A DNA stretch of 64,000 nucleotides, from the NCBI GenBank assembly GCA_026770705.1, contig JANJGN010000036.1:3906001-3970000 (forward strand). The letters are read 5' to 3'. The stretch is from Isurus oxyrinchus. Taxonomy: Eukaryota. Made by a program: the position numbers and the translations under genes. Below are positions 1 to 64,000 of the stretch, piece after piece. Position 1 is the first letter of the stretch; each line of letters starts with the position of its first letter. The notes beneath the pieces were generated by a model. That model did not search any database and was not told where the DNA came from. It saw nothing but the letters and a program-made list of their open reading frames with translations.

Positions 1-211
1 CGTCTCAGCCCAACAGTATAGCCTTTCATTCCTTTCTCTCGCAAATGTTCATCCACCTTCCCACTTAAATGCATCTCTGCAATATCCTCATCCATACCCT
101 GTGGGAGCGGGTTCCACACTCTCCCCGAAGCCTGGGTAAAGAAACTGCTCCTGAATCCCAGACTGGATTCATCCAATGTTAATGACCCCACGTCACGTCC
201 CCTGTCACAGA

Positions 212-595
212 GGATCATAGAAACACAGGGCTAGGCCATTTGGCCCTTCGAGCCTGCTCCACCATTCAATAAGATCGTGGTCGGTCTGGTTTGGTCTCAA
301 CTTTACTTTCTTCTCTGCTACCCATAGGCCTTGGCTCCCTTGCCGAACAAACATCTGTCTAAAACGGCCTTGAATAAATTCAGAGACTCAGCAACCATTA
401 CTTTCTGTGGAAGAGATTTCCACACACCAATGACCCTTTGGGTGAAAAAAAACTCTCCTCAACTCTGTCTTAAAACGGAGACCTCTATTTTTGACCCTTG
501 CACCTAGTTTTGGACACACGAGGAATCATCCTCCGTGTATCCGCCCTATCAGGATCCCTCAGGAACTTATATGTTTAAAAAAGATCACCTCATTC
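212..595 (-). mobile_element. CR1-like LINE 3' tail fragment
   Basis: ggccatttggcccttcgagcctgctccaccattcaataagatc; the same tail family occurs at 36710-37090. Confidence 0.6.
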
Positions 596-1179
596 CTCAG
601 TGGGAATTACTGAATTCTCTGGGATTCCCGATTGGATTTATTGATGGCCAATATTGTTGAAATCCTGCCGAAGTAGAGTTACCTTCATTAAGTCTGCCGA
701 ACTAAACCATTTTATAACTTTTAAGACCTCGATCCGGTCACCCCTCAATCTTCCCCTTTTCCAGAGCAAAGATCCCTAGCTCGTTCATTCTTTCTTGATA
801 GCTAAAAGCTCTCAGTTCTGATATCATCCTTGTGAAATATTAACTGCACCATTTCCAGTATCTTTGCATCCTTTCTAGAAAATGAAGAACAGTATTCTGT
901 ACTCGAACGTGGTCTAACTAATGTAAGTACATACTTTGTATATTTTGCAAAACAGATGACGAGTACGTGACAGCATTTTGACCTGCAATAAACAGGAAAA
1001 CCGTAGAGAGCTGTCTACCGCGGCACCATTTTCCAACCCTGATCGTGTATCTATGAATGAACACAGAACGCCATTCAGTCTGTATATTTCACACTTCCTT
1101 CATACTGAGAGAACGAGAACGTGTTCTCAGTGAGATTAGGGTCGGAGGCTCAGACTCTGACAGTCTGAAGTCAGGGACA

Positions 1180-4100
1180 ATGAGCTTCCTCTCTGTGTGT
1201 GCTTTGTCCCATCTTTTCCAGGGTAAGATATCTTTTCAGATAGAGTAGAGAAGGGTTGGGACAGAGTAAATAAGGAGAAACAGTTTCCACTGGCAGGAGG
1301 CCCGGCAATCAGAGTGGCACAGGTTGAAGACAATTGGCAAAAAAACAGAGGGGATGGGGGGCGGACAAGAAGCTTTTTCTTGATTAAGCGAGTTGTTGTG
1401 ACTTGGAAGGTTCTGCCTGAAAAGTCGGTAGAAGCAGATTCAAAAGGAACTTTCAAAATGGAAACTGAGTAACTACTTGAAAGGGAAACATTTGCAGGCA
1501 TATGCGGGAAGGAGCGGGGGACAGAATAGGGGGTAACTGAAAACACTTCTCAAAGAGTCAGCATTCTAAAGGGCCTAAAAGCCTCCGCCTGTGCTGCGCG
1601 GGTCGAAAAGATGCAATTCAGTTCTCAAGTTCGATATATAAATAGAGCGAATATAGTCAACAACGTGGAAACTGTGAATCCGTCGGGAACAATGATTGGA
1701 ATTAATCCGCAATGTAACCTCTCCATGGGATAAAAGATGTGAATTGGCTCCATCGACATTACTGGCGACTGAGAAGAGGGCAGAGTTTCAAGTGGATCAT
1801 AAGAGTGAGTTATAATCTCTGGAACAAAACAAAATACCCAAAGTGAGCGGAGAAGAACAGGAAACGAAGTGCGGACGGGAGAAAAAAATGTAACACTTCA
1901 AAAATGTAGATTTGAAGCAACACTTTTACGTTTTTAACAGCACACCGTTCCGATTTGTGTATCCGAGTGATTATCCCAGGTTTACTGCTGAATTGGCTCG
2001 GACTGTGCCCTTGGAAGGACAGGAATAGAACGGCGCAAACAACCGATTGCGCGCGATTTTTCGATATCAACCATATATTGTTTTTATCATTGTGCCTCAT
2101 CCCAATCGGGGTGCACTCGCCGGAGGCAGGCTTCTGAAGAGAAGATGTGCGGGTATGGGGTGGCGGGTGGCACCATAACCTGGGGTGACTCTTGTTTATT
2201 TCCTTCTTGCTCAGCTATTGCGTCCCAGTACGTCTTGTCCCAGTCTCCGCAGGTTCAGACACTCCCTGTGAGGGGTTGCGCTAAACTGAGCTGCCACATG
2301 GAGACCTCTGAAACTGGGGTCATCTTTTGGTACAGACAGCGGAATCGAAATGACATGGAGCCGGTTTACATAGCGCATAAGCACCTCAAAGCAGAGGGGA
2401 GGTTTTCAAACGGGATTTCTGAAAAACAGGATAATTATTCACTGATCATTGCGGATACCCGGAGAAATTATTCTGAGATGTATTACTGTGCAATCGACTG
2501 TTACCAGAACCAGACTTTAGTATTCGGAAATGGCATCCAGTTAGTGATTACAGGTAAATTTCATCATTATTCCACCGAATTGAGCATTTCTACAGCAATT
2601 AAAGATGTCTACATTGAAATCTTAATGGGTTGTCTGCTCCATTTGTCACATTTAGAGGGCTCCCCGACCATATTCCTCCTCATCACACAGGAGGATGAGA
2701 TTCCCACCGTGGAAAGGGTCCCGTTGTTGTCTTTGATCAGAGGCTTGTCTCCCGATTCCTTTCCCGTCCGCTGGAATGTTTCCGGGAGGGTTACCGAAGG
2801 ACAGGCCGATTCCGGGACAATTGAGTCGGACGGGACCTACACCATCAGGATTTACACCAGCATCTCGGTGGAAACTTGGAGCAGCGGCGCTCTCTGTACT
2901 TGTGCCGTTCAAATCAACTCCAGTGAAAATCTTCTCAGTGTGTGTGTCTCATCTCAGAGAGGTAGCTAATTAACAGTGACCGTTTACCAATCTATTTAAT
3001 GCTGATGGGAGGCTTTGTCAACTTTGTAAATTGGAATTTTACATCTTTCCGTGTGTGTCCATGTATCATGAATTTATCAACGGCCTATCATAGATCTCTC
3101 CATCTTTCAGTGTTCAGCTTTCTAAAAGTCTAACTCCATCTGTTCTGTTCAACCCAGAGGGCTATGGATTCTCAGTCACTGAGGTAAATTGTTGTGCATT
3201 AAGGGAATAAGGGATGTGGACAGGTTAGGAAATCGCATTTAATGTACAAGATTAACCGTGGTCTTATTGAATGGCAAATCTCTTTGAGGGGCCGTATGGT
3301 CTCCTGCTGCTATTTCTTGTTTTCCTGTGTGTGTCTAAGCATATTGACAAGGTTCCATGCCACTGGATCATTTGTCAGTGAGTAAAATTGAAAGGTGTGA
3401 TTACATTCCCAGTCTACCGCTTTGTCCCACCATGCCTGTGTAAAATTATCTATTCATGTCTCTATCTGCTGAGCATTCACAATATGACTGTCTGTCTTAG
3501 TTCAACGGTGAGGTATAAGATACCTTCTCTTTCTGTGTGTATATCTGTTTATCTGTCTATTCATTTCCCTTGCTCTGTATCAATCAATCCATTCCTGTCC
3601 TAGTGCAGTTTAAGATAACTGATACATTTGTCTGTCTGACAATCTCTCTCTCTCCCTCTCTATCTGAAACCCTTTCTCTACAACTCCCCCTCTTTCTGTC
3701 TCTCCCGGTCCCTCTTTCTGTTTATCTATGCACTTACTGCCTGTCTTACGCTCTGTCTTCATCTATTCTTACATATATTGATCTCTCCATCTATCTCACT
3801 CAACCTCTCTTTATTTGCCTATTTCTATCATGGTTAAAAGCTGCATTATAAGAAAACTGGGACATTCATCTATCATCCTACATCTCGGTCTGTCTCCATC
3901 TCTCCCTTTCTCTCCCTTTCTCTCTTCCTCTCTCTGTCTCTATCGCACTCTCTCTATCCTTTTCCATCCAGTTAAACACTTCTGTATAGTTATATGTTCT
4001 ATCTATCACACTCTCTTCACTCCTTATCTTTATCTGTCTAAATATCTCTCCATGTATCTCTCCAAACCTCTCTCCATCAATCTCTTTGCTCCACTTGTCC

Positions 4101-6265
4101 CACCCTCTTAATCTCCCGCTCTCGCTCGCCCCCTTTCTCCCCATCTCGCCCTCTCCCCCTCTCCACCTCTCCCTTCCTCCCTCTCTCCCTTACCTCCAAT
4201 TTAGTCCGCTCTCCTCCACTCTATACATCTCTCCCCCGCTCTTTGTTTCTCTCTCCCCATCGCTCCCTCTCGCCCTCGTTCCCTAACTCTCCATCTCTCA
4301 AACTCTCCCACACTCCCCTATCCCCATCTCTCCCCCTCTTCCTCTATCTCCCCATCTCTCCCTCTCTCTCGCTCCCTCTCCCCGTATCTCCCTTTCCTCC
4401 TCTCTCCCCAACTCTCCCTCTCTCCACCATTTCTCCTTCTCCCCCCATCCACCCTTTATCCCTCTGTCTCCCCTATCTCTCCGTCTCACCGCATCTCTCT
4501 TCTCTCCCTCTCTACCCCTTTCTCCCCTGTTTCCGAACCCTCCCCTCTCACCTCTCTCCCGCTCTTCAACTATTTCCCCCTGTATTTCTATCCTAGTTAA
4601 TCAGTTTTCTCTAAGTGATCTCTCTCGATCACTCTCTTTCCATCACTCCCTGGCCTAACATTTCTTTGCTATTAAAATAGTGCTCTATCTGCCTCTCCCT
4701 GTCACCCTCCCTCCATCTCTTTTTTGTTATCCACCTATGTTTGTCCCTTTTATATAATGTTCTATAAGACCGCCGCTCTCTCCCTCTCTCACTTTCTTTC
4801 TCTCTCTATTTCAGTCTCTATAAACAGTATTCTATCTACCTCTCTATCACTCTGTCTCTCAGTGTCCTATTCTAACAGCGTTCTTAAAGATGTCTGTACC
4901 AACGCTCTCGTTATCATTCTTCCTATCTCTCTCATTCTCACTCTACCTCTCTCTATATATTTCTGTCCTGTTTCAACATTGTTATAAAAGACCCCTGCTC
5001 AATTTGCAAATAATGAAATACGCAAAAATCTATTTCCGTCTCCAAGTGAAATCATACATTCAGATTTTCCCCACTTATTTAATTAATTCCTCAAACTTTC
5101 TTTTAAATGAAAGGAATTAATTTTTCGCAGATTCTACGCTCCCTACCGCCTGCAGTTTGCCGCTTTCCGGGAGTTTAATGGATGCAACGCTTCTCTTTCT
5201 AGGAATGATCCTTTTGGCAGGGAGAAGAAGCTGTATGAACCGGCAGACAGGTAGCGACTGTTGGGAGACGCGGTGACTCTGCGGCGCTCTCAATCCATCC
5301 ATTTATCAATTGGTTATTGACACTTTCAGCCGGTTCAGTTTGAAATGTAGCAATTTATGCTCAGTTCAAATTTTACTTTCTAACAGGCAGCTTGAACATT
5401 GCTGAGCAACTGACAGATTCCGGAGAACAACGAGAGAACAAAGAGGTAAAAGATAGAATTGTTGTTGTCACTGCACGTGGATGCTTTTCACTGAAATGTA
5501 ATCTAAGGTTTTAAAGACACAGTTATTGCGATTAATCTTTGCGTCGTGGGCACTACACTACTACGTGGGCAGAAACTAGTCTTCAATTCCTCCTGTGGGG
5601 AAGGTTAAGGGGTGATCGAATCGATGGATTTAAGGTTATAAAATGATACGATCGTGTCTTTAGGGATAAACTCTTTGCTCTAATGTGTGGGGGTGGTGTG
5701 CCGGATGAGTACTGGTGGTTGGGGGGCTGGAGTCCAGAACAAGAGGAGAGACCCTTAAAATTAGTGCAAAAACAAAACTAGCTGGAAATTCTCAGCAGCT
5801 CAGATGAAGAGTCATAGGGACTCGAAACGTTAACTCTGTCTTCCTCTCCACAGATGCTGTCAAGCCTGCTGAGTTTTTACAGCTATTTGTGTTGTTTCTG
5901 ATTTCCAGCATCCGCAATAAGTCGTTCAGGGGTAATGCCAGGAAGCACTTAGTCATAGAAAGGCGAGTGGAAATCTCGAGATCTCTCCCCGCAAAAGCTG
6001 CTGAGGCTGCGGAATCAGTTGGAAACATCAAAACTAAGATTGGTAGATTTTTGTTGGGTAAGGGGATTAAGGATTATGGAACCAAAGTGCGTAGATGGAA
6101 GTTATAAAGATCCGCCATGATCTAATTGAATATACTGCAGGGTCCGAATGGCTTTCTCCTATCCCTACGATGATGGTGTTTGTTATCTAAATAAATTCGT
6201 TTTTTATTGTTTCTCCACAGACACTTAATGCCCAATTGTCCATTAAGGAGGATCCCACACTCTGA
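1180..6265 (+). CDS. Gene A: non-rearranging VJ-C1-TM Ig-superfamily receptor, type I (TCR/IgL-like). Exons 1180-1222 leader, 2215-2553 VJ, 2656-2961 C1, 5131-5250 TM, 5387-5445 cyt, 6221-6265 terminal
   Basis: GT-AG sites and compatible phases (1,1,1,1,0) give an open frame: MSFLSVCALSHLFQ/AIASQYVLSQSP..KLSC..IFWYRQ..MYYC..VFGNGIQLVIT/EGSPTIFLL..VRWNVSG..DGTYTI..W..CTCAVQ/DSTLPTACSLP..LLFLGMILLAGRR/../TLNAQLSIKEDPTL*. Several core residues are substituted, so it may be decaying. Confidence 0.8.
1236..1595 (+). mobile_element. CR1-like LINE 3' tail in gene A intron 1; same family at 31670-32160 (-) and 58635-58945 (-)
   Basis: gacagagtaaataaggagaaacagtttccactggcaggagg..tggaaggttctgcctgaaa. 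Confidence 0.6.
2215..2553 (+). CDS. Gene A V-set exon with germline-joined J (FGNG)
   Basis: Cys(B), WYRQ, YYC and FGNGxQLVIT lie in one exon between tcag| (2214) and |gtaaat (2554). Confidence 0.9.
2656..2961 (+). CDS. Gene A C1-set exon
   Basis: P-T-I-F-L-L start, WNVSG, DGTYTI, W, CTCAV. The B-strand Cys is Ser (PLLSLI). Homologous to the C1 exons of D and E. Confidence 0.85.
3500..4970. repeat. Pyrimidine-rich (CT) low-complexity tract in the gene A C1-TM intron
   Basis: Near-pure C/T from ~4080-4600. Confidence 0.9.
5768..5916. mobile_element. Short palindromic (MITE-like) repeat; related copies at ~6505-6600, 14825-15010 and 34480-34685
   Basis: Inverted ends agctggaaattctcagcag / ctgctgagtttttacagct around gaagagtcatagggactcgaaacgttaactctg. 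Confidence 0.55.
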
Positions 6266-6769
6266 TTGGAGAGGAAAGAGCTCACTGTCTGCTTCCCGAA
6301 CATGACGTGTTGTAGAAAGTTTCCTCTGTTGGGTGGGAAAGTCCGAAAATCCAACCGATGCAAATTCAGGCGCATTCTCGGCGCAATTTTGGGATGTCGC
6401 CGAAAGCGTAAACTGAATAATCACTTAATGCCCGCTATTCTAACGATGAAATATCGCCCGCAGTTCCACGCTAGCAACTCCAGGTTTCTATTGAAGCTGT
6501 TCTGTTGAAGGGTCATGAGGACTGGAAACGTCAACTTTGCTCTTCTCCGCCGATGCTGCGAGACCTGCTGAGTCGTTCCAGGTATTTATGTTTTTGTCCA
6601 GGTTTCTGTTACCTGCTTTGTTATGGCATTTTGCATCTTTATTCAGTATGTCAGCAAGAAATTATTTGAACAGGCTTTACAATGTAAAGCCACAATGAAA
6701 TTGTCGCTGCGTTGATGTTCCTATCATTTTGGTGATTCCTTGATGATTAAACCCCTGCCTGTGCAGTAG

Positions 6770-9700
6770 CTCCGGTTCGCCAGCAGAGGGCCTGATGTAT
6801 CACTTTCATCAAAGGAGAGAGAAACATGTTTGCGAAGAGGATTTGGCCCTTTTTAATTTATTCATTCGCTCTGAGACAAAAGATCACCCATTACCAGCAC
6901 CCCTGCTGCTTCTGACATGATTTTAGGATTTTCACCCCCAATGCCAAATTACTTCCAGAACTGATTTTTATATTTTTTGCCCTGGAATTATTTTTCTCTT
7001 TAGGTATTTATCTGAATTCCATTTGACAGACAATAATGATCGGCGCAAGCTTGGACGACAGAAGGGCCTGTTCCTCTGCTGTGCTGTACTTTGTTCTTTA
7101 TTCTATAATAGAGAAGCTCATTTCACAGTGATATGCGGAGACAGAGACTCACTGATAAAGGATGAGATTGTGTTGTACATGTTTCAGAGTTGACGCTAAG
7201 ACAGGCGGGTTGTACAGCAGCAGATGTGAATGAATCTTTCCCTTTTGTCTGCAGTGCAATGGATATGCACAAGATCTGGCAGGCAAGACCTTATAATTAT
7301 ATAGCATGTTTAACTGCAATAAAACGCCATAAGATGTTTCACCAGAGCCTTATGGAGCAGTACTTGGGACAAAGAGATTAGTCTCAATGCTCAGTTTCTT
7401 CAAAGAGGCTGGTTTCACAGAGCGTCTTCAATGAGGAAAGACAAAAATGTAGTGGAGAAGGGAGTTTGAGGCAATGAATTCCACATTTCGGGCTTTGGGA
7501 GCCTAAGGCACGGCAACAATGATCACAGAATCACAGAATCATTGTGTCTGCACTGGCTCAGTGAAAGGGCGTTTGGGCTGGATCCACTCCCCTGCCTTAT
7601 CTCCGTAACCCTGCACTAAATCTCCTTTCTGGCAATGGGGTATTAAATTTGGGGATCTTGAAAAAGACAGAATTAGAGGGACACTCATATCGGAGGATTG
7701 TGGAACTGGAAGAGATTACAGATTGGGGGAAGCCCTTTGGGGAAGCCATTTCCAAACTTCTACCATCCGTTTTGTTTCGAAGTGTTGCTTATTTTCACTG
7801 TTGTAAAGTTTTGGAGCAACTGTTAGATTTTAGCTTGTTCCCCTGGCCCTAGATTCCCCCAGCAGTAGAAATAATGTCTTTCAATTTGCTCTATCAGTTT
7901 ACATTATTATCTTGAAAACTTTGACCAACTCACAACTGCTTCAGAATTCCAGGAATAACGTGTGAATTAATGCATTGCATGTAACGCTTTCAGGAGGACT
8001 CCAACTGGTCTCGAGCCTGTGTAAATGACTTTTCTGAAATTCTCAAACAATTATTTTTGTGTTGTTTTCGACATGGTGGCGCGAGTTTGTGGTTTAAATG
8101 AAATACTCATAGATAACTTAAATTCATTTTACTGCGGATCTGAGAGCGATTGGGAGCTGGGGGTGAAATTCCTGCTTTTCTCTTTATGTCCGTCGAGCTT
8201 TCTCTCTCTCTATTAATTAACGACAGGGAAATGCAGCAATATGATGTCAATAAGTGGGTATTTTAAAACACATTCCAATAAAGATTACACACGAACAAGG
8301 TGCAGAGAGGGAGATGAAGAGACACCGAGAGCGATACAGAGACGCAAAAGAGACACAAACAGATAGGGGTCAACGTGAATAATGTTTTGCTGCCTTGTGT
8401 TTCCGGAAATCCTCACATAATACACATTTATCTCACCGTGACCGCATTCTCTGTAATTCGCTGATCATGTTGTACAGTGTCTGCACCCTCTTCCATCCTC
8501 TGCAAGAGTGAACACAATTTGGAAATAACAGGTTGGAAAGAAAGAAGGGGCGGGGAGCAGGGGGAAGGGAGACAAAGAGAGAGAGAAACAGAGTTAATGA
8601 GAGCAAAACAGATAGGAGGCGTGTTGGAGGTTTGGGTGGTAGGAGAAATAGAAACAACTTTTAATGGAATGAAATCTCCCGAGGGTTTGGAATTGATTTG
8701 CTAAATGTGAAGCTAGGTAAACACTTGTTAAAATCCCTGAATAGCGCCTATGTTGTTGACAGAGCAACGAATTGGGCTTTGAAATGTAATGTGCTTTGAG
8801 GAGGGTGAGTAATTTGAATTCATTTCATAATATTTTCTGAAAAGCCACACAAAAAGTCTTCCAAAAGGATCAGCGGATAATCCCAGTTGGAAAGCGAGAG
8901 TTTAGTCCTTTCTGGGGTGGCGAGGGTAGGGGAGCGGGGAAGGGGTGAATGACTGCATAATATCACATTGCTGCAGTGGGTTCTTGCTGTGTGCAAATTG
9001 CCCACAACCTTCCCTGCAATAAGACGACACTGCTCAAATCCAGTTTATTGAGTTGCAATTTTGGATTCTCAGTATAAAACATAGCTACAGTGTCATGTAT
9101 CATCAGTTAAAGTGGTAAGTCACAAAATCACAGAATGTGCTTCAATCAAAATTCATCCCGAGTTAATGAAAAAAGAACACAGACATGGAAAGTTTTATCG
9201 AGAGCAGGAGGAAGAGAACGTTGAAAAGAGATGTAGGGCTAGACAGGTACAGAGAGAGAGAGGGGGAGAGGAACAGCAAGGCTGGAGATTGTGCAAGAAG
9301 TGGAAGATTCAATGTCTAACATTGAATATACAACAGCACCAATCCTGGATTGATCGGGTACAGTGGAGTGGGAGGTAGGGATTGGGGCGTATTGAATGGG
9401 CAAGGGACAGAGGGGAATCATCAGTGCTTGCCTATTTCACAATGAGGCAGAAGATACATCTCGAGGTGGCAAATTAAACGCAGAGGGAGTGGTACAGACT
9501 CTGGGACTGCAGGTGGGAAAGGGTCTGGCGATAGGGTTCCAGTGTTTATGGATTGTCCAGCTTCTGGAGTAAGCCCCACTCCACCTCCCCCACTCCCACT
9601 CCACCTCCATTCCAGGGTGTGTAATGTATTATTTTTTTAATTGAATACTGGGACAGTCATGTGGCATTGGCACTATCATATCATTTGAAATCTATTCCCA

Positions 9701-10330
9701 TTGTCTGCTTTCAATATTAGGGCATGTGTTTTACTATGGTGTCCCCTGAGAATGTGTATATCAGTGAGTTAGAGGAGACCTGGGATCTTGCTCTGTCTTT
9801 TCGTTTCCATGATATTTGCTTTCGTTTGATCAATTTCCATGTTCTCTCTCTCCCGAGCCGAATTTATTTGGAAGCTGCATTTTCTGACGAGGCAAAGGGA
9901 GAATACTTCTGCGATCAGGAATCCTCAGACGCGAGCTGTAACAGGAGGAGGAAGTGCTGATAAATGTACATGTCACGTTGTCATCCATTTCTCTACACAG
10001 AGAAAATTCTTATCTTTACGAAAGTTTGTGGGATGTTTGCAATAAGGGCAGGGTCTGCGGGGTGGGGTGAACTCAGAGATAAGTAATCTGAGACTCGCTG
10101 CCGCCGAGGGAGCCCAAAGTAACTCCATAGATTTCAATCCCTCCATTTCTTCCTGCAACTCTACATCACCTTCACTTTCATAGCTGTTTCCCCACATCTT
10201 CAAATTTCTCCCTCTCTCCACATCATTAATCTCCCTCATTCTCTTAGAAAATTTAGACAATCTTTTTCTTAACCTCTTTGCATATTTGTCCTCTCTCTCT
10301 TTCTGAAACTTTTTTGGTGTCTCTCATCCC
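6770..10330 (+). repeat. Segmental duplication copy 1 (paralogous to ~40070-44720)
   Basis: Collinear shared blocks, e.g. 6781/40081, 7110-7440/41470-41800, 8020-8130/42360-42470, 8820-9170/43210-43560, 9760-9960/44115-44320. Confidence 0.8.
6775..6793 (+). promoter_or_regulatory. Candidate CTCF site
   Basis: CGCCAGCAGAGGGCC resembles the CTCF core CCAGCAGAGGGCG. Retained in the duplicate at 40075. Confidence 0.45.
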
Positions 10331-10639
10331 CACCCACTGCAAAGCCTTCACCACCGCCTCCCACGACGAAAGTTATTTGTCTCTCTATTTACCTCTCCCC
10401 GTATCAGCTAAAATTTATTGTGCACTGTTTTTATTCCAGTGAGGGAGTTGGGGGGGCTGGGGGGTTGGGCAGGGTGGTGGGCGGTGGGAGACGGGGGGCG
10501 GAGTTCGCCCCGTGCCGCTGGGGCCCATATTAATCCCCGAACAACATCATTGAGGGCATGATCTGTTTCATAAACACTTTTGTTATTTGTGCGTCTTACT
10601 CCACTGCCGCACTCTTGTAGCCGCTTCTTCAGAGGAAGA

Positions 10640-12240
10640 AGTGTTTCTCTCCTTATCATAACAGAAGCCAGAGTGTTAATTTTGTTCCTTTCAGCTTTTG
10701 ACTCTCAGGCAGTTTTGTCCCAGACTCAGGCAATTCAGCGTCTCTCGTTTGGAAGTCCCTACATGGTGCTTTGTGATCCGGCTGAGTTCGCAGTGGTGGG
10801 GAGGGGGCCGGTCCCCTTGTTTAAGCCGGACGCATCTGCAACTGCTTTACACCATGATAGAATGCAACTGTCCAACCGGGGGATATTCGGGAGAAGCTAA
10901 CGGCACACGAAGTCTCGATTCTCTGATCATGTGTCTTTGTACAACTTCTGAACCCTTGCCCCGTTCTCATGTATCTCATCATTTCAGTGTTTAGCTTTCT
11001 GAATTTTTAAGTCAATTTGTCCATTCGGTGTCACAGCGGATGGAGCGAAATAAACTCTTTTCGCAAGACAATGATTAAATAACAGCCCAATTTCCTGTTT
11101 ACCAATTTCAATCTCGATTCCTCTAAGTCATCACCTGCACTCCAAAGAGCTTCCAGTACAGAAAGATTGCATTCGGCCCTTTTGTTCAATACTGGTGTTG
11201 CTGCTCCACACGAAACTCCTCTCAGCCCCTCTTCATCTCAGCCCATCAACACCTTCTATTTGTCATTTCTCCCTCACGTGTTTATACAGCTTCACACATA
11301 AATCCATTTCTGCAAGTGACCTCAACCATGCCCTCTGGAAGTGGGTTCCGCATTCTTGCCACTCTCTGGTTCAAGAGATTTCTCCTGAATTTCTGATTGC
11401 AGTTGGTAGTGATTATCTGGCTTCGGGCTCTGCACTCCCCCAACAAGTCCAAACACTTACGCCTGCCCGAAAAATCATTTTATAATCTTAAAGATGTCAG
11501 GTCACTCTTCAGCCTTCTCTTTGCTTGGGAAAAGAAGACAGCCTGTTCAATCTTTCCTGAATGTTTTAGCCTCTCAGTTTTGGTATCATTACAGTAAACA
11601 TTTTTTTTTCACCTTCCCATGTTTCTCCATATTACTTTTATGATATAGAGACTAGAATTATTCACATGGCCATACGTGTGGTCAGGCTAAGATTTAATAT
11701 CCGTTTAACAAAGCCTATCTTCTTTAGATGCTTATTTTTGTAGGCTTGCCCACACTCTGGGCCCGTATCTTTTATGACCTTATTAAACTCTGTCACCAAT
11801 TTCAATGATTCTTGTGTCTGTACCTCAGAAGTCTCATCTCTTGTATCTGATTTAATCTCTTATTTCCAGGGAGTGTGTAGCTGTAACCCTAGACCTAAGT
11901 GTAACCCAAACCCCAATCCCTACCCGTCCTGACAAAACGGTCTCTATCTAGCGGTTCATCCAAGTCAAAGGAAAGAAATCCGCTGGATAACTATGAAGCA
12001 GTTGGTATTCCATGCGTGGCTGTAAACGGTTATCATCAATGATTATAAATGAAGTTGGTGAAAAATTCCAAATATATGGGTTCGTTACGGACGGACAACA
12101 CCGATTTGTGAAAGTGTTTCATGTGTAACACATTAAGTACAGGTTTCCTTTTCACGAAGTTTCGGAGTGGACACTTAATGAGAAAACAGGAGATAGAACA
12201 TTAATGGATTTCCATAAGGTCTTCATGTGTCTCCCAAGAG
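10640..12240 (+). repeat. Duplication of the gene C region (~22860-25010), with an internal deletion
   Basis: Shared V acceptor region (cataacagaa..gtgtt..ttttgt), post-C1 intron and downstream blocks (aaacggtctc..catccaag..aaaggaaag). Confidence 0.75.
10695..10930 (+). pseudogene. Gene B: truncated type I V-exon fragment
   Basis: tcag|CTTTTGACTCTCAGGCAGTTTTGTCCCAG (AFDSQAVLSQ) is homologous to the V exons of A and C. It has a stop at ~10898. The 3' V/J and C1 are deleted and it is fused to sequence homologous to C's post-C1 intron. Confidence 0.7.
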
Positions 12241-12602
12241 GTTTGATGGAAATAATGAAGTGCTCAATGTGAAGGAGATGTGGGAACGAGAGTAGAAGCA
12301 TAGACACAGACTGAAGAAATGACTACCCCTCATGTTGAGGGTCAGGTGGAAGTGTTGCATTCTGCCGAGGACCTTGGGATAAGTTTGGATATGAGTTAAG
12401 AATGCGGACAGAGAGGTGGGTAATGAGAAAAGCTTTGAATCAATTTACCAAAGAGTGAACAGAAACATGGATGCTCCCATTGCCTCAGTCAGCGCTCTAC
12501 ACTGTGCTGGTCATTGTTGAATAGCTCTATCGTATTATTGTGTTTTAGGAAATTCATCTATGTATCTACTGCTCGCTCCCTGTCCTCTTTCTTTCTGTTT
12601 GC

Positions 12603-12773
12603 NNNNNNNNNNNNNNNNNNNNNNNNNNNNNNNNNNNNNNNNNNNNNNNNNNNNNNNNNNNNNNNNNNNNNNNNNNNNNNNNNNNNNNNNNNNNNNNNNN
12701 NNNNNNNNNNNNNNNNNNNNNNNNNNNNNNNNNNNNNNNNNNNNNNNNNNNNNNNNNNNNNNNNNNNNNNNNN
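12603..12773. other. Assembly gap
   Basis: N run. Confidence 1.
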
Positions 12774-14039
12774 TCTAGCTAGTGGGTCATCTGGGTCATA
12801 CCGATATCCTGCAAACTGCGAAACAACACATGATAGAATTTTGGCAACATTATGTAAAACTAGTATGTGGAGGAGCCGGCAACTTTGGGCTGAAGGAGGA
12901 ATATTTGCAATGCGAACAGTTTTTGTGCTTGCTAATGCCCACCACAACAACATTTCACAAGTGCATTCTCCACTCCTCTCTCAGGCCATGTGGTGCAGCA
13001 TTTCTTCTTGCTTCCCGCTCCATCTGCTGGACCAGTTCCCCAAATCCTGCAAGGAACCATACCCAAACCACCTGGAACTCCCGATCTCCATCAACTGCCT
13101 CCTGAAAATGCCTGCAAGTCCTGAGTCAATGTGCTTGCCTCTCTTCATGAGCTCACCCTGCTAGGATTCTTCACCATTTACCTTCCATGAGTCAGCGCTG
13201 AAGAATAGGTTGTTCCACGGTGTTTCTCCGAGGGGTGCGTAAAGTGACCCTGTTCACTGGGCATTGCAGGGAAGGTGGATTAAGTGATCGATTCGGGTTT
13301 CAGTAAGCTAATCAGCGTCATTTAATCTAAGAAGGAACTCTACCTAATGGAAAATGACCTCCAGTTGGTCGAGGTGGGTTAATATTTTCAGCTGGTGTAT
13401 TGAATTGAAGAGCTGTATCAGTTCGAGCGGCTGTTTGAGTATGAAGCACAGTATAATTTTGTGGAATTTCAGAAACTTGAGGAGTTGTATTAGTTTGACA
13501 GCTAATTCAGTTTAACCCTGTAGTGCACAAACACGATTTTCAGAATCCAACATTGGGAATTGTCGAACTGAATGGCTGCAGTGAAATAGGGCAGCCAAAT
13601 CCCAGAGCACTTGACAATCAGACTTGATAGGGCAAGCTAAGTTTCGAAAGGCAATTGTTGGCTAACGACAGCAGAATAAAGTGCATCACTGAGACAGAAT
13701 GAAATGTATAAATTTGTTGGAATGAATTCACCATGTCTTTGTGTCAATGTTGTCTATTTTCTTTACTTAATTAGTAACATTGGAATTTAGACGTTTTGGA
13801 ATTTTTTTCCAAAGCAGACACTGTACAAAATATATTCTGTCAAAACAAGGGTATAGGTTGATGTCGTAAAACGTTTGTGGAAGCAGAAGCACAAAACATT
13901 TGAACAATGGTGTAAAGTGAGTGTCCCTTGGAGATACCCAATTGTATAAATTAAACCCTTTGGGAATGTATTGCTCTAGTGGTTAATTCAGACACATTGC
14001 CTGCAGCGCGAAGCAACAGATCACTTCACACAAAAGATC

Positions 14040-14103
14040 ATGAACACATTTTACAATTTCTGGAAAATATATAACACGATTCTTGCCATCATTTGTCTTC
14101 CTG
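14040..14103 (+). pseudogene. Orphan first coding exon resembling the GPR139/142-like class A GPCRs expanded in sharks
   Basis: ATG..MNTFYNFWKIYNTILAIICLP G|gtaagt matches, from memory, the N-terminus/TM1 exon with a phase-1 intron of this family. No second exon was recognised. Confidence 0.45.
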
Positions 14104-17099
14104 GTAAGTTACTCTAACCATTGGCGCTGTGCAGTATTTCTGGAGTTACTCTGTGACTGATAATGTCACATGCTCTTTTAGTTGTGACAGTTATCCGCAC
14201 ATCCGTCCAGAGATATCACTTAATTAGTTCAAAAATCATGAATGATCTCCGAGACTTTATTCCATTGCCTCACTTGAAAATGTGCCTTTGTTTATAGCTC
14301 CCAGGATCTCCAAATTATCCAGTTATTGATTCTTTTGAGAATTGCTTCGTGTTGATTCAGACCTCAGTGCAGACATGGCCCTGAGGGAACTCTGCAGGGC
14401 AGTCTCAGTCAGTGCGATTTCATACTGCTAAGGTCCACTAAATGGAATGAAGCAAACGACCCCAGCTACCGTGTATCAAGGAGAGTATCTGTCACTGTAG
14501 AACTGCACTTAGGATCATTTAATCATGAAAAGTTTACTGCACAGAAAGAGACAACTTGGCCCATCTTACCTGCGCAGGCCAAAAAACGAGCCACACTAGG
14601 AGCCACCCTCAGCGTGGGATTAACAGGGCGTTTGGACCTGAATGCATGGGACATGTGTCACTGGGGGCATGTATCAGTGCACAGCTCTTCAGTGCAGCCT
14701 TCGTGGAACATCTGACCCCAGTGGCCAAATGATGTATTATCAGAAGTCGAAGCATCTGAAGAACTGTTTAGAACGTGGGTCCGCACCTGGCTGGGACGCC
14801 TGATGCTGGTGCCTGTGCATTATGGAGAGTAGAAACTCAGTAAATGCTGAAAATGTTCAACAAGTCGGGCAGCATTTGCAGAGAGAGAAACAGACCTTCG
14901 AGTCAAATATTCGATTCAAAATCTCAACTCTGTTTCGCCCTCCACGATTATTGTCAGACCTTTTGTGTATTTCCTGCACTTTCTATTTTGTTTCAGGTTT
15001 GCAGCATCCAAAGTGATTTGTTTTCATTGCTGGGAGCATGCTTCTTTGTAGAGCTGAGCTCAGTGAGGTTCCCTAACGGGGAACACCTGACTCCAGTGAC
15101 CATCTATTACTGGGAGTGTTTATGATTGTACATTTATAATCAGGACGTGACAGGAAACTGAGCAGGAAACCTGATCCGTGTGAGCATGTTTTCTTGGGAG
15201 TTCTTATCATTGCGAAATTGTCCTGAGGGTGGCTCGCTAACTGCAATGAAGGAAATTGAATTAAGTGTGGGTCCCAACTGATGTGAAGCAATTTAGTTAC
15301 ACCTTAAATCATTCTTTCAGGCGACTGAACGCACTGGATGTACTTTTGTATTTTGTTATGATGGGAAAAGGGAAGCGACTTGCTGTTCGTTGATGTTTAG
15401 CAATAAGTTTATAAATTGTAATGTATTGGTGCTGCTCCGTTCCCATTCAAATGTACTTTTAATTATTGATTAACGGATAAGCAGCAGAAGAGCAATGTTA
15501 CACTATCTAATTCCTCTTTAAATTTATGTATTGTTCGCATATGTATAGTGATTCTAAAGAGTGTAGTGGCTTTGGTGCCTATTCACAGAACGCTAGCCCT
15601 GGCCCAGTGCAGAAAAGTCAGAGAGTTTATGGTCACGTGTGCTTAAGTATATTCTCTTTCGAGCACAGGGTGCAAATGGGAGCTGTTTCTTAATTATCTC
15701 AGCCCTGTGACTGATTAAGTTTTCCTAAACCAGATCTTATGTCTGATTAAGGGTCTCGATACATGTAACCAGCATGTCATCCGCTTGTAGTTCAGTGAGG
15801 TGTGTCCGTGTGAGGAGACACTCATAGAAATGAAGAACATAGATTTCATGTTTTCACAATTTAGGGAATAGCGAGTTGATAGTAAAAATTAAGTTGGTAA
15901 ACCGTAAATATTGTAATAATTGTTGCACTACATCAATAAATATAACTTTTCAAGTTACAAAAGAACTGAAAACCCTATATGTTAGAGAGATTCAGTCCTC
16001 GGACTTTCTAGGGAAAGAAGCATCTCTGGAGTTCGCTCTTTTATTAATTAGAGAATCTCCTACAATAATTAACTCCACATTACATCTTTCTCCCAAAAGA
16101 TAGTATTTACTCATGTTTCCCCTCTCAATCTCTTTGAAATGTGAAAGTTCTACATTTTATTACTCCTCAGCTGTCTGTTTTCTAGGGAGTAGAGTGACAG
16201 CCAGTTAGTCATCCTACAATTATCATCTTTCGGACATGACATTTTTCTTCAGAATATTATTTGCACATCTGGTAAGTTTCGATCTCTATTTCGTAATATG
16301 AAGACCAGAAATAAAGAACCCTGAACGTAGTATAGTCAGGGTTCCATAAAACATTAAATTTCTTTCCGAGTTTATTCTTCTTTGTCTATAAATGAGCCCC
16401 AGCGCTTTAATCGCGCCTTTATGGTTTTGTTAGCCCTCATTACTAAGTTGAATAACTTGTGACTCTGTTCCCACCGTACACTTTTCGCCATTGTTTACTT
16501 TATGACTTAAATGCCTCATTGTGACCTCCAATATCTTTTAGCTTATATTATGTGTTCGTTCATTTCTTATTTGAGAGGGAAATGCTCCCTCTCAGATTTC
16601 CCTGCCTTTCCTGCATCTGAATCATCAAGCACTGTTTATTCTTCCCCCATTGTCCTACAAAGCTTCTCGCCTTAGAGTTTGAAGTTGCCTTTTGGATGCC
16701 CATTGATAGTTCCACCCATGCCAGTCCGCCCTCTGCGTTTCAAAGGCAAGAAAAGCGAGCTGCCCTTAAACTGCTATAAGGCTGGATCTTTCCTGACCTA
16801 CAACATTCGGTCTTTGCCCAGCCAGTTCCCCTCGACCATCTGCCATGCTTCCATTTCCGAGGACCCCTTTTGTAATGTATTAGTTTGTTTTGGTTTATCT
16901 ACAACCCACTTTAGAAATGTTTCCCTCATTACAGTCTGTACATTGCTCATGTCTCCTGCTTCAACCTTTTCTTTTCCAGCACTATCATGACCATGTCACT
17001 CCCATTCACTTCTTTCACCCTGGCTTGCCTTCACATGATTTGTTTCTGAATCTTCCTTTCCTTCCTTGATTTTTCCATCTCCATTTGAATGGATAGTTT

Positions 17100-17370
17100 T
17101 TCCATCAATATCGGACATCGATGTCAACAGCTACCTTGACCGTGCATCCCAAAACCCCCCTTCTTCTAAGGACTCTCTCCTATCCTGCCAGTTTCTCTGT
17201 CGCATCTTCTTCTTTAGCTGTGATGACAACTTCGACACCATTGCTTCCCAAGTGAAGTATTTTCCCCCACAGCAGAGGTTTGGCCACTTCACTGCGGTGC
17301 GCAGGCCCAGCCGTGTCCATTCTATATTCAACATTGGCTGCCCTCACTCCCTGCCCTTCGAGGCAGAACT
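17100..17370 (+). mobile_element. Penelope-like retroelement fragment
   Basis: NSYLDRASQNPPSSKDSLLSCQFLCRI..DDNFDTIAS resembles the Penelope RT C-terminal region (SYLDY.SSHP..CK.SIP.SQFLRLRRICSD). Confidence 0.55.
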
Positions 17371-18639
17371 TACAGGGGGAGTTCTTGTCCAGGGAGATGT
17401 GTTCCCTTCTGTCTTGTGTTCAAAAACTCCCTCGCTGTCAATACATCTTCTTACAGATCTTTCCACACAGCCAAATGACTGATTCACCTGAAAGTGAGAG
17501 AGAAATAAATTGGTTAGAAATGATCACAAGATACTTTACAAAATGAGGCACAGCAAGAGCCAAAGCTCCGTTTCTCAGTTACATCGTTACTCCCCCTGCA
17601 CCTGCCAATTATCAGCAAATTTCATCTCCCAATCTGCATGTTTACTCATCTAAACCTAACCTGCCCTTAAGAAAACACTATCCAATCAAGAAATATTGTT
17701 GCCCATCCCTCAACGGGAATTCATCACTCAGGCTCCCACCCTAAATATCTTTGTGCTCCCCCTTCTCTGTACCTGCACCAGCCATTAAATACTTTGAGAT
17801 ACTTCTTCTAATTCTCTTCTCTTGCGCATCCCTTATTGTAATTGTTCAAACATTGACTACCAAGCTTTCAGTTGCTTTGAGTCTAAGCTCCATAATTAGT
17901 TTGCCAAACATGTCCGACTCTCTAAATCTGTTATAAGATTTTCCTTAAACTCTGGCTTTTATCAGGTTTCGGGCAATCTGACCTCATACCTACTTGTGTA
18001 GTTTAATATTAAAGAGTTAAACAAAAATCTGTAAGAAATATTGTTTTTATTAAGCGCCTAGGAACATAGGAAGAGGAGAAGACCATTCAACGCTTCGTGC
18101 CTGCTCCGCCATTCAGTACGATCATGGTGGATCAAATACTTCAATGCCATTTAGCCACTCCATTCCCATCACCCGTTACATTATTGGTAACCAGAAACTT
18201 ATCACTCTGAGGGTGTTTTGCTCCATTAAATTAACTTTATAAACGTAAACCCTGACACCAAGAACTCTCTAGGAACAGGCACAGCCTGGAATGCATACAG
18301 ATTGAACTCAATCTAAGCTGTACCATCAATTGTCCTCATGGCAGGAATGAAATTATTTAATTAAAGGCTAAAGCTTCTTTTGCATTTCCCAGTCGAAAGC
18401 CACGGGGGATATAGTATGGCTTCGATGCAGAGAAGCACACCCTGGATCATAACCATTAAAACATGTCTAAGAAATGTAAAGATCTGGACATGTAGTGAGG
18501 TACACTCCACACACAGTGTCACATGGAGCAGTCTCACATCAGTTACCGCATGCACTAACTGCAGATTTAGGTTCCTTTTACACGGTCTAGTTTCTGATAT
18601 CCTATAGTGCCCACTACGCAAAGTTTTCAGGCTCATATA

Positions 18640-18925
18640 AAAATAATTATGAAATTTAAACTTTGGATTCAAATTCAGTGAAATGTATCCACGGGCAGTG
18701 GCAGCAACAGGTCCATTCTTTTACCTCTTTGTTCTCTCGTTGTTCTCTGGATACTGTCAGTTCCTCATCGACGTTCATTTTTCGTGTTAGATAGTAAAAT
18801 TTTAACCAAGCAACAATTGCTACATTTCGCACTGAACCGTCTGAAAGTGTCAATAAACTATTGATAAGTGAATGGATTGAGAGTACCGCGGAGTTGCAGC
18901 GTCTCTCAACAACTGGCAGTTCCAC
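18640..18925 (-). pseudogene. Inverted fragment of a type I gene: cytoplasmic exon (~18725-18783) with flanking introns
   Basis: Encodes KMNVDEELTVSREQRENKE|gt, matching gene A exon 5 (SLNIAEQLTDSGEQRENKE|gt). The acceptor is mutated (cag>cac). Confidence 0.7.
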
Positions 18926-20324
18926 TCCAGCAGCTCCAGGTTTCCCTTATCTAATATTACAGTTTATTATTGCATTTTGCATCTTTATTCAGAATGACAA
19001 CAAAATACGACTCAAATAGTCTTAACAATGCATCTGCGCTCGAGTTACCTACATATTAAAACAGATTTGAAAACCCATGATAGTTCTGTGATTGGAGTTT
19101 TTCTGATGTTTCGGATCACTTACTCCCAGGGTACCGCTGAGACCAATTCATCAAGTCATTTATGGAGCGAATGTTAGCAGGATGGAAATAGGGTAAAGGA
19201 CCGACCCGTGCTGGATGGGGATTGAGTCTGCATTCATATGAAAGCTGCCCTGCGAGTGAATGCTGATCCTTCATTGGTTGTGTCCTGGGAGGGAAAATTG
19301 TCACTTTTACTCTTGGAAGAAGATTATTCCCAATCCATCCACCCTTTTGATAATGCAGTTGAGAAAAGTTTACCGACTAAAATCACTGGCTCGAGGACAC
19401 TTAAAGCACATCAGGAGGCCATTCGGCCAGTCATGCCTATGCGAGCTCATTGAATGTGCACTTTAGTGAGTAAATTTGAAGTGATGTTTCACTGAGATGG
19501 TGTAATATAATTCCATGACGTCTTTCTTTTCATCAATATCAAAACAAAATTAGTCTGCAAACCGTTAGGGCGTTGATTACTGGATATTTTTGTTGGTAAT
19601 TAAATTCTGGTCTGCAGAGTGTCTTATGATTCCTGTTCGTGTCAGATAGAAAGATTTCGAAATTAATACTGGCTTATTCTGCTGTAAAGACCCATTCTGC
19701 ACAGATATTTCGAGAGTATTCGTGAAACTTATTACAAGATACAGATGGAAAAGGTCATTCTGCTGAACACGGTTGATCCCTCCGGCAGGTTTCTGTCATC
19801 CTCATCATGCAGAAAATCTACTTTTTCCTTATAAGTTATCCGGGGCGTTTGCAAACGTTTCCCAAATCTACCTACCCAGTGAAGCATTCATGGTGCTGAT
19901 CATTCTGTGTCTCATCGATCTCCAGACAACAGATCTCATAATATCTTGACCTATTAATCCCAGCGGCACATTGGAGCCATTCAGTCCCTCTGGTTGGAAC
20001 TGGCATTCGATCTGATCATGTCTGAAGATAGGAAATTGAAATAGTTTATGTACGTTATATGTGTATTTTGGGTTGTTGCATCTTTAATTTTACATCTTTA
20101 ATTTTAAGTTTAATTTATGTACTTTTTTCTATTTCTCAATTAAACTGTTAAACCTGGCGTCTAGTTTCATTTTTGAATGAAGGCAGCAGGTCTAAAGCTC
20201 TTTTTGAGTACTTGTATTTCTAGAGGGTGTTATGATTCTTAGAAAGGAGACAATGCCACCACAAGTGTAGGAAGAACAATGATATTACATAGCAATATGG
20301 GTCCAGGGATGGTGGAGGTTCTCG

Positions 20325-20375
20325 CACACATGCGCACGCACACACTTACAGACAAACACACACATGCACAGAGAC

Positions 20376-20414
<39 letters not shown>

Positions 20415-20415
20415 C
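20325..20415. repeat. (CA)n/(GA)n microsatellite
   Basis: Visible directly. Confidence 0.9.
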
Positions 20416-22607
20416 AAAGCAGCAGTTTGAGGTAACTTGAAAGCAGCTGCCAGGGAGAGGATGGAGAACAGAGATAGCAAGTCCCAAACTGAAATTGAAG
20501 CCAAAACGCCAAATCGGCAGTGTGCTGTGAGAAGGGACTGTGGAGAGCAGGTTTCCCAAAATAACCCAAAAGGCACGAGTGAGACATAAACGGAGAAAAG
20601 CCCCAATAAGATGTTCTTGTTTAATTAAAGGCGGGAATCTGGTGTGAAATTGATTGGATATGTCGATTTTCTCATTTTGTCATGCAATGCTACCTGGGGA
20701 GTCACTGCCAGGAAGATCTGCTTAAGCTGCGCCTAAACCTCAGCACCTCACGTGTTTAAAAGGGTACCTGCCAGTGAGGGAGAAACAACATCAGACACTC
20801 ATTCTGCTGCCACCGTAGAATGTGGTTAATGATCTCAATGATCCAATTCACATCCAAGTTTGAGTTTTCTTAAAACGAATGATTAATCTGCTCGGAGGCT
20901 AGTTGAGAGGAAATAGTTAATTAATCCTTCAGAGATTTAATTAAACTGGTTGGAAATTTATAGTGACGGATTCAAATACTCTTATGATGGATTTGTGGAC
21001 TTTAGCCGATCATCACACTCTGGCACTGTTCACTGGTGTAATTTATTCTTCAATAGATCAGGTATAAGATCTTATACATGTGTTGCCCAACATACTGCCT
21101 TCAATTTTGATCATGGATTATTCGGCGAGTGAATCTGATTAACCAATATTCCACCCATGTTAGATACCTGGATGATTCAGGGCATCGCAAAATGCACTTT
21201 AATGGACACCAGGTTGGATGGTTTGCGTCGGGTCACAAAATTCTTGGTCCTGGTTTCGAGGTTATAACTATCAGGAAAGATTGAACAGGCTGGGGCCCTT
21301 TTCCCCAGAAAAGTGGGGTCGAAGGGGGTGACCTCATAGAGGTCTTCAAAATTTTGCGCATATTCGAGAAGGTTGATGTTATGACGATATTCCCACTTGT
21401 GGCAGAGAGACCAGAACTAGGGACCATTAATATAAGATCGTCACTAATGAATCCAATCAGGAATGCAGGAGAAACCTCTGTACACGTACAGTGTGGCAAA
21501 CTTACTCCCAAAAGGATTGGCCGAGGTGAATCGCAGAGATGCATTTAAGGGAGACTCAGCATAAACACACGAGTTCTAAGGGATTGAGGATTAGCTGACG
21601 GTGTGGGTGGAGAGAGGATGGGAGGAATGTCAAGAAGCACCGGGAGAGCAGAGACCAGTGATGTTCCACTTATCCACAGAATTAATTTTGACACAAAGAG
21701 GCAGGTGGCCAGACAGGTTCTGGGTAAAACAGTTACTAAAATAATACCATCATATTCTAGTTTTTTTCAATCTGGTCGGTTTTTGTTAAAATCAGAATAC
21801 ATTTATGTGTTCTGGGTGAATTGAGCAGAACACATGGAATGAGGAGCATTTCCACTCTGCCCACGCAAATGTCATCAGCAGGCGTGTTGTTGAGTTCAGC
21901 AGCACTGCCTTTTGTCTCCAGCGTGCACCAACCTGGACTGCGCACCGCCTGTGACGCCTGTTTACCACTGTTTTTAGCGTGTTGGCCTTTGCAGGCAGAG
22001 CCGTGTGTGGTCTCCTAGTTTATAAACAGGAAACACTCAGCTACAATTTACACTGCTCTGAACTTTCCAGTGAGCTATTTTTAAACCTTTCGCGTAATTT
22101 CAGCAACATATGCATTTTCAGCACGCCTTCCGAGCCCGGGGCCGAGAACAAAGGCGCCCGAGAGAAGAGACGTTGAAAATCTCACAACAGCCGGCCCTGG
22201 ATCGGAGACCGAGAGCTTGTTAATGCCCTGTGCGTTGCTGCATCTGTTTCCAGGTTTGTGCCTTCTTCACTACTTAGTCTGGATGGGTTAAGACCACTGA
22301 AATAGTCAGCCAAGTAGAAAATTATCCCCATGTCTACATTCTATAATATTAGCTTTCTGTTCAAGGACTGTGTTATTCCCACCTGCTCAAAATTGATCAA
22401 ATATTAACATTCTTCAATCTATCGGATCTGATGTTCAAACGAGATCCTTTGTCTCTTTGGGATGCAGTGTCCCAGGACCACTATTAGCAGGGGAACGAAG
22501 GTGTGGAAGGGTGGGGGTAGGGGGGCGGTGGAGTAGCCCCGGGTCCGTAGGGAAAATATTTATCACACAAACCATATAATTAAAAGCGCGACCTGGGTCA
22601 TAGTTAC

Positions 22608-22715
22608 TTTCTTATTTGTGGGCCTTGCTTTGTGTCATGACGGCTGCGGCGTTTCCAACAGAATAACAGAGGCTCCACTTCAAAAAAAAGTCCTTCATTG
22701 TCTCTGATGCGCCTC
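22608..22715 (+). mobile_element. Deu-domain SINE (AmnSINE/SacSINE-like) remnant; similar remnants at ~8960-9050, 43350-43440 and 29710-29870 (-)
   Basis: tttgtgggccttgctttgtg..ggctgcggcgtttccaaca..cacttcaaaa matches the Deu-SINE core as I recall it. Confidence 0.5.
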
Positions 22716-25039
22716 CTTTTCCCTCTTGTTCGTGTTAATATTTGAAATTTAACCCTCAATATTTTACTCCATTAGCATGTATTAACCAATCAATTAACGG
22801 TCTATTATATATTTTACTATTGTACTCGTTTCCTCATAACAAAACTTTCCTCGCTCTCTAGCATAACAGAACCCATAGTGTTCATTTTGTACCTCACAGT
22901 TATTGTATCGCAGGAATTCTTGTCTCAGACTCTGTAGGTTCAGAGTCCCTAGCTTGGAAGGAAGTCAAGGTGTATTGTGAAACGGCTCAATTGGCGGTGG
23001 TGTGGAGGGGACGGTCGACTGGAAAAACCGAACCAGTGGACGCATCTGTAACTAGTTTACACCGTGATAGGATGCAACTCTCCAACCGGGAGCTATTCGG
23101 GAGAGCTTTACGAGAGTGGACTCTCTATTCAAGAAATATTGCAGTGGTCCATGCCAGTGATTAGGGAATGTATGAATGTGCAGCTAAGAAGCTCAGTGAG
23201 ACGTCTTTTACGTTTGGAAATGGTTCAAAATTGTTGATCAAAGGTACATATTACCATTATTTTAAACAGTCCATTATCAATAACCAGGAAGTTATGGCCA
23301 ATAGTGATCGAATCTCAACGCCCGATCCCACCACTTTCTCCAATAATCAACCTTCGAACTCCATCCCCATCTGAAATTCCTTCGACCTTTCGGTGTGCTT
23401 AGTAAAGTCTGTGGGTCCCGATTCCTTTGCCCTCCACTGGAATGATTCCGAGCGGGATCCCCAGGGACAGAGCGATTCCAGGACAATCGAGCCGGACGGG
23501 ACCTACCCAATCAGGAGTTACATAATTCTCTGGGCGGAAAATTGAAGCAGCGGCGCTCTCTGTCCTTGCGCCGTTCAAATCAACTGCAGTGAAAATCTTC
23601 CAAGTGAAAGTGCCTCATTGCAGAGAGGTAGCTGCTAACAGTTACCTCGTGCATTTAATGTGCGACCTTTGTGTTAGCAATATCTGTTTCTACATTTGAA
23701 CTCAACCCTTTATGTGTCCATGAATCATTTCCTGACCTCTTACACCGCTCTCATGTAGCTCATCATTTCAGTGTTTAGCTTTCTGCATTTCAAGTCCAAC
23801 TGTCTCGCTGCGATAAAAGTGTGTGGTGAGGAATAAAACGTTTTCACGCACCAATCATTAAATAAAACCCCAATTTTCTCTTTACAACTTTCTCGTTTCC
23901 TTTATGACATTATCTGTATCCCATAGAGCTGAGCTTCCAACATCTACACAGTGCATTCTGCCCTTTGGCTCACTGCTGGTGTTTCTACTCCACATGAACC
24001 TCCTCCCACCATTCTTCATGTCACCCCATTAAGATACCCTTCTATTCCCTTCTCCCTCATGTGTTTATACAACGTCACCCATCAATCCTTCTCTATAATT
24101 CACCTCAACCACACCTTATGCGAACGAGCTCCACCTTCTCCCCACTCTCTGATTAAAGAGGTTTCTCCTGAGTTCCCGTTGGAATTATTAGCGACAATCT
24201 GACATTGATGTCTTCTAGTTCTGCTGTCCCTCAAAAAGTTCTAATACTTTCTCTACACCTGCCCGAGAAATTTTTCACAGCCTGAAAATCCTCATCTGGT
24301 CACCCTACAGTCTTCTCTTTTCTCTAAGAAAAAATAGATTTCAGCCTGTTCAAACTTTCCTGACTGCTATAACCTCTTAGTTTTGGTGTCATTCCAGTAA
24401 ACCTTTTCTTTTTCGCACCGTCCCCCGTGCCTGTACATTCTTTTAATCAGATAGAGAAGAGAATTGTTCACAGGGCTCTAAGTGTCTCAAGCTAAGTTAT
24501 GATATTGGTTTAATGCCGCCTTTCTTAGTTTCATTGTTGGGCCTGATTTTGTAACACCTCATTGGCCTCTGTCACTACTTTCAATGATTTTTGTGTCTAT
24601 ACTTCAGAATCCTCTGCTCCTCTATCCGATTTAAACTCTTATTTTCGAGTTAGTGAGTAGCCCAAACTCTATCACTATGTCTAACCCAACCCCCAATCCT
24701 TATCCTTCCTAGCTAAACGGTCTCCATATAACGTTTCATCCAAGACAAAGGAAAGGAATCCGTTGGATGACTAGAAGCTAGTTAGCCTCTCAGGCGTGGC
24801 GGAAAAATGCTTAGCATCAAATAAGTTGGTGAGAATTTATAAATGGATGGGTTCTTTAAGGACACCAGGCACGGATTTATGAACACTTGGTCATGCTTAA
24901 CAAAATACAGAGAGGCAATTCTTTCAAGAAGTGTCCGACTGGACAATTAAAGAGAATGCAGTGGATAGAACATGCATGGAGTTCCACAAGGCCTTCATGT
25001 GTTTTTGATTTGTAAATGTATTTACGTATCTCTCAACCG

Positions 25040-25170
25040 NNNNNNNNNNNNNNNNNNNNNNNNNNNNNNNNNNNNNNNNNNNNNNNNNNNNNNNNNNNNN
25101 NNNNNNNNNNNNNNNNNNNNNNNNNNNNNNNNNNNNNNNNNNNNNNNNNNNNNNNNNNNNNNNNNNNNNN
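25040..25170. other. Assembly gap
   Basis: N run. Confidence 1.
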
Positions 25171-28100
25171 CGTTCATGTGATTGTGTCCGTCTATGAAGC
25201 CATCCAGCTACGTTCGAATTTCTAAATCTGCTTCGCTTATCTAATCATTTTCATTTCTAATTATAATGTGTTCGGTGCTGTTGGTGACATTTCCAAGACA
25301 GACATTGAATGTCCAACCCGAGATGCCCTCTGTAAGTGGAGCTGGATCTCGTTGAATCTCCTGCAAGAGTGAAAGGCTCGGGTTGCAAGGATTTCTTCTA
25401 AAATACAATGGCATTTTTCAAATTATGCTCCAGACCATCTGCAGCGCCCACTCTCCGTGGGTCGTCCGTGGCGCTGCTCCTCCTTCTGGTTATGGTTCTT
25501 GTGGCCGGGGTGAAGGAATTCCAGGAAAGTCGTCAGAGAGAGTTTGGAGGGAGACGCTCTAACTCAGCGGCGCTCTCAATGCATCCATTTATCTCTGGGT
25601 TTTTGGCACTTTCAGCTGTTTGAATGTGAACTGAGGCCATTTCAACTAAATTTAAATTTCACTATTTAACAGGAAACATGAACAGTGATGTGGAACTCAC
25701 ACATTCCAGAGCAATGGCACAAGACAATGCGGTAACTATGGATGGAAGTGTTTCCTAACATGTGCAGATAAATTTCACTGAATTTTAACATAAGGTATAA
25801 AATTCAGAGATACCGTCATATGAGTCTGGGATATTTTGCACAGTGAATCCAGTAAGATAAACACTGTTCCATTGTCCTATAACGCTGCAACAATAGATGG
25901 AAATATAGATGACTGTTCAATTGAATGTGTCAAAATTGGGATTGATAAGTTTTGTTGAGTGAAGGGATTTAATTATTAGGGAACGAAAGAGAGGAAATGG
26001 GGTTGATATACATTTCAGAAAGGAGCTTATTGAAAGGCAGAACATGCTCGAAGGGCTGAATGCACTCCTCATTATGATGTGAATCATGAAAACTGTTTGT
26101 GATTTCTCTTCCAGACTGTTTTCTCTCGGCTGCGGTTTAATGCGGATCCCACAGTCTGATTGCAAACGATATTGAGAGCTCAGGTTCTGCTTCCCACCGA
26201 TGATGCATAGTGGAAAGCTTCCTCTGTTGTGCCCTTGTTGGAGGAAAGCCTGGAGGTGTCACCACTTCCAAGACACAGCCATCTCAAATTCTGTTCCCCG
26301 TTGAATTAATATTTATTAATAATAATGAACAATACAGTCCGCCGATTCATCACCTACTGGACAGTCTTCAAGTCTGACAGACCAGGCTCCATTTAAAGTC
26401 TGATTTGACTCCCGGAAATTTTAACTTTGTGTTCAGTGTCGATATGATTCTACTTTCTTGTAATAGTGTCTTTAAGTTCATTGTGCATCTTTGTGTAGCG
26501 CTTGAGCAGGAAAGAGCGCATCAGTGTCCACGTTCGCAATCCATCAAAATACGTTTTGAAATCCAAGAATTGAATTTGGGAGTTCAGGTTGTTTAATTCC
26601 TCATTGCAGATTTGCTCAGTGAATCTGCAATTGCAGATTACAGGACATCTTCAAAGTCCAGATGTGTGCGATTTGAAACTCTGACCAATTCTACAAGGAT
26701 GACGCCAGAACTGTGATATCAGGGAAGTTTGAACAGGCTGGGCCTCATTTCTACAGAAAAGAGAAGACTGAGGGGAGACCTGATGAAGATATTTAAACTT
26801 CTGATAGGGTTCGATACGTGGAGAGGGAGAGAAAATGTCTCCATTTGTAGGAACAGCTGAAGTAAAGAACATGAACATTAGATATTCACCGATAATTTCC
26901 AATGGGAAATTAAGGAATAATTCCTTTTCCAGGAGAAAGGCAAGAATTCAGAACTCGTGACCAAAGCGAGTGTTCAACGTAAATAGCTGAGCTGCACTTA
27001 AAGGGGTAGCTTTTTAAATACACCATGAGCAAGGAAATAGGAGGCTATGTTAATGGGGTGAGATGTAGTGGTGTGGGAGAAGGATAGTGTGGAGCAGAAA
27101 CACCAGCAGAGCGTAGAGGGACTGAATGTTCTGTTCCCGCTCTGGAAATAATTTTGAATTTTGGAAAGCAGGAAACATGAGCAGTGACTGAAAAGTGTTT
27201 GCTCTGAAGAGTTTTCATCAATAACAGAATTTCTTCTTCACACTAAAGCCAATTATTCAATGTGGAATTAGAATTCAAAAGACGTTTCACCGAGGTGACC
27301 TAATATTTTTCTGTTAAACCTAAAATATTATAAACATTAAAAAGTGCTTTTTAAGATACATGTCACGACTGCACCCAATGTTATGTATTGAGCAAGACAA
27401 ATCCCAGAGGGAAACCTGTCTCACTGATCATATATATATTTTCTATTTTGAAAACGACGGGAAAACTCTTACGATCATTAGAGTAAAAGATTTCTGAACA
27501 AGAAGGAAAAAAGCGTAATCAGACACGATTAAAATTATATGGTTGAAGGAGCCTTACAAAGTATTCTTCCGAAAAAAAAAACGCTTTTCAGTATACACAA
27601 GTAAACTATTTGGTAGCAGCTCCCTTTTGAAGTTTTAAATGTAAAAAAAAACTATAATATCACTCAAGGCAAAAGCTGCTGCTAATTTAGTGCAGCATAC
27701 ACCCGATTCCACTCACTCTTCCAGTTTGCTGTGGAAATCCAAAGAAAGATCAGAAACAGACTCCCCCCTAAAAGCAAATTATTTATTTTTCTGAGCACAA
27801 TGCTGGAATCGGGACATCTCCCCCACATAGTCACCTCACCTCAACGAAGCATTTCTCTTAAACATCTTCCCCACCCCCACCCTCTTTTATCATGGGCTCC
27901 ATTGTCCTAAGCACTTTTCAGAACTTAATTTCTCAAAAAAGTAAAAATCCTTCAGGTTTTCCTATTGCCTCCACTTCCAGGTCAAATAACGTTTAATATC
28001 CTTGTCTTGTTTACTTATGCAGTTTTTGTAATTACTAATAGTCCTTAAACTCCGTTTGAAATTTAGCAGCTTAAAAGACAAGTCCTTACCTATCAACTAA

Positions 28101-29112
28101 TGCAAATTTTAAAACCGAACGTGTTACTTATAATTCCAAATTCTCTATAGTCTCTCATTACAAATGCATGCTTCCAGCAAGTTTACCTTTCATCTCTCAG
28201 TTACCACAGACAAACTATCGTTACTAACTTCCCCCAGATTTAATTAACCATGGACACACACACACACACACATGCACACACAGCTTTCTTTACAAAATAT
28301 CTTCATGTTCCCAAAAATATAGAAAAACAACATCCATCTTCATGTCCAATATTCCACATTTGTTTCCGTGTCACTTAAAACTCTTAGCAGCTTTAAATGC
28401 TTTCTGAGCTAGACTTGCACCACACCTTCCACAGAACCTCTTGCTACAAGACAAACTACACTCACGATAAATCTCTGACATGCAGATTTAAAGTTGAACA
28501 TGAACCAAAAAACAGTGTAAAATGAAACGGAACCATCATAAGTTTCCTGCATCGTTACCCATATCTCTCCCCGACTGTGTCCTTAATGAACGCTAGAACA
28601 CATCACATCTCAGGCAACGTAACCCACCACTAACAGCGTCTCAATCCAGGACTGATATTGTCAGCTCAGTAGACATTGCAGTTTGATCCAAATGACATTT
28701 AATTCTAATTTAATTATTAATCAGTGCAAGCCTCTTGTGCATCGTTATAATCGAAGAATAATTTATTTTATTTGCATGCAGACATTTGTCAACAAATGAA
28801 CCTCCTGTCAGTAACTGGAGTTACAGAATCAGCGGAAAAAGCCCAGAAAAAATAAGGAAAGTCCTTGGCTTTTGTTCAAAGTTTCTTTCACACTTGAGTT
28901 ACACGGTAACAGTGGAATGTCATTAAGAATACAGAAGACACCTTCCACATTTAGGAAAATGGGCCAGTCTTTGTAAACTCTGGCAAGTGTATGGGGACGT
29001 TTAATTGTTTCATGGGAGTCTCCATGGTTCCATGTTTATTTCCAGAAGGCTGTGGGTTGTTTGGAAAATCCTGTCACCTCGATAATTTATCAGAGAGAAA
29101 CAGTCCGGATTC

Positions 29113-32100
29113 TCATCTGCGACACGTCTTCTTTTTTGATCTTTTATCCAATGCAGCCAAGTCCAGGGAGGCGTAGAGAGGTCCGCCTTCTGTCTGGGAG
29201 ATATTTTAAAAATTAAAAGCGAAAACTACTTAAAAGACAGGTAGCATTACCCACCCCCGAAACCGCATTTCAAAGTGCCATGGAATAATAGCGCACAGGC
29301 GGAGGCCTTTCGGCCCAATGTGTCTGCGCCAGCGCTTTCAAAAAGCAATGCATTTAGTCCCACTGCAGCCTTCTCTGACCACATATCGTTGCCATTATTT
29401 TTCAAATTTCTTCCTGAAATTTGCAGTTGAATCGGTTTCTATTGCCCTATTAATCAATTTGATGAATGTTTTGCTTCATTTGCAAGAATTGTCTGAATTG
29501 AAGTTTTGCAATAGGGCATCAGAATTCGGAAAGCGACTGGAAATCATCAAAGTTCAATCAGAAAATTGGGATGATGAGTCTATCAATTTGATTGGATTCC
29601 TGTGTTTTTAAATAGTCAATCCGATTATGGTGTTTCGCCCTGTGTCATCTGCACGATTGAGCAGAGCCCACAGAATTCATCACATTCAGAAGAATCACAA
29701 AACACAATCAAAAGACTTGTATTTATGTAGCGCCTGTCACGAACTGAAGAAGGCTTAAAACATTAACATCCACTCCTTTTCAGTGTCGCCTCCGCCCGTA
29801 ATACAGCGCGGCAGCTAATTTACGCACAGCAAAATCCCATAAACAGCAATGGTAGATCATTTATTTTTTAACATGCGGATTGTGAGATAAAAATTGAAAC
29901 CGAACACCAGGGAGAAACCCCCCGCCCCGCCCTCATCCCCGCTCTTCTTCTCCCCTACTTCTTGCAATACTGGAGGTACTATTTTTATGCCAAACTAGGT
30001 GGGCAGACAGGGCCTCGTTTTAACTTTCCATGCGAAATCGGTGCTTCAGGAAGTGCAGCATTGGCTCCGGAGGTTCAGTCTAGACTTTCTGCTGAGGTTT
30101 CTGAACACACACACACACAGACAACACACACGCGTACACTTTCTGACCAAACTGCTTCCTTCTTATTCCACATACAACAGAAAAACATTTTCATTTATCC
30201 ATAAAACTCTCCTGGGTTTGGTTTTATCTTCATTATAATTCCATTCGCTGAGGCATTTACTAAATCAGCATTGTCGCAGGGGAGACAAAGGTGCGAAACG
30301 AGGGAGGAGAATTAGGCACGCTGCAGAGATATAATGAAATAGCGGAAATCTAAAATATGAACTGCTGTAAATCCGCTGTTTAGCCTGATGGAAACATTGT
30401 ACCCGGAAATTTACACTATCCTTTCTATTATCAGGTGGAGAGAGGGGTAGGGGTATATTTTCAGCATCCAGTTAGAGGGACGAGAGGAACTATACACACA
30501 TTCAGACATTCTAGACTGTGGCCTGCTCTCTGATCAATGCGTGAATTATCCAGCATGGGAAACCTTGCAACTTATCCCAAAAAACAAGTTTTTTGTACCT
30601 TATTAAAACATTTTTTTTAAAAAAAACTCACCGGTATTGCATCCCGATGTTGCTGCCTTCCCTCTGTTTGACGGTGGTCACCTGTGTTATTAATGGTTGA
30701 GATACAAAATTAAATGTTATCCCAGTCTCACTGATTCATAATTATTGTGGATTCACCGTTCGCCAATGATGTGCCAATCTACCAATTGCCCCAACCGTCA
30801 CTGGGTCCCATATGTCAGCAGGCCCCTTATCCACGGAAGGTCCCCCAATACATCTGTGGAGTAAATTTGCCAAAGGTTGGACAAGCACCCACCGTGCCTG
30901 GCGTCTATTGTCCGTCTGATATATTGCTCCCACTATTAGTGACCAGTAATTGGCATTTAATATGAGACAGCAGAGTGATTGTGAGCAATTTGATGGCGGA
31001 AAATGCTCATAGGTAACTTTACAATACCACCGACTTGGCATTTAATCTGTGCCAACATTTCAATGCAACTTACCCATTTGTCGCTCATTCTGCCCCTCTC
31101 TTTGCCTTCTCTCTCTCAAGCTAAACCTGGACGAGAACAAAAATATCAAACCTATGTTAGTTTTGTAAATCCTGACGCAAGATCCAGAAATAGGTGAAAA
31201 GAGAATTGCCGAGTGGCCTTAGCATCAACCTTTTTAAAAATCATTGAAAATGACAGCATCTACCATTGGAATTAGTGTTGTGGTTGAACTGGGTTAGACC
31301 CAGTGTAAAATGTAGAGTTCAGGATGAACTTTTCAAATGGTTCAGTTACTCACTTTTCATTGTGGGATCTCTTGTCTCGTTCTCCTGAAAGCAGAAATTA
31401 AATTAGCAATTTACATCTACGACAAGGGGATCAGATTAGGCAAACACGTATGAAAATATCCCTGGTAAATATTAATCCTTACCTGATCTGCCACTTTTAA
31501 GAATCCAAATGGAAATAAGGACCAAGAGTAGAACCAGTATCACCAGGACAGTTACGAGAAAAGTAAGGGCCTGAATGCACCATCCTATGGAAACAAAACA
31601 CTTAGAAACTGCTGCTCAGTCAAGTCATGCTTTTCTGCGATTGTCTGATGGGAACAAGACCAAAAATTAAGCACAGAAGCAGCCCATTCGGACGATTGTG
31701 CCAGTGAATTCACTCTGAAACAGCTATCTAATTAGTCATATTTTCTATGTTCTTCCCCCAATATCCCTGAAAATGCCCTTCCATCAGGTATTTATGCAAT
31801 TCCCCTTTGAAAGTTATTTTTTAATGTGCTTCCACCGCCCTTTCAGGCAGCGCCATCCAAATCGCAAATTGCTGCGTTAAAACAATTATCCTAATCTCTC
31901 TCTGGTTGTTTTGCTGATTCTCTTCAATCTGTGTCCCTCTGGTAAACGAACCTCCTGCCAGGGGAAATAATTTCTCTTTATTTACTCTATCAAACCCCCT
32001 CATGATTTTGAACGCCTGGGTTAAATCTCCCCCTCAAACTTCCCTGATCTAAGGAGAACAATTCCAGAATCTAGAGTCTCTCCACATTACCTGAAGTCCT

Positions 32101-33694
32101 CACCCCTGGTCCCATTCTGGCAAATCGCCTGTACACCCTCCACAAAGCATTCTTGGCTGTCTCCTGCTTGTAAAGTGCATCCAATGTAGAACTGACCTCA
32201 ATTTCATTCCAAGATCCACTGCCTGAAATGGGTGGTTGAAATAGATCCAGCAATAACTTTCAGAAGAGAAATCACAGTCTAACTTGAAGAGAATAAGAAA
32301 ATGTGACAGTGTTGTGGGGAAAGGTTGGATCCAATCTTAGAAAGAAATAGCCCAGGCGCGATGGGCCGAAATCCCTCTTTCCGCATCTATCGTTCTGGGA
32401 TTCTACGATGTGACAGAGAAATAGAAGGCAAGCCCAAAAATTGTTTACAAGGACAAGTCTACACCTGGGGCTAAAGTAACTCAAAATTATTTTAACAGAA
32501 ATATAAACTGTATATTTACCGTTTAATTTACAGCCTACAGTTTCTAAAAATTAACTATTTTCTCCAATTGAGTTTCAAGTCGAATAAAAGCCGAACAGAT
32601 CACCAACTCACCAGTCCATGTCCCTGCTGCTTTGGAGAACGAAACGCTCTTTGTCAAATACTTGTTTGGAGATCCCAGTTGAACAATACAAGTACAGAGA
32701 CCGCCTCTTCTCCAAGTTTCCCTTGACACCATGACATGATTTCTGATGCTGTAGGTCCCATCTGCCTCCATTGTACCGGGATCGCTCGGACCCTCGGTGA
32801 CCAGGCCGGAAATATTCCAGAAAATAGCAACCTGGTTTGAAGAAATTCCGCTGACCAAACACAATAAGGGGATGGTTTCATTCAAATGCAGTTCACCCGG
32901 CGGGACAAACACCAGCACAGCCGTCTTGTTGGTGGAACTGTCTGGACAGAGATTGGGACACAGTTAACGATCGATTTGCGCCAAATGATAATGCTGTGCA
33001 TGATCTGAATTCATTTCACTTGCTCTCTTACCTCCAACAAGTAGCCTGGGTGCACTCTGGAGCGGTGCATAGCCATGCTTATCAGCACAGTAGTAGGAGC
33101 CCGAGTCACTCAACTGGACATTGCGAATTTTCAGTATCAATTGATGTTTGTTGTTGCCTTCCTTAGAAATAAACTTACAATTGGCCCCCTGACAGGACTG
33201 TGTGTCGATTAGTTTCGGGGCTTCACCCACACGTTGTTTGTACCAGAAATAGCTGGACACCAATACCACTTCGTAACTGTAGTCATAGGTAAGTTCCACT
33301 GTTTGTCCGACTTCAGCTGTCATTATGAAGGGTCTCTGAGATGGAGAGGAATCCGATTCTGTAACTAGAGGAGTTATTTTTACATTACTATTGGTTAATG
33401 AGAGATCGAAAATAGAAGCTTTTAAAGACTTCGCCTGTTAATTTAGAAAATCGACCTCATTGTCTTAAATGATTCATGGTTAGAGAAATTCTCCAATTTG
33501 ATTCCTTAGCTTTTTCGGAGGAACCAGTAAATAAACTGACAGGATCAGGTCAAACCTGGCCACTGGATCATATTTTCAGCTGAGCAAACATTGAATCTGG
33601 TTGATTCCTGTTTAAACTTCTCACCCGCCTCTTCCTCACCGTAAACCTGCAGCGCTTGGAAAATGAGTATCAGAAACAAGGATTCCTTGGACAT
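29113..33694 (-). CDS. Gene D: type II V-C1-TM receptor, inhibitory-like. Exons 33694-33640 leader, 33364-33032 V, 32941-32612 C1, 31584-31483 TM, 31384-31354 cyt1, 30681-30632 cyt2, 29193-29113 terminal
   Basis: MSKESLFLILIFQALQVY/VTESD..FWYKQ..DSGSYYC/DSSTNK..LLCLVSG..FWNISG..DGTYSI..CTCIVQ/GWCIQALTFLVTVLVILVLLLVLISIWILKSGRS/../TEGGPLYASLDLAALDKRSKKKTCRR*. All sites are GT-AG. The V B-strand Cys is Tyr, and the 31-nt cyt1 exon shifts the frame. Confidence 0.8.
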
Positions 33695-35659
33695 CTTGAC
33701 GCGGTGAGTTCTCCCTGTTTTCGGTCTCACCAGTTAGTTTGTGCGGGCCGACTGTCCGCCGACCGACCTGAGCTCACTCCCAGTGAGTTGCTTCCTTCTC
33801 GGATGCGGTGGAAATTATGACGAGCTCTGCTGTGGAAAGTATGACACCACTTTGGGTGCAGGGTCCTGGTGAATCTCACATGCGTTTCACTTATTGTGGT
33901 CACCGTCTGTGCGTCACAGCGGTCAAGTGCTAGCATTTCTATAAGGAGCTTTACTGAGTTCTCGCTCAGATGGAGTGGCAGAATAATGATTGTATAGATG
34001 CATGCTGAATATTACTGTTAAAGTTTCATTCAAGTTTAACCGTCCCCAGTTGTCATTGAGAAGGTGGCGGTGAGCCAATTTTAAAAAATCTCTTTCAAGT
34101 CGCTCCTTGTCTTTATAGAAAAGAGCCCCAGGTTATTCAGTCATCCCTGTTAGATTAACCTCTCAGCTCTGATAACAGCCTCGGAAACCTTGTTTGCATC
34201 GTCTCCAGTACCTCAACATTCATTTTTAGAAAATTGAGTCCCGAAATGTGCGCAGTTAGTCCAAATGTCGTCTGAACAAGGTTCAATAGACGAGCATAAC
34301 GCCCTTGTTTTTCACTTATATTCCTCTGCCCATGAGGCTTGGTGCTGATTTGCATTTTCCCAGTTAAGGTCACAGGTAATTGCATCAAAGAGAACTTCCA
34401 ATATAATTACTCACAGGGCGAATGAACCAATCCTTTAATCGGCGTCAGAAACAAACCAGGACCTGAGGGCAAGATAAGAGCAAAATTCTGCGGATGATGT
34501 AAAGCTGAAATAAAAACCGAAAATACTGGAAAAACTCAGCAGGAAGACTCGGAAGATGGGTCATAGGGACTACAAACGTTAGGTCTGTGTTGGTTCCAGA
34601 GCAGCAAAGTTTTTCGAGCAATTTCTGTTTTTAGAGTTGCTGCCAGACCAGCGGATTTTTCCAGAATTTTCCATTTTTATTTCCGAACCTGAAGCCTCTG
34701 TTTACCGGGTTTATATTTAGATCCTGGACGGGGATCGCACTCCCACATTTCTGCTGTCGAGTGAGCGGCAGAACCGGCTCACATCGCCCAACGGCCATAA
34801 CAGTGGACATGACTCATGCCCCAATAAGGAAGCCATTTAAACCCCGAATCCATAAGGAGATTTTTCCTTGTCTGCAATCTGTTAGTAACCTCGGGAATAA
34901 ATATTTCTGACGTTCGCCATTCCCAGAGGAATGTTGCAGATTTACCTAAAGAGTCTCGTTAGGGTTTAATGGAAACTAACTCTCAGCGGGAATTCAGCAC
35001 AAGCCGGACAGAGAGATTATCCTAGAATCTGTAATGAGAAAATCCTTCATGGTAGTGAAACTGAGGGACAATGGGCGAAAGGTTTATAATAATCTGATAT
35101 AAATACAAACCTCCTTGATCTTTTGCTGAAGACAAGATTCTGCCAATTTATGTGTATCCGTTGATCGGATGTGAAGGTCGGGAGGAAAGGGCAGCGTTTA
35201 TGGCCATCCCTAAATGCCCCTTGAGAAGCTGGTGGTGAACCGCTTTCTTGAACAGTTGCAGTCCCTGTGATAAATACACAACCACAGTGCTGTTAGGGAG
35301 GGAGTTCCCGGATATTGACGCAGAGACAGTGAAGGGATGGCGCTTTAGTTCCAGCTGAGGATAGTGTTTGTGTTGGAGGGTAATCTGAGGTGGTGGTGCT
35401 CACGTGTTCCCTATCTCATTGCCCTACGAGACGGTGGCAGCCTACGCGATTGGTTGCAGTGCTGTCTGTGTATAGATAGTGCAAACTGCAATCTCCCTGA
35501 GCCTCTGATGAAGCCAGTGCATCAATTTTGAATCATATTCGGGATCATTTTTTTTTCAAATATCGGGCATCGCAGATATACAGTGACCTGGTGTCAGGTC
35601 GGTGAGGATACTGTAAATGTACACCAACCTGTTCTCTGTTCAGTTGAATCTGCCCCGAC

Positions 35660-35960
35660 GCCAAAGCCTCTTCTGTCTGCGGTTTAACATTGAGTCAAAT
35701 GCAGACGGTTCTATACATTAAGCGCCTCAACTGTAAAAACAGGAAAACGACCGAGAGCTTCTGGGTCGAACATCATTTTCCATCTCAAGCGAAAGGCGGT
35801 CACAATCTCGGCCAGCGATTTGCGTCAATCGATGTGATTTGCACAGCCCCTGAATGGGCTGTGAGCGAAGCGTCTTTCTGAGACTCGCAGCAAACAGCAG
35901 CGGTCACAGCCAATGCGTCTCTTTGCTGCCCAGCCCCGCTCTCTGCTGCAAGGTTCACTG
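35660..35960 (+). other. Conserved element upstream of D, homologous (inverted) to 48400-48690 and 49790-50090; possibly a decayed V exon
   Basis: Direct sequence similarity. Translation SSVCG-LTLSQMQTV..RLNC..SFW resembles a V-domain N-terminus. Confidence 0.4.
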
Positions 35961-38900
35961 ACTCGCTTCTTTGTAATTCAAATACAAGCATTTCTGAAGA
36001 ACAGTTCAGAAACTCAGTAAAGCGCAACAATGTCAGCATATTTATGAACACATTCTGACAGTACTTCACTCTACCAGGTTCCTCACACTAATGTGTCTCG
36101 CTCTTCTCGCCCAGCTTGCGCCCTTCAACATTTTCCTGAAAAATCCCTTGACATGGGTTCCTGTGGAGTCTTGCAGACAATTTGCAGCACGGATTTGCTG
36201 CTTTTACTTTATCAGAGGTTTAAGGTTCCCATAAGGGAGTCCCATAAAAGAGCGATTTGACCCAGCAGCAGTTTCTAAGTTATTTGTCTCGGTCGGGATG
36301 GTGCATTTTGATCCTTGGCCATAACTGTCACTATTATTCGGGTTCTACTCTCCATCCTCACTGAGATTTGGATTCAAAAAGCGGTTGATCTCGTGAATAT
36401 TGGTGTTTAACAGGTGCATTTTAATTGGTGTTTCTTTGAATTGCATTGATTTTAAATATGAATTGCAGTTTACTGATTCAGAAAGCCGAGCGAATATCTG
36501 CCAAAGGAAAGCGAGTAACTGAGCTAGTTATGAAAGTGTATCAATAACCACCTGGCTCTATTTAACACTGAATCTAAACCAGTTCAAACCAATTACCCAT
36601 TCGTATGGTAAAGATATTTTAACATGTTCCACGTTCTTTTCAGATTGATTCTGAGACCAATCAACAATTCCCATCTCAATACTTAATTTAAGTGACCAAA
36701 AATTAAAATATCATAAAAAATAGGAGCAGGAGTCGGCCCTCGATCCTGCTCCGCCATTCAATAAGATCTTGGCTAATCTGGTTGTGGCCTCAAGTGCACT
36801 TTCCTGTCCATAATCCTAGGCCTGCTTGTCCATCAGAAATCCGCCGAACTGAGCCTTGAATATATTCGATGGTCCGGCCTCCAGTGCTCTGTGGAGAAGG
36901 GAATTCCAAAAAACTAACGATCAACAGAGAACAAAAATCGCACACATCTCTTTCTTCAATGGAAAACCACTTATTCTGAAACTTTGCCCCTTGTTCTTCA
37001 TTCCCGCATGAGTTGAAACATCCTCTCAGCATCTACCCTCTGAAGCCCTCTCAGAATCTTATATGTTTTGATAAATTCACCTCTCATTCTTATATTAACA
37101 ACCAGCAATGCTTTTTTGATATTTTTGCCTGTATGTAGTTTGAGCTGGCAATGAATATTTCTCCGCGTTAACAGAGGGCATTAGGAATTTACAATGAACA
37201 TCTTCATTTGCACCCCAATCGCTTTTATCGCTCTATCTGGAAACTCGCTGTCACCGAACAATAGAAACATATTTCAAGGCTTAGGGAAATATGGCTTCGT
37301 CAGACTCTTCACCCAGGAATGCATTTGGCTGTACTGAAAATGCATCCAATGGGAAGACGGGAAGGGAGGGAGAACTCAAATTGATTCTTTCAGGTTTCCA
37401 AAGGGGTCCATTGTTGGAGGGGTCACTTAATTTAGTTAAGTTTGTTTGGCCGGAGAGAGAGAAACTATTTCCTACCGTGGATGGGGAGCATGTGCGTGGC
37501 GTGGGTTGTGGGGTGTGGGGTTAAATAAGTTCAAAGTTGGGCAGTCCGTCCAAGGGTGATGTCCAGCAGCAACCCTCCCCCCTCCCCACCCTATCAAAGG
37601 CATGACTGCTAGGACGATAAGCTGTTGTGCGCTACTGAAAACATGATGTGCGGTGAAGGCTCAGACACTTCAAGACATCTGCAATTGCAGGTTTATAGCT
37701 GAATAGCACAGGTCCTTTTTTAAAATCACACACTCCACAGTCACCTTCACCTTGAGGAAAGCCTTTCCATTGGATAATGTCATAATCGCTGTCTCTCACA
37801 CACATCATGCGGATCCTCACTCACTTATACAGGTCAATTTTCCTGTGTGCGTGAAATGCTAACTCTTACCGATATATAGGACACAATGACCCTCTCTGTG
37901 TCCTTCACCAATCAGGGTGCCTGCTTCTCCATTTTGGTTTTCAGCACAAACACGTGTTTCAATGATCTATGTATGTAGTGACCCAGACATATTTCAGAAG
38001 GAAAGAAAGGGGATACATCATATCTTTAAAAATTCTTCCAAGTCTCTCTTTACTTGAGGATTTTATTTAAAAAAAATAAACGGAGAAGACATCACGTCCA
38101 GAGGAGCGACCGAGCTCCGGGAGGCAAGAGGTGACTGTGGGAGGGCGATAAATTATAGAAGGACATGAACGGCGTTAGAGCGGCCCTCTTTGTACAGGAG
38201 GGGAAACAGCAGCAGCCACAGTCTCAGTGAAAGGATCCCTGCTGTAAAACGTTAAACTCTGATGGAATTATTGCTCTCCTCTTGAAATAATGAGCGTCCC
38301 TTCGGAGCCCTGCTAAGATTTGGGAACTGCTTCAAAGACCCCCGATATAAATTCGCATCTGAGAAACAGCTCCACCGATAGTGCAACTTATTCTCAGTAC
38401 TGATAATGGGAGCATCATTCTTTGGAATGGGACATGAGTTTGAATGGCAGTGAATGGTGGCAAATTTGTGATCAATTTCCTGTTCTATATTAGCGGTAAG
38501 AAAGGAAGAAAATGGTGAGAAGGTATAACATGGGATAACCCATTCATCCCCTGATGCAGAATATCTTAATAGTTGAAATGTCTTACTCTTTTTAATAATT
38601 AGCCATAGGGTATGGATATCGCTGATAAGAAAAGTATTTGTTTCCCATTCCTAATTGCCCCTGAGAACGTGGTGCAGCACATGAATTGTTAGATAACCTC
38701 CCGATAGCTGGGTACCGTATGAAGTGTGGAAATGGGAAGATTTAAACTTTCGTTTAGACTGAGTTAACTGACCTCAGTGGAAGTCAGACAATCTAACTAG
38801 TTTTTAAGGGTGTTAAAGCACTCAGAGCGCTACATACAGTTTTGACGGAGGTTGAACTGTACTGCACTTTAACACAAAGTGGAGAAAACATGTTAGGTAC

Positions 38901-39759
38901 CTTAACATATCTTCTTAATAAAGTATCGTTTTTGGAAAACTAAAGCTTTACACTGACTGCAGCCGTTTGCTGTCCAATGTGGCGGTATTTAGTGTTTATC
39001 GCAGTGTGAATCCCTGGGAACTGCAAATAGAGCACACGTCACGGATGAAGCCCGGGATCTTTCTCGGCAAAGACCACGGCCTCTCTTTCCATAGTTGCTT
39101 CACAAAGACACATTGCCGTATTTAATCTGCTCTCCGTTTAATCACAATCCGTTTTATTCATTTCCTCCCCTCCCTGCTCTTTGTTTATGAAATTTGTATA
39201 GTGTGTAAACTTTTGGACCTCTGAACCGAAACATTAAGTCAGTGGGATTCATAGAAAGACAAAGGGTAAGTCAGGTCATTAGAAGACAAAGACCTATCTT
39301 GTAAATGTCAAATATATGTGTAACTGTGGTGAGCAATTTACAAAATTGGAAGAAACTAATCTTAAGTAATGTCAGATACTAAGGGTCGCGTAATGCACGT
39401 TTACAAAGTTTCATGAATGAAGTGTAAGGAAAAAATGACTTACCTGAAACTCCCTCAGCCCCTGACAAAGCCCCATGTCCCCTGTCTGTCCAAGTTTTCA
39501 AAATCATTCGAAGTTTTGCACATGCGTTTGCAAGGTTTTATTCATTGGTTTTGGGCTCAATGAAACATTGTTCATTTCTGTATCCCCTCCTTGGAAAGTG
39601 CACCAGGTTTAGTCCACTTGAAATCAGTTGCGAGCGGAAAGTTGGCTGTTTGGCCGTAAACTGGCTGCTGAAATTTGGAAATTGCAGCGCAAATGTGGTG
39701 GATTCTTTGGCAAATTCTGTCTCCCCCACAATCCATCGGAGAGAGTCCATCCCAGGTTC

Positions 39760-39840
39760 CCATCTGCGATCCGACTTATTTTTTGATCCATTTTCCAATT
39801 CAGCAAACTTCAGGGAGGCATAGCGAGGTCATCCCCGAAA
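39760..39840 (-). pseudogene. Orphan type II terminal exon with YASL motif
   Basis: ttccag|FRG*PRYASLKFAELENGSKNKSDRR is homologous to D's terminal exon and has an in-frame stop. No upstream exons were found. Confidence 0.7.
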
Positions 39841-40073
39841 CTGGAATATATTTAAAAACAACATTAAAAGTACGGAAAAGACAGGTCAGATTATCTGTCC
39901 GAAATTTATCAAAGTCCTTCCAGGTTTTTCTAAGCGCCCTGTTAAACAATGTTCAACTCTATCTGCACGCTGAATTTCTGGCAGCGTTGATGTTCCTGCC
40001 ATTTGATATTGATCTGATCCTGCCAATTGGCGAAATCCTGATAATTTCTCCACTGCTCGGATATTAACTGCGG

Positions 40074-40092
40074 TCCGCCAGCAGAGGGAGGG
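40074..40092 (+). promoter_or_regulatory. Candidate CTCF site (duplicate)
   Basis: CCGCCAGCAGAGGGAG. Confidence 0.35.
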
Positions 40093-40374
40093 CTTGTATC
40101 ACTTTAATCAAAAGATAGGGAAACATTCTTGTGGAGAAGAGGATTTGACCCTTTTTAATTCATTCATTCATTCACCAAGAGACAAATGATCACACCACCT
40201 CTGCAGCTTCTGACATGACTTGTGGCTTTTCACCTCCTATGCCAAGTCAGTTCCAGAACTGATTTTATTTTTTGCCCCCGGAATGGTGTTCCTCTTTAGT
40301 CATTGATCTGAGTTTCTTTTGAAGTTTAATATTGACAGCGGAAGCTGCGCCAAGAACATACATGGCGACGCCCA

Positions 40375-40545
40375 TACGAACAAACACACACAAACACAAA
40401 CATACAGGCACAGTGACACACTGCGACACACACACGCGCACACACCACGACACACACACACAGACAGATGCACACACACAAACACACACACACAACGACA
40501 CACACACAGCGACACAGACAGAAATACACACAGCGAAACACATGC
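40375..40545. repeat. Degenerate (CA)n microsatellite
   Basis: Visible directly. Confidence 0.85.
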
Positions 40546-43500
40546 GAATGCATACAAGTAAACTTTGTGTTCTGCCACTCTATCGCCCCCGCCCCCATCA
40601 CCCCGCACCCAGCCACCAATGGGAATTGTGTCTCTGATCCACACAGTTAGATTCATAGAAATGTTACGGCACAGAAAGCGGCCACTTGACGCATGGTGTC
40701 TGCGCCGGCCGAAAATCAAGCCACTCAGCTCAATACCACTGGGCAGCATTTGGTCCATCACCCTGCAGCTTCTCGCACTTGAGATATCCAGACGCATTGT
40801 AAATGGGTTGAGGGCAATTGCCTCTACTACCATTTTCGGCAGTGAGTCCCAAACACCCACTACATTTTGGATGAATAAAACATCCTCATCTTACATTATT
40901 CCGAGCACCTCTATCAATTCATCAACCTCGTCATCTCCAAGGTTAACACTGCCCGTTTCTCCAATCTGTCCACGGAACTGAAGACCCTGGAACAATTTGT
41001 AACAATCTTCTCAGGAACCGCCCTGATGCCTTCCTAAGGTGTGGTGCCCTCAACTGCAGACAGTTGATACTGAACCAGTATTCTATAAAGGTTCATTGTA
41101 ACTTCCTTGCTTTTTTATTTTACGCCACTATTTATAAAGTCCAGGATCTCGTATGTCTTTAACAACTTATTGTCTCTATGTCTATGGAAGGATATAGTAA
41201 CAACTGAGAAACATCAGTCAAATAATGTGAGTAAATCTGATGCAAGACTGATGAATGGCCTTTATGTGTGTTAAAAAGCGAGATGGTAGAACAATGTTCT
41301 AAAAGGAGAGGCCTATCCCATATTTGACTCAAGTCACACGCTCACTGTGAGTATCCTCAGAGATATTGAGTGGTGGGCGTTTATAAAACACTTCTCATGA
41401 ATTTAAGCTATCCCAACGCACATTGCAGGCAAAGGAGCAGAGCTGATGCATAGTCGTTGTTGTTTAGACAATGGAGAAGCTAATTTCAGAGAGAGCTGTT
41501 GAGACAGATTCACAGCTCAAGAGTGAGATTGTGTTGTATATTTTTCATTGTTGACACTGAAATATACAGGTTGTACAGCGGCAGATGTGAGTGAAACCTT
41601 CCCTTTTACCTGTAATGCAATGGATATGTACAAGAACTGATTGCAAAACCTTATACTTATATAGCGCCTTCAACCACATTAAAGCGTCATAAGATGTTTC
41701 TCCAGAGCATCCTGGAGAAAAATTTCAGACCAAGAGATTAGGCTCAATGATCGGCTTCGTCAAATAAATTGGTGTTAGGGAGCATCTTTAATGAGGAAAG
41801 TGAAACAGAGATTTTGACGGGAAAAATTCTATAATTTTGGGTTTGGCAGCTCGAGCCATCGTTCGTTAACAATTAACACAGAATCACACAATGTGACGGT
41901 TAGGAAGGAGGCCATGCGTCTCATCGGGTCTGTACTGGCTCTCTTAAAGAGCTTTTGCGTACTCCCACTCCCCTGCATTATCTCTGGGATGCGATGATTA
42001 GAATTAGGGACCCTCAAGAAGACAAAATCGAAGGGGCACTCATATAGGATTATGGAACTGGAAGAGATTACAGTTTGGGAAAAGTCCTAGTTTCAAACTT
42101 CCCTTGTGTTTCGAACTGCTTATTATTTTCACTCTTGTAAAGGTATGAGACAACCGTTACATTTATGAGTGTTCTTCTCGCCCTAGATTCCCCAAGCAGT
42201 GGGTATAGTGTTTCTCGGCCCGCCCTATCAATTGTCATTATTTCTTAGAAAACTTTGATCAACTCACAGCTACGTCTCAATTCCAGGAATGAAGTGCGAA
42301 TTAGTTAATTGCGTTTGAAACATTCGGATCGACTTCAATTAGCCACGAAACTGAGTAAAGGATTTTTCAGTAATTCTCAAAGATTTGTTTTTGTGTTGTT
42401 TTAGGTAGGGCGAAGTGAGTTTGACGTTGAAATGAAATACTCAGTAATCAGTCAAATTCATTTTACTGAGGATTTGAGTGCTGGTGGGGTGCGGGGAGGT
42501 GAAATTCTCGATGTCTCCCCATTCCATCACTCTGCTCTCTCTCTCTTACTCTATTCATTAACAACACGGCAAAAAAATTATGTCATTTGAAAGCACATTT
42601 CAAGGAAGATTACACCCAGGCAAGTTGCATAGAGAGAGATAAAGTGACTTCGAGAGAGACACACAGGCACAGAAAGACAGGGGTGAATGTGGAATATACT
42701 TGCCTCCGCCGGCTTTCCAGCAATCCACACCAGAAACACATTGATCCCACCGTGACCCCATTCTCTGTGATATCGTGCGCGGCGCACGTGGCCTGCTCGC
42801 TGTTTTGTTCACTGAAATGAGTGACCTCACTTTAAAAATAAAAGATTTGCGAAAAAGAAGGGGCTGGCTTCAGTGGAATGACGGCAAAATAGAAACCGAG
42901 GTAACGAGGGAAAAACGGATGGGAAGGGGTTTGTTGGAGGCTTGGGTGGAAGGGAACTAGACACAAGTCCGTGGGTTGCCTTCCCATTGTGGTGATGTCT
43001 CTGGTGAGACAGCGAATTGGATGCTCCTGTACAAAACTTCCTCAGTTGCAATTTTTAATTCATTGCCTGCTCCTGGGCTTGGAATTAATTTCTAAATTCA
43101 AAGCACTGTAAAGGCTTGTTAGAATTCCTGAATAAAGGCTATGTTTTAGGCAAAGGGACAAAATGATCATTGAAATGTGTTTTCAGGAAGGCGAGAGATG
43201 TATTTGAATTCAGTTCATATTGTTTTCTGAAAAAACTTTGGGAAGGTTTTGCAAAAGGATCAGCGGCTCCTTCCCAGTTGGAAAGAGGGAACTTGCTCCT
43301 TTCTGGAGCCACTGGGGTTGCAGAAGCGGGAGTGTTGAAACCTGTAAAATATCACATTCTTGCAGTGGGATCTTGCTGTGCAAAAATTAACCACAGCCTT
43401 CCCTGCAGTGCAAACTTGACGACACTGCCCAGATTCAGTTTGCTGGGAATGTAAGTGTGAATTCTCAGTTTAAAACAGGGCTACAACGTCATGTATGTCA

Positions 43501-44734
43501 GCTAAAATGGTGAGACAGAAATTTCACAGAAGGCATTTCAATCAAGATTCATCCCGAGTTAGACAGAAGGAACTGACAAATGAATGGATGCAACGAAAGC
43601 AGCAGAAATGGAAAGATAAATAGAGATGGAGGCTGAACAGCGACAGAGGGGAGAGGAACAGCAAGGGACATGACGGTGCTAGATGTACACACAGCACCTA
43701 TCATCGACTGAGCAGGTACAGCTGGTAGCAGGGGGCCGGGGGTGTGGGGGAGGGGCTGTAGTGAATGGTAAAGGGATGAAAGAGAATCATAAGTGTCTAT
43801 CTGCTTTACAATGAGGCAGAAAATACACCTGGAGCTGGCCGGTTAATCACAGACGGAGAGATTAGGTGCCTGGGGGTGTTGGTGGGAGTGGGGGTGGGGG
43901 TACGGATCCAGTGTTTGTTTACAGTCCAGCCTCTGGACTAAAGGCCCCCGCCCCCACCATCCCCCTCTTCCAGTGTGTGTGATGTATATGAAAAATACTT
44001 TCTGGGGCAGTCATGAGACATTCACACTTTCATTTTATTTGTAATCTGTTCCAATTGTCTGGATTTAATTTCAGGGCATATGGTTTGAAATGGTAACTTC
44101 TGAGCTCATTTATGTCAGTGAGTGAGGGGAGTCCTGGGATCTTTCTGTGTCTTTTCGTTCTCAAAACCTTCGCTCTCTTTTAACCAATTTCAATTTCTCT
44201 CTCACTATCGCGCTGGGCTTATGTGGAAGCTGCAACTTTTGACAAGGAAAAGAGAGAATACTTTTCCCACCAGGAATCCCAGGACAAGAGCTTTAACAAG
44301 AGGACGAAATAATGATAAAGGCATATTGTCTCATTGTCACTCGTTTGCATATGCAGCTGAAATGCATCTTTAAATTAATCAGTGGTATGTTTACAATAAA
44401 GGGCAGTGTCTGCCGGGGTGCCAAGCAATGAGGGTGGGGTGGAGTGGTGTTGGGCTGCGTGGAGAAGGAAATCAGAGCTGAAGAGCTTGAGGCTCCCTGT
44501 TGCAGTATCCCAACGTAATCCCATGGATTTCAATCCCTCCATCTCTTCCAGCAACTCTGCACCTCCCTCCATATTCGTAGCTATTTCCCCACATCTTCAA
44601 ATTTATCCCTCTCTCCACATCCTTTACATCCCCGTCTCTCAAATATATATATATATAAATCTCTTTTTAAAAATATTTGCCTATTTACCCCCATTCTCTC
44701 TTTCCGAAACTTTGGCGCTCTATCTCCCTCCTTC

Positions 44735-45790
44735 TTGAGTGTTGTTGGAACTGCACTCATCCTGGCAACTGGAGAGTATGGCATCACACTCCCAACTTGT
44801 GCCTTTGAGATGGTGGACAGGCTTTGGGGAGCCAGGGGGTGAGTTACTCGGTGGAGGACTCCTAGCCTTTGACCTACTCTTGTAGCCACAGTATTTATAT
44901 GGCTAGCCCAGTTCAGTTTCTGATGAATGGCAACCCCAAGGATGTTGAAAGTGGAGGATTTAGCGATAGCAATGGCATTGACTATCAATGGGCCATGGTT
45001 AGATCATCTCTTGTTCGACATGATCATTGTCTGATTCTTGAGTGGCGTAAATGTCACCTCCCATATGTCAGCCCAAGCCTGGATATTGTCCAGGTCTGGT
45101 TGCATTTGGAAATGGGCTGTTTCAGATTCAGAGTTGTTGTGAATGGTGCTGAGCATTGTGCAATCATCAGCGAACATCCCCACTTTTGGCCTTATGATGG
45201 AAGGAATGTCATTGATGAATCAGCTGAAAATTGTTGGGCCGAGGACACTACTCTGTAAAATTCCTGCAGTGATGTCTTGGAGTTGTGATGACCAGCCTCC
45301 AACAACTACGACCATTGATATTTGTGCTCAGTATGTTTCCACCCAGCAGGAAGTTTTTCCCTTGATTCCCATTGACTCCAGTATTGTTAGGGCTTCCTGA
45401 TGCCACGCTCGGGCAAATGTTGCCTGGGTACCAAGGCCAGTCACTCCCCCATCACCTAGATGGCTCAGGTGTTTTGTCCATGTTTTAACCAAGGCTGTAA
45501 TGAGGTCAGGAACTGGATCCAGACTGACTGACAGTGATCAGGTTATAGCTAAGCAAGTGCCACTTGATAGCATTGTTGATTACCCCTTCCATTACTTTAC
45601 TATGGATGGAGATTAGACTGAAGGGGCAGTAATTGGCCGGGTTGGATTTGTCCTGCAATCTGTACTGGACATACCAATGATATCTTCTACATTGTCTGGT
45701 AGATGCCTCGGCTATACTATATTGGAGGAACTTGGCTATCCATGCAATTTCTGGAGCACATGCACAATTGTCGGAATATTGACAGCACTG
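44735..45790 (-). mobile_element. Degenerate LINE RT 3' fragment
   Basis: NPANYCPFSLISIHSKVMEGVIN; ILGVAIHQKLNWASHINTVATRVGQRLGVL. Confidence 0.75.
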
Positions 45791-47439
45791 CTTCACATCT
45801 TTCTGTTTGTGCCCATTTGTCTCTCCCTTTCTGTCATTTTTGATAACTGCATCACAGAATTTTCCACCCCTGCTCACACCTCTCGTTCCTCCCCTCCCTC
45901 TCTTCCATTAGACCTTTAGTTCGCTACTTCTTCATCTCTCTTTCTCTTTCTCAGTGTCTATCCTTCTCTCTCTCTCGGTATCTCTACTCCCAGTTTTTTT
46001 TTTTCCAGGTGTTTCACTCCCTTTTATTTCTCTGTTACTCTTAGTTCTGTCATTCTCCCTGGATTTCTCTGCTCTTTGTCCCTCTGGTTGTGGGAGAAGT
46101 AAATTCAGTGCCATGGTATTGTGTAGCTGATAAATGTATCTCAATCCTCCTGTTATCCATCTCCCCAAAGTTTTATACCCATTGAGTGGTAGCAACAGAA
46201 GCAGAGAGGTGAAAATGAGGGGCTGGTTCTCGAGCACCCGGGTGAGAAATTTTATCGAGTCAAGGTCTATCCCAGTGTTCTCTTTCTCTCTCGATGTGCC
46301 ACCTCATAGACTGTGTCTGCCTCACTTTCTAAAGGGGAATGTGGGTGGGGTGCCAAAAGGCAGATCAGCCATGACCTAATATTATAGCGAAAGTTTCAAA
46401 TGAGCAGAATGGCCTCCCCCTGCTTCTGTGCAAAGTTTGTGTCTGTATTTCTAATGTCCTCGGGAGGGCAATAGGAGTGGGGTTGAGGGGTGATCGGGGT
46501 GTGGGAGATGTGGTTGGTGTTGCTGGAGGTAGGGGCGTTGGTTGGTGATCACTAGGACAAGGATTTGATTATGATTTGGAGCCCAGGAAAGCGTTTTCCA
46601 CAAAGGACAGGAAAGATTGTCACCGCCTGAAGGATTATGCGTGAAAGGACATATATTGGGGGCGGGAGGAGGCAGGGAGTGGGTGGGGGGAAATTTTACA
46701 GTTGGCGGGAATTATACTGTGGGGGCGGGGGGCGGAGGGGGGGTAACTGAGAGCACTGTGCGACTTAATTCTCAAAACTGTTGGATTCCTTGATGCACCA
46801 GCAGTATTACTAAGGAGCAGGAAACGATCATCCCCAATTGCCAAAAACACAAAACATCCATTGTGTCTGTAACTAGAAGTCCAGTGGGTATATCTATACA
46901 ATTAGAATATTTACATTTAATAATGTCCATGATATGAAGTTACATTAGCCAGACAAAAAGTTGTGTAGTGATTTTTTTTAAAGCGTCTAATAGAAGGAAG
47001 GATTACATTAGCTGCTCGTTTTCAGAGGGCGGAGAAACATTTGCACGAGTTATGTCGCTATTTATTTACCCAATGTTGCTTTTTGTACGTTTCTCATAAA
47101 TAAGGAGCCATGCTCAATTTTAATTTGTTTATTTTGTCTAAATACCTTTGTTTTCGTTTCCCTTGAACTTTGATGAACAAATCAGTCAACTTTCAGACTT
47201 AGACAAAACCTTCAACGTTGCAACTTTTAACTGCAGAAAAGACGACATAATCTTTCCAATACCTGTTGTGTTTGTACTTTTTTTTTTCTCTTAAAGCAAT
47301 GTTTAAGCTTCTGTGTTTGCAAATTAACCTCATAGGGAAAGGGTCTTTAATATATATCTTTAAGCTGTAAAAGAAAACACTACTTTTTACACTCTAGTCA
47401 AATCAAAGCAGCTGCCTGAGGAATGTGCCATGCCTCTGA

Positions 47440-50100
47440 ACACAAACACACATACAAACTCAGTCATACACGCACACATTCACGAAAGAAATCATACAAA
47501 GATGCAGCCTCTCTCCTTCACACACACAGGCGCACTCACAAAGGCAGACACATACAAACACACACACACACATAGTTAGTCACAGACATAAACAGACAGA
47601 CACAGTCACACACATAAACAGACACACTTAGTCACACACACACACATAAGCACACACACACTTACAGTCACACACATGAACAGACACACACTTAGTCACA
47701 CATGCACACACACACAAACACACACACACACACAGGCAATATATATCCTTTAAAATTCTGAGCTGCACTTTGAAAAATAATTTTTTGACCATTTAACACC
47801 ATTGTGGAGTATGCTAGGTTTACAATTATCTATCGACTGTACTCCAAACTTGCCATCTCTTTCTGTTTCTATCGCGCTACCTGTGCATCTCTATCTATCT
47901 CCATGCCTCGTTTTCTCGTTATCCATGATCAGGAGAAACTTCTTTACTGAGGGTCTGCGGGGAATGTGGAACTCGCTCCCACAGGGTGTGGTTGAGTGAA
48001 TAGCGAAGATGCATTTAAGGGGGAAGCTGGATAAACACATGAGCGAGAAATCAACAGAAGGATATGTTGATAGGACTGAGATGAAGAGGTGGTTGAAGCG
48101 ATCTCATGTGGGGTATAAAAACTAGGATGGTGAAGTTAGCCGAATCGCCTGTTCCTGTGCTGTACGTTCTGTGTAACCCTTTGCAAGTTGAAACGAACCT
48201 ACATGAATTGCCATGTTCAGGGGCACCATGGAACTTGAGCGACATGAGCGAGAAATATTAACCTTAATATGAAAGCCCTGATATAATGAATTAGTGCCAG
48301 AATTGGTTCTGAGTTCAGGTGAGAATGTTGTGGCAGACTGTATATCAGAACTGCTTCTGCAGATGTGCTTGGCCGTATGTGACGACTAATCCAGCCAGGG
48401 GAAATCAGACAGAAGGACAGCGTGGTTGACAGCAGAGGCTCACTGATTATAGCCTGGCTGTTGCAGTGAACCAGCCAGAGGCACCTCTTTCACATACCAC
48501 TGCGATCGGAGTGTGAAAGGTACATCGAGTGGTGGAGGTCGCTGGCCTACATTCTGAAAAACTAGCACTTAACACGTAAAACAATGTCCCAGCCAGAGGC
48601 CCATGTGGTTTCCCTCGCTTCACAATTCAGGCGCTCACCGGCAGAACTGTCTGCAAAGTTGCGGCAGCATAACTCAATGTCCCAGATTCAATTCGCCGTG
48701 TTATTGGGTTGTTGGGTGTTTTTCGTGTTAAATTTATTCCTCTCCAAATTAAGCTTTATTTACAGAAACCAGAAACTACATAGACGTTTTTTTTCCATGA
48801 GATTTTATTTTTGAAGGTAGCAATTTGATTACCCACTTAAAGTCCAGGTCAATTTCCCTTTCAGTGCTTGAAATAACAACTCAGATCAATTTATTACACT
48901 CTTTCAAATTTCAGAAACAGTTATGCCTAGGCTTGTTGGCTTTAACTGTGATTTTATATCAGAGACACACAGGCTTACAGATAATGTCCACATATACAAA
49001 CACATACACACACATACACACAGAGTCAGTGACACACATAAAGGCAAACACACTTACAGCCACACACATAAACCGACACACACTCAGTCACACGCACACA
49101 CACACACATGGATTCAGTCACACACATAAACACACACACACTTTTAGTCAAACATATACACACACACACCATACATAAACCTTAAAATACTGAGCTGCAC
49201 TTTGACAAAATAACTTTTGACAATGTAACATTATGTTGAAAAATGTTAGGTTTAGAACTATCTGCTGTATCCCAAACTTGCCATTTCTTTTTGTTTCTTT
49301 CGTGCTATCTGTGCATCGCTATCTGTATCTATCGTTATCTATGGTCAGAAGAAACTTCTTTATTGAGGCAATGGGGAGAATGTAGAACGCACTCCCACAG
49401 GGAGTGGTTAAGGTGAATAGCGAAGCTGGATAAACACACGAGCGAGAAAGGAACAGGAGGATATGTTGATGGGGGATGAGTTGAAGAGGTGGTAGAAGCG
49501 ATCTCGTGTGGCGCATAAACACTAGCATAGGTCAGTTAGCCTAATGGACTGTTATGTGCTGCACTTTCATTGTAACCCTTTGCAAGTTCAAACGAACTGA
49601 ATTGCCATGTTCAGGGGCGGTATGGGAATTGGGCGACATGAGCGAGAAATATTCACCTTATTCTGAGAGACCTGATATAATGAATTAGTGCTGAATTGAG
49701 ATGAGAATATTGTGGCAGATTGTATATCAGAAATGCTTATGTAGGCATTCTTGGCCTTAAGTGACGACTAAGCGAGCCAGGGGAATTCAGACAGAATATC
49801 GCGAGGTTGACAGCAGAGGCTCACTGACTATATCCGCGGCTGTTGCTGTGAACCAGCCAGAGGCGCCTCTCTCGCACACCATTGCGTTTGGAGTATGAAA
49901 TGTGCATCGAGTGGCGGAAATCGCAGGCCTATATTCTGAAAACCTTGCGCTTAACTCGTAAAATAATACCTCAGCCAGAGGCCCCCTGTGGTTTCCCACG
50001 TTTCACAATTCAGCCTCTCACTTGTGAACTGTCTGCAAAGTTCCTGCAGCGAAACTCAATGTCAAACCGCAGGTACAAGAGCGTTTGTCAGAGGGCCAAT
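47440..50100 (+). repeat. Tandem direct duplication of ~1.4-1.5 kb units (~47440-48700 and ~48965-50100)
   Basis: Each unit has a CA-rich tract, ctgagctgcactttga, a LINE tail, ttgccatgttcagggg and the conserved element. Confidence 0.8.
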
Positions 50101-50139
50101 TCATAGAATCATAGGATGCTTACAACAAAGACACAAACA

Positions 50140-50142
50140 AAC

Positions 50143-50186
<44 letters not shown>
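50140..50186. repeat. (CA)n microsatellite
   Basis: Visible directly. Confidence 0.95.
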
Positions 50187-50188
<2 letters not shown>

Positions 50189-52107
50189 ACATTGCCCCCG
50201 GGTCAGGTATCTTCAAGAGAAACTGATTGAAAGTGTCTCTTCCACGTGACAGCGAGCCTTGCTTATCCGTATTGGTCGGTGTTTGAAAAGGATTAACTGA
50301 TGCCCAGTTTTTATTCCCAAATGTTGTGCCCCCATGATCGGGCTCAGGGGTATTACAGTGCACACACTATCTGCTCACAGGCAGCACTGAAACAACGCGC
50401 CAAGGCTGCCACTGCCCAGAAAAACAAGAGCAGCAGACACATAGGAACAGCAACACCTGCAAGTTCGACTCCAAGTCGCACAACATCCTGACTTGAAATT
50501 ATACCATCGATTCTTCACTGTCGCTGGGTCAAAAACGTGGAATTCCCTACCTAAGGGCAGTGTTGGTGTGACCACAGTACATTGGCTGCAGCGGTTAAAG
50601 GAGGCTAATAACAGATTGCAGACATTTAAAACAGAAATGACGTGGATTTTTTTTCTCTCAGATATTCGTGAATATTTGGAACTCTAGAAGGTGCACACAG
50701 GATTTTTAATGATCATGCCGGAGGTGAGAGGTTAAAACGATCAAGAAAGTCTGAACAGCCTGGGACCCCCTCTGGAAAAGAGGAGGCGAGGGGGGGAACT
50801 GATTCAGCTCTTAACATTGTTAACATTCTGACATTGTTGCAGACGGTAGAGGTAAAGAAAGCATTTTCATTTATGGCGACGGCAGAATTAAGTTTCACCA
50901 TTGGGAGATATTCACTAACAACACCAGTACGGAATTCAGGAGAAACTTCATTAGCCGAAGAGTGCGGAGAATCTGGGGCTCGCTATCTTAGAGAGTAATG
51001 GGGCTGAATAGCAGATATGCACTTCAAGGGGAAGCTGGATAAACCCATGAGGGAGAAAGGAATAGAAGCATGTTATGTGCTTGAGATGAAGAGGGGGTGA
51101 GTGGGGGCTCACGTGGAGCAAATACTCCTGCACAAATCCAGTTGAGCCAGTTCCTCTTCTGTAATTTCTATGTAAGTCAACAAACTATAACATCCAAGGG
51201 GCTGAACATGTATTGCTAAATAAAATGTCATCACTATGCAATGACATTTACAGTGAACTGTTATGGCGGACATGAGACTAGTCATTAAAATTCAAAACAA
51301 CCGCACGCCGTTCATCCCAAAATTCCCAGTCTCTGTGTAAAGCAGGTTGCAACAGAATCTTGAATAACCACTTCACAGAATAGATTGCACTCAGTAATAT
51401 TACATAATATTCTGTCTTCGTGGATTTCACCGTACAAGCCCTCGACCTATACAACCTAGAAAAAAAAGGACAGCAGATTTTTGGCAACACCAGCTGCTGC
51501 AAGTTCCTCTCCAACCCACACATCACACTGACTGGGAAATATATCGGCCTTTCCATCACTGTCACTGGATCGAAATCCTGGAACACTGAACATAAAAGCC
51601 TACACGAATGTGCCTACTCGACTTGAAATGCAACACCTCAAGAAGGCGTCTCATCACCACCTTTTCAAGGGGCAATTGAGGATAGGTAAACATTGCCAGG
51701 AACGCTCACACTTCTGGTAGGAAATAAAGAGTCTTAAACGTTAAGGGAAAATATTTTCATTCAGCACAATGACAAATGCAGGCATCCAAACCTTTTGTTT
51801 TCTGCATCCCTTTCGAGGCATTAGTAAAACTGTTTATTGATAGTCCGAATGGCGTCCTCCTGGGCCATAAACGACTCCATAACTTTTTACATTCTGGTAT
51901 TTGCAGGTGTTTAATCGCAAATATGTAAAATTCATGAGGTATGAGATCCATCAGCACACCGCACGCTAAATGGTTGATTCGTCATCGTTCCCACCTCATT
52001 TGAGAGTGCACCAACTAACTGGGAGTGAGCTCAGGTCAGTCTGTGGTCACTTCACCTGCAGGAACAGACTTGTAAGGGTGCAAATAGGGAGAACTCAGCG
52101 CGTCAAT

Positions 52108-55100
52108 ATGCCCAATATATATGTATCTCTGATGCTCATTTTCCAAGTGCTGCGGGTTTCTGGTGAGTAAGAGGCGGGTGAGAATTTTAAATTTGAATCA
52201 GCCAGAATCAGTTTTTACTAAACTGTAAATGTGATCCAGTGAACAGGTGACGATGTTTGACCTGATCATGGGTATTTATTTTCTGGTTCTGCCAGCAAAT
52301 TAGTGAATAAATCTAACCTAGAATAATTAAAGACAACAATGTGACTGTTGTTAAATTACAGGTGAAGACTTTCAAATCGACTACCTTCTGATACTCTGTA
52401 ACCAGTGGTAATGTCACAATGATCTCTCTAGTTACAGAATCCCAGATACCCGTGTCTCAGAGCCCCTTCATAATGACAGCTGACGTCGGAGAGACGGTGG
52501 AAATAACCTGTCACTACACTTACGAAGTGGAATTGGTGTCTAGCTATTTCTGGTACAAACAACGTGTGGGTGAAGCCCCGAAACTAATCGCCAACCATTC
52601 CTGCCAGGGGCCCGATTGTAGGTTTATTTCCAAAAGAGGCAACAGTGAAAATGTGTTGATTCTGGAAATTCGCAATGCCCAGATGAATGACTCGGGATCC
52701 TATTACTGTGCTGATAGGTATAGCTATGTACCGCTCCTGAAAGGGCCCATACTACTGGTTGGAGGTAAGTGAAATGAATTCAGATCATGCACAATATTAT
52801 AATTTGTTGCAAATTAATCGTTAACACTGTCCCAAACTCTGTCCAGACAGTTCCATCAACAAGACGGCTGTGCTGGTGTTTGTCCCGCCGGGTGAGCTGC
52901 ATTTGAGTGAAACCGTCCCCTTAGTGTGTTTGGTCAGTGGGGTTTCTTCCAACCAGGTTGCTATTTTCTGGAACATTTCCGGCCTGGTCACCGAGGGACC
53001 GAGTGATCTAGGTACAATGGAGGCGGACGGGACCTACAGCATCAGAAGTCACGTTATGGTGTCGAGCGAAACCTGGAGAAGCGGCAGTGTTTTTAACTGT
53101 ATTGTTCAACTGGGGTTTCCAGGCAAATATTGGACAAGGAGCATGTCGTTCCCCAAAGCAGCAGAGAAGCGGACAGGTGGGTTGGTGAACTGTTCAACTG
53201 AGCATTCATTTCAGATTTGGCGCAATTTTTAAGATTCCAAGAAACTGCACTCTGTGAATTAAACATCTCTACATGATAAATAGACGAGTGTGTANNNNNN
53301 NNNNNNNNNNNNNNNNNNNNNNNNNNNNNNNNNNNNNNNNNNNNNNNNNNNNNNNNNNNNNNNNNNNNNNNNNNNNNNNNNNNNNNNNNNNNNNNNNNNN
53401 NNNNNNNNNNNNNNNNNNNNNNNNNNNNNNNNNNNNNNNNNNNNNNNNNNNNNNTCTATCATATAAGAAAACATGTATTCATTTTGTTGAAATAAGTCTG
53501 AGTTACCACAGTTTCTCGATTTGCCTGATATTTACGTGAGAATTCTCAGAATCATAGACACAGCACAGAAAGGAGCCATTCTGCTATTCAACTAGTCTCA
53601 CCCATTTCGCTGTTCCTTCATAATCCCCTTTATAATCCGATTTCCCTGTTCAAAGTTATTTTCGAATCTGCTTCACCCATCTTTTCAGACAGTGGATATT
53701 GGAGTTAAATTGAGATTAGGTCGACACAGAATGAGTTTATGGGAAGAAAGCAGTGAAGAGATAAAATTCTTTTGAAAATGAATGCATCCCCGCAGGGATG
53801 TGACTTTCGTTCAATCTCATCACCACCACCTCGCCCTCTCAAACCGACCGTCCCCTTCTTCATTTCTTGGGACCTTTCTTATCATTCCCTAGTTGGCTGG
53901 TAAAATTCAGATTAATTTTAATTACACTTGGTGATATCAGCAGCCGGATTAACATTAACATCGGGTTATGAAACTTTAATGAATTTGGATTATTCGAAAC
54001 TCTCATGATGCAGGTGATGAATGAAGGAGGCAGGGAAGTTGAATTGGCCGCTAAAAGACGTATGAAAACTTTGGCTTCATTAATAGAGGGATAAAATGCT
54101 GCGGGAAGTTATATTTTATTAATACCTGGACAGAACCCTGCTGGAGTATATTTTTCCAATTCCAGTCACAGTACTTTTGGAAGAATATAAATGCCTTTGA
54201 GAGGCTGGGGAAGAGATTTACCAGAATGGGACCAGGGATCAGAAACTTCAGTTAATGTGGAGAGAATGGAGAATCTGGCATTGTTTCCCTTAGAGCAGAG
54301 AAGATTAACTGAGGATTATAATTTGAGGGACAAGTGAGCACAAAATGTCAAAAGCATGAATGGTTTCCATAGAGGAAATAAGGAGTAATCTGTTTCCACT
54401 GGCAGAAGACAAAGCCGGAGATGTGGTGATTATGTATTCTTTAGACACAAAGAGCCAGCACAAACACGATGGGCCGAACTGCCCCAATGCTTGGGCCGCA
54501 GCTATTCAGAATCTATGGACGTGGGGACGAATTGTAATATTTCCAAATGTGTTGAGGACAGAACTCTTGGTGGGAATGTAATTTGTGAAAAGGATGCAAC
54601 GAGGCTACAAGGGGGATTAGGCAGGCTGAGTGAATTCACAAGAAAATGGTAGATGGAATATAATGTCAACAAGTGTGAAGTTATCCACTTTGGTAGGAAA
54701 AAAACAAAAAGGGTAGTATTTCTTAAATGGTGGGGCATTGGGAAATGTTCATGTCAAAAGGGGCCAGAGTGTCCTTGTTCACGTGTCACTAAAAGGCACC
54801 AAGCAGCTTCAGCAAGCTGCAGCAAGCAACTAGGAATGTAAATAGTATTTTGGCCTTCATTGCAAGGATATTTGAGTATAAGATGAAGATGTCTTGGTGC
54901 AATTGCATAGAGCATTGGTGAGTCCGCAGTTGGAGTATTTTGTACAGTTTTAATCTCCTTATCTAAGGAATCATGCATTTGCCATGCCAGGAGTGCAACA
55001 GAGGTTCACCAGACTAATACCTGGGATGGCAGGATTGTCAGATGAGGAGAGATTGAGGAAACTGGTTCTGCCTCCTGTAGAGTTTGAAATAATGACAGGT

Positions 55101-56312
55101 GATATAAATGAAAGTTACAATTTTTTACAGGTTGATGCTGTGTAGATGAGGATAAGATATGTTTTCTGCTGCCTGGTGGGTCGAGACATCGGCAGCATGC
55201 CGACAGCATAAGAAGCAAGCCATACAAAACTGTGATGAGGAGCAATTTCTTCAGTCAGACGGTGGTGATGTTTTGGAATTCTCTATCACAGAACGCTGTG
55301 AATGCTCAGTTCCTGAGCGTCATCAAGAAAGGTGTCAATAGATTTCTGGATGCTAATGACATCAAGAGATATGGTGATAATGGGAAATTGGCGTCAGAAA
55401 TCGTCTATCAACCATGATCTGTTCAAATGGAGCAGCAGGCTCGACGGGCCGAAAGGCCTGCTCACGCTCCTACTTCCCCTATACCTCCTCTTGTGCTGTG
55501 TCATTCTGCGATTCTATAATTCAGTTTTCAGATAGACATTGTTATGATGTTTTCATACTGATAACACTGTAATTACAGCGCTGTCATTCCATTCATCTCA
55601 ATGAGCGAACAGTGTGTCATTTATCCCATTCTGTGCGTCTACTCGTCGCTATCAGCCCCCCCGGCTGTGTGTTTTTTTTTTTTCACTTCATACCTGCATT
55701 TAATAATCCGGATTTTTCAATGGGCAAGCTTAACATGACAGAATTCCAGAAAATAATGATTTAGACGAGCATCAGTTTCTAAGCATTTTGTCTCTGCAGG
55801 ATGGTGCGTCCCGAAACTGAACTTTGTCCGAATGGTGGCGTCGATCCTAGGGCTACTTTTGACCCTCATATTAATTTCCACGCACAAAAGCGGCAGATTA
55901 GGTGGGGGTTAACATTTGTCGAGGCGATTTTCAGGACTGTTTCCCAATTTGATTCCCTTCTCGTGGTTTGAAATCTCTAATTACAGTTTCTGATTACAGA
56001 AAAAAACAAGACAAGAGATCCCACAATGAAGAGTAAGTAACTGCACCATTTGCAAATTGTAACCCGAACACTCTATTTAGCACTGGATAAAATCTAGTTC
56101 AACCCCATTACTCGCTCCAATGATATGTGCTGACATGTTTCAGAACCTGTCCTGCCTTTTAGCTATTTTCTGAATGACAATGTTCAATATATTTTCCAGT
56201 CTCAGGGTGGAAATCTCCACGCCTCCCTGGACTTGGCTGCTTTGGAAAAAGAGGTCATAAAAGAAGGCTGGTAGCAGATGGGAATCTGGGTGATTTCTCA
56301 CTCATGGATTAA
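52108..56312 (+). CDS. Gene E: type II V-C1-TM receptor, activating-like. Exons 52108-52162, 52432-52764, 52847-53176, 55800-55901, 56000-56032, 56200-56312
   Basis: MPNIYVSLMLIFQVLRVS/VTESQ..EITC..FWYKQ..DSGSYYC/..LVCLVSG..FNCIVQ/GWCVPKLNFVRMVASILGLLLTLILISTHKSGRL. Exon lengths 55/333/330/102 are identical to D. The cyt2 exon is missing and the terminal exon is entered out of its ancestral phase. The C1-TM intron contains an N-gap. Confidence 0.82.
53295..53453. other. Assembly gap
   Basis: N run. Confidence 1.
54560..55480 (+). mobile_element. CR1 LINE 3' fragment in the gene E C1-TM intron
   Basis: MEYNVNKCEVIHFGRK, FWNSL and the typical 3' tail gggccgaaaggcctg. Confidence 0.8.
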
Positions 56313-59300
56313 GAGGGAGACAGGATTTGCCGAATGAACCCACAGCCTGGTGGAAATGAATATGGGACCAAGGACACTCCCATCAAACAACTAAACTATC
56401 CTTGTGCACTGCCCAGAGCGACAAAGACGGATTCCTTTTGTCAAATATAAAACAAGCTGTTTTGCCCACCGTTAAGGATAATCTTCTTTATTCATGTAAT
56501 TCAAGCGTGAAGGAAATATTGAGCAAATACGAGAGAATTTCCTGGATTGTATGAAACTTTTCTTTACAAATGTCACCATGCAAATAAAACATATTATTCT
56601 TCGATGATAATGATGTGTTTGTGTTGATCAATGCAACAAATTAAGTTCCCGATAAAATATTTCAGGATCCAAACCCCCAGAAACTGCCCAATATATCGCT
56701 TTGGAATTTATATGAACTCTTCATTGCATTGCACCGGTTACTGTGAATAAATATTGTGTTATAGGTCTACATGAAGCGGATCAAAGTGCACCAAGACGAT
56801 ATTTGGGTAAAAGATTTCATCGGCAAACCTTCCAATCCTTCCAGTGTAGAAGGTTAAGGGCGGCTCGAATCGAGGTGTTTCAGTAATGTCGATTGAGTGA
56901 AGCTATTTCCTCTGTGTGGGGGGTATGGGAGGGCGGGGCGGGTGTGGGGTTGGGGGGAGTCCAGACCAAGGGGCAGAATATTAAAACTAGAGCCAGTTCG
57001 TTCAGGGATGATGGGAGGAAACACTTCTTCACACAAAGGGGAGCGGAAATCTGCTATTGCCTCTCTGCAAAAAACAACTGAGGGTGTGGCTCAAAGTATT
57101 ATTTTTACGGTAAGGCGCGAAAGAGATATGGAATGAAAGCAGATGGGTCAAGTTAAGAAACTGAGCACGGAAGATCTAATTCAATGCTGGAGCAGGCTCG
57201 TGAGGCTTAATTGCCTCATCAAAGAGTGGCCACACAGAGAGATTTCAGCATCAAGAACCGTTTTCTGTGTATAGAAAATTAGCATATGGTTCATGTGTAT
57301 TGTTTAGGGGGGAGGTGGGAGGGGATGGGTGTGTAGTGGCTACGGCTGTGAGACTCTCTGAAATTATTTAACAAACTGTCATTTTCCTAATGGTTGAGAA
57401 GGACAGACCCTTTGCAGATGGATGAAGTGTAGCAGGATGGCCTTTCCCAATTGTATCTTGTAACAAGCCTCCTTAAATTATTTTGATTGCACCTGTGGCG
57501 AATGTAACTCTTTAGTGTACAAACACGTTTCCATCTGTTCCTATTCAGATGAAGTTACATTGTTTCATAGTTTTCCATTGTGAGATTTGAACTCTTGATC
57601 TTGGGGTTGCAAGCCCAGTACCATAACCACTTGGCTATTTAGGCTAAGCCCTGTGGCCAATGTATTTTCACAGCAGAGAAGCTGATGTTAATTCGGTAAT
57701 GTTTATATCCGTTAGGAACAGTAAAAACAAGGAATTCTCCATCAGATCAGTTTTCAATAACCAACGCAACTCTCCAGCAATCATTACACCAAATGTTTCC
57801 AGTCCAGCTTCTTAGTATTTCGGAAAGGAAAGGTTTCATGGAAATATATCACATCATCTCAGAAAAATGTCATCTCAATATTACTCCCACAATTATCTGA
57901 TATTCTAAAGTGGGGAATGAGTTATTTGAACGTGTGTAAAATATTAATGCCGCCAACAAATCACTCTCAGTCACAGCCAATGGGTTCTGCTATAATCAGT
58001 ATAGATTCTAATGTTTATTTAGAGGTGTGCCACGAGATGTCTTTTTCAGAGTGTCACCGGAAGTTAACTGGGCTGTGGGACTAAAATGCACATACAATTA
58101 GTCGGCACAGGCGTGAAGGACCGAATGGCCTCCGTCTGTGCTGAAAGTGGCTACAATCCTATAATTTTAGTCAGCAAAATCCACTGAAATGTATTATCGT
58201 GAGGGGAGATGGATTGAAAAATAATCTTCTTTCAAGACCAAACGTAATATTATCCACTTCCAGGTCAGAAATAGTGAAGGCTCGGGACCCACGATCAGTG
58301 CAGCTTTCAAATTGATGCAGCAAACACACGCAGCCAGTGTCTAAACTGCCCTGTGAATGCTTGACTCCAGTTCTCACCCACACAGATTCGCTCTGTAAAT
58401 GTTTTTGGAAATTAGTCTAAAAGACACCCTGAGAACAATTGCCCTGAACCATCAAAAGGCTGTCATTATAAACCAATCATTGATTCTCAAATCTGTTTTA
58501 GTATAATGGCAACTCAGTACCAGACGCATTGGAGATATTATTCGAACTATATCTTCCTGATCTACTGCATAAATGTAAAATTGCAAGGACGCCAAACGTG
58601 GAGAAAGAGAGAGAGTGGAATGAAATTGTCCCTCTTAGACTAGCAGTCGACCTGCTGTTTGAAAGAGCTATCCATTCTTCCGCACTCCCCCTGCTATTTC
58701 CTTCATAACCTAGCATATTTTGCTCATTCAAATATTTATCCAATTTCCATTTTGAAAGTACTTATTGAATCTGCTTCCATCGCCCTTTCAGGCAGCGCCT
58801 TCCAGATCACAACAATGCACTCTGTAAGAAATAATATCATGACCCCCCTCTGGCTCTTTTACCAATTAACTTTAATCTGCGCCCCCCCAGCGATCGACCC
58901 TCTTGACAGTGGATAGTGTTTCTCCTCAATTACTCTCTCCAAGACTATCTCCAATCTATCTGAAGATGTCAGGAAACCTCACCCTGCACAGAAACCGAAG
59001 AAGCTCAATGTACGTGACCCAGGACATGAGGCTTTGAGCCCCGAAACTCACAGGCCTCGCTCTCTTTCTCTTGCAGTGAAGGAGTTGTGAAATATGCAGA
59101 CAGCAAGGCTATCTGTGTTCATTACTAGATGTTGTAAAACAGGGCCACGTTAAGCAGCTCTCTGTTGTTTTCCTATTTATTTCAGGTCTTAGTGTTGTCG
59201 AGCACAAATTAACTAAACAAAATAAACCAGCTCTCTACTAAACTTAGTTAGACCACACTTGGAGTACAAAACACATTTCGCCATATTCTATGCAGTACTA

Positions 59301-60049
59301 CGAAGCCCTGGGAAAGGTGCAGTAAAGATTACACAAGAATGATATAAGAACTGAACGGTTACAACTATCAGGAAAGATTGAACAAGCTGGAGCTTTTTTT
59401 TCACTAAAACAAGAGAAGATAGGGGAATGACCTGACAGATGTCTTAAAATTGTGAGATGGTTTTAATTAGACATGCGAGCGAGGATGGCTCAACGTATGC
59501 GGGATTTCAGAAAATATTGCTCACCAATGGAATATATTCACTAATCAATTCAATCGGGCAATCAAGGTCAACTTCTCCAGCCAGAGTGTATGTAGAATAT
59601 GGAACTCGCTCCCATAGGGACTGGTTGAGCTGAATAGCAGAGATGCACTTTGGGGGGAGGCATAGGGGGAGGGCGGCGTTGCGTGGGGTGGGGATGTGGT
59701 GCTGGATGAACATATAAGTGAGACAAGAATAGAATGAAATGTTGGTGAGGTTCCATGAAGAGGGAGTGGATGGAAAATAAAAGGCAGGTCATAGAGTGTC
59801 CAGGCTATAAAGGACTGAGATGTAAGGTATTGCTGTTACTGCTGCCTCCTTGTTCTGCATAAAGAACATGATGCTCTTCTAAACGGCAGGTGGCAGTGCG
59901 GTGGTGTAGCGAGCGGGAGGGGGAGAACTGGGCATGACATTTTTAATGATTAGCTAATAGGACATGTTCGCCTTGAATGATGACAGTCGCCCTGCTGCAC
60001 AAACGAAAGTCTTGTACTTCTAGAACTCCCGTCCTGTCCCCAGAATGTT

Positions 60050-61500
60050 CCAGAGGTCACGTCAGCGTCACATATAGTTGAGAGGAACTAGACCTGTGCA
60101 CACCAACTATGAGTCTGCACCCCATTAAGTGCCAACGTATCAGGTCAAACATGGGCAGGAAAGCTCCTACTGATTACCACCTGTCAATGCCCCTTGCTCC
60201 TCCATGTTGAACAGCACCTGGAGGAAGCTCTGGGAGTGACGTGGGCTCAAAATGTATTGTGAATAGCAGACTTAAATGGTCCTCACCAAGAGTGGCTCTA
60301 AAGAACTACGATTAACCTAGCCGACCTGAAGGACATAACGGCTAGCCTGGGCCCGGGACAGTTGGTGAGTGAACCAAAAGGTGGAAAAGACCTAGCAGAC
60401 ATGGTGCTCATCAGAATATACATCTCCCTGTGACAGTATAAGTAGGGGTTATCATCGCACAGTCCTCGAAGTCCCGTCTTCACACTACACACACTTACCA
60501 CCATGTTGTTTTTCATTAATACAGTGCTAAAATGGGTAGGCTTGGATTATATCTTGGTACCCATTTACAAGCACTTGCCATGATATAACATTCAAGGCTA
60601 TGGGCCAAGTGTTGCAAAATGGGATTAGGTATGTAGGTCACGCTTCGGTGCAGACTCGATGGGCTGTAGGTCGTCTTCTGCACTGTGTGATTCTGTGTGA
60701 TACTGTGTAACTCTAAACTAGGCACCAATGAGTCGCTGTGGACCACCAGTGTCAGCGGAATTGTATCCAATCACAATCTGTAAGCTCATGGCCCGGTATG
60801 TCCCCCATTCCTCCATTACCATCAATTCAAGGAATCAACTCTGGTTCAATAGGGAGTGTGGAAGGGCATGACAGGAGCAACAACAAGCCAACGTAACAAT
60901 GTCGTACCAGAGTTGTGAAGTGACAACAGTGGCCTGCTTGGACGTCAAACGGCAGAAGCATCATGCAATAGATGATATCGCCCTGCAATCCTGCCCAAAC
61001 TAGCCATGAATGGTGGTGAGCAATATAACAACTACTATTATGAGGAGGCTCCACCAATATCCCCATCCTCAGTGATGGGGAGCCCAGCACAGCGGTGCAA
61101 AATCAGGGTAAAAAACAAGGTTGAGAAAATTGCAAACATCTTCAGGCAGAAGTACCGAGAGGATGGTTCATCTCGGCCGCCTCCAAAGGTGCCCAGCATT
61201 GCAGATGCATATTCATAGCAAATTTGATGCACTTGTCGGGAGATCATGAAAATGATGAATACAATGGATAATTCAAATTCTATCGGCCTTGGAATAATCC
61301 CAGCAATAATGCTGAACTCTCCAGAACGACACCGCCCCCAGCCACGTTGTTTGGGCACAGCTGTAACAAATGGCATCGGCCTCAATTTGGAAATGCCCAG
61401 GTATGCCTTCTCCACATAAAGCAGGATGAACCCAACCTAGCAAATTTCAGCCTCCTAACCATCAACAAAGTGCTGGAAGCTGGCATCGACCGTGCTCTCA
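60050..61500 (+). mobile_element. Degenerate LINE of a second family (endonuclease/RT linker), with a short-repeat insertion at ~60590-60710
   Basis: KVEKIANIFRQKYREDGSSRPPPKVPSI and related ORF2-like fragments. Confidence 0.65.
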
Positions 61501-61509
61501 ATTGGTAGC

Positions 61510-63750
61510 GACCAGAACATGGTACAATTTCAGCTTGTTATGGACAAAGAAATAGGCAAGTTGAAAAATAATGTTTTGGATTGAGGGAGAGCGGATCTTA
61601 GTAAAATAAGGCAGGATCAGGCCAAGGTAGACTGGAAACAGCTACTTCTGGGGAAATCTACAGAAGAGCAGTAGGGGGCGTTCAAAAAGGAAATGGAGAG
61701 GGTACAGGCTCAATATGTTCCCTCTAGGGTGGTCGGCAGGAGTAATAAGCCCAGAGAACCATGGATGACCAGAGATGTTCAGGGTACGATAGAAAAGAAA
61801 AGAGAGGCTTTCAGGTACAAGGGGAGCAAATCAGGGGAGGCATCACTGGAATACAGAAAGTGCAGGGTGGAGCTTAAGAAAGAAACTAGGAGAACAAAGA
61901 GGGGATATGAGAAAGCTCAGGCTGATAAAAGTAGTGAAAATCCTAAGATATTCTATAAGAATGTTAATGGGAAAAGGATAACCAGGAAAAGAGTAGGGGC
62001 CATTAAGGACCAAGGGGGAACCTATGGGTGGAGTGAAAGGACACAGGTAGAGTGTTTAATGAATATTTCACATTCATCTTCACCCAGTAGAATCCGGATG
62101 AAAGTATTCAACTTGGGGAGAGAGACTGCGAGGTCATTCAACAAATTGATATAGGGAATGATAAGGTATTGGAGGTGTTGACAGGCTTGCAAATGGACAA
62201 ACCTCCGTCTCCGGATGATTTGTGTCCCAGGCTGCTCAGGGAGGCAAGGGAGGAGATCGCTAGGACTTTCACCCAAATTTTTAATTACTTTCAGGCCATA
62301 GGGGAGGTGCCAGAGGACTGGAGAACAGTTAATGTAGTTCTGTTATTTTAGGAGGGTTGTAGAGATAAGCTGTTGAACTATTGACCAGTGCGTCTCACGT
62401 CAGTGGTAGGGAAACTATTAGAGAAAGTTCTGAAGGAGAGAATCCATCTCCACTTGGAGAGGCAAGGTTTGATCAGCGATTGCCAGCACTGCTTTGTCAG
62501 AGGGAGGTCATGCTGAATAAATTTCATTGAATTTTTTGAGGACGTGACCAGATGTGTAGATGAGGGTCGTGCAGTTCATCTCGTTTACATGGATTTCAGC
62601 AAAGCCTTTGGCAAGATCCCACATGGGAGACTTACAAAGGCGGCAAATGCACATAGCATATAGGGTGATTTTATAAGGTAGACGCAAATTGCCTTAGTTG
62701 GAGGAGGCAGAGCGTGATGTCAGAAGGATGCTTTAGTGACTGGAAACCAGTGTGCAGTGGAATACCACAGGGATCTGTGCTGTGTCCCCTATTATTAGTC
62801 ATTTATATAAATGACATAGATGACTGTGGCGGCTAGGATTAGTAAGTCTGTGGATGACACAAAAGATTGGCCGGTTTGTGAACAGTGAGGGCGAGTGTCT
62901 TGGGCAACAGTAAGCTGTAGACGGGATGGCCAAATGGGCAGATAAGTGGCAGATGGGATATACCCCTGAAAAGTGTGAGGCGATGTGCGTTGGAAGGATT
63001 AATTTGGCGAGGAAGTATTCAACGAATGCCATGACACTAGGAAGCTCTGAGGAACAATGGCACCTTCGGGTGTGTGTCCATAGACCTCTGAAGGTGGAGG
63101 AGCATGTTAATGGGGTGGTGAAAAAGGCACATGGGATAATTGTCTTTATCAAACGAGGCATTGATTACAAAAGTATTGAGGTCATGTTGGAGAACATTAG
63201 TGAGGCCATAGCTGGAGCATTGTGTGCAGTTCTGGTCGCTACATTATAGGAAGGATGTGATTGCAATGGAGTAGGTGCAGGGAAAATACACCAGGCTGTT
63301 GCCTGGGATGAAACAGTTAAGTTATGAAGAAAGGTTGGATAGACTTGGGTTGTTTTCGTTGGAGCAAAGAAGACTGAAGGGCAAACTCATCAAGGTGTAT
63401 AACGTTATGAGGGGCGTGGAAAGGGTGCGGAAAGGGTGCAGCTGCTCCCCTGAGTTGAAGGGTCTGTCACAAGGAGACTCACGGTGAGGGGAAAGAGGTG
63501 TAGGGGGGATGTGAGGGAAAGTTATTTTACCCAGAGAGTGGTGACCGTCTGGAATGCGCTGCCTGGAGGGTGGAGGAGGCGGGTTGCCTCACATCCTTTG
63601 AAAAGTACCTGGATGAGCACTTGGCACGTCATAACATTCAAGGCTCTGGGTCAAGTGCCTGTAAATGGGATTAGGTAGGTAGGTCAGGTGTTTTTCATGT
63701 GTCGGTGCAGACTCGATGGGCCGAACGGCCTCTTCTGCATTCTGTGACGT
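61510..63750 (+). mobile_element. 5'-truncated CR1-type LINE (degenerate ORF2 RT plus 3' tail)
   Basis: Fragments EPWMT, NPKIFY, EVPEDWR, MDFSKAF, PQGSVL, IYIND, KWADKWQM, LSYEERLDRLGLFSLEQRRL, WNALP. Many stops and frameshifts. Confidence 0.9.
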
Positions 63751-63751
63751 T

Positions 63752-63999
63752 GCTAACCCGAGTCATTCACACGGATTTCTCGAATTTCCATAATCAATTC
63801 ATGTTTGCTGTTGCCTTTTTGGAAAAATCCTACAATCGGCCCACTGACAGGGAGGAATATCAGTTAGTATCGGATCTTCACCCAAACGTTGTTCGAACCA
63901 GAAATGAGTAACGGCAGTGAGAGGGTAGTTCCACAGTACCTCCGACTTCGTCTGTCATTATGAAGGGGCTCTGAGACAGAGAGGGCTCGAATTCTACAA
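63752..63999 (-). pseudogene. Gene F: type II V pseudo-exon truncated by a LINE
   Basis: Reverse complement reads VVEFEPSLSQSPFIMTDEVGGTVELPSH..(indel)FWFEQRLGEDP..CQWADC..NDSG*, then abuts the 3' end of a CR1 element. The leader would lie beyond the window. Confidence 0.75.
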
Positions 64000-64000
64000 C

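Follow-up and report, generated by a model that had tools for sequence, protein, structure and literature searches.

Likely inhibitory and likely activating V-C1 transmembrane genes in a large germline-encoded family of the shark Isurus oxyrinchus

The window analysed here, a stretch of 64,000 nucleotides from an Isurus oxyrinchus contig (JANJGN010000036.1, positions 3,906,001 to 3,970,000), contains two genes, D and E, that lie head to head, 19 kb apart (Table 1). Modelled with canonical AG/GT splice sites and a translation free of stops, both are open V-C1-TM (transmembrane) genes, encoding proteins of 345 aa (D) and 321 aa (E). A preliminary description of the locus had presented their ectodomains as closely similar and built from exons of identical size. 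Indeed, 165 of the 222 residues of the mature ectodomains are identical (74%), and the first four exons measure 55, 333, 330 and 102 nt in both genes. In each protein a V-set domain is followed by a C1-set domain (Pfam); the V domain with its G strand is encoded in one exon that is spliced to C1, and all gene models have one C1 exon only. A feature that had been overlooked is the replacement of the B-strand Cys of the D V domain by Tyr (codon 33287-33285). This Cys is also absent from 7/25 open genes of D's class, those with an uncharged TM.

Table 1. Exons of genes D and E and other pieces of the family in the 64-kb window.
Feature	Positions	Strand	Remarks
D leader exon	33640..33694	-	55 nt; ATG and GT donor
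D V exon	33032..33364	-	333 nt; degenerate J-like end; Pfam V-set E 3e-10
D C1 exon	32612..32941	-	330 nt; Pfam C1-set E 1e-7
D stalk-Cys and uncharged TM exon	31483..31584	-	102 nt; best 21-residue hydropathy 3.3
D cytoplasmic exon 1	31354..31384	-	31 nt
D cytoplasmic exon 2	31074..31126	-	53 nt; no counterpart in E
D cytoplasmic exon 3	30632..30681	-	50 nt; no counterpart in E
D terminal exon	29113..29193	-	81 nt; phase 0; ITIM-like PLYASL, Tyr codon 29175-29173
E leader exon	52108..52162	+	55 nt
E V exon	52432..52764	+	333 nt; canonical Cys-Trp-Cys intact; Pfam V-set E 3e-11
E C1 exon	52847..53176	+	330 nt; Pfam C1-set E 2e-10
E stalk-Cys and NxxR TM exon	55800..55901	+	102 nt; N247 codon 55820-55822, R250 codon 55829-55831
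E cytoplasmic exon 1	56000..56032	+	33 nt (older sister copies 32 nt, D-type genes 31 nt)
E terminal exon	56200..56312	+	113 nt; phase 1; CAC at 56218-56220 in place of the former Tyr codon
Broken relic TM exon between D and E	36257..36422	+	68% to D TM exon; no AG acceptor; in-frame stops
Orphan terminal exon	39760..39840	-	YASL retained, stop upstream
V exon (frameshifted) of the adjacent family member	63756..64000	-	cut by the window end
Type II subfamily gene	1180..6280	+	exons for VJ (FGxG intact), C1, Cys-TM and tail; probably damaged, as C1 Cys and tail Tyr are missing

D and E differ in their membrane and tail regions. The uncharged hydrophobic TM of D and its GPLYASL tail were found where they had been described, and the TM of E carries the motif N247-x-x-R250 (hereafter NxxR). 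Both a Lys and an Arg had been placed at the start of the E TM. The Arg does lie inside the membrane span: R250 occupies position 5 in the best 21-residue hydrophobic window, no more than 17 residues separate it from H268-K269, and in a modelled NxxR protein of the epaulette shark the TM helix (residues 242-269, pLDDT there 58-83) includes the motif. Lys245, in contrast, stands ahead of the hydrophobic stretch; it is not conserved, its position being Thr in 13/19 copies, and was rejected as the coupling residue. The conserved element is N247-x-x-R250. With regard to the tail, E had been said to lack the second cytoplasmic exon. This exon is absent, but two tail exons are actually gone (53 and 50 nt), and the distance from the first cytoplasmic exon to the terminal exon is 167 nt in E versus 2160 nt in D. 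The Tyr-to-His change of the E terminal exon is as reported: the exon is read from phase 1, which leaves the HASL frame untranslated, and the tail has no Tyr under the modelled splicing or under three other splice outcomes.

The link between the ectodomain and the TM of E had been flagged as crossing an assembly gap. While a stretch of N is present in the C1-TM intron, in three sister copies this intron is free of N (2586, 2551 and 2545 nt, with 47, 132 and 130 mismatches to E over ~2460 aligned non-N bases) and the linkage is the same, and a mis-join was thus rejected.

D and E belong to a cluster of ~100 V-C1-TM loci that extends over 3.5 Mb of the contig (0.58-4.11 Mb). No family locus was found in the 200 kb sampled on each flank, where a TLR13-like gene and a ribosomal-protein copy were the sole genes recognised among the open reading frames scanned (150/251). 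The loci fall into two TM classes, and in-frame YxxL is lost in every Arg-TM copy scored (0/22, against 33/43 uncharged-TM copies); the Fisher p of 5e-10 for this raw count, from which 9 loci were left out, overstates independence because the copies are related. Furthermore, the Tyr codon is altered in each of the 16 NxxR copies for which a terminal exon could be located (8 CAC, 8 TTT). Thus, where D and E had been proposed as a paired inhibitory/activating set, the split is real and family-wide, but the two genes are no special pair; taken alone, they are ordinary members of the large family.

A second subfamily of V-C1-Cys-TM genes (type II) is interspersed in the cluster, with an intact VJ carrying FGxG, a TxYxxL tail and, in the TMs seen, no acidic residue. 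At the J-like end of V, type I genes, to which D and E belong, retain at most G..L.V of FGxGTxLxV, whereas type II genes retain FGxG. The nearest folds to the D/E ectodomain type are antibody light chains, and databases hide the family behind labels like 'immunoglobulin kappa light chain-like'. An identity as Ig light chain or T-cell receptor, which these names and fold matches suggest, was rejected, V and its G strand lying in one exon. In a loose scan for recombination signals 6/79 loci matched, and none of the three inspected had its match at the 3′ end of V; a site in E was discarded as it overlaps the 5′ splice acceptor of the V exon, and 15 of 1000 shuffles also match.

The two forms are also found in other sharks. 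NxxR stands at the same register in 4/44 TM-bearing database relatives, from catshark, horn shark, epaulette shark and bamboo shark, all with short tails without YASL, and the Arg is thus conserved in four other species; the E-type protein of the epaulette shark is XP_060676730.1. A second catshark protein adds a further NxxR, one catshark NxxR isoform has a tail Tyr at a splice junction, and the apparent motif of one relative (P0016) was rejected as out of register. Conversely, all 28 TM-bearing relatives with YASL are without the Arg. Sharks of several orders have both forms, so the immune-receptor family is probably old and not a recent local pair.

We consider it likely that D and E represent two membrane and tail types of a large shark family of germline-encoded V-C1-TM genes, the D type being inhibitory via YASL and the E type activating via FcRgamma/CD3zeta. 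On leukocytes, where we would expect expression, phosphorylated YASL of the D type would recruit SHP-1/SHP-2 and inhibit, and the Arg of the E type would pair with the Asp of an FcRgamma (or CD3zeta) adaptor and activate; both types may bind common ligands. This proposal is consistent with the association of NxxR TMs with FcRgamma described in Xenopus and mammals (PMC2413239, PMC6557307, PMC4536121), and FcRgamma-like and CD3zeta-like TM exons with an acidic residue are present in this genome. A complex prediction that combined the E TM peptide with the FcRgamma-like TM exon in two copies scored 0.03 and weighs neither way.

Whether E itself is a working receptor is a separate matter, and we lean slightly towards a positive answer. 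The family may instead be a paired set in which E is a silent or decaying copy, its frame open by happenstance, a reading that we find possible but less probable. It accords with the state of NxxR-class loci, 35/38 of those examined being broken and three, including E, open (3/19 in a V-anchored sample, against 25/49 uncharged loci). The D-E module has been co-duplicated four times, and among the four modules the E copy has a stop in V in two and an 11-nt TM-exon deletion in one; two of the three copies nearest to E have a stop in V. Moreover, the donors of the C1 and TM exons of E are off-consensus. Against decay, the sisters share these intron-side donor bases, each of the six E exons is bounded by AG/GT, the canonical Ig cysteines are intact in an open frame, and the annotations of four other sharks include open NxxR genes. 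Compared with open paralogues, E has a dN/dS of 0.69 in V and 0.48 in C1 (the C1 value against one paralogue, L002, was discarded as an indel misaligns it), but values below 1 span both branches and are no proof of present selection on E.

It is unlikely, in our view, that the Arg chain acts through something other than FcRgamma/zeta, be it another adaptor (DAP12/DAP10), a partner chain of the cluster, or no partner, as a tailless decoy. Activating NITRs with a TM Arg do use Dap12, as described in PMC2442602, relatives in ray, sawshark and sturgeon have an Arg without the Asn, and type II chains are at hand in the cluster. However, in five shark species Asn and Arg stand three residues apart near the outer TM end, a layout reported for FcRgamma partners and unlike the DAP12-type TM of KIR2DS (PMC2413239), and an acidic residue is what the type II TMs seen do not have.

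Slightly less likely still is that PLYASL of D is a trafficking (YxxL) or kinase-docking site and the D type not inhibitory. PLYASL lies outside the consensus ITIM as defined in PMC2442602, it is a single Tyr motif, and the Pro at Y-2, raised as a caveat in the preliminary description, is present in D and in all 16 galeomorph-shark database proteins with TM and motif. This caveat is weakened because Y-2 is I or V, giving a consensus ITIM, in the same terminal motif of five ray, one sevengill-shark and six sturgeon relatives; the specific loss of the motif from Arg-TM copies also speaks against a non-inhibitory role.

The history of the NxxR exon differs from that of the ectodomains. Across species, ectodomains group by species and TM exons by class. 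In the epaulette and bamboo sharks, ectodomains of the activating and inhibitory types agree at 97-98% of positions within a species (214/218 and 212/218 residues) and 92-93% between species (202/218 and 200/218), whereas TM exons share 10/34 residues within species across classes and 25/32 across species within a class. The NxxR TM regions of this genome form one clade (support 100/99), and monophyly of the corresponding ectodomains is rejected (p-AU 1.5e-4 here, 3e-79 across species). The cross-species TM clade has a support of just 80/74, on 33 columns that include the motif itself, in trees from which a pattern miss left out P0030 and P0037; in an intron-only tree NxxR copies fall into two groups. 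These within- and between-species identities mark the Arg TM exon as an old lineage, with ectodomains repeatedly swapped and no recent origin of E from D, and the NxxR TMs of the database relatives place the motif before the split of shark orders. Recurrent gene conversion or unequal crossover would place a present-day ectodomain next to the ancient NxxR TM exon, and most activating copies would then die in a birth-and-death process. The same pattern is known as merohomogenization from mammalian KLR and PIR, in which ligand-binding parts are homogenised within species and opposite signalling parts persist (PMC3210942).

Within the cluster, E is 66-77% identical to inhibitory-type genes, and another of them (L004) is closer to it than D (77.4% versus 74.2%). 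Between E and D, dS reaches 1.03 in the TM exon, about three times the values in V (0.32) and C1 (0.33). The preliminary view that E arose locally from an inhibitory D-like gene by inverted duplication, later gaining its Arg, is therefore largely refuted and very improbable: although D and E are head to head in a repeatedly duplicated module, have homologous TM exons, and lie in a cluster where 8/8 E-clade copies are on the plus strand and 44/49 uncharged genes on the minus strand, the DNA distance between them amounts to 0.37 for the TM exon but 0.13-0.17 for V and C1, uncharged TM exons being 0.155 apart, no tree places D nearest to E, and NxxR TMs, older than the shark orders, occur on both strands (10 plus, 9 minus).

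Among known systems, SIRP gave the nearest named clusters in the ESM Atlas, at ranks 6-7. SIRPs combine V and C1-set domains in paired inhibitory and activating forms, typically as V-C1-C1 with a Lys/DAP12 activating TM; the shark family has one C1, a stalk Cys and NxxR, and its Lys245 is unconserved. The hagfish APARs are also non-rearranging, antigen-receptor-like paired receptors of V(J) type, but have a single V domain without C1. The receptors of the LRC (LILR, KIR, NCR1) have C2-type Ig ectodomains. An NxxR at the outer TM end, with a short tail and uncharged ITIM partners, is described for LILRA, PIR-A, NKp46, GPVI, OSCAR, FcalphaR, chicken ggFcR, Xenopus XFL, SLAM-like and ILR (PMC2413239, PMC6557307, PMC4536121), whose ectodomains are not V-C1; these sources report the motif in tetrapods only, and the shark family adds cartilaginous fish. 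An independent origin of the shark motif is suggested, because the exon that carries it is a homologue of the uncharged TM exon in the same family.

NITRs, as described in PMC2442602, resemble the shark genes as clustered multigene families of non-rearranging V domains with a J-like end, which is degenerate in D, and with ITIM or itim inhibitory forms alongside fewer activating ones that carry a TM Arg. They differ by their second domain, an I domain with six cysteines (the shark C1-set domain has two in E and three in D), by the use of Dap12 by Nitr9, where the shark layout points to FcRgamma, and by their description from bony fish. A 2019 review notes work on NITRs in ray-finned fish and treats their discovery in cartilaginous fish as no more than a possibility. 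The sturgeon relatives of the shark family retain GxG at the end of V. Finally, UrIg/UrIg2 of sharks share a non-rearranging single-exon V with C1 and an automatic annotation as Ig light chain, but are described with at least three C1 domains and, in these sources, no paired multigene cluster (PMC12227049, PMC10751288), against one C1, ~100 loci and two signalling types here. In the literature searched, we found no published description of this shark family; Ohta et al. 2019 (VJC1 genes), outside that search, may name relatives.

A bolder possibility, which we consider doubtful, is that type I and type II chains form disulfide-linked V-C1 heterodimers on shark NK-like cells, a germline combinatorial TCR-like system in which an NxxR type I chain would swap an inhibitory for an FcRgamma/zeta-activating receptor. 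If so, the cluster would be a living model of pre-RAG antigen receptors, with NxxR independently evolved.

The value of these data lies in the family and not in D and E alone. The cluster has the V-C1 build of antigen-receptor chains without rearrangement, and it would extend the NxxR/FcRgamma module to cartilaginous fish, judging the coupling from the motif. Two epaulette-shark proteins, identical at 214/218 ectodomain residues and opposite in their tails, make a clean test pair from a single species. For the germline receptors that balance activation and inhibition in the innate cells of sharks, this cluster provides a large candidate family.

The two genes of the proposed receptor pair were found where the preliminary description had placed them, and their splice sites could be fixed. 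As described, D and E share exon sizes (leader 55, V 333, C1 330 and TM 102 nt) and closely similar ectodomains, with 165 of 222 mature residues identical and Pfam matches to V-set and C1-set domains. D has a TM devoid of charge and a tail that ends in PLYASL, while the TM of E carries Asn247 and Arg250. The tail exon cyt2 is indeed missing from E, but two D exons are absent (53 and 50 nt) and not only one. The terminal exon of E is entered in phase 1, and the tail therefore has no Tyr, as stated before; TM-donor read-through, cyt1 skipping and cyt1 read-through yield no tail Tyr either. In the V domain of D, the B-strand Cys is replaced by Tyr (window 33287-33285). The same loss is seen at loci L004, L022, L023, L041, L042 and L044, and in the catshark protein P0019. 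The folding of D may suffer from the missing Cys, yet the loss recurs in 7/25 otherwise open genes. Most V domains of the family also possess an extra C-x4-C pair.

Receptor genes and gene pieces in the window
Feature	Position	Strand	Description
D gene	33694-29113	minus	8 exons, 345 residues
E gene	52108-56312	plus	6 exons, 321 residues
Type II gene	1180-6280	plus	VJ (FGxG kept), C1, Cys-TM and tail exons; probably damaged
Broken type II pieces, scattered	10703-10901, 18605-18911, 23060-23644, 25549-25828

Two doubts had been attached to E: its ectodomain and TM exons are separated by an assembly gap, and its Arg might lie outside the membrane. Three sister copies on the contig have V, C1, TM, cyt1 and terminal exons in this order without any N, and their C1-TM introns match that of E at 98%, 95% and 95% over ~2460 non-N bases. 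Arg250 is position 5 of the best hydrophobic window; 22 residues separate Lys245 from His268, and just 17 of them follow Arg250. Of the Lys/Arg pair first pointed out at the TM start, only the Arg stands: Lys245 is Thr in 13/19 copies, so the conserved unit is Asn-x-x-Arg (NxxR). As this class is defined by the motif itself, invariance in our 19 copies is not evidence, but copies from other species are. Indeed, among 59 database relatives, 44 of which have a TM by our threshold, four TM-bearing proteins (catshark, horn shark, epaulette shark and whitespotted bamboo shark) combine NxxR in register with a short tail.

A search with the E V exon (150 of 937 candidates scored) delineates a family cluster from about 0.58 to 4.1 Mb on the contig, with no members in the 200 kb sampled on each side. 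We fetched 80 V- or TM-anchored loci and obtained TM models for 74, D and E included: 49 are uncharged, 19 are NxxR and 6 have Arg without Asn. A search with the E TM region gave 19 further loci, all broken NxxR-class relics, which skews the totals toward such relics, uncharged ones not being hunted likewise. The top database matches come from the basking shark and the white shark, which suggests a shark source, probably a lamniform. To the left of the cluster, at about 110 kb from its end, lies a single-exon Toll-like receptor of 974 aa (L132:6858-9779, minus strand), for which TLR13 is the closest match among solved structures (E 1e-78). Also on this side (L140:7361-7750 and L141) are a copy of a 60S acidic ribosomal protein and remnants of retroelements, the latter with integrase and protease Pfam matches below cut-off.

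The two TM types differ in their tails. Where the TM could be read and the terminal exon located, an in-frame Tyr motif is found in 0/22 Arg-TM copies versus 33/43 uncharged copies; nine loci were omitted because their TM is broken or the fetched DNA does not reach their terminal exon. The motif was lost by several routes: deletion of two middle tail exons, a cyt1 indel leading to a stop, a lengthened cyt2, or a changed Tyr codon (8 CAC and 8 TTT in 16 NxxR copies). In the database, 28 of the 44 TM-bearing relatives have YASL and no Arg at the NxxR position, and one protein each from sawshark, stingray, skate and sturgeon has Arg without Asn and no YASL. At Y-2, 16 galeomorph proteins carry Pro, a form that is only ITIM-like by the definition in the accessible text of PMC2442602. 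Since Ile or Val occupies this position in 5 proteins from rays, 1 from a sevengill shark and 6 from sturgeons, the motif is by descent likely an ITIM. Two more Arg-TM lineages without Asn (L018, L026, L032, L033 and L046, L080) were born inside the uncharged clade; in-frame YASL is lost in all six, only L046 keeps an open ectodomain, and they possibly represent repeated drift toward an activating form. The sturgeon relatives P0047-P0060 are V-C1-TM proteins of about 30% identity, comprising VQYASL-tailed forms and a short-tailed TM-Arg form (P0056), hinting that the paired design is older than the shark/bony-fish split.

The proposal that E arose from a D-like gene by local inverted duplication does not hold, E being closer to locus L004 (77.4%) than to D (74.2%), and its identity to the 25 open uncharged genes ranging over 66-77%. 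At silent sites, E and D diverge by 0.32 in V, 0.33 in C1 and 1.03 in the TM exon, the last value resting on few sites, as against 0.19 among uncharged TM exons. Raw DNA distance is likewise highest in the TM exon, at 0.37, with just a small rise in the introns on either side. The NxxR TM regions of this genome group as a single clade (100/99) while their ectodomains are scattered, an ectodomain clade being rejected (p-AU 1.5e-4); an intron-only tree places NxxR copies in two groups and is compatible with one origin. In the cross-species trees, ectodomains sort by species, an NxxR clade being rejected at p-AU 3e-79, and TM exons sort by class; support for the latter grouping is modest (80/74, from 33 columns of which the motif is part). 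The clearest case of homogenised ectodomains with distinct TM classes is that of the two carpet sharks, in which the activating and the inhibitory ectodomain share 214/218 and 212/218 residues within species and 202/218 and 200/218 between species, while TM exons match at 10/34 across classes and 25/32 across species. Such a pattern corresponds to merohomogenization, as the term is used in the available part of PMC3210942.

All eight members of the E subclade lie on the plus strand, and the subclade was probably founded by an inversion, after which D and E were co-duplicated as a module four times. Beyond this subclade, the inversion account is limited by the 9/19 NxxR copies on the minus strand. 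The head-to-head modules, with V exons about 19 kb apart, are at about 2.20-2.22, 3.12-3.14, 3.87-3.89 and 3.94-3.96 Mb; the last two lie 64 kb from each other, with V and C1 about 99% identical, and represent either a tandem duplication of recent date or a duplication artefact of the assembly.

The cluster also holds a second V-C1 subfamily, type II, homologous to the D/E subfamily (type I) over 252 columns. Its chains combine a VJ exon in which FGxG is preserved with C1, a stalk Cys, a TM and a tail of the TLYARL type. Besides the gene in the window, members are found at L086 and L097-L103 and as proteins P0061-P0074; about 35 weak V matches lie on the contig, 34 on the plus strand, and 8 were checked. 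In four other sharks, the scaffolds that bear type II genes equal in length those that bear type I genes. A type II chain is a possible type I partner, but germline TCR-like heterodimers of type I chains and the VJ-C1 chains of the interspersed type II genes seem to us rather unlikely.

As far as its sequence tells, the family acts like the NITR, LILR/PIR, SIRP and APAR paired receptors, yet it misses one defining feature of each. It has C1 in place of the six-cysteine I domain of NITR, and V-C1 where the LRC has C2 domains. SIRP has a V-C1-C1 ectodomain and a Lys in its TM, whereas the shark family has a single C1 and NxxR; APAR has no C1 domain, which is present here. The modelled fold would be shared with the antibody light chain; V and a J-like strand share a single exon, and no RSS was found to lie at a V 3′ end. 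Identity with UrIg or UrIg2 was rejected on the accessible text of PMC12227049 and PMC10751288. No description of the family was found in the literature within reach, including the reviews PMC6795676 and PMC7916673; as subscription papers and supplements mostly lay beyond it, an earlier mention is possible. Altogether, the paired-receptor architecture is real, and it is older and much more extensive than the preliminary description recognised.

E itself could be a dead or dying copy. The majority of NxxR loci are dead, a V-domain stop is present in two of the three copies nearest E, and the donors of the C1 and TM exons of E are off-consensus, all of which we count against its function. For a catshark NxxR gene, several RefSeq isoforms hint at transcript support in that species.

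By analogy, the receptors are likely found on leukocytes. Once phosphorylated, ITIMs recruit SHP phosphatases, and the YASL of D-type chains would do so. The source genome has one CD3zeta-like TM exon (L081) and two FcRgamma-like ones, which encode an identical peptide on different small contigs (L082 and L083); the TM Asp is present in all three, and their zeta or gamma identity is presumed from characteristic sequence features. In E-type chains, Arg250 would pair with an adaptor Asp and signal via the adaptor ITAM. In the accessible portions of PMC2413239, PMC6557307 and PMC4536121, NxxR TMs are typical of FcRgamma-associating receptors, and surface arrival of a Xenopus NxxR receptor required FcRgamma. 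The adaptor could also be DAP12, which the Arg-bearing Nitr9 uses according to the part of PMC2442602 available. D-type and E-type chains may recognise related ligands. Recombination would keep joining current ectodomains to the old NxxR exon, and activating copies would be short-lived, because in the V-anchored sample only 3/19 NxxR copies are open versus 25/49 uncharged ones (Fisher p 0.012, on related copies).
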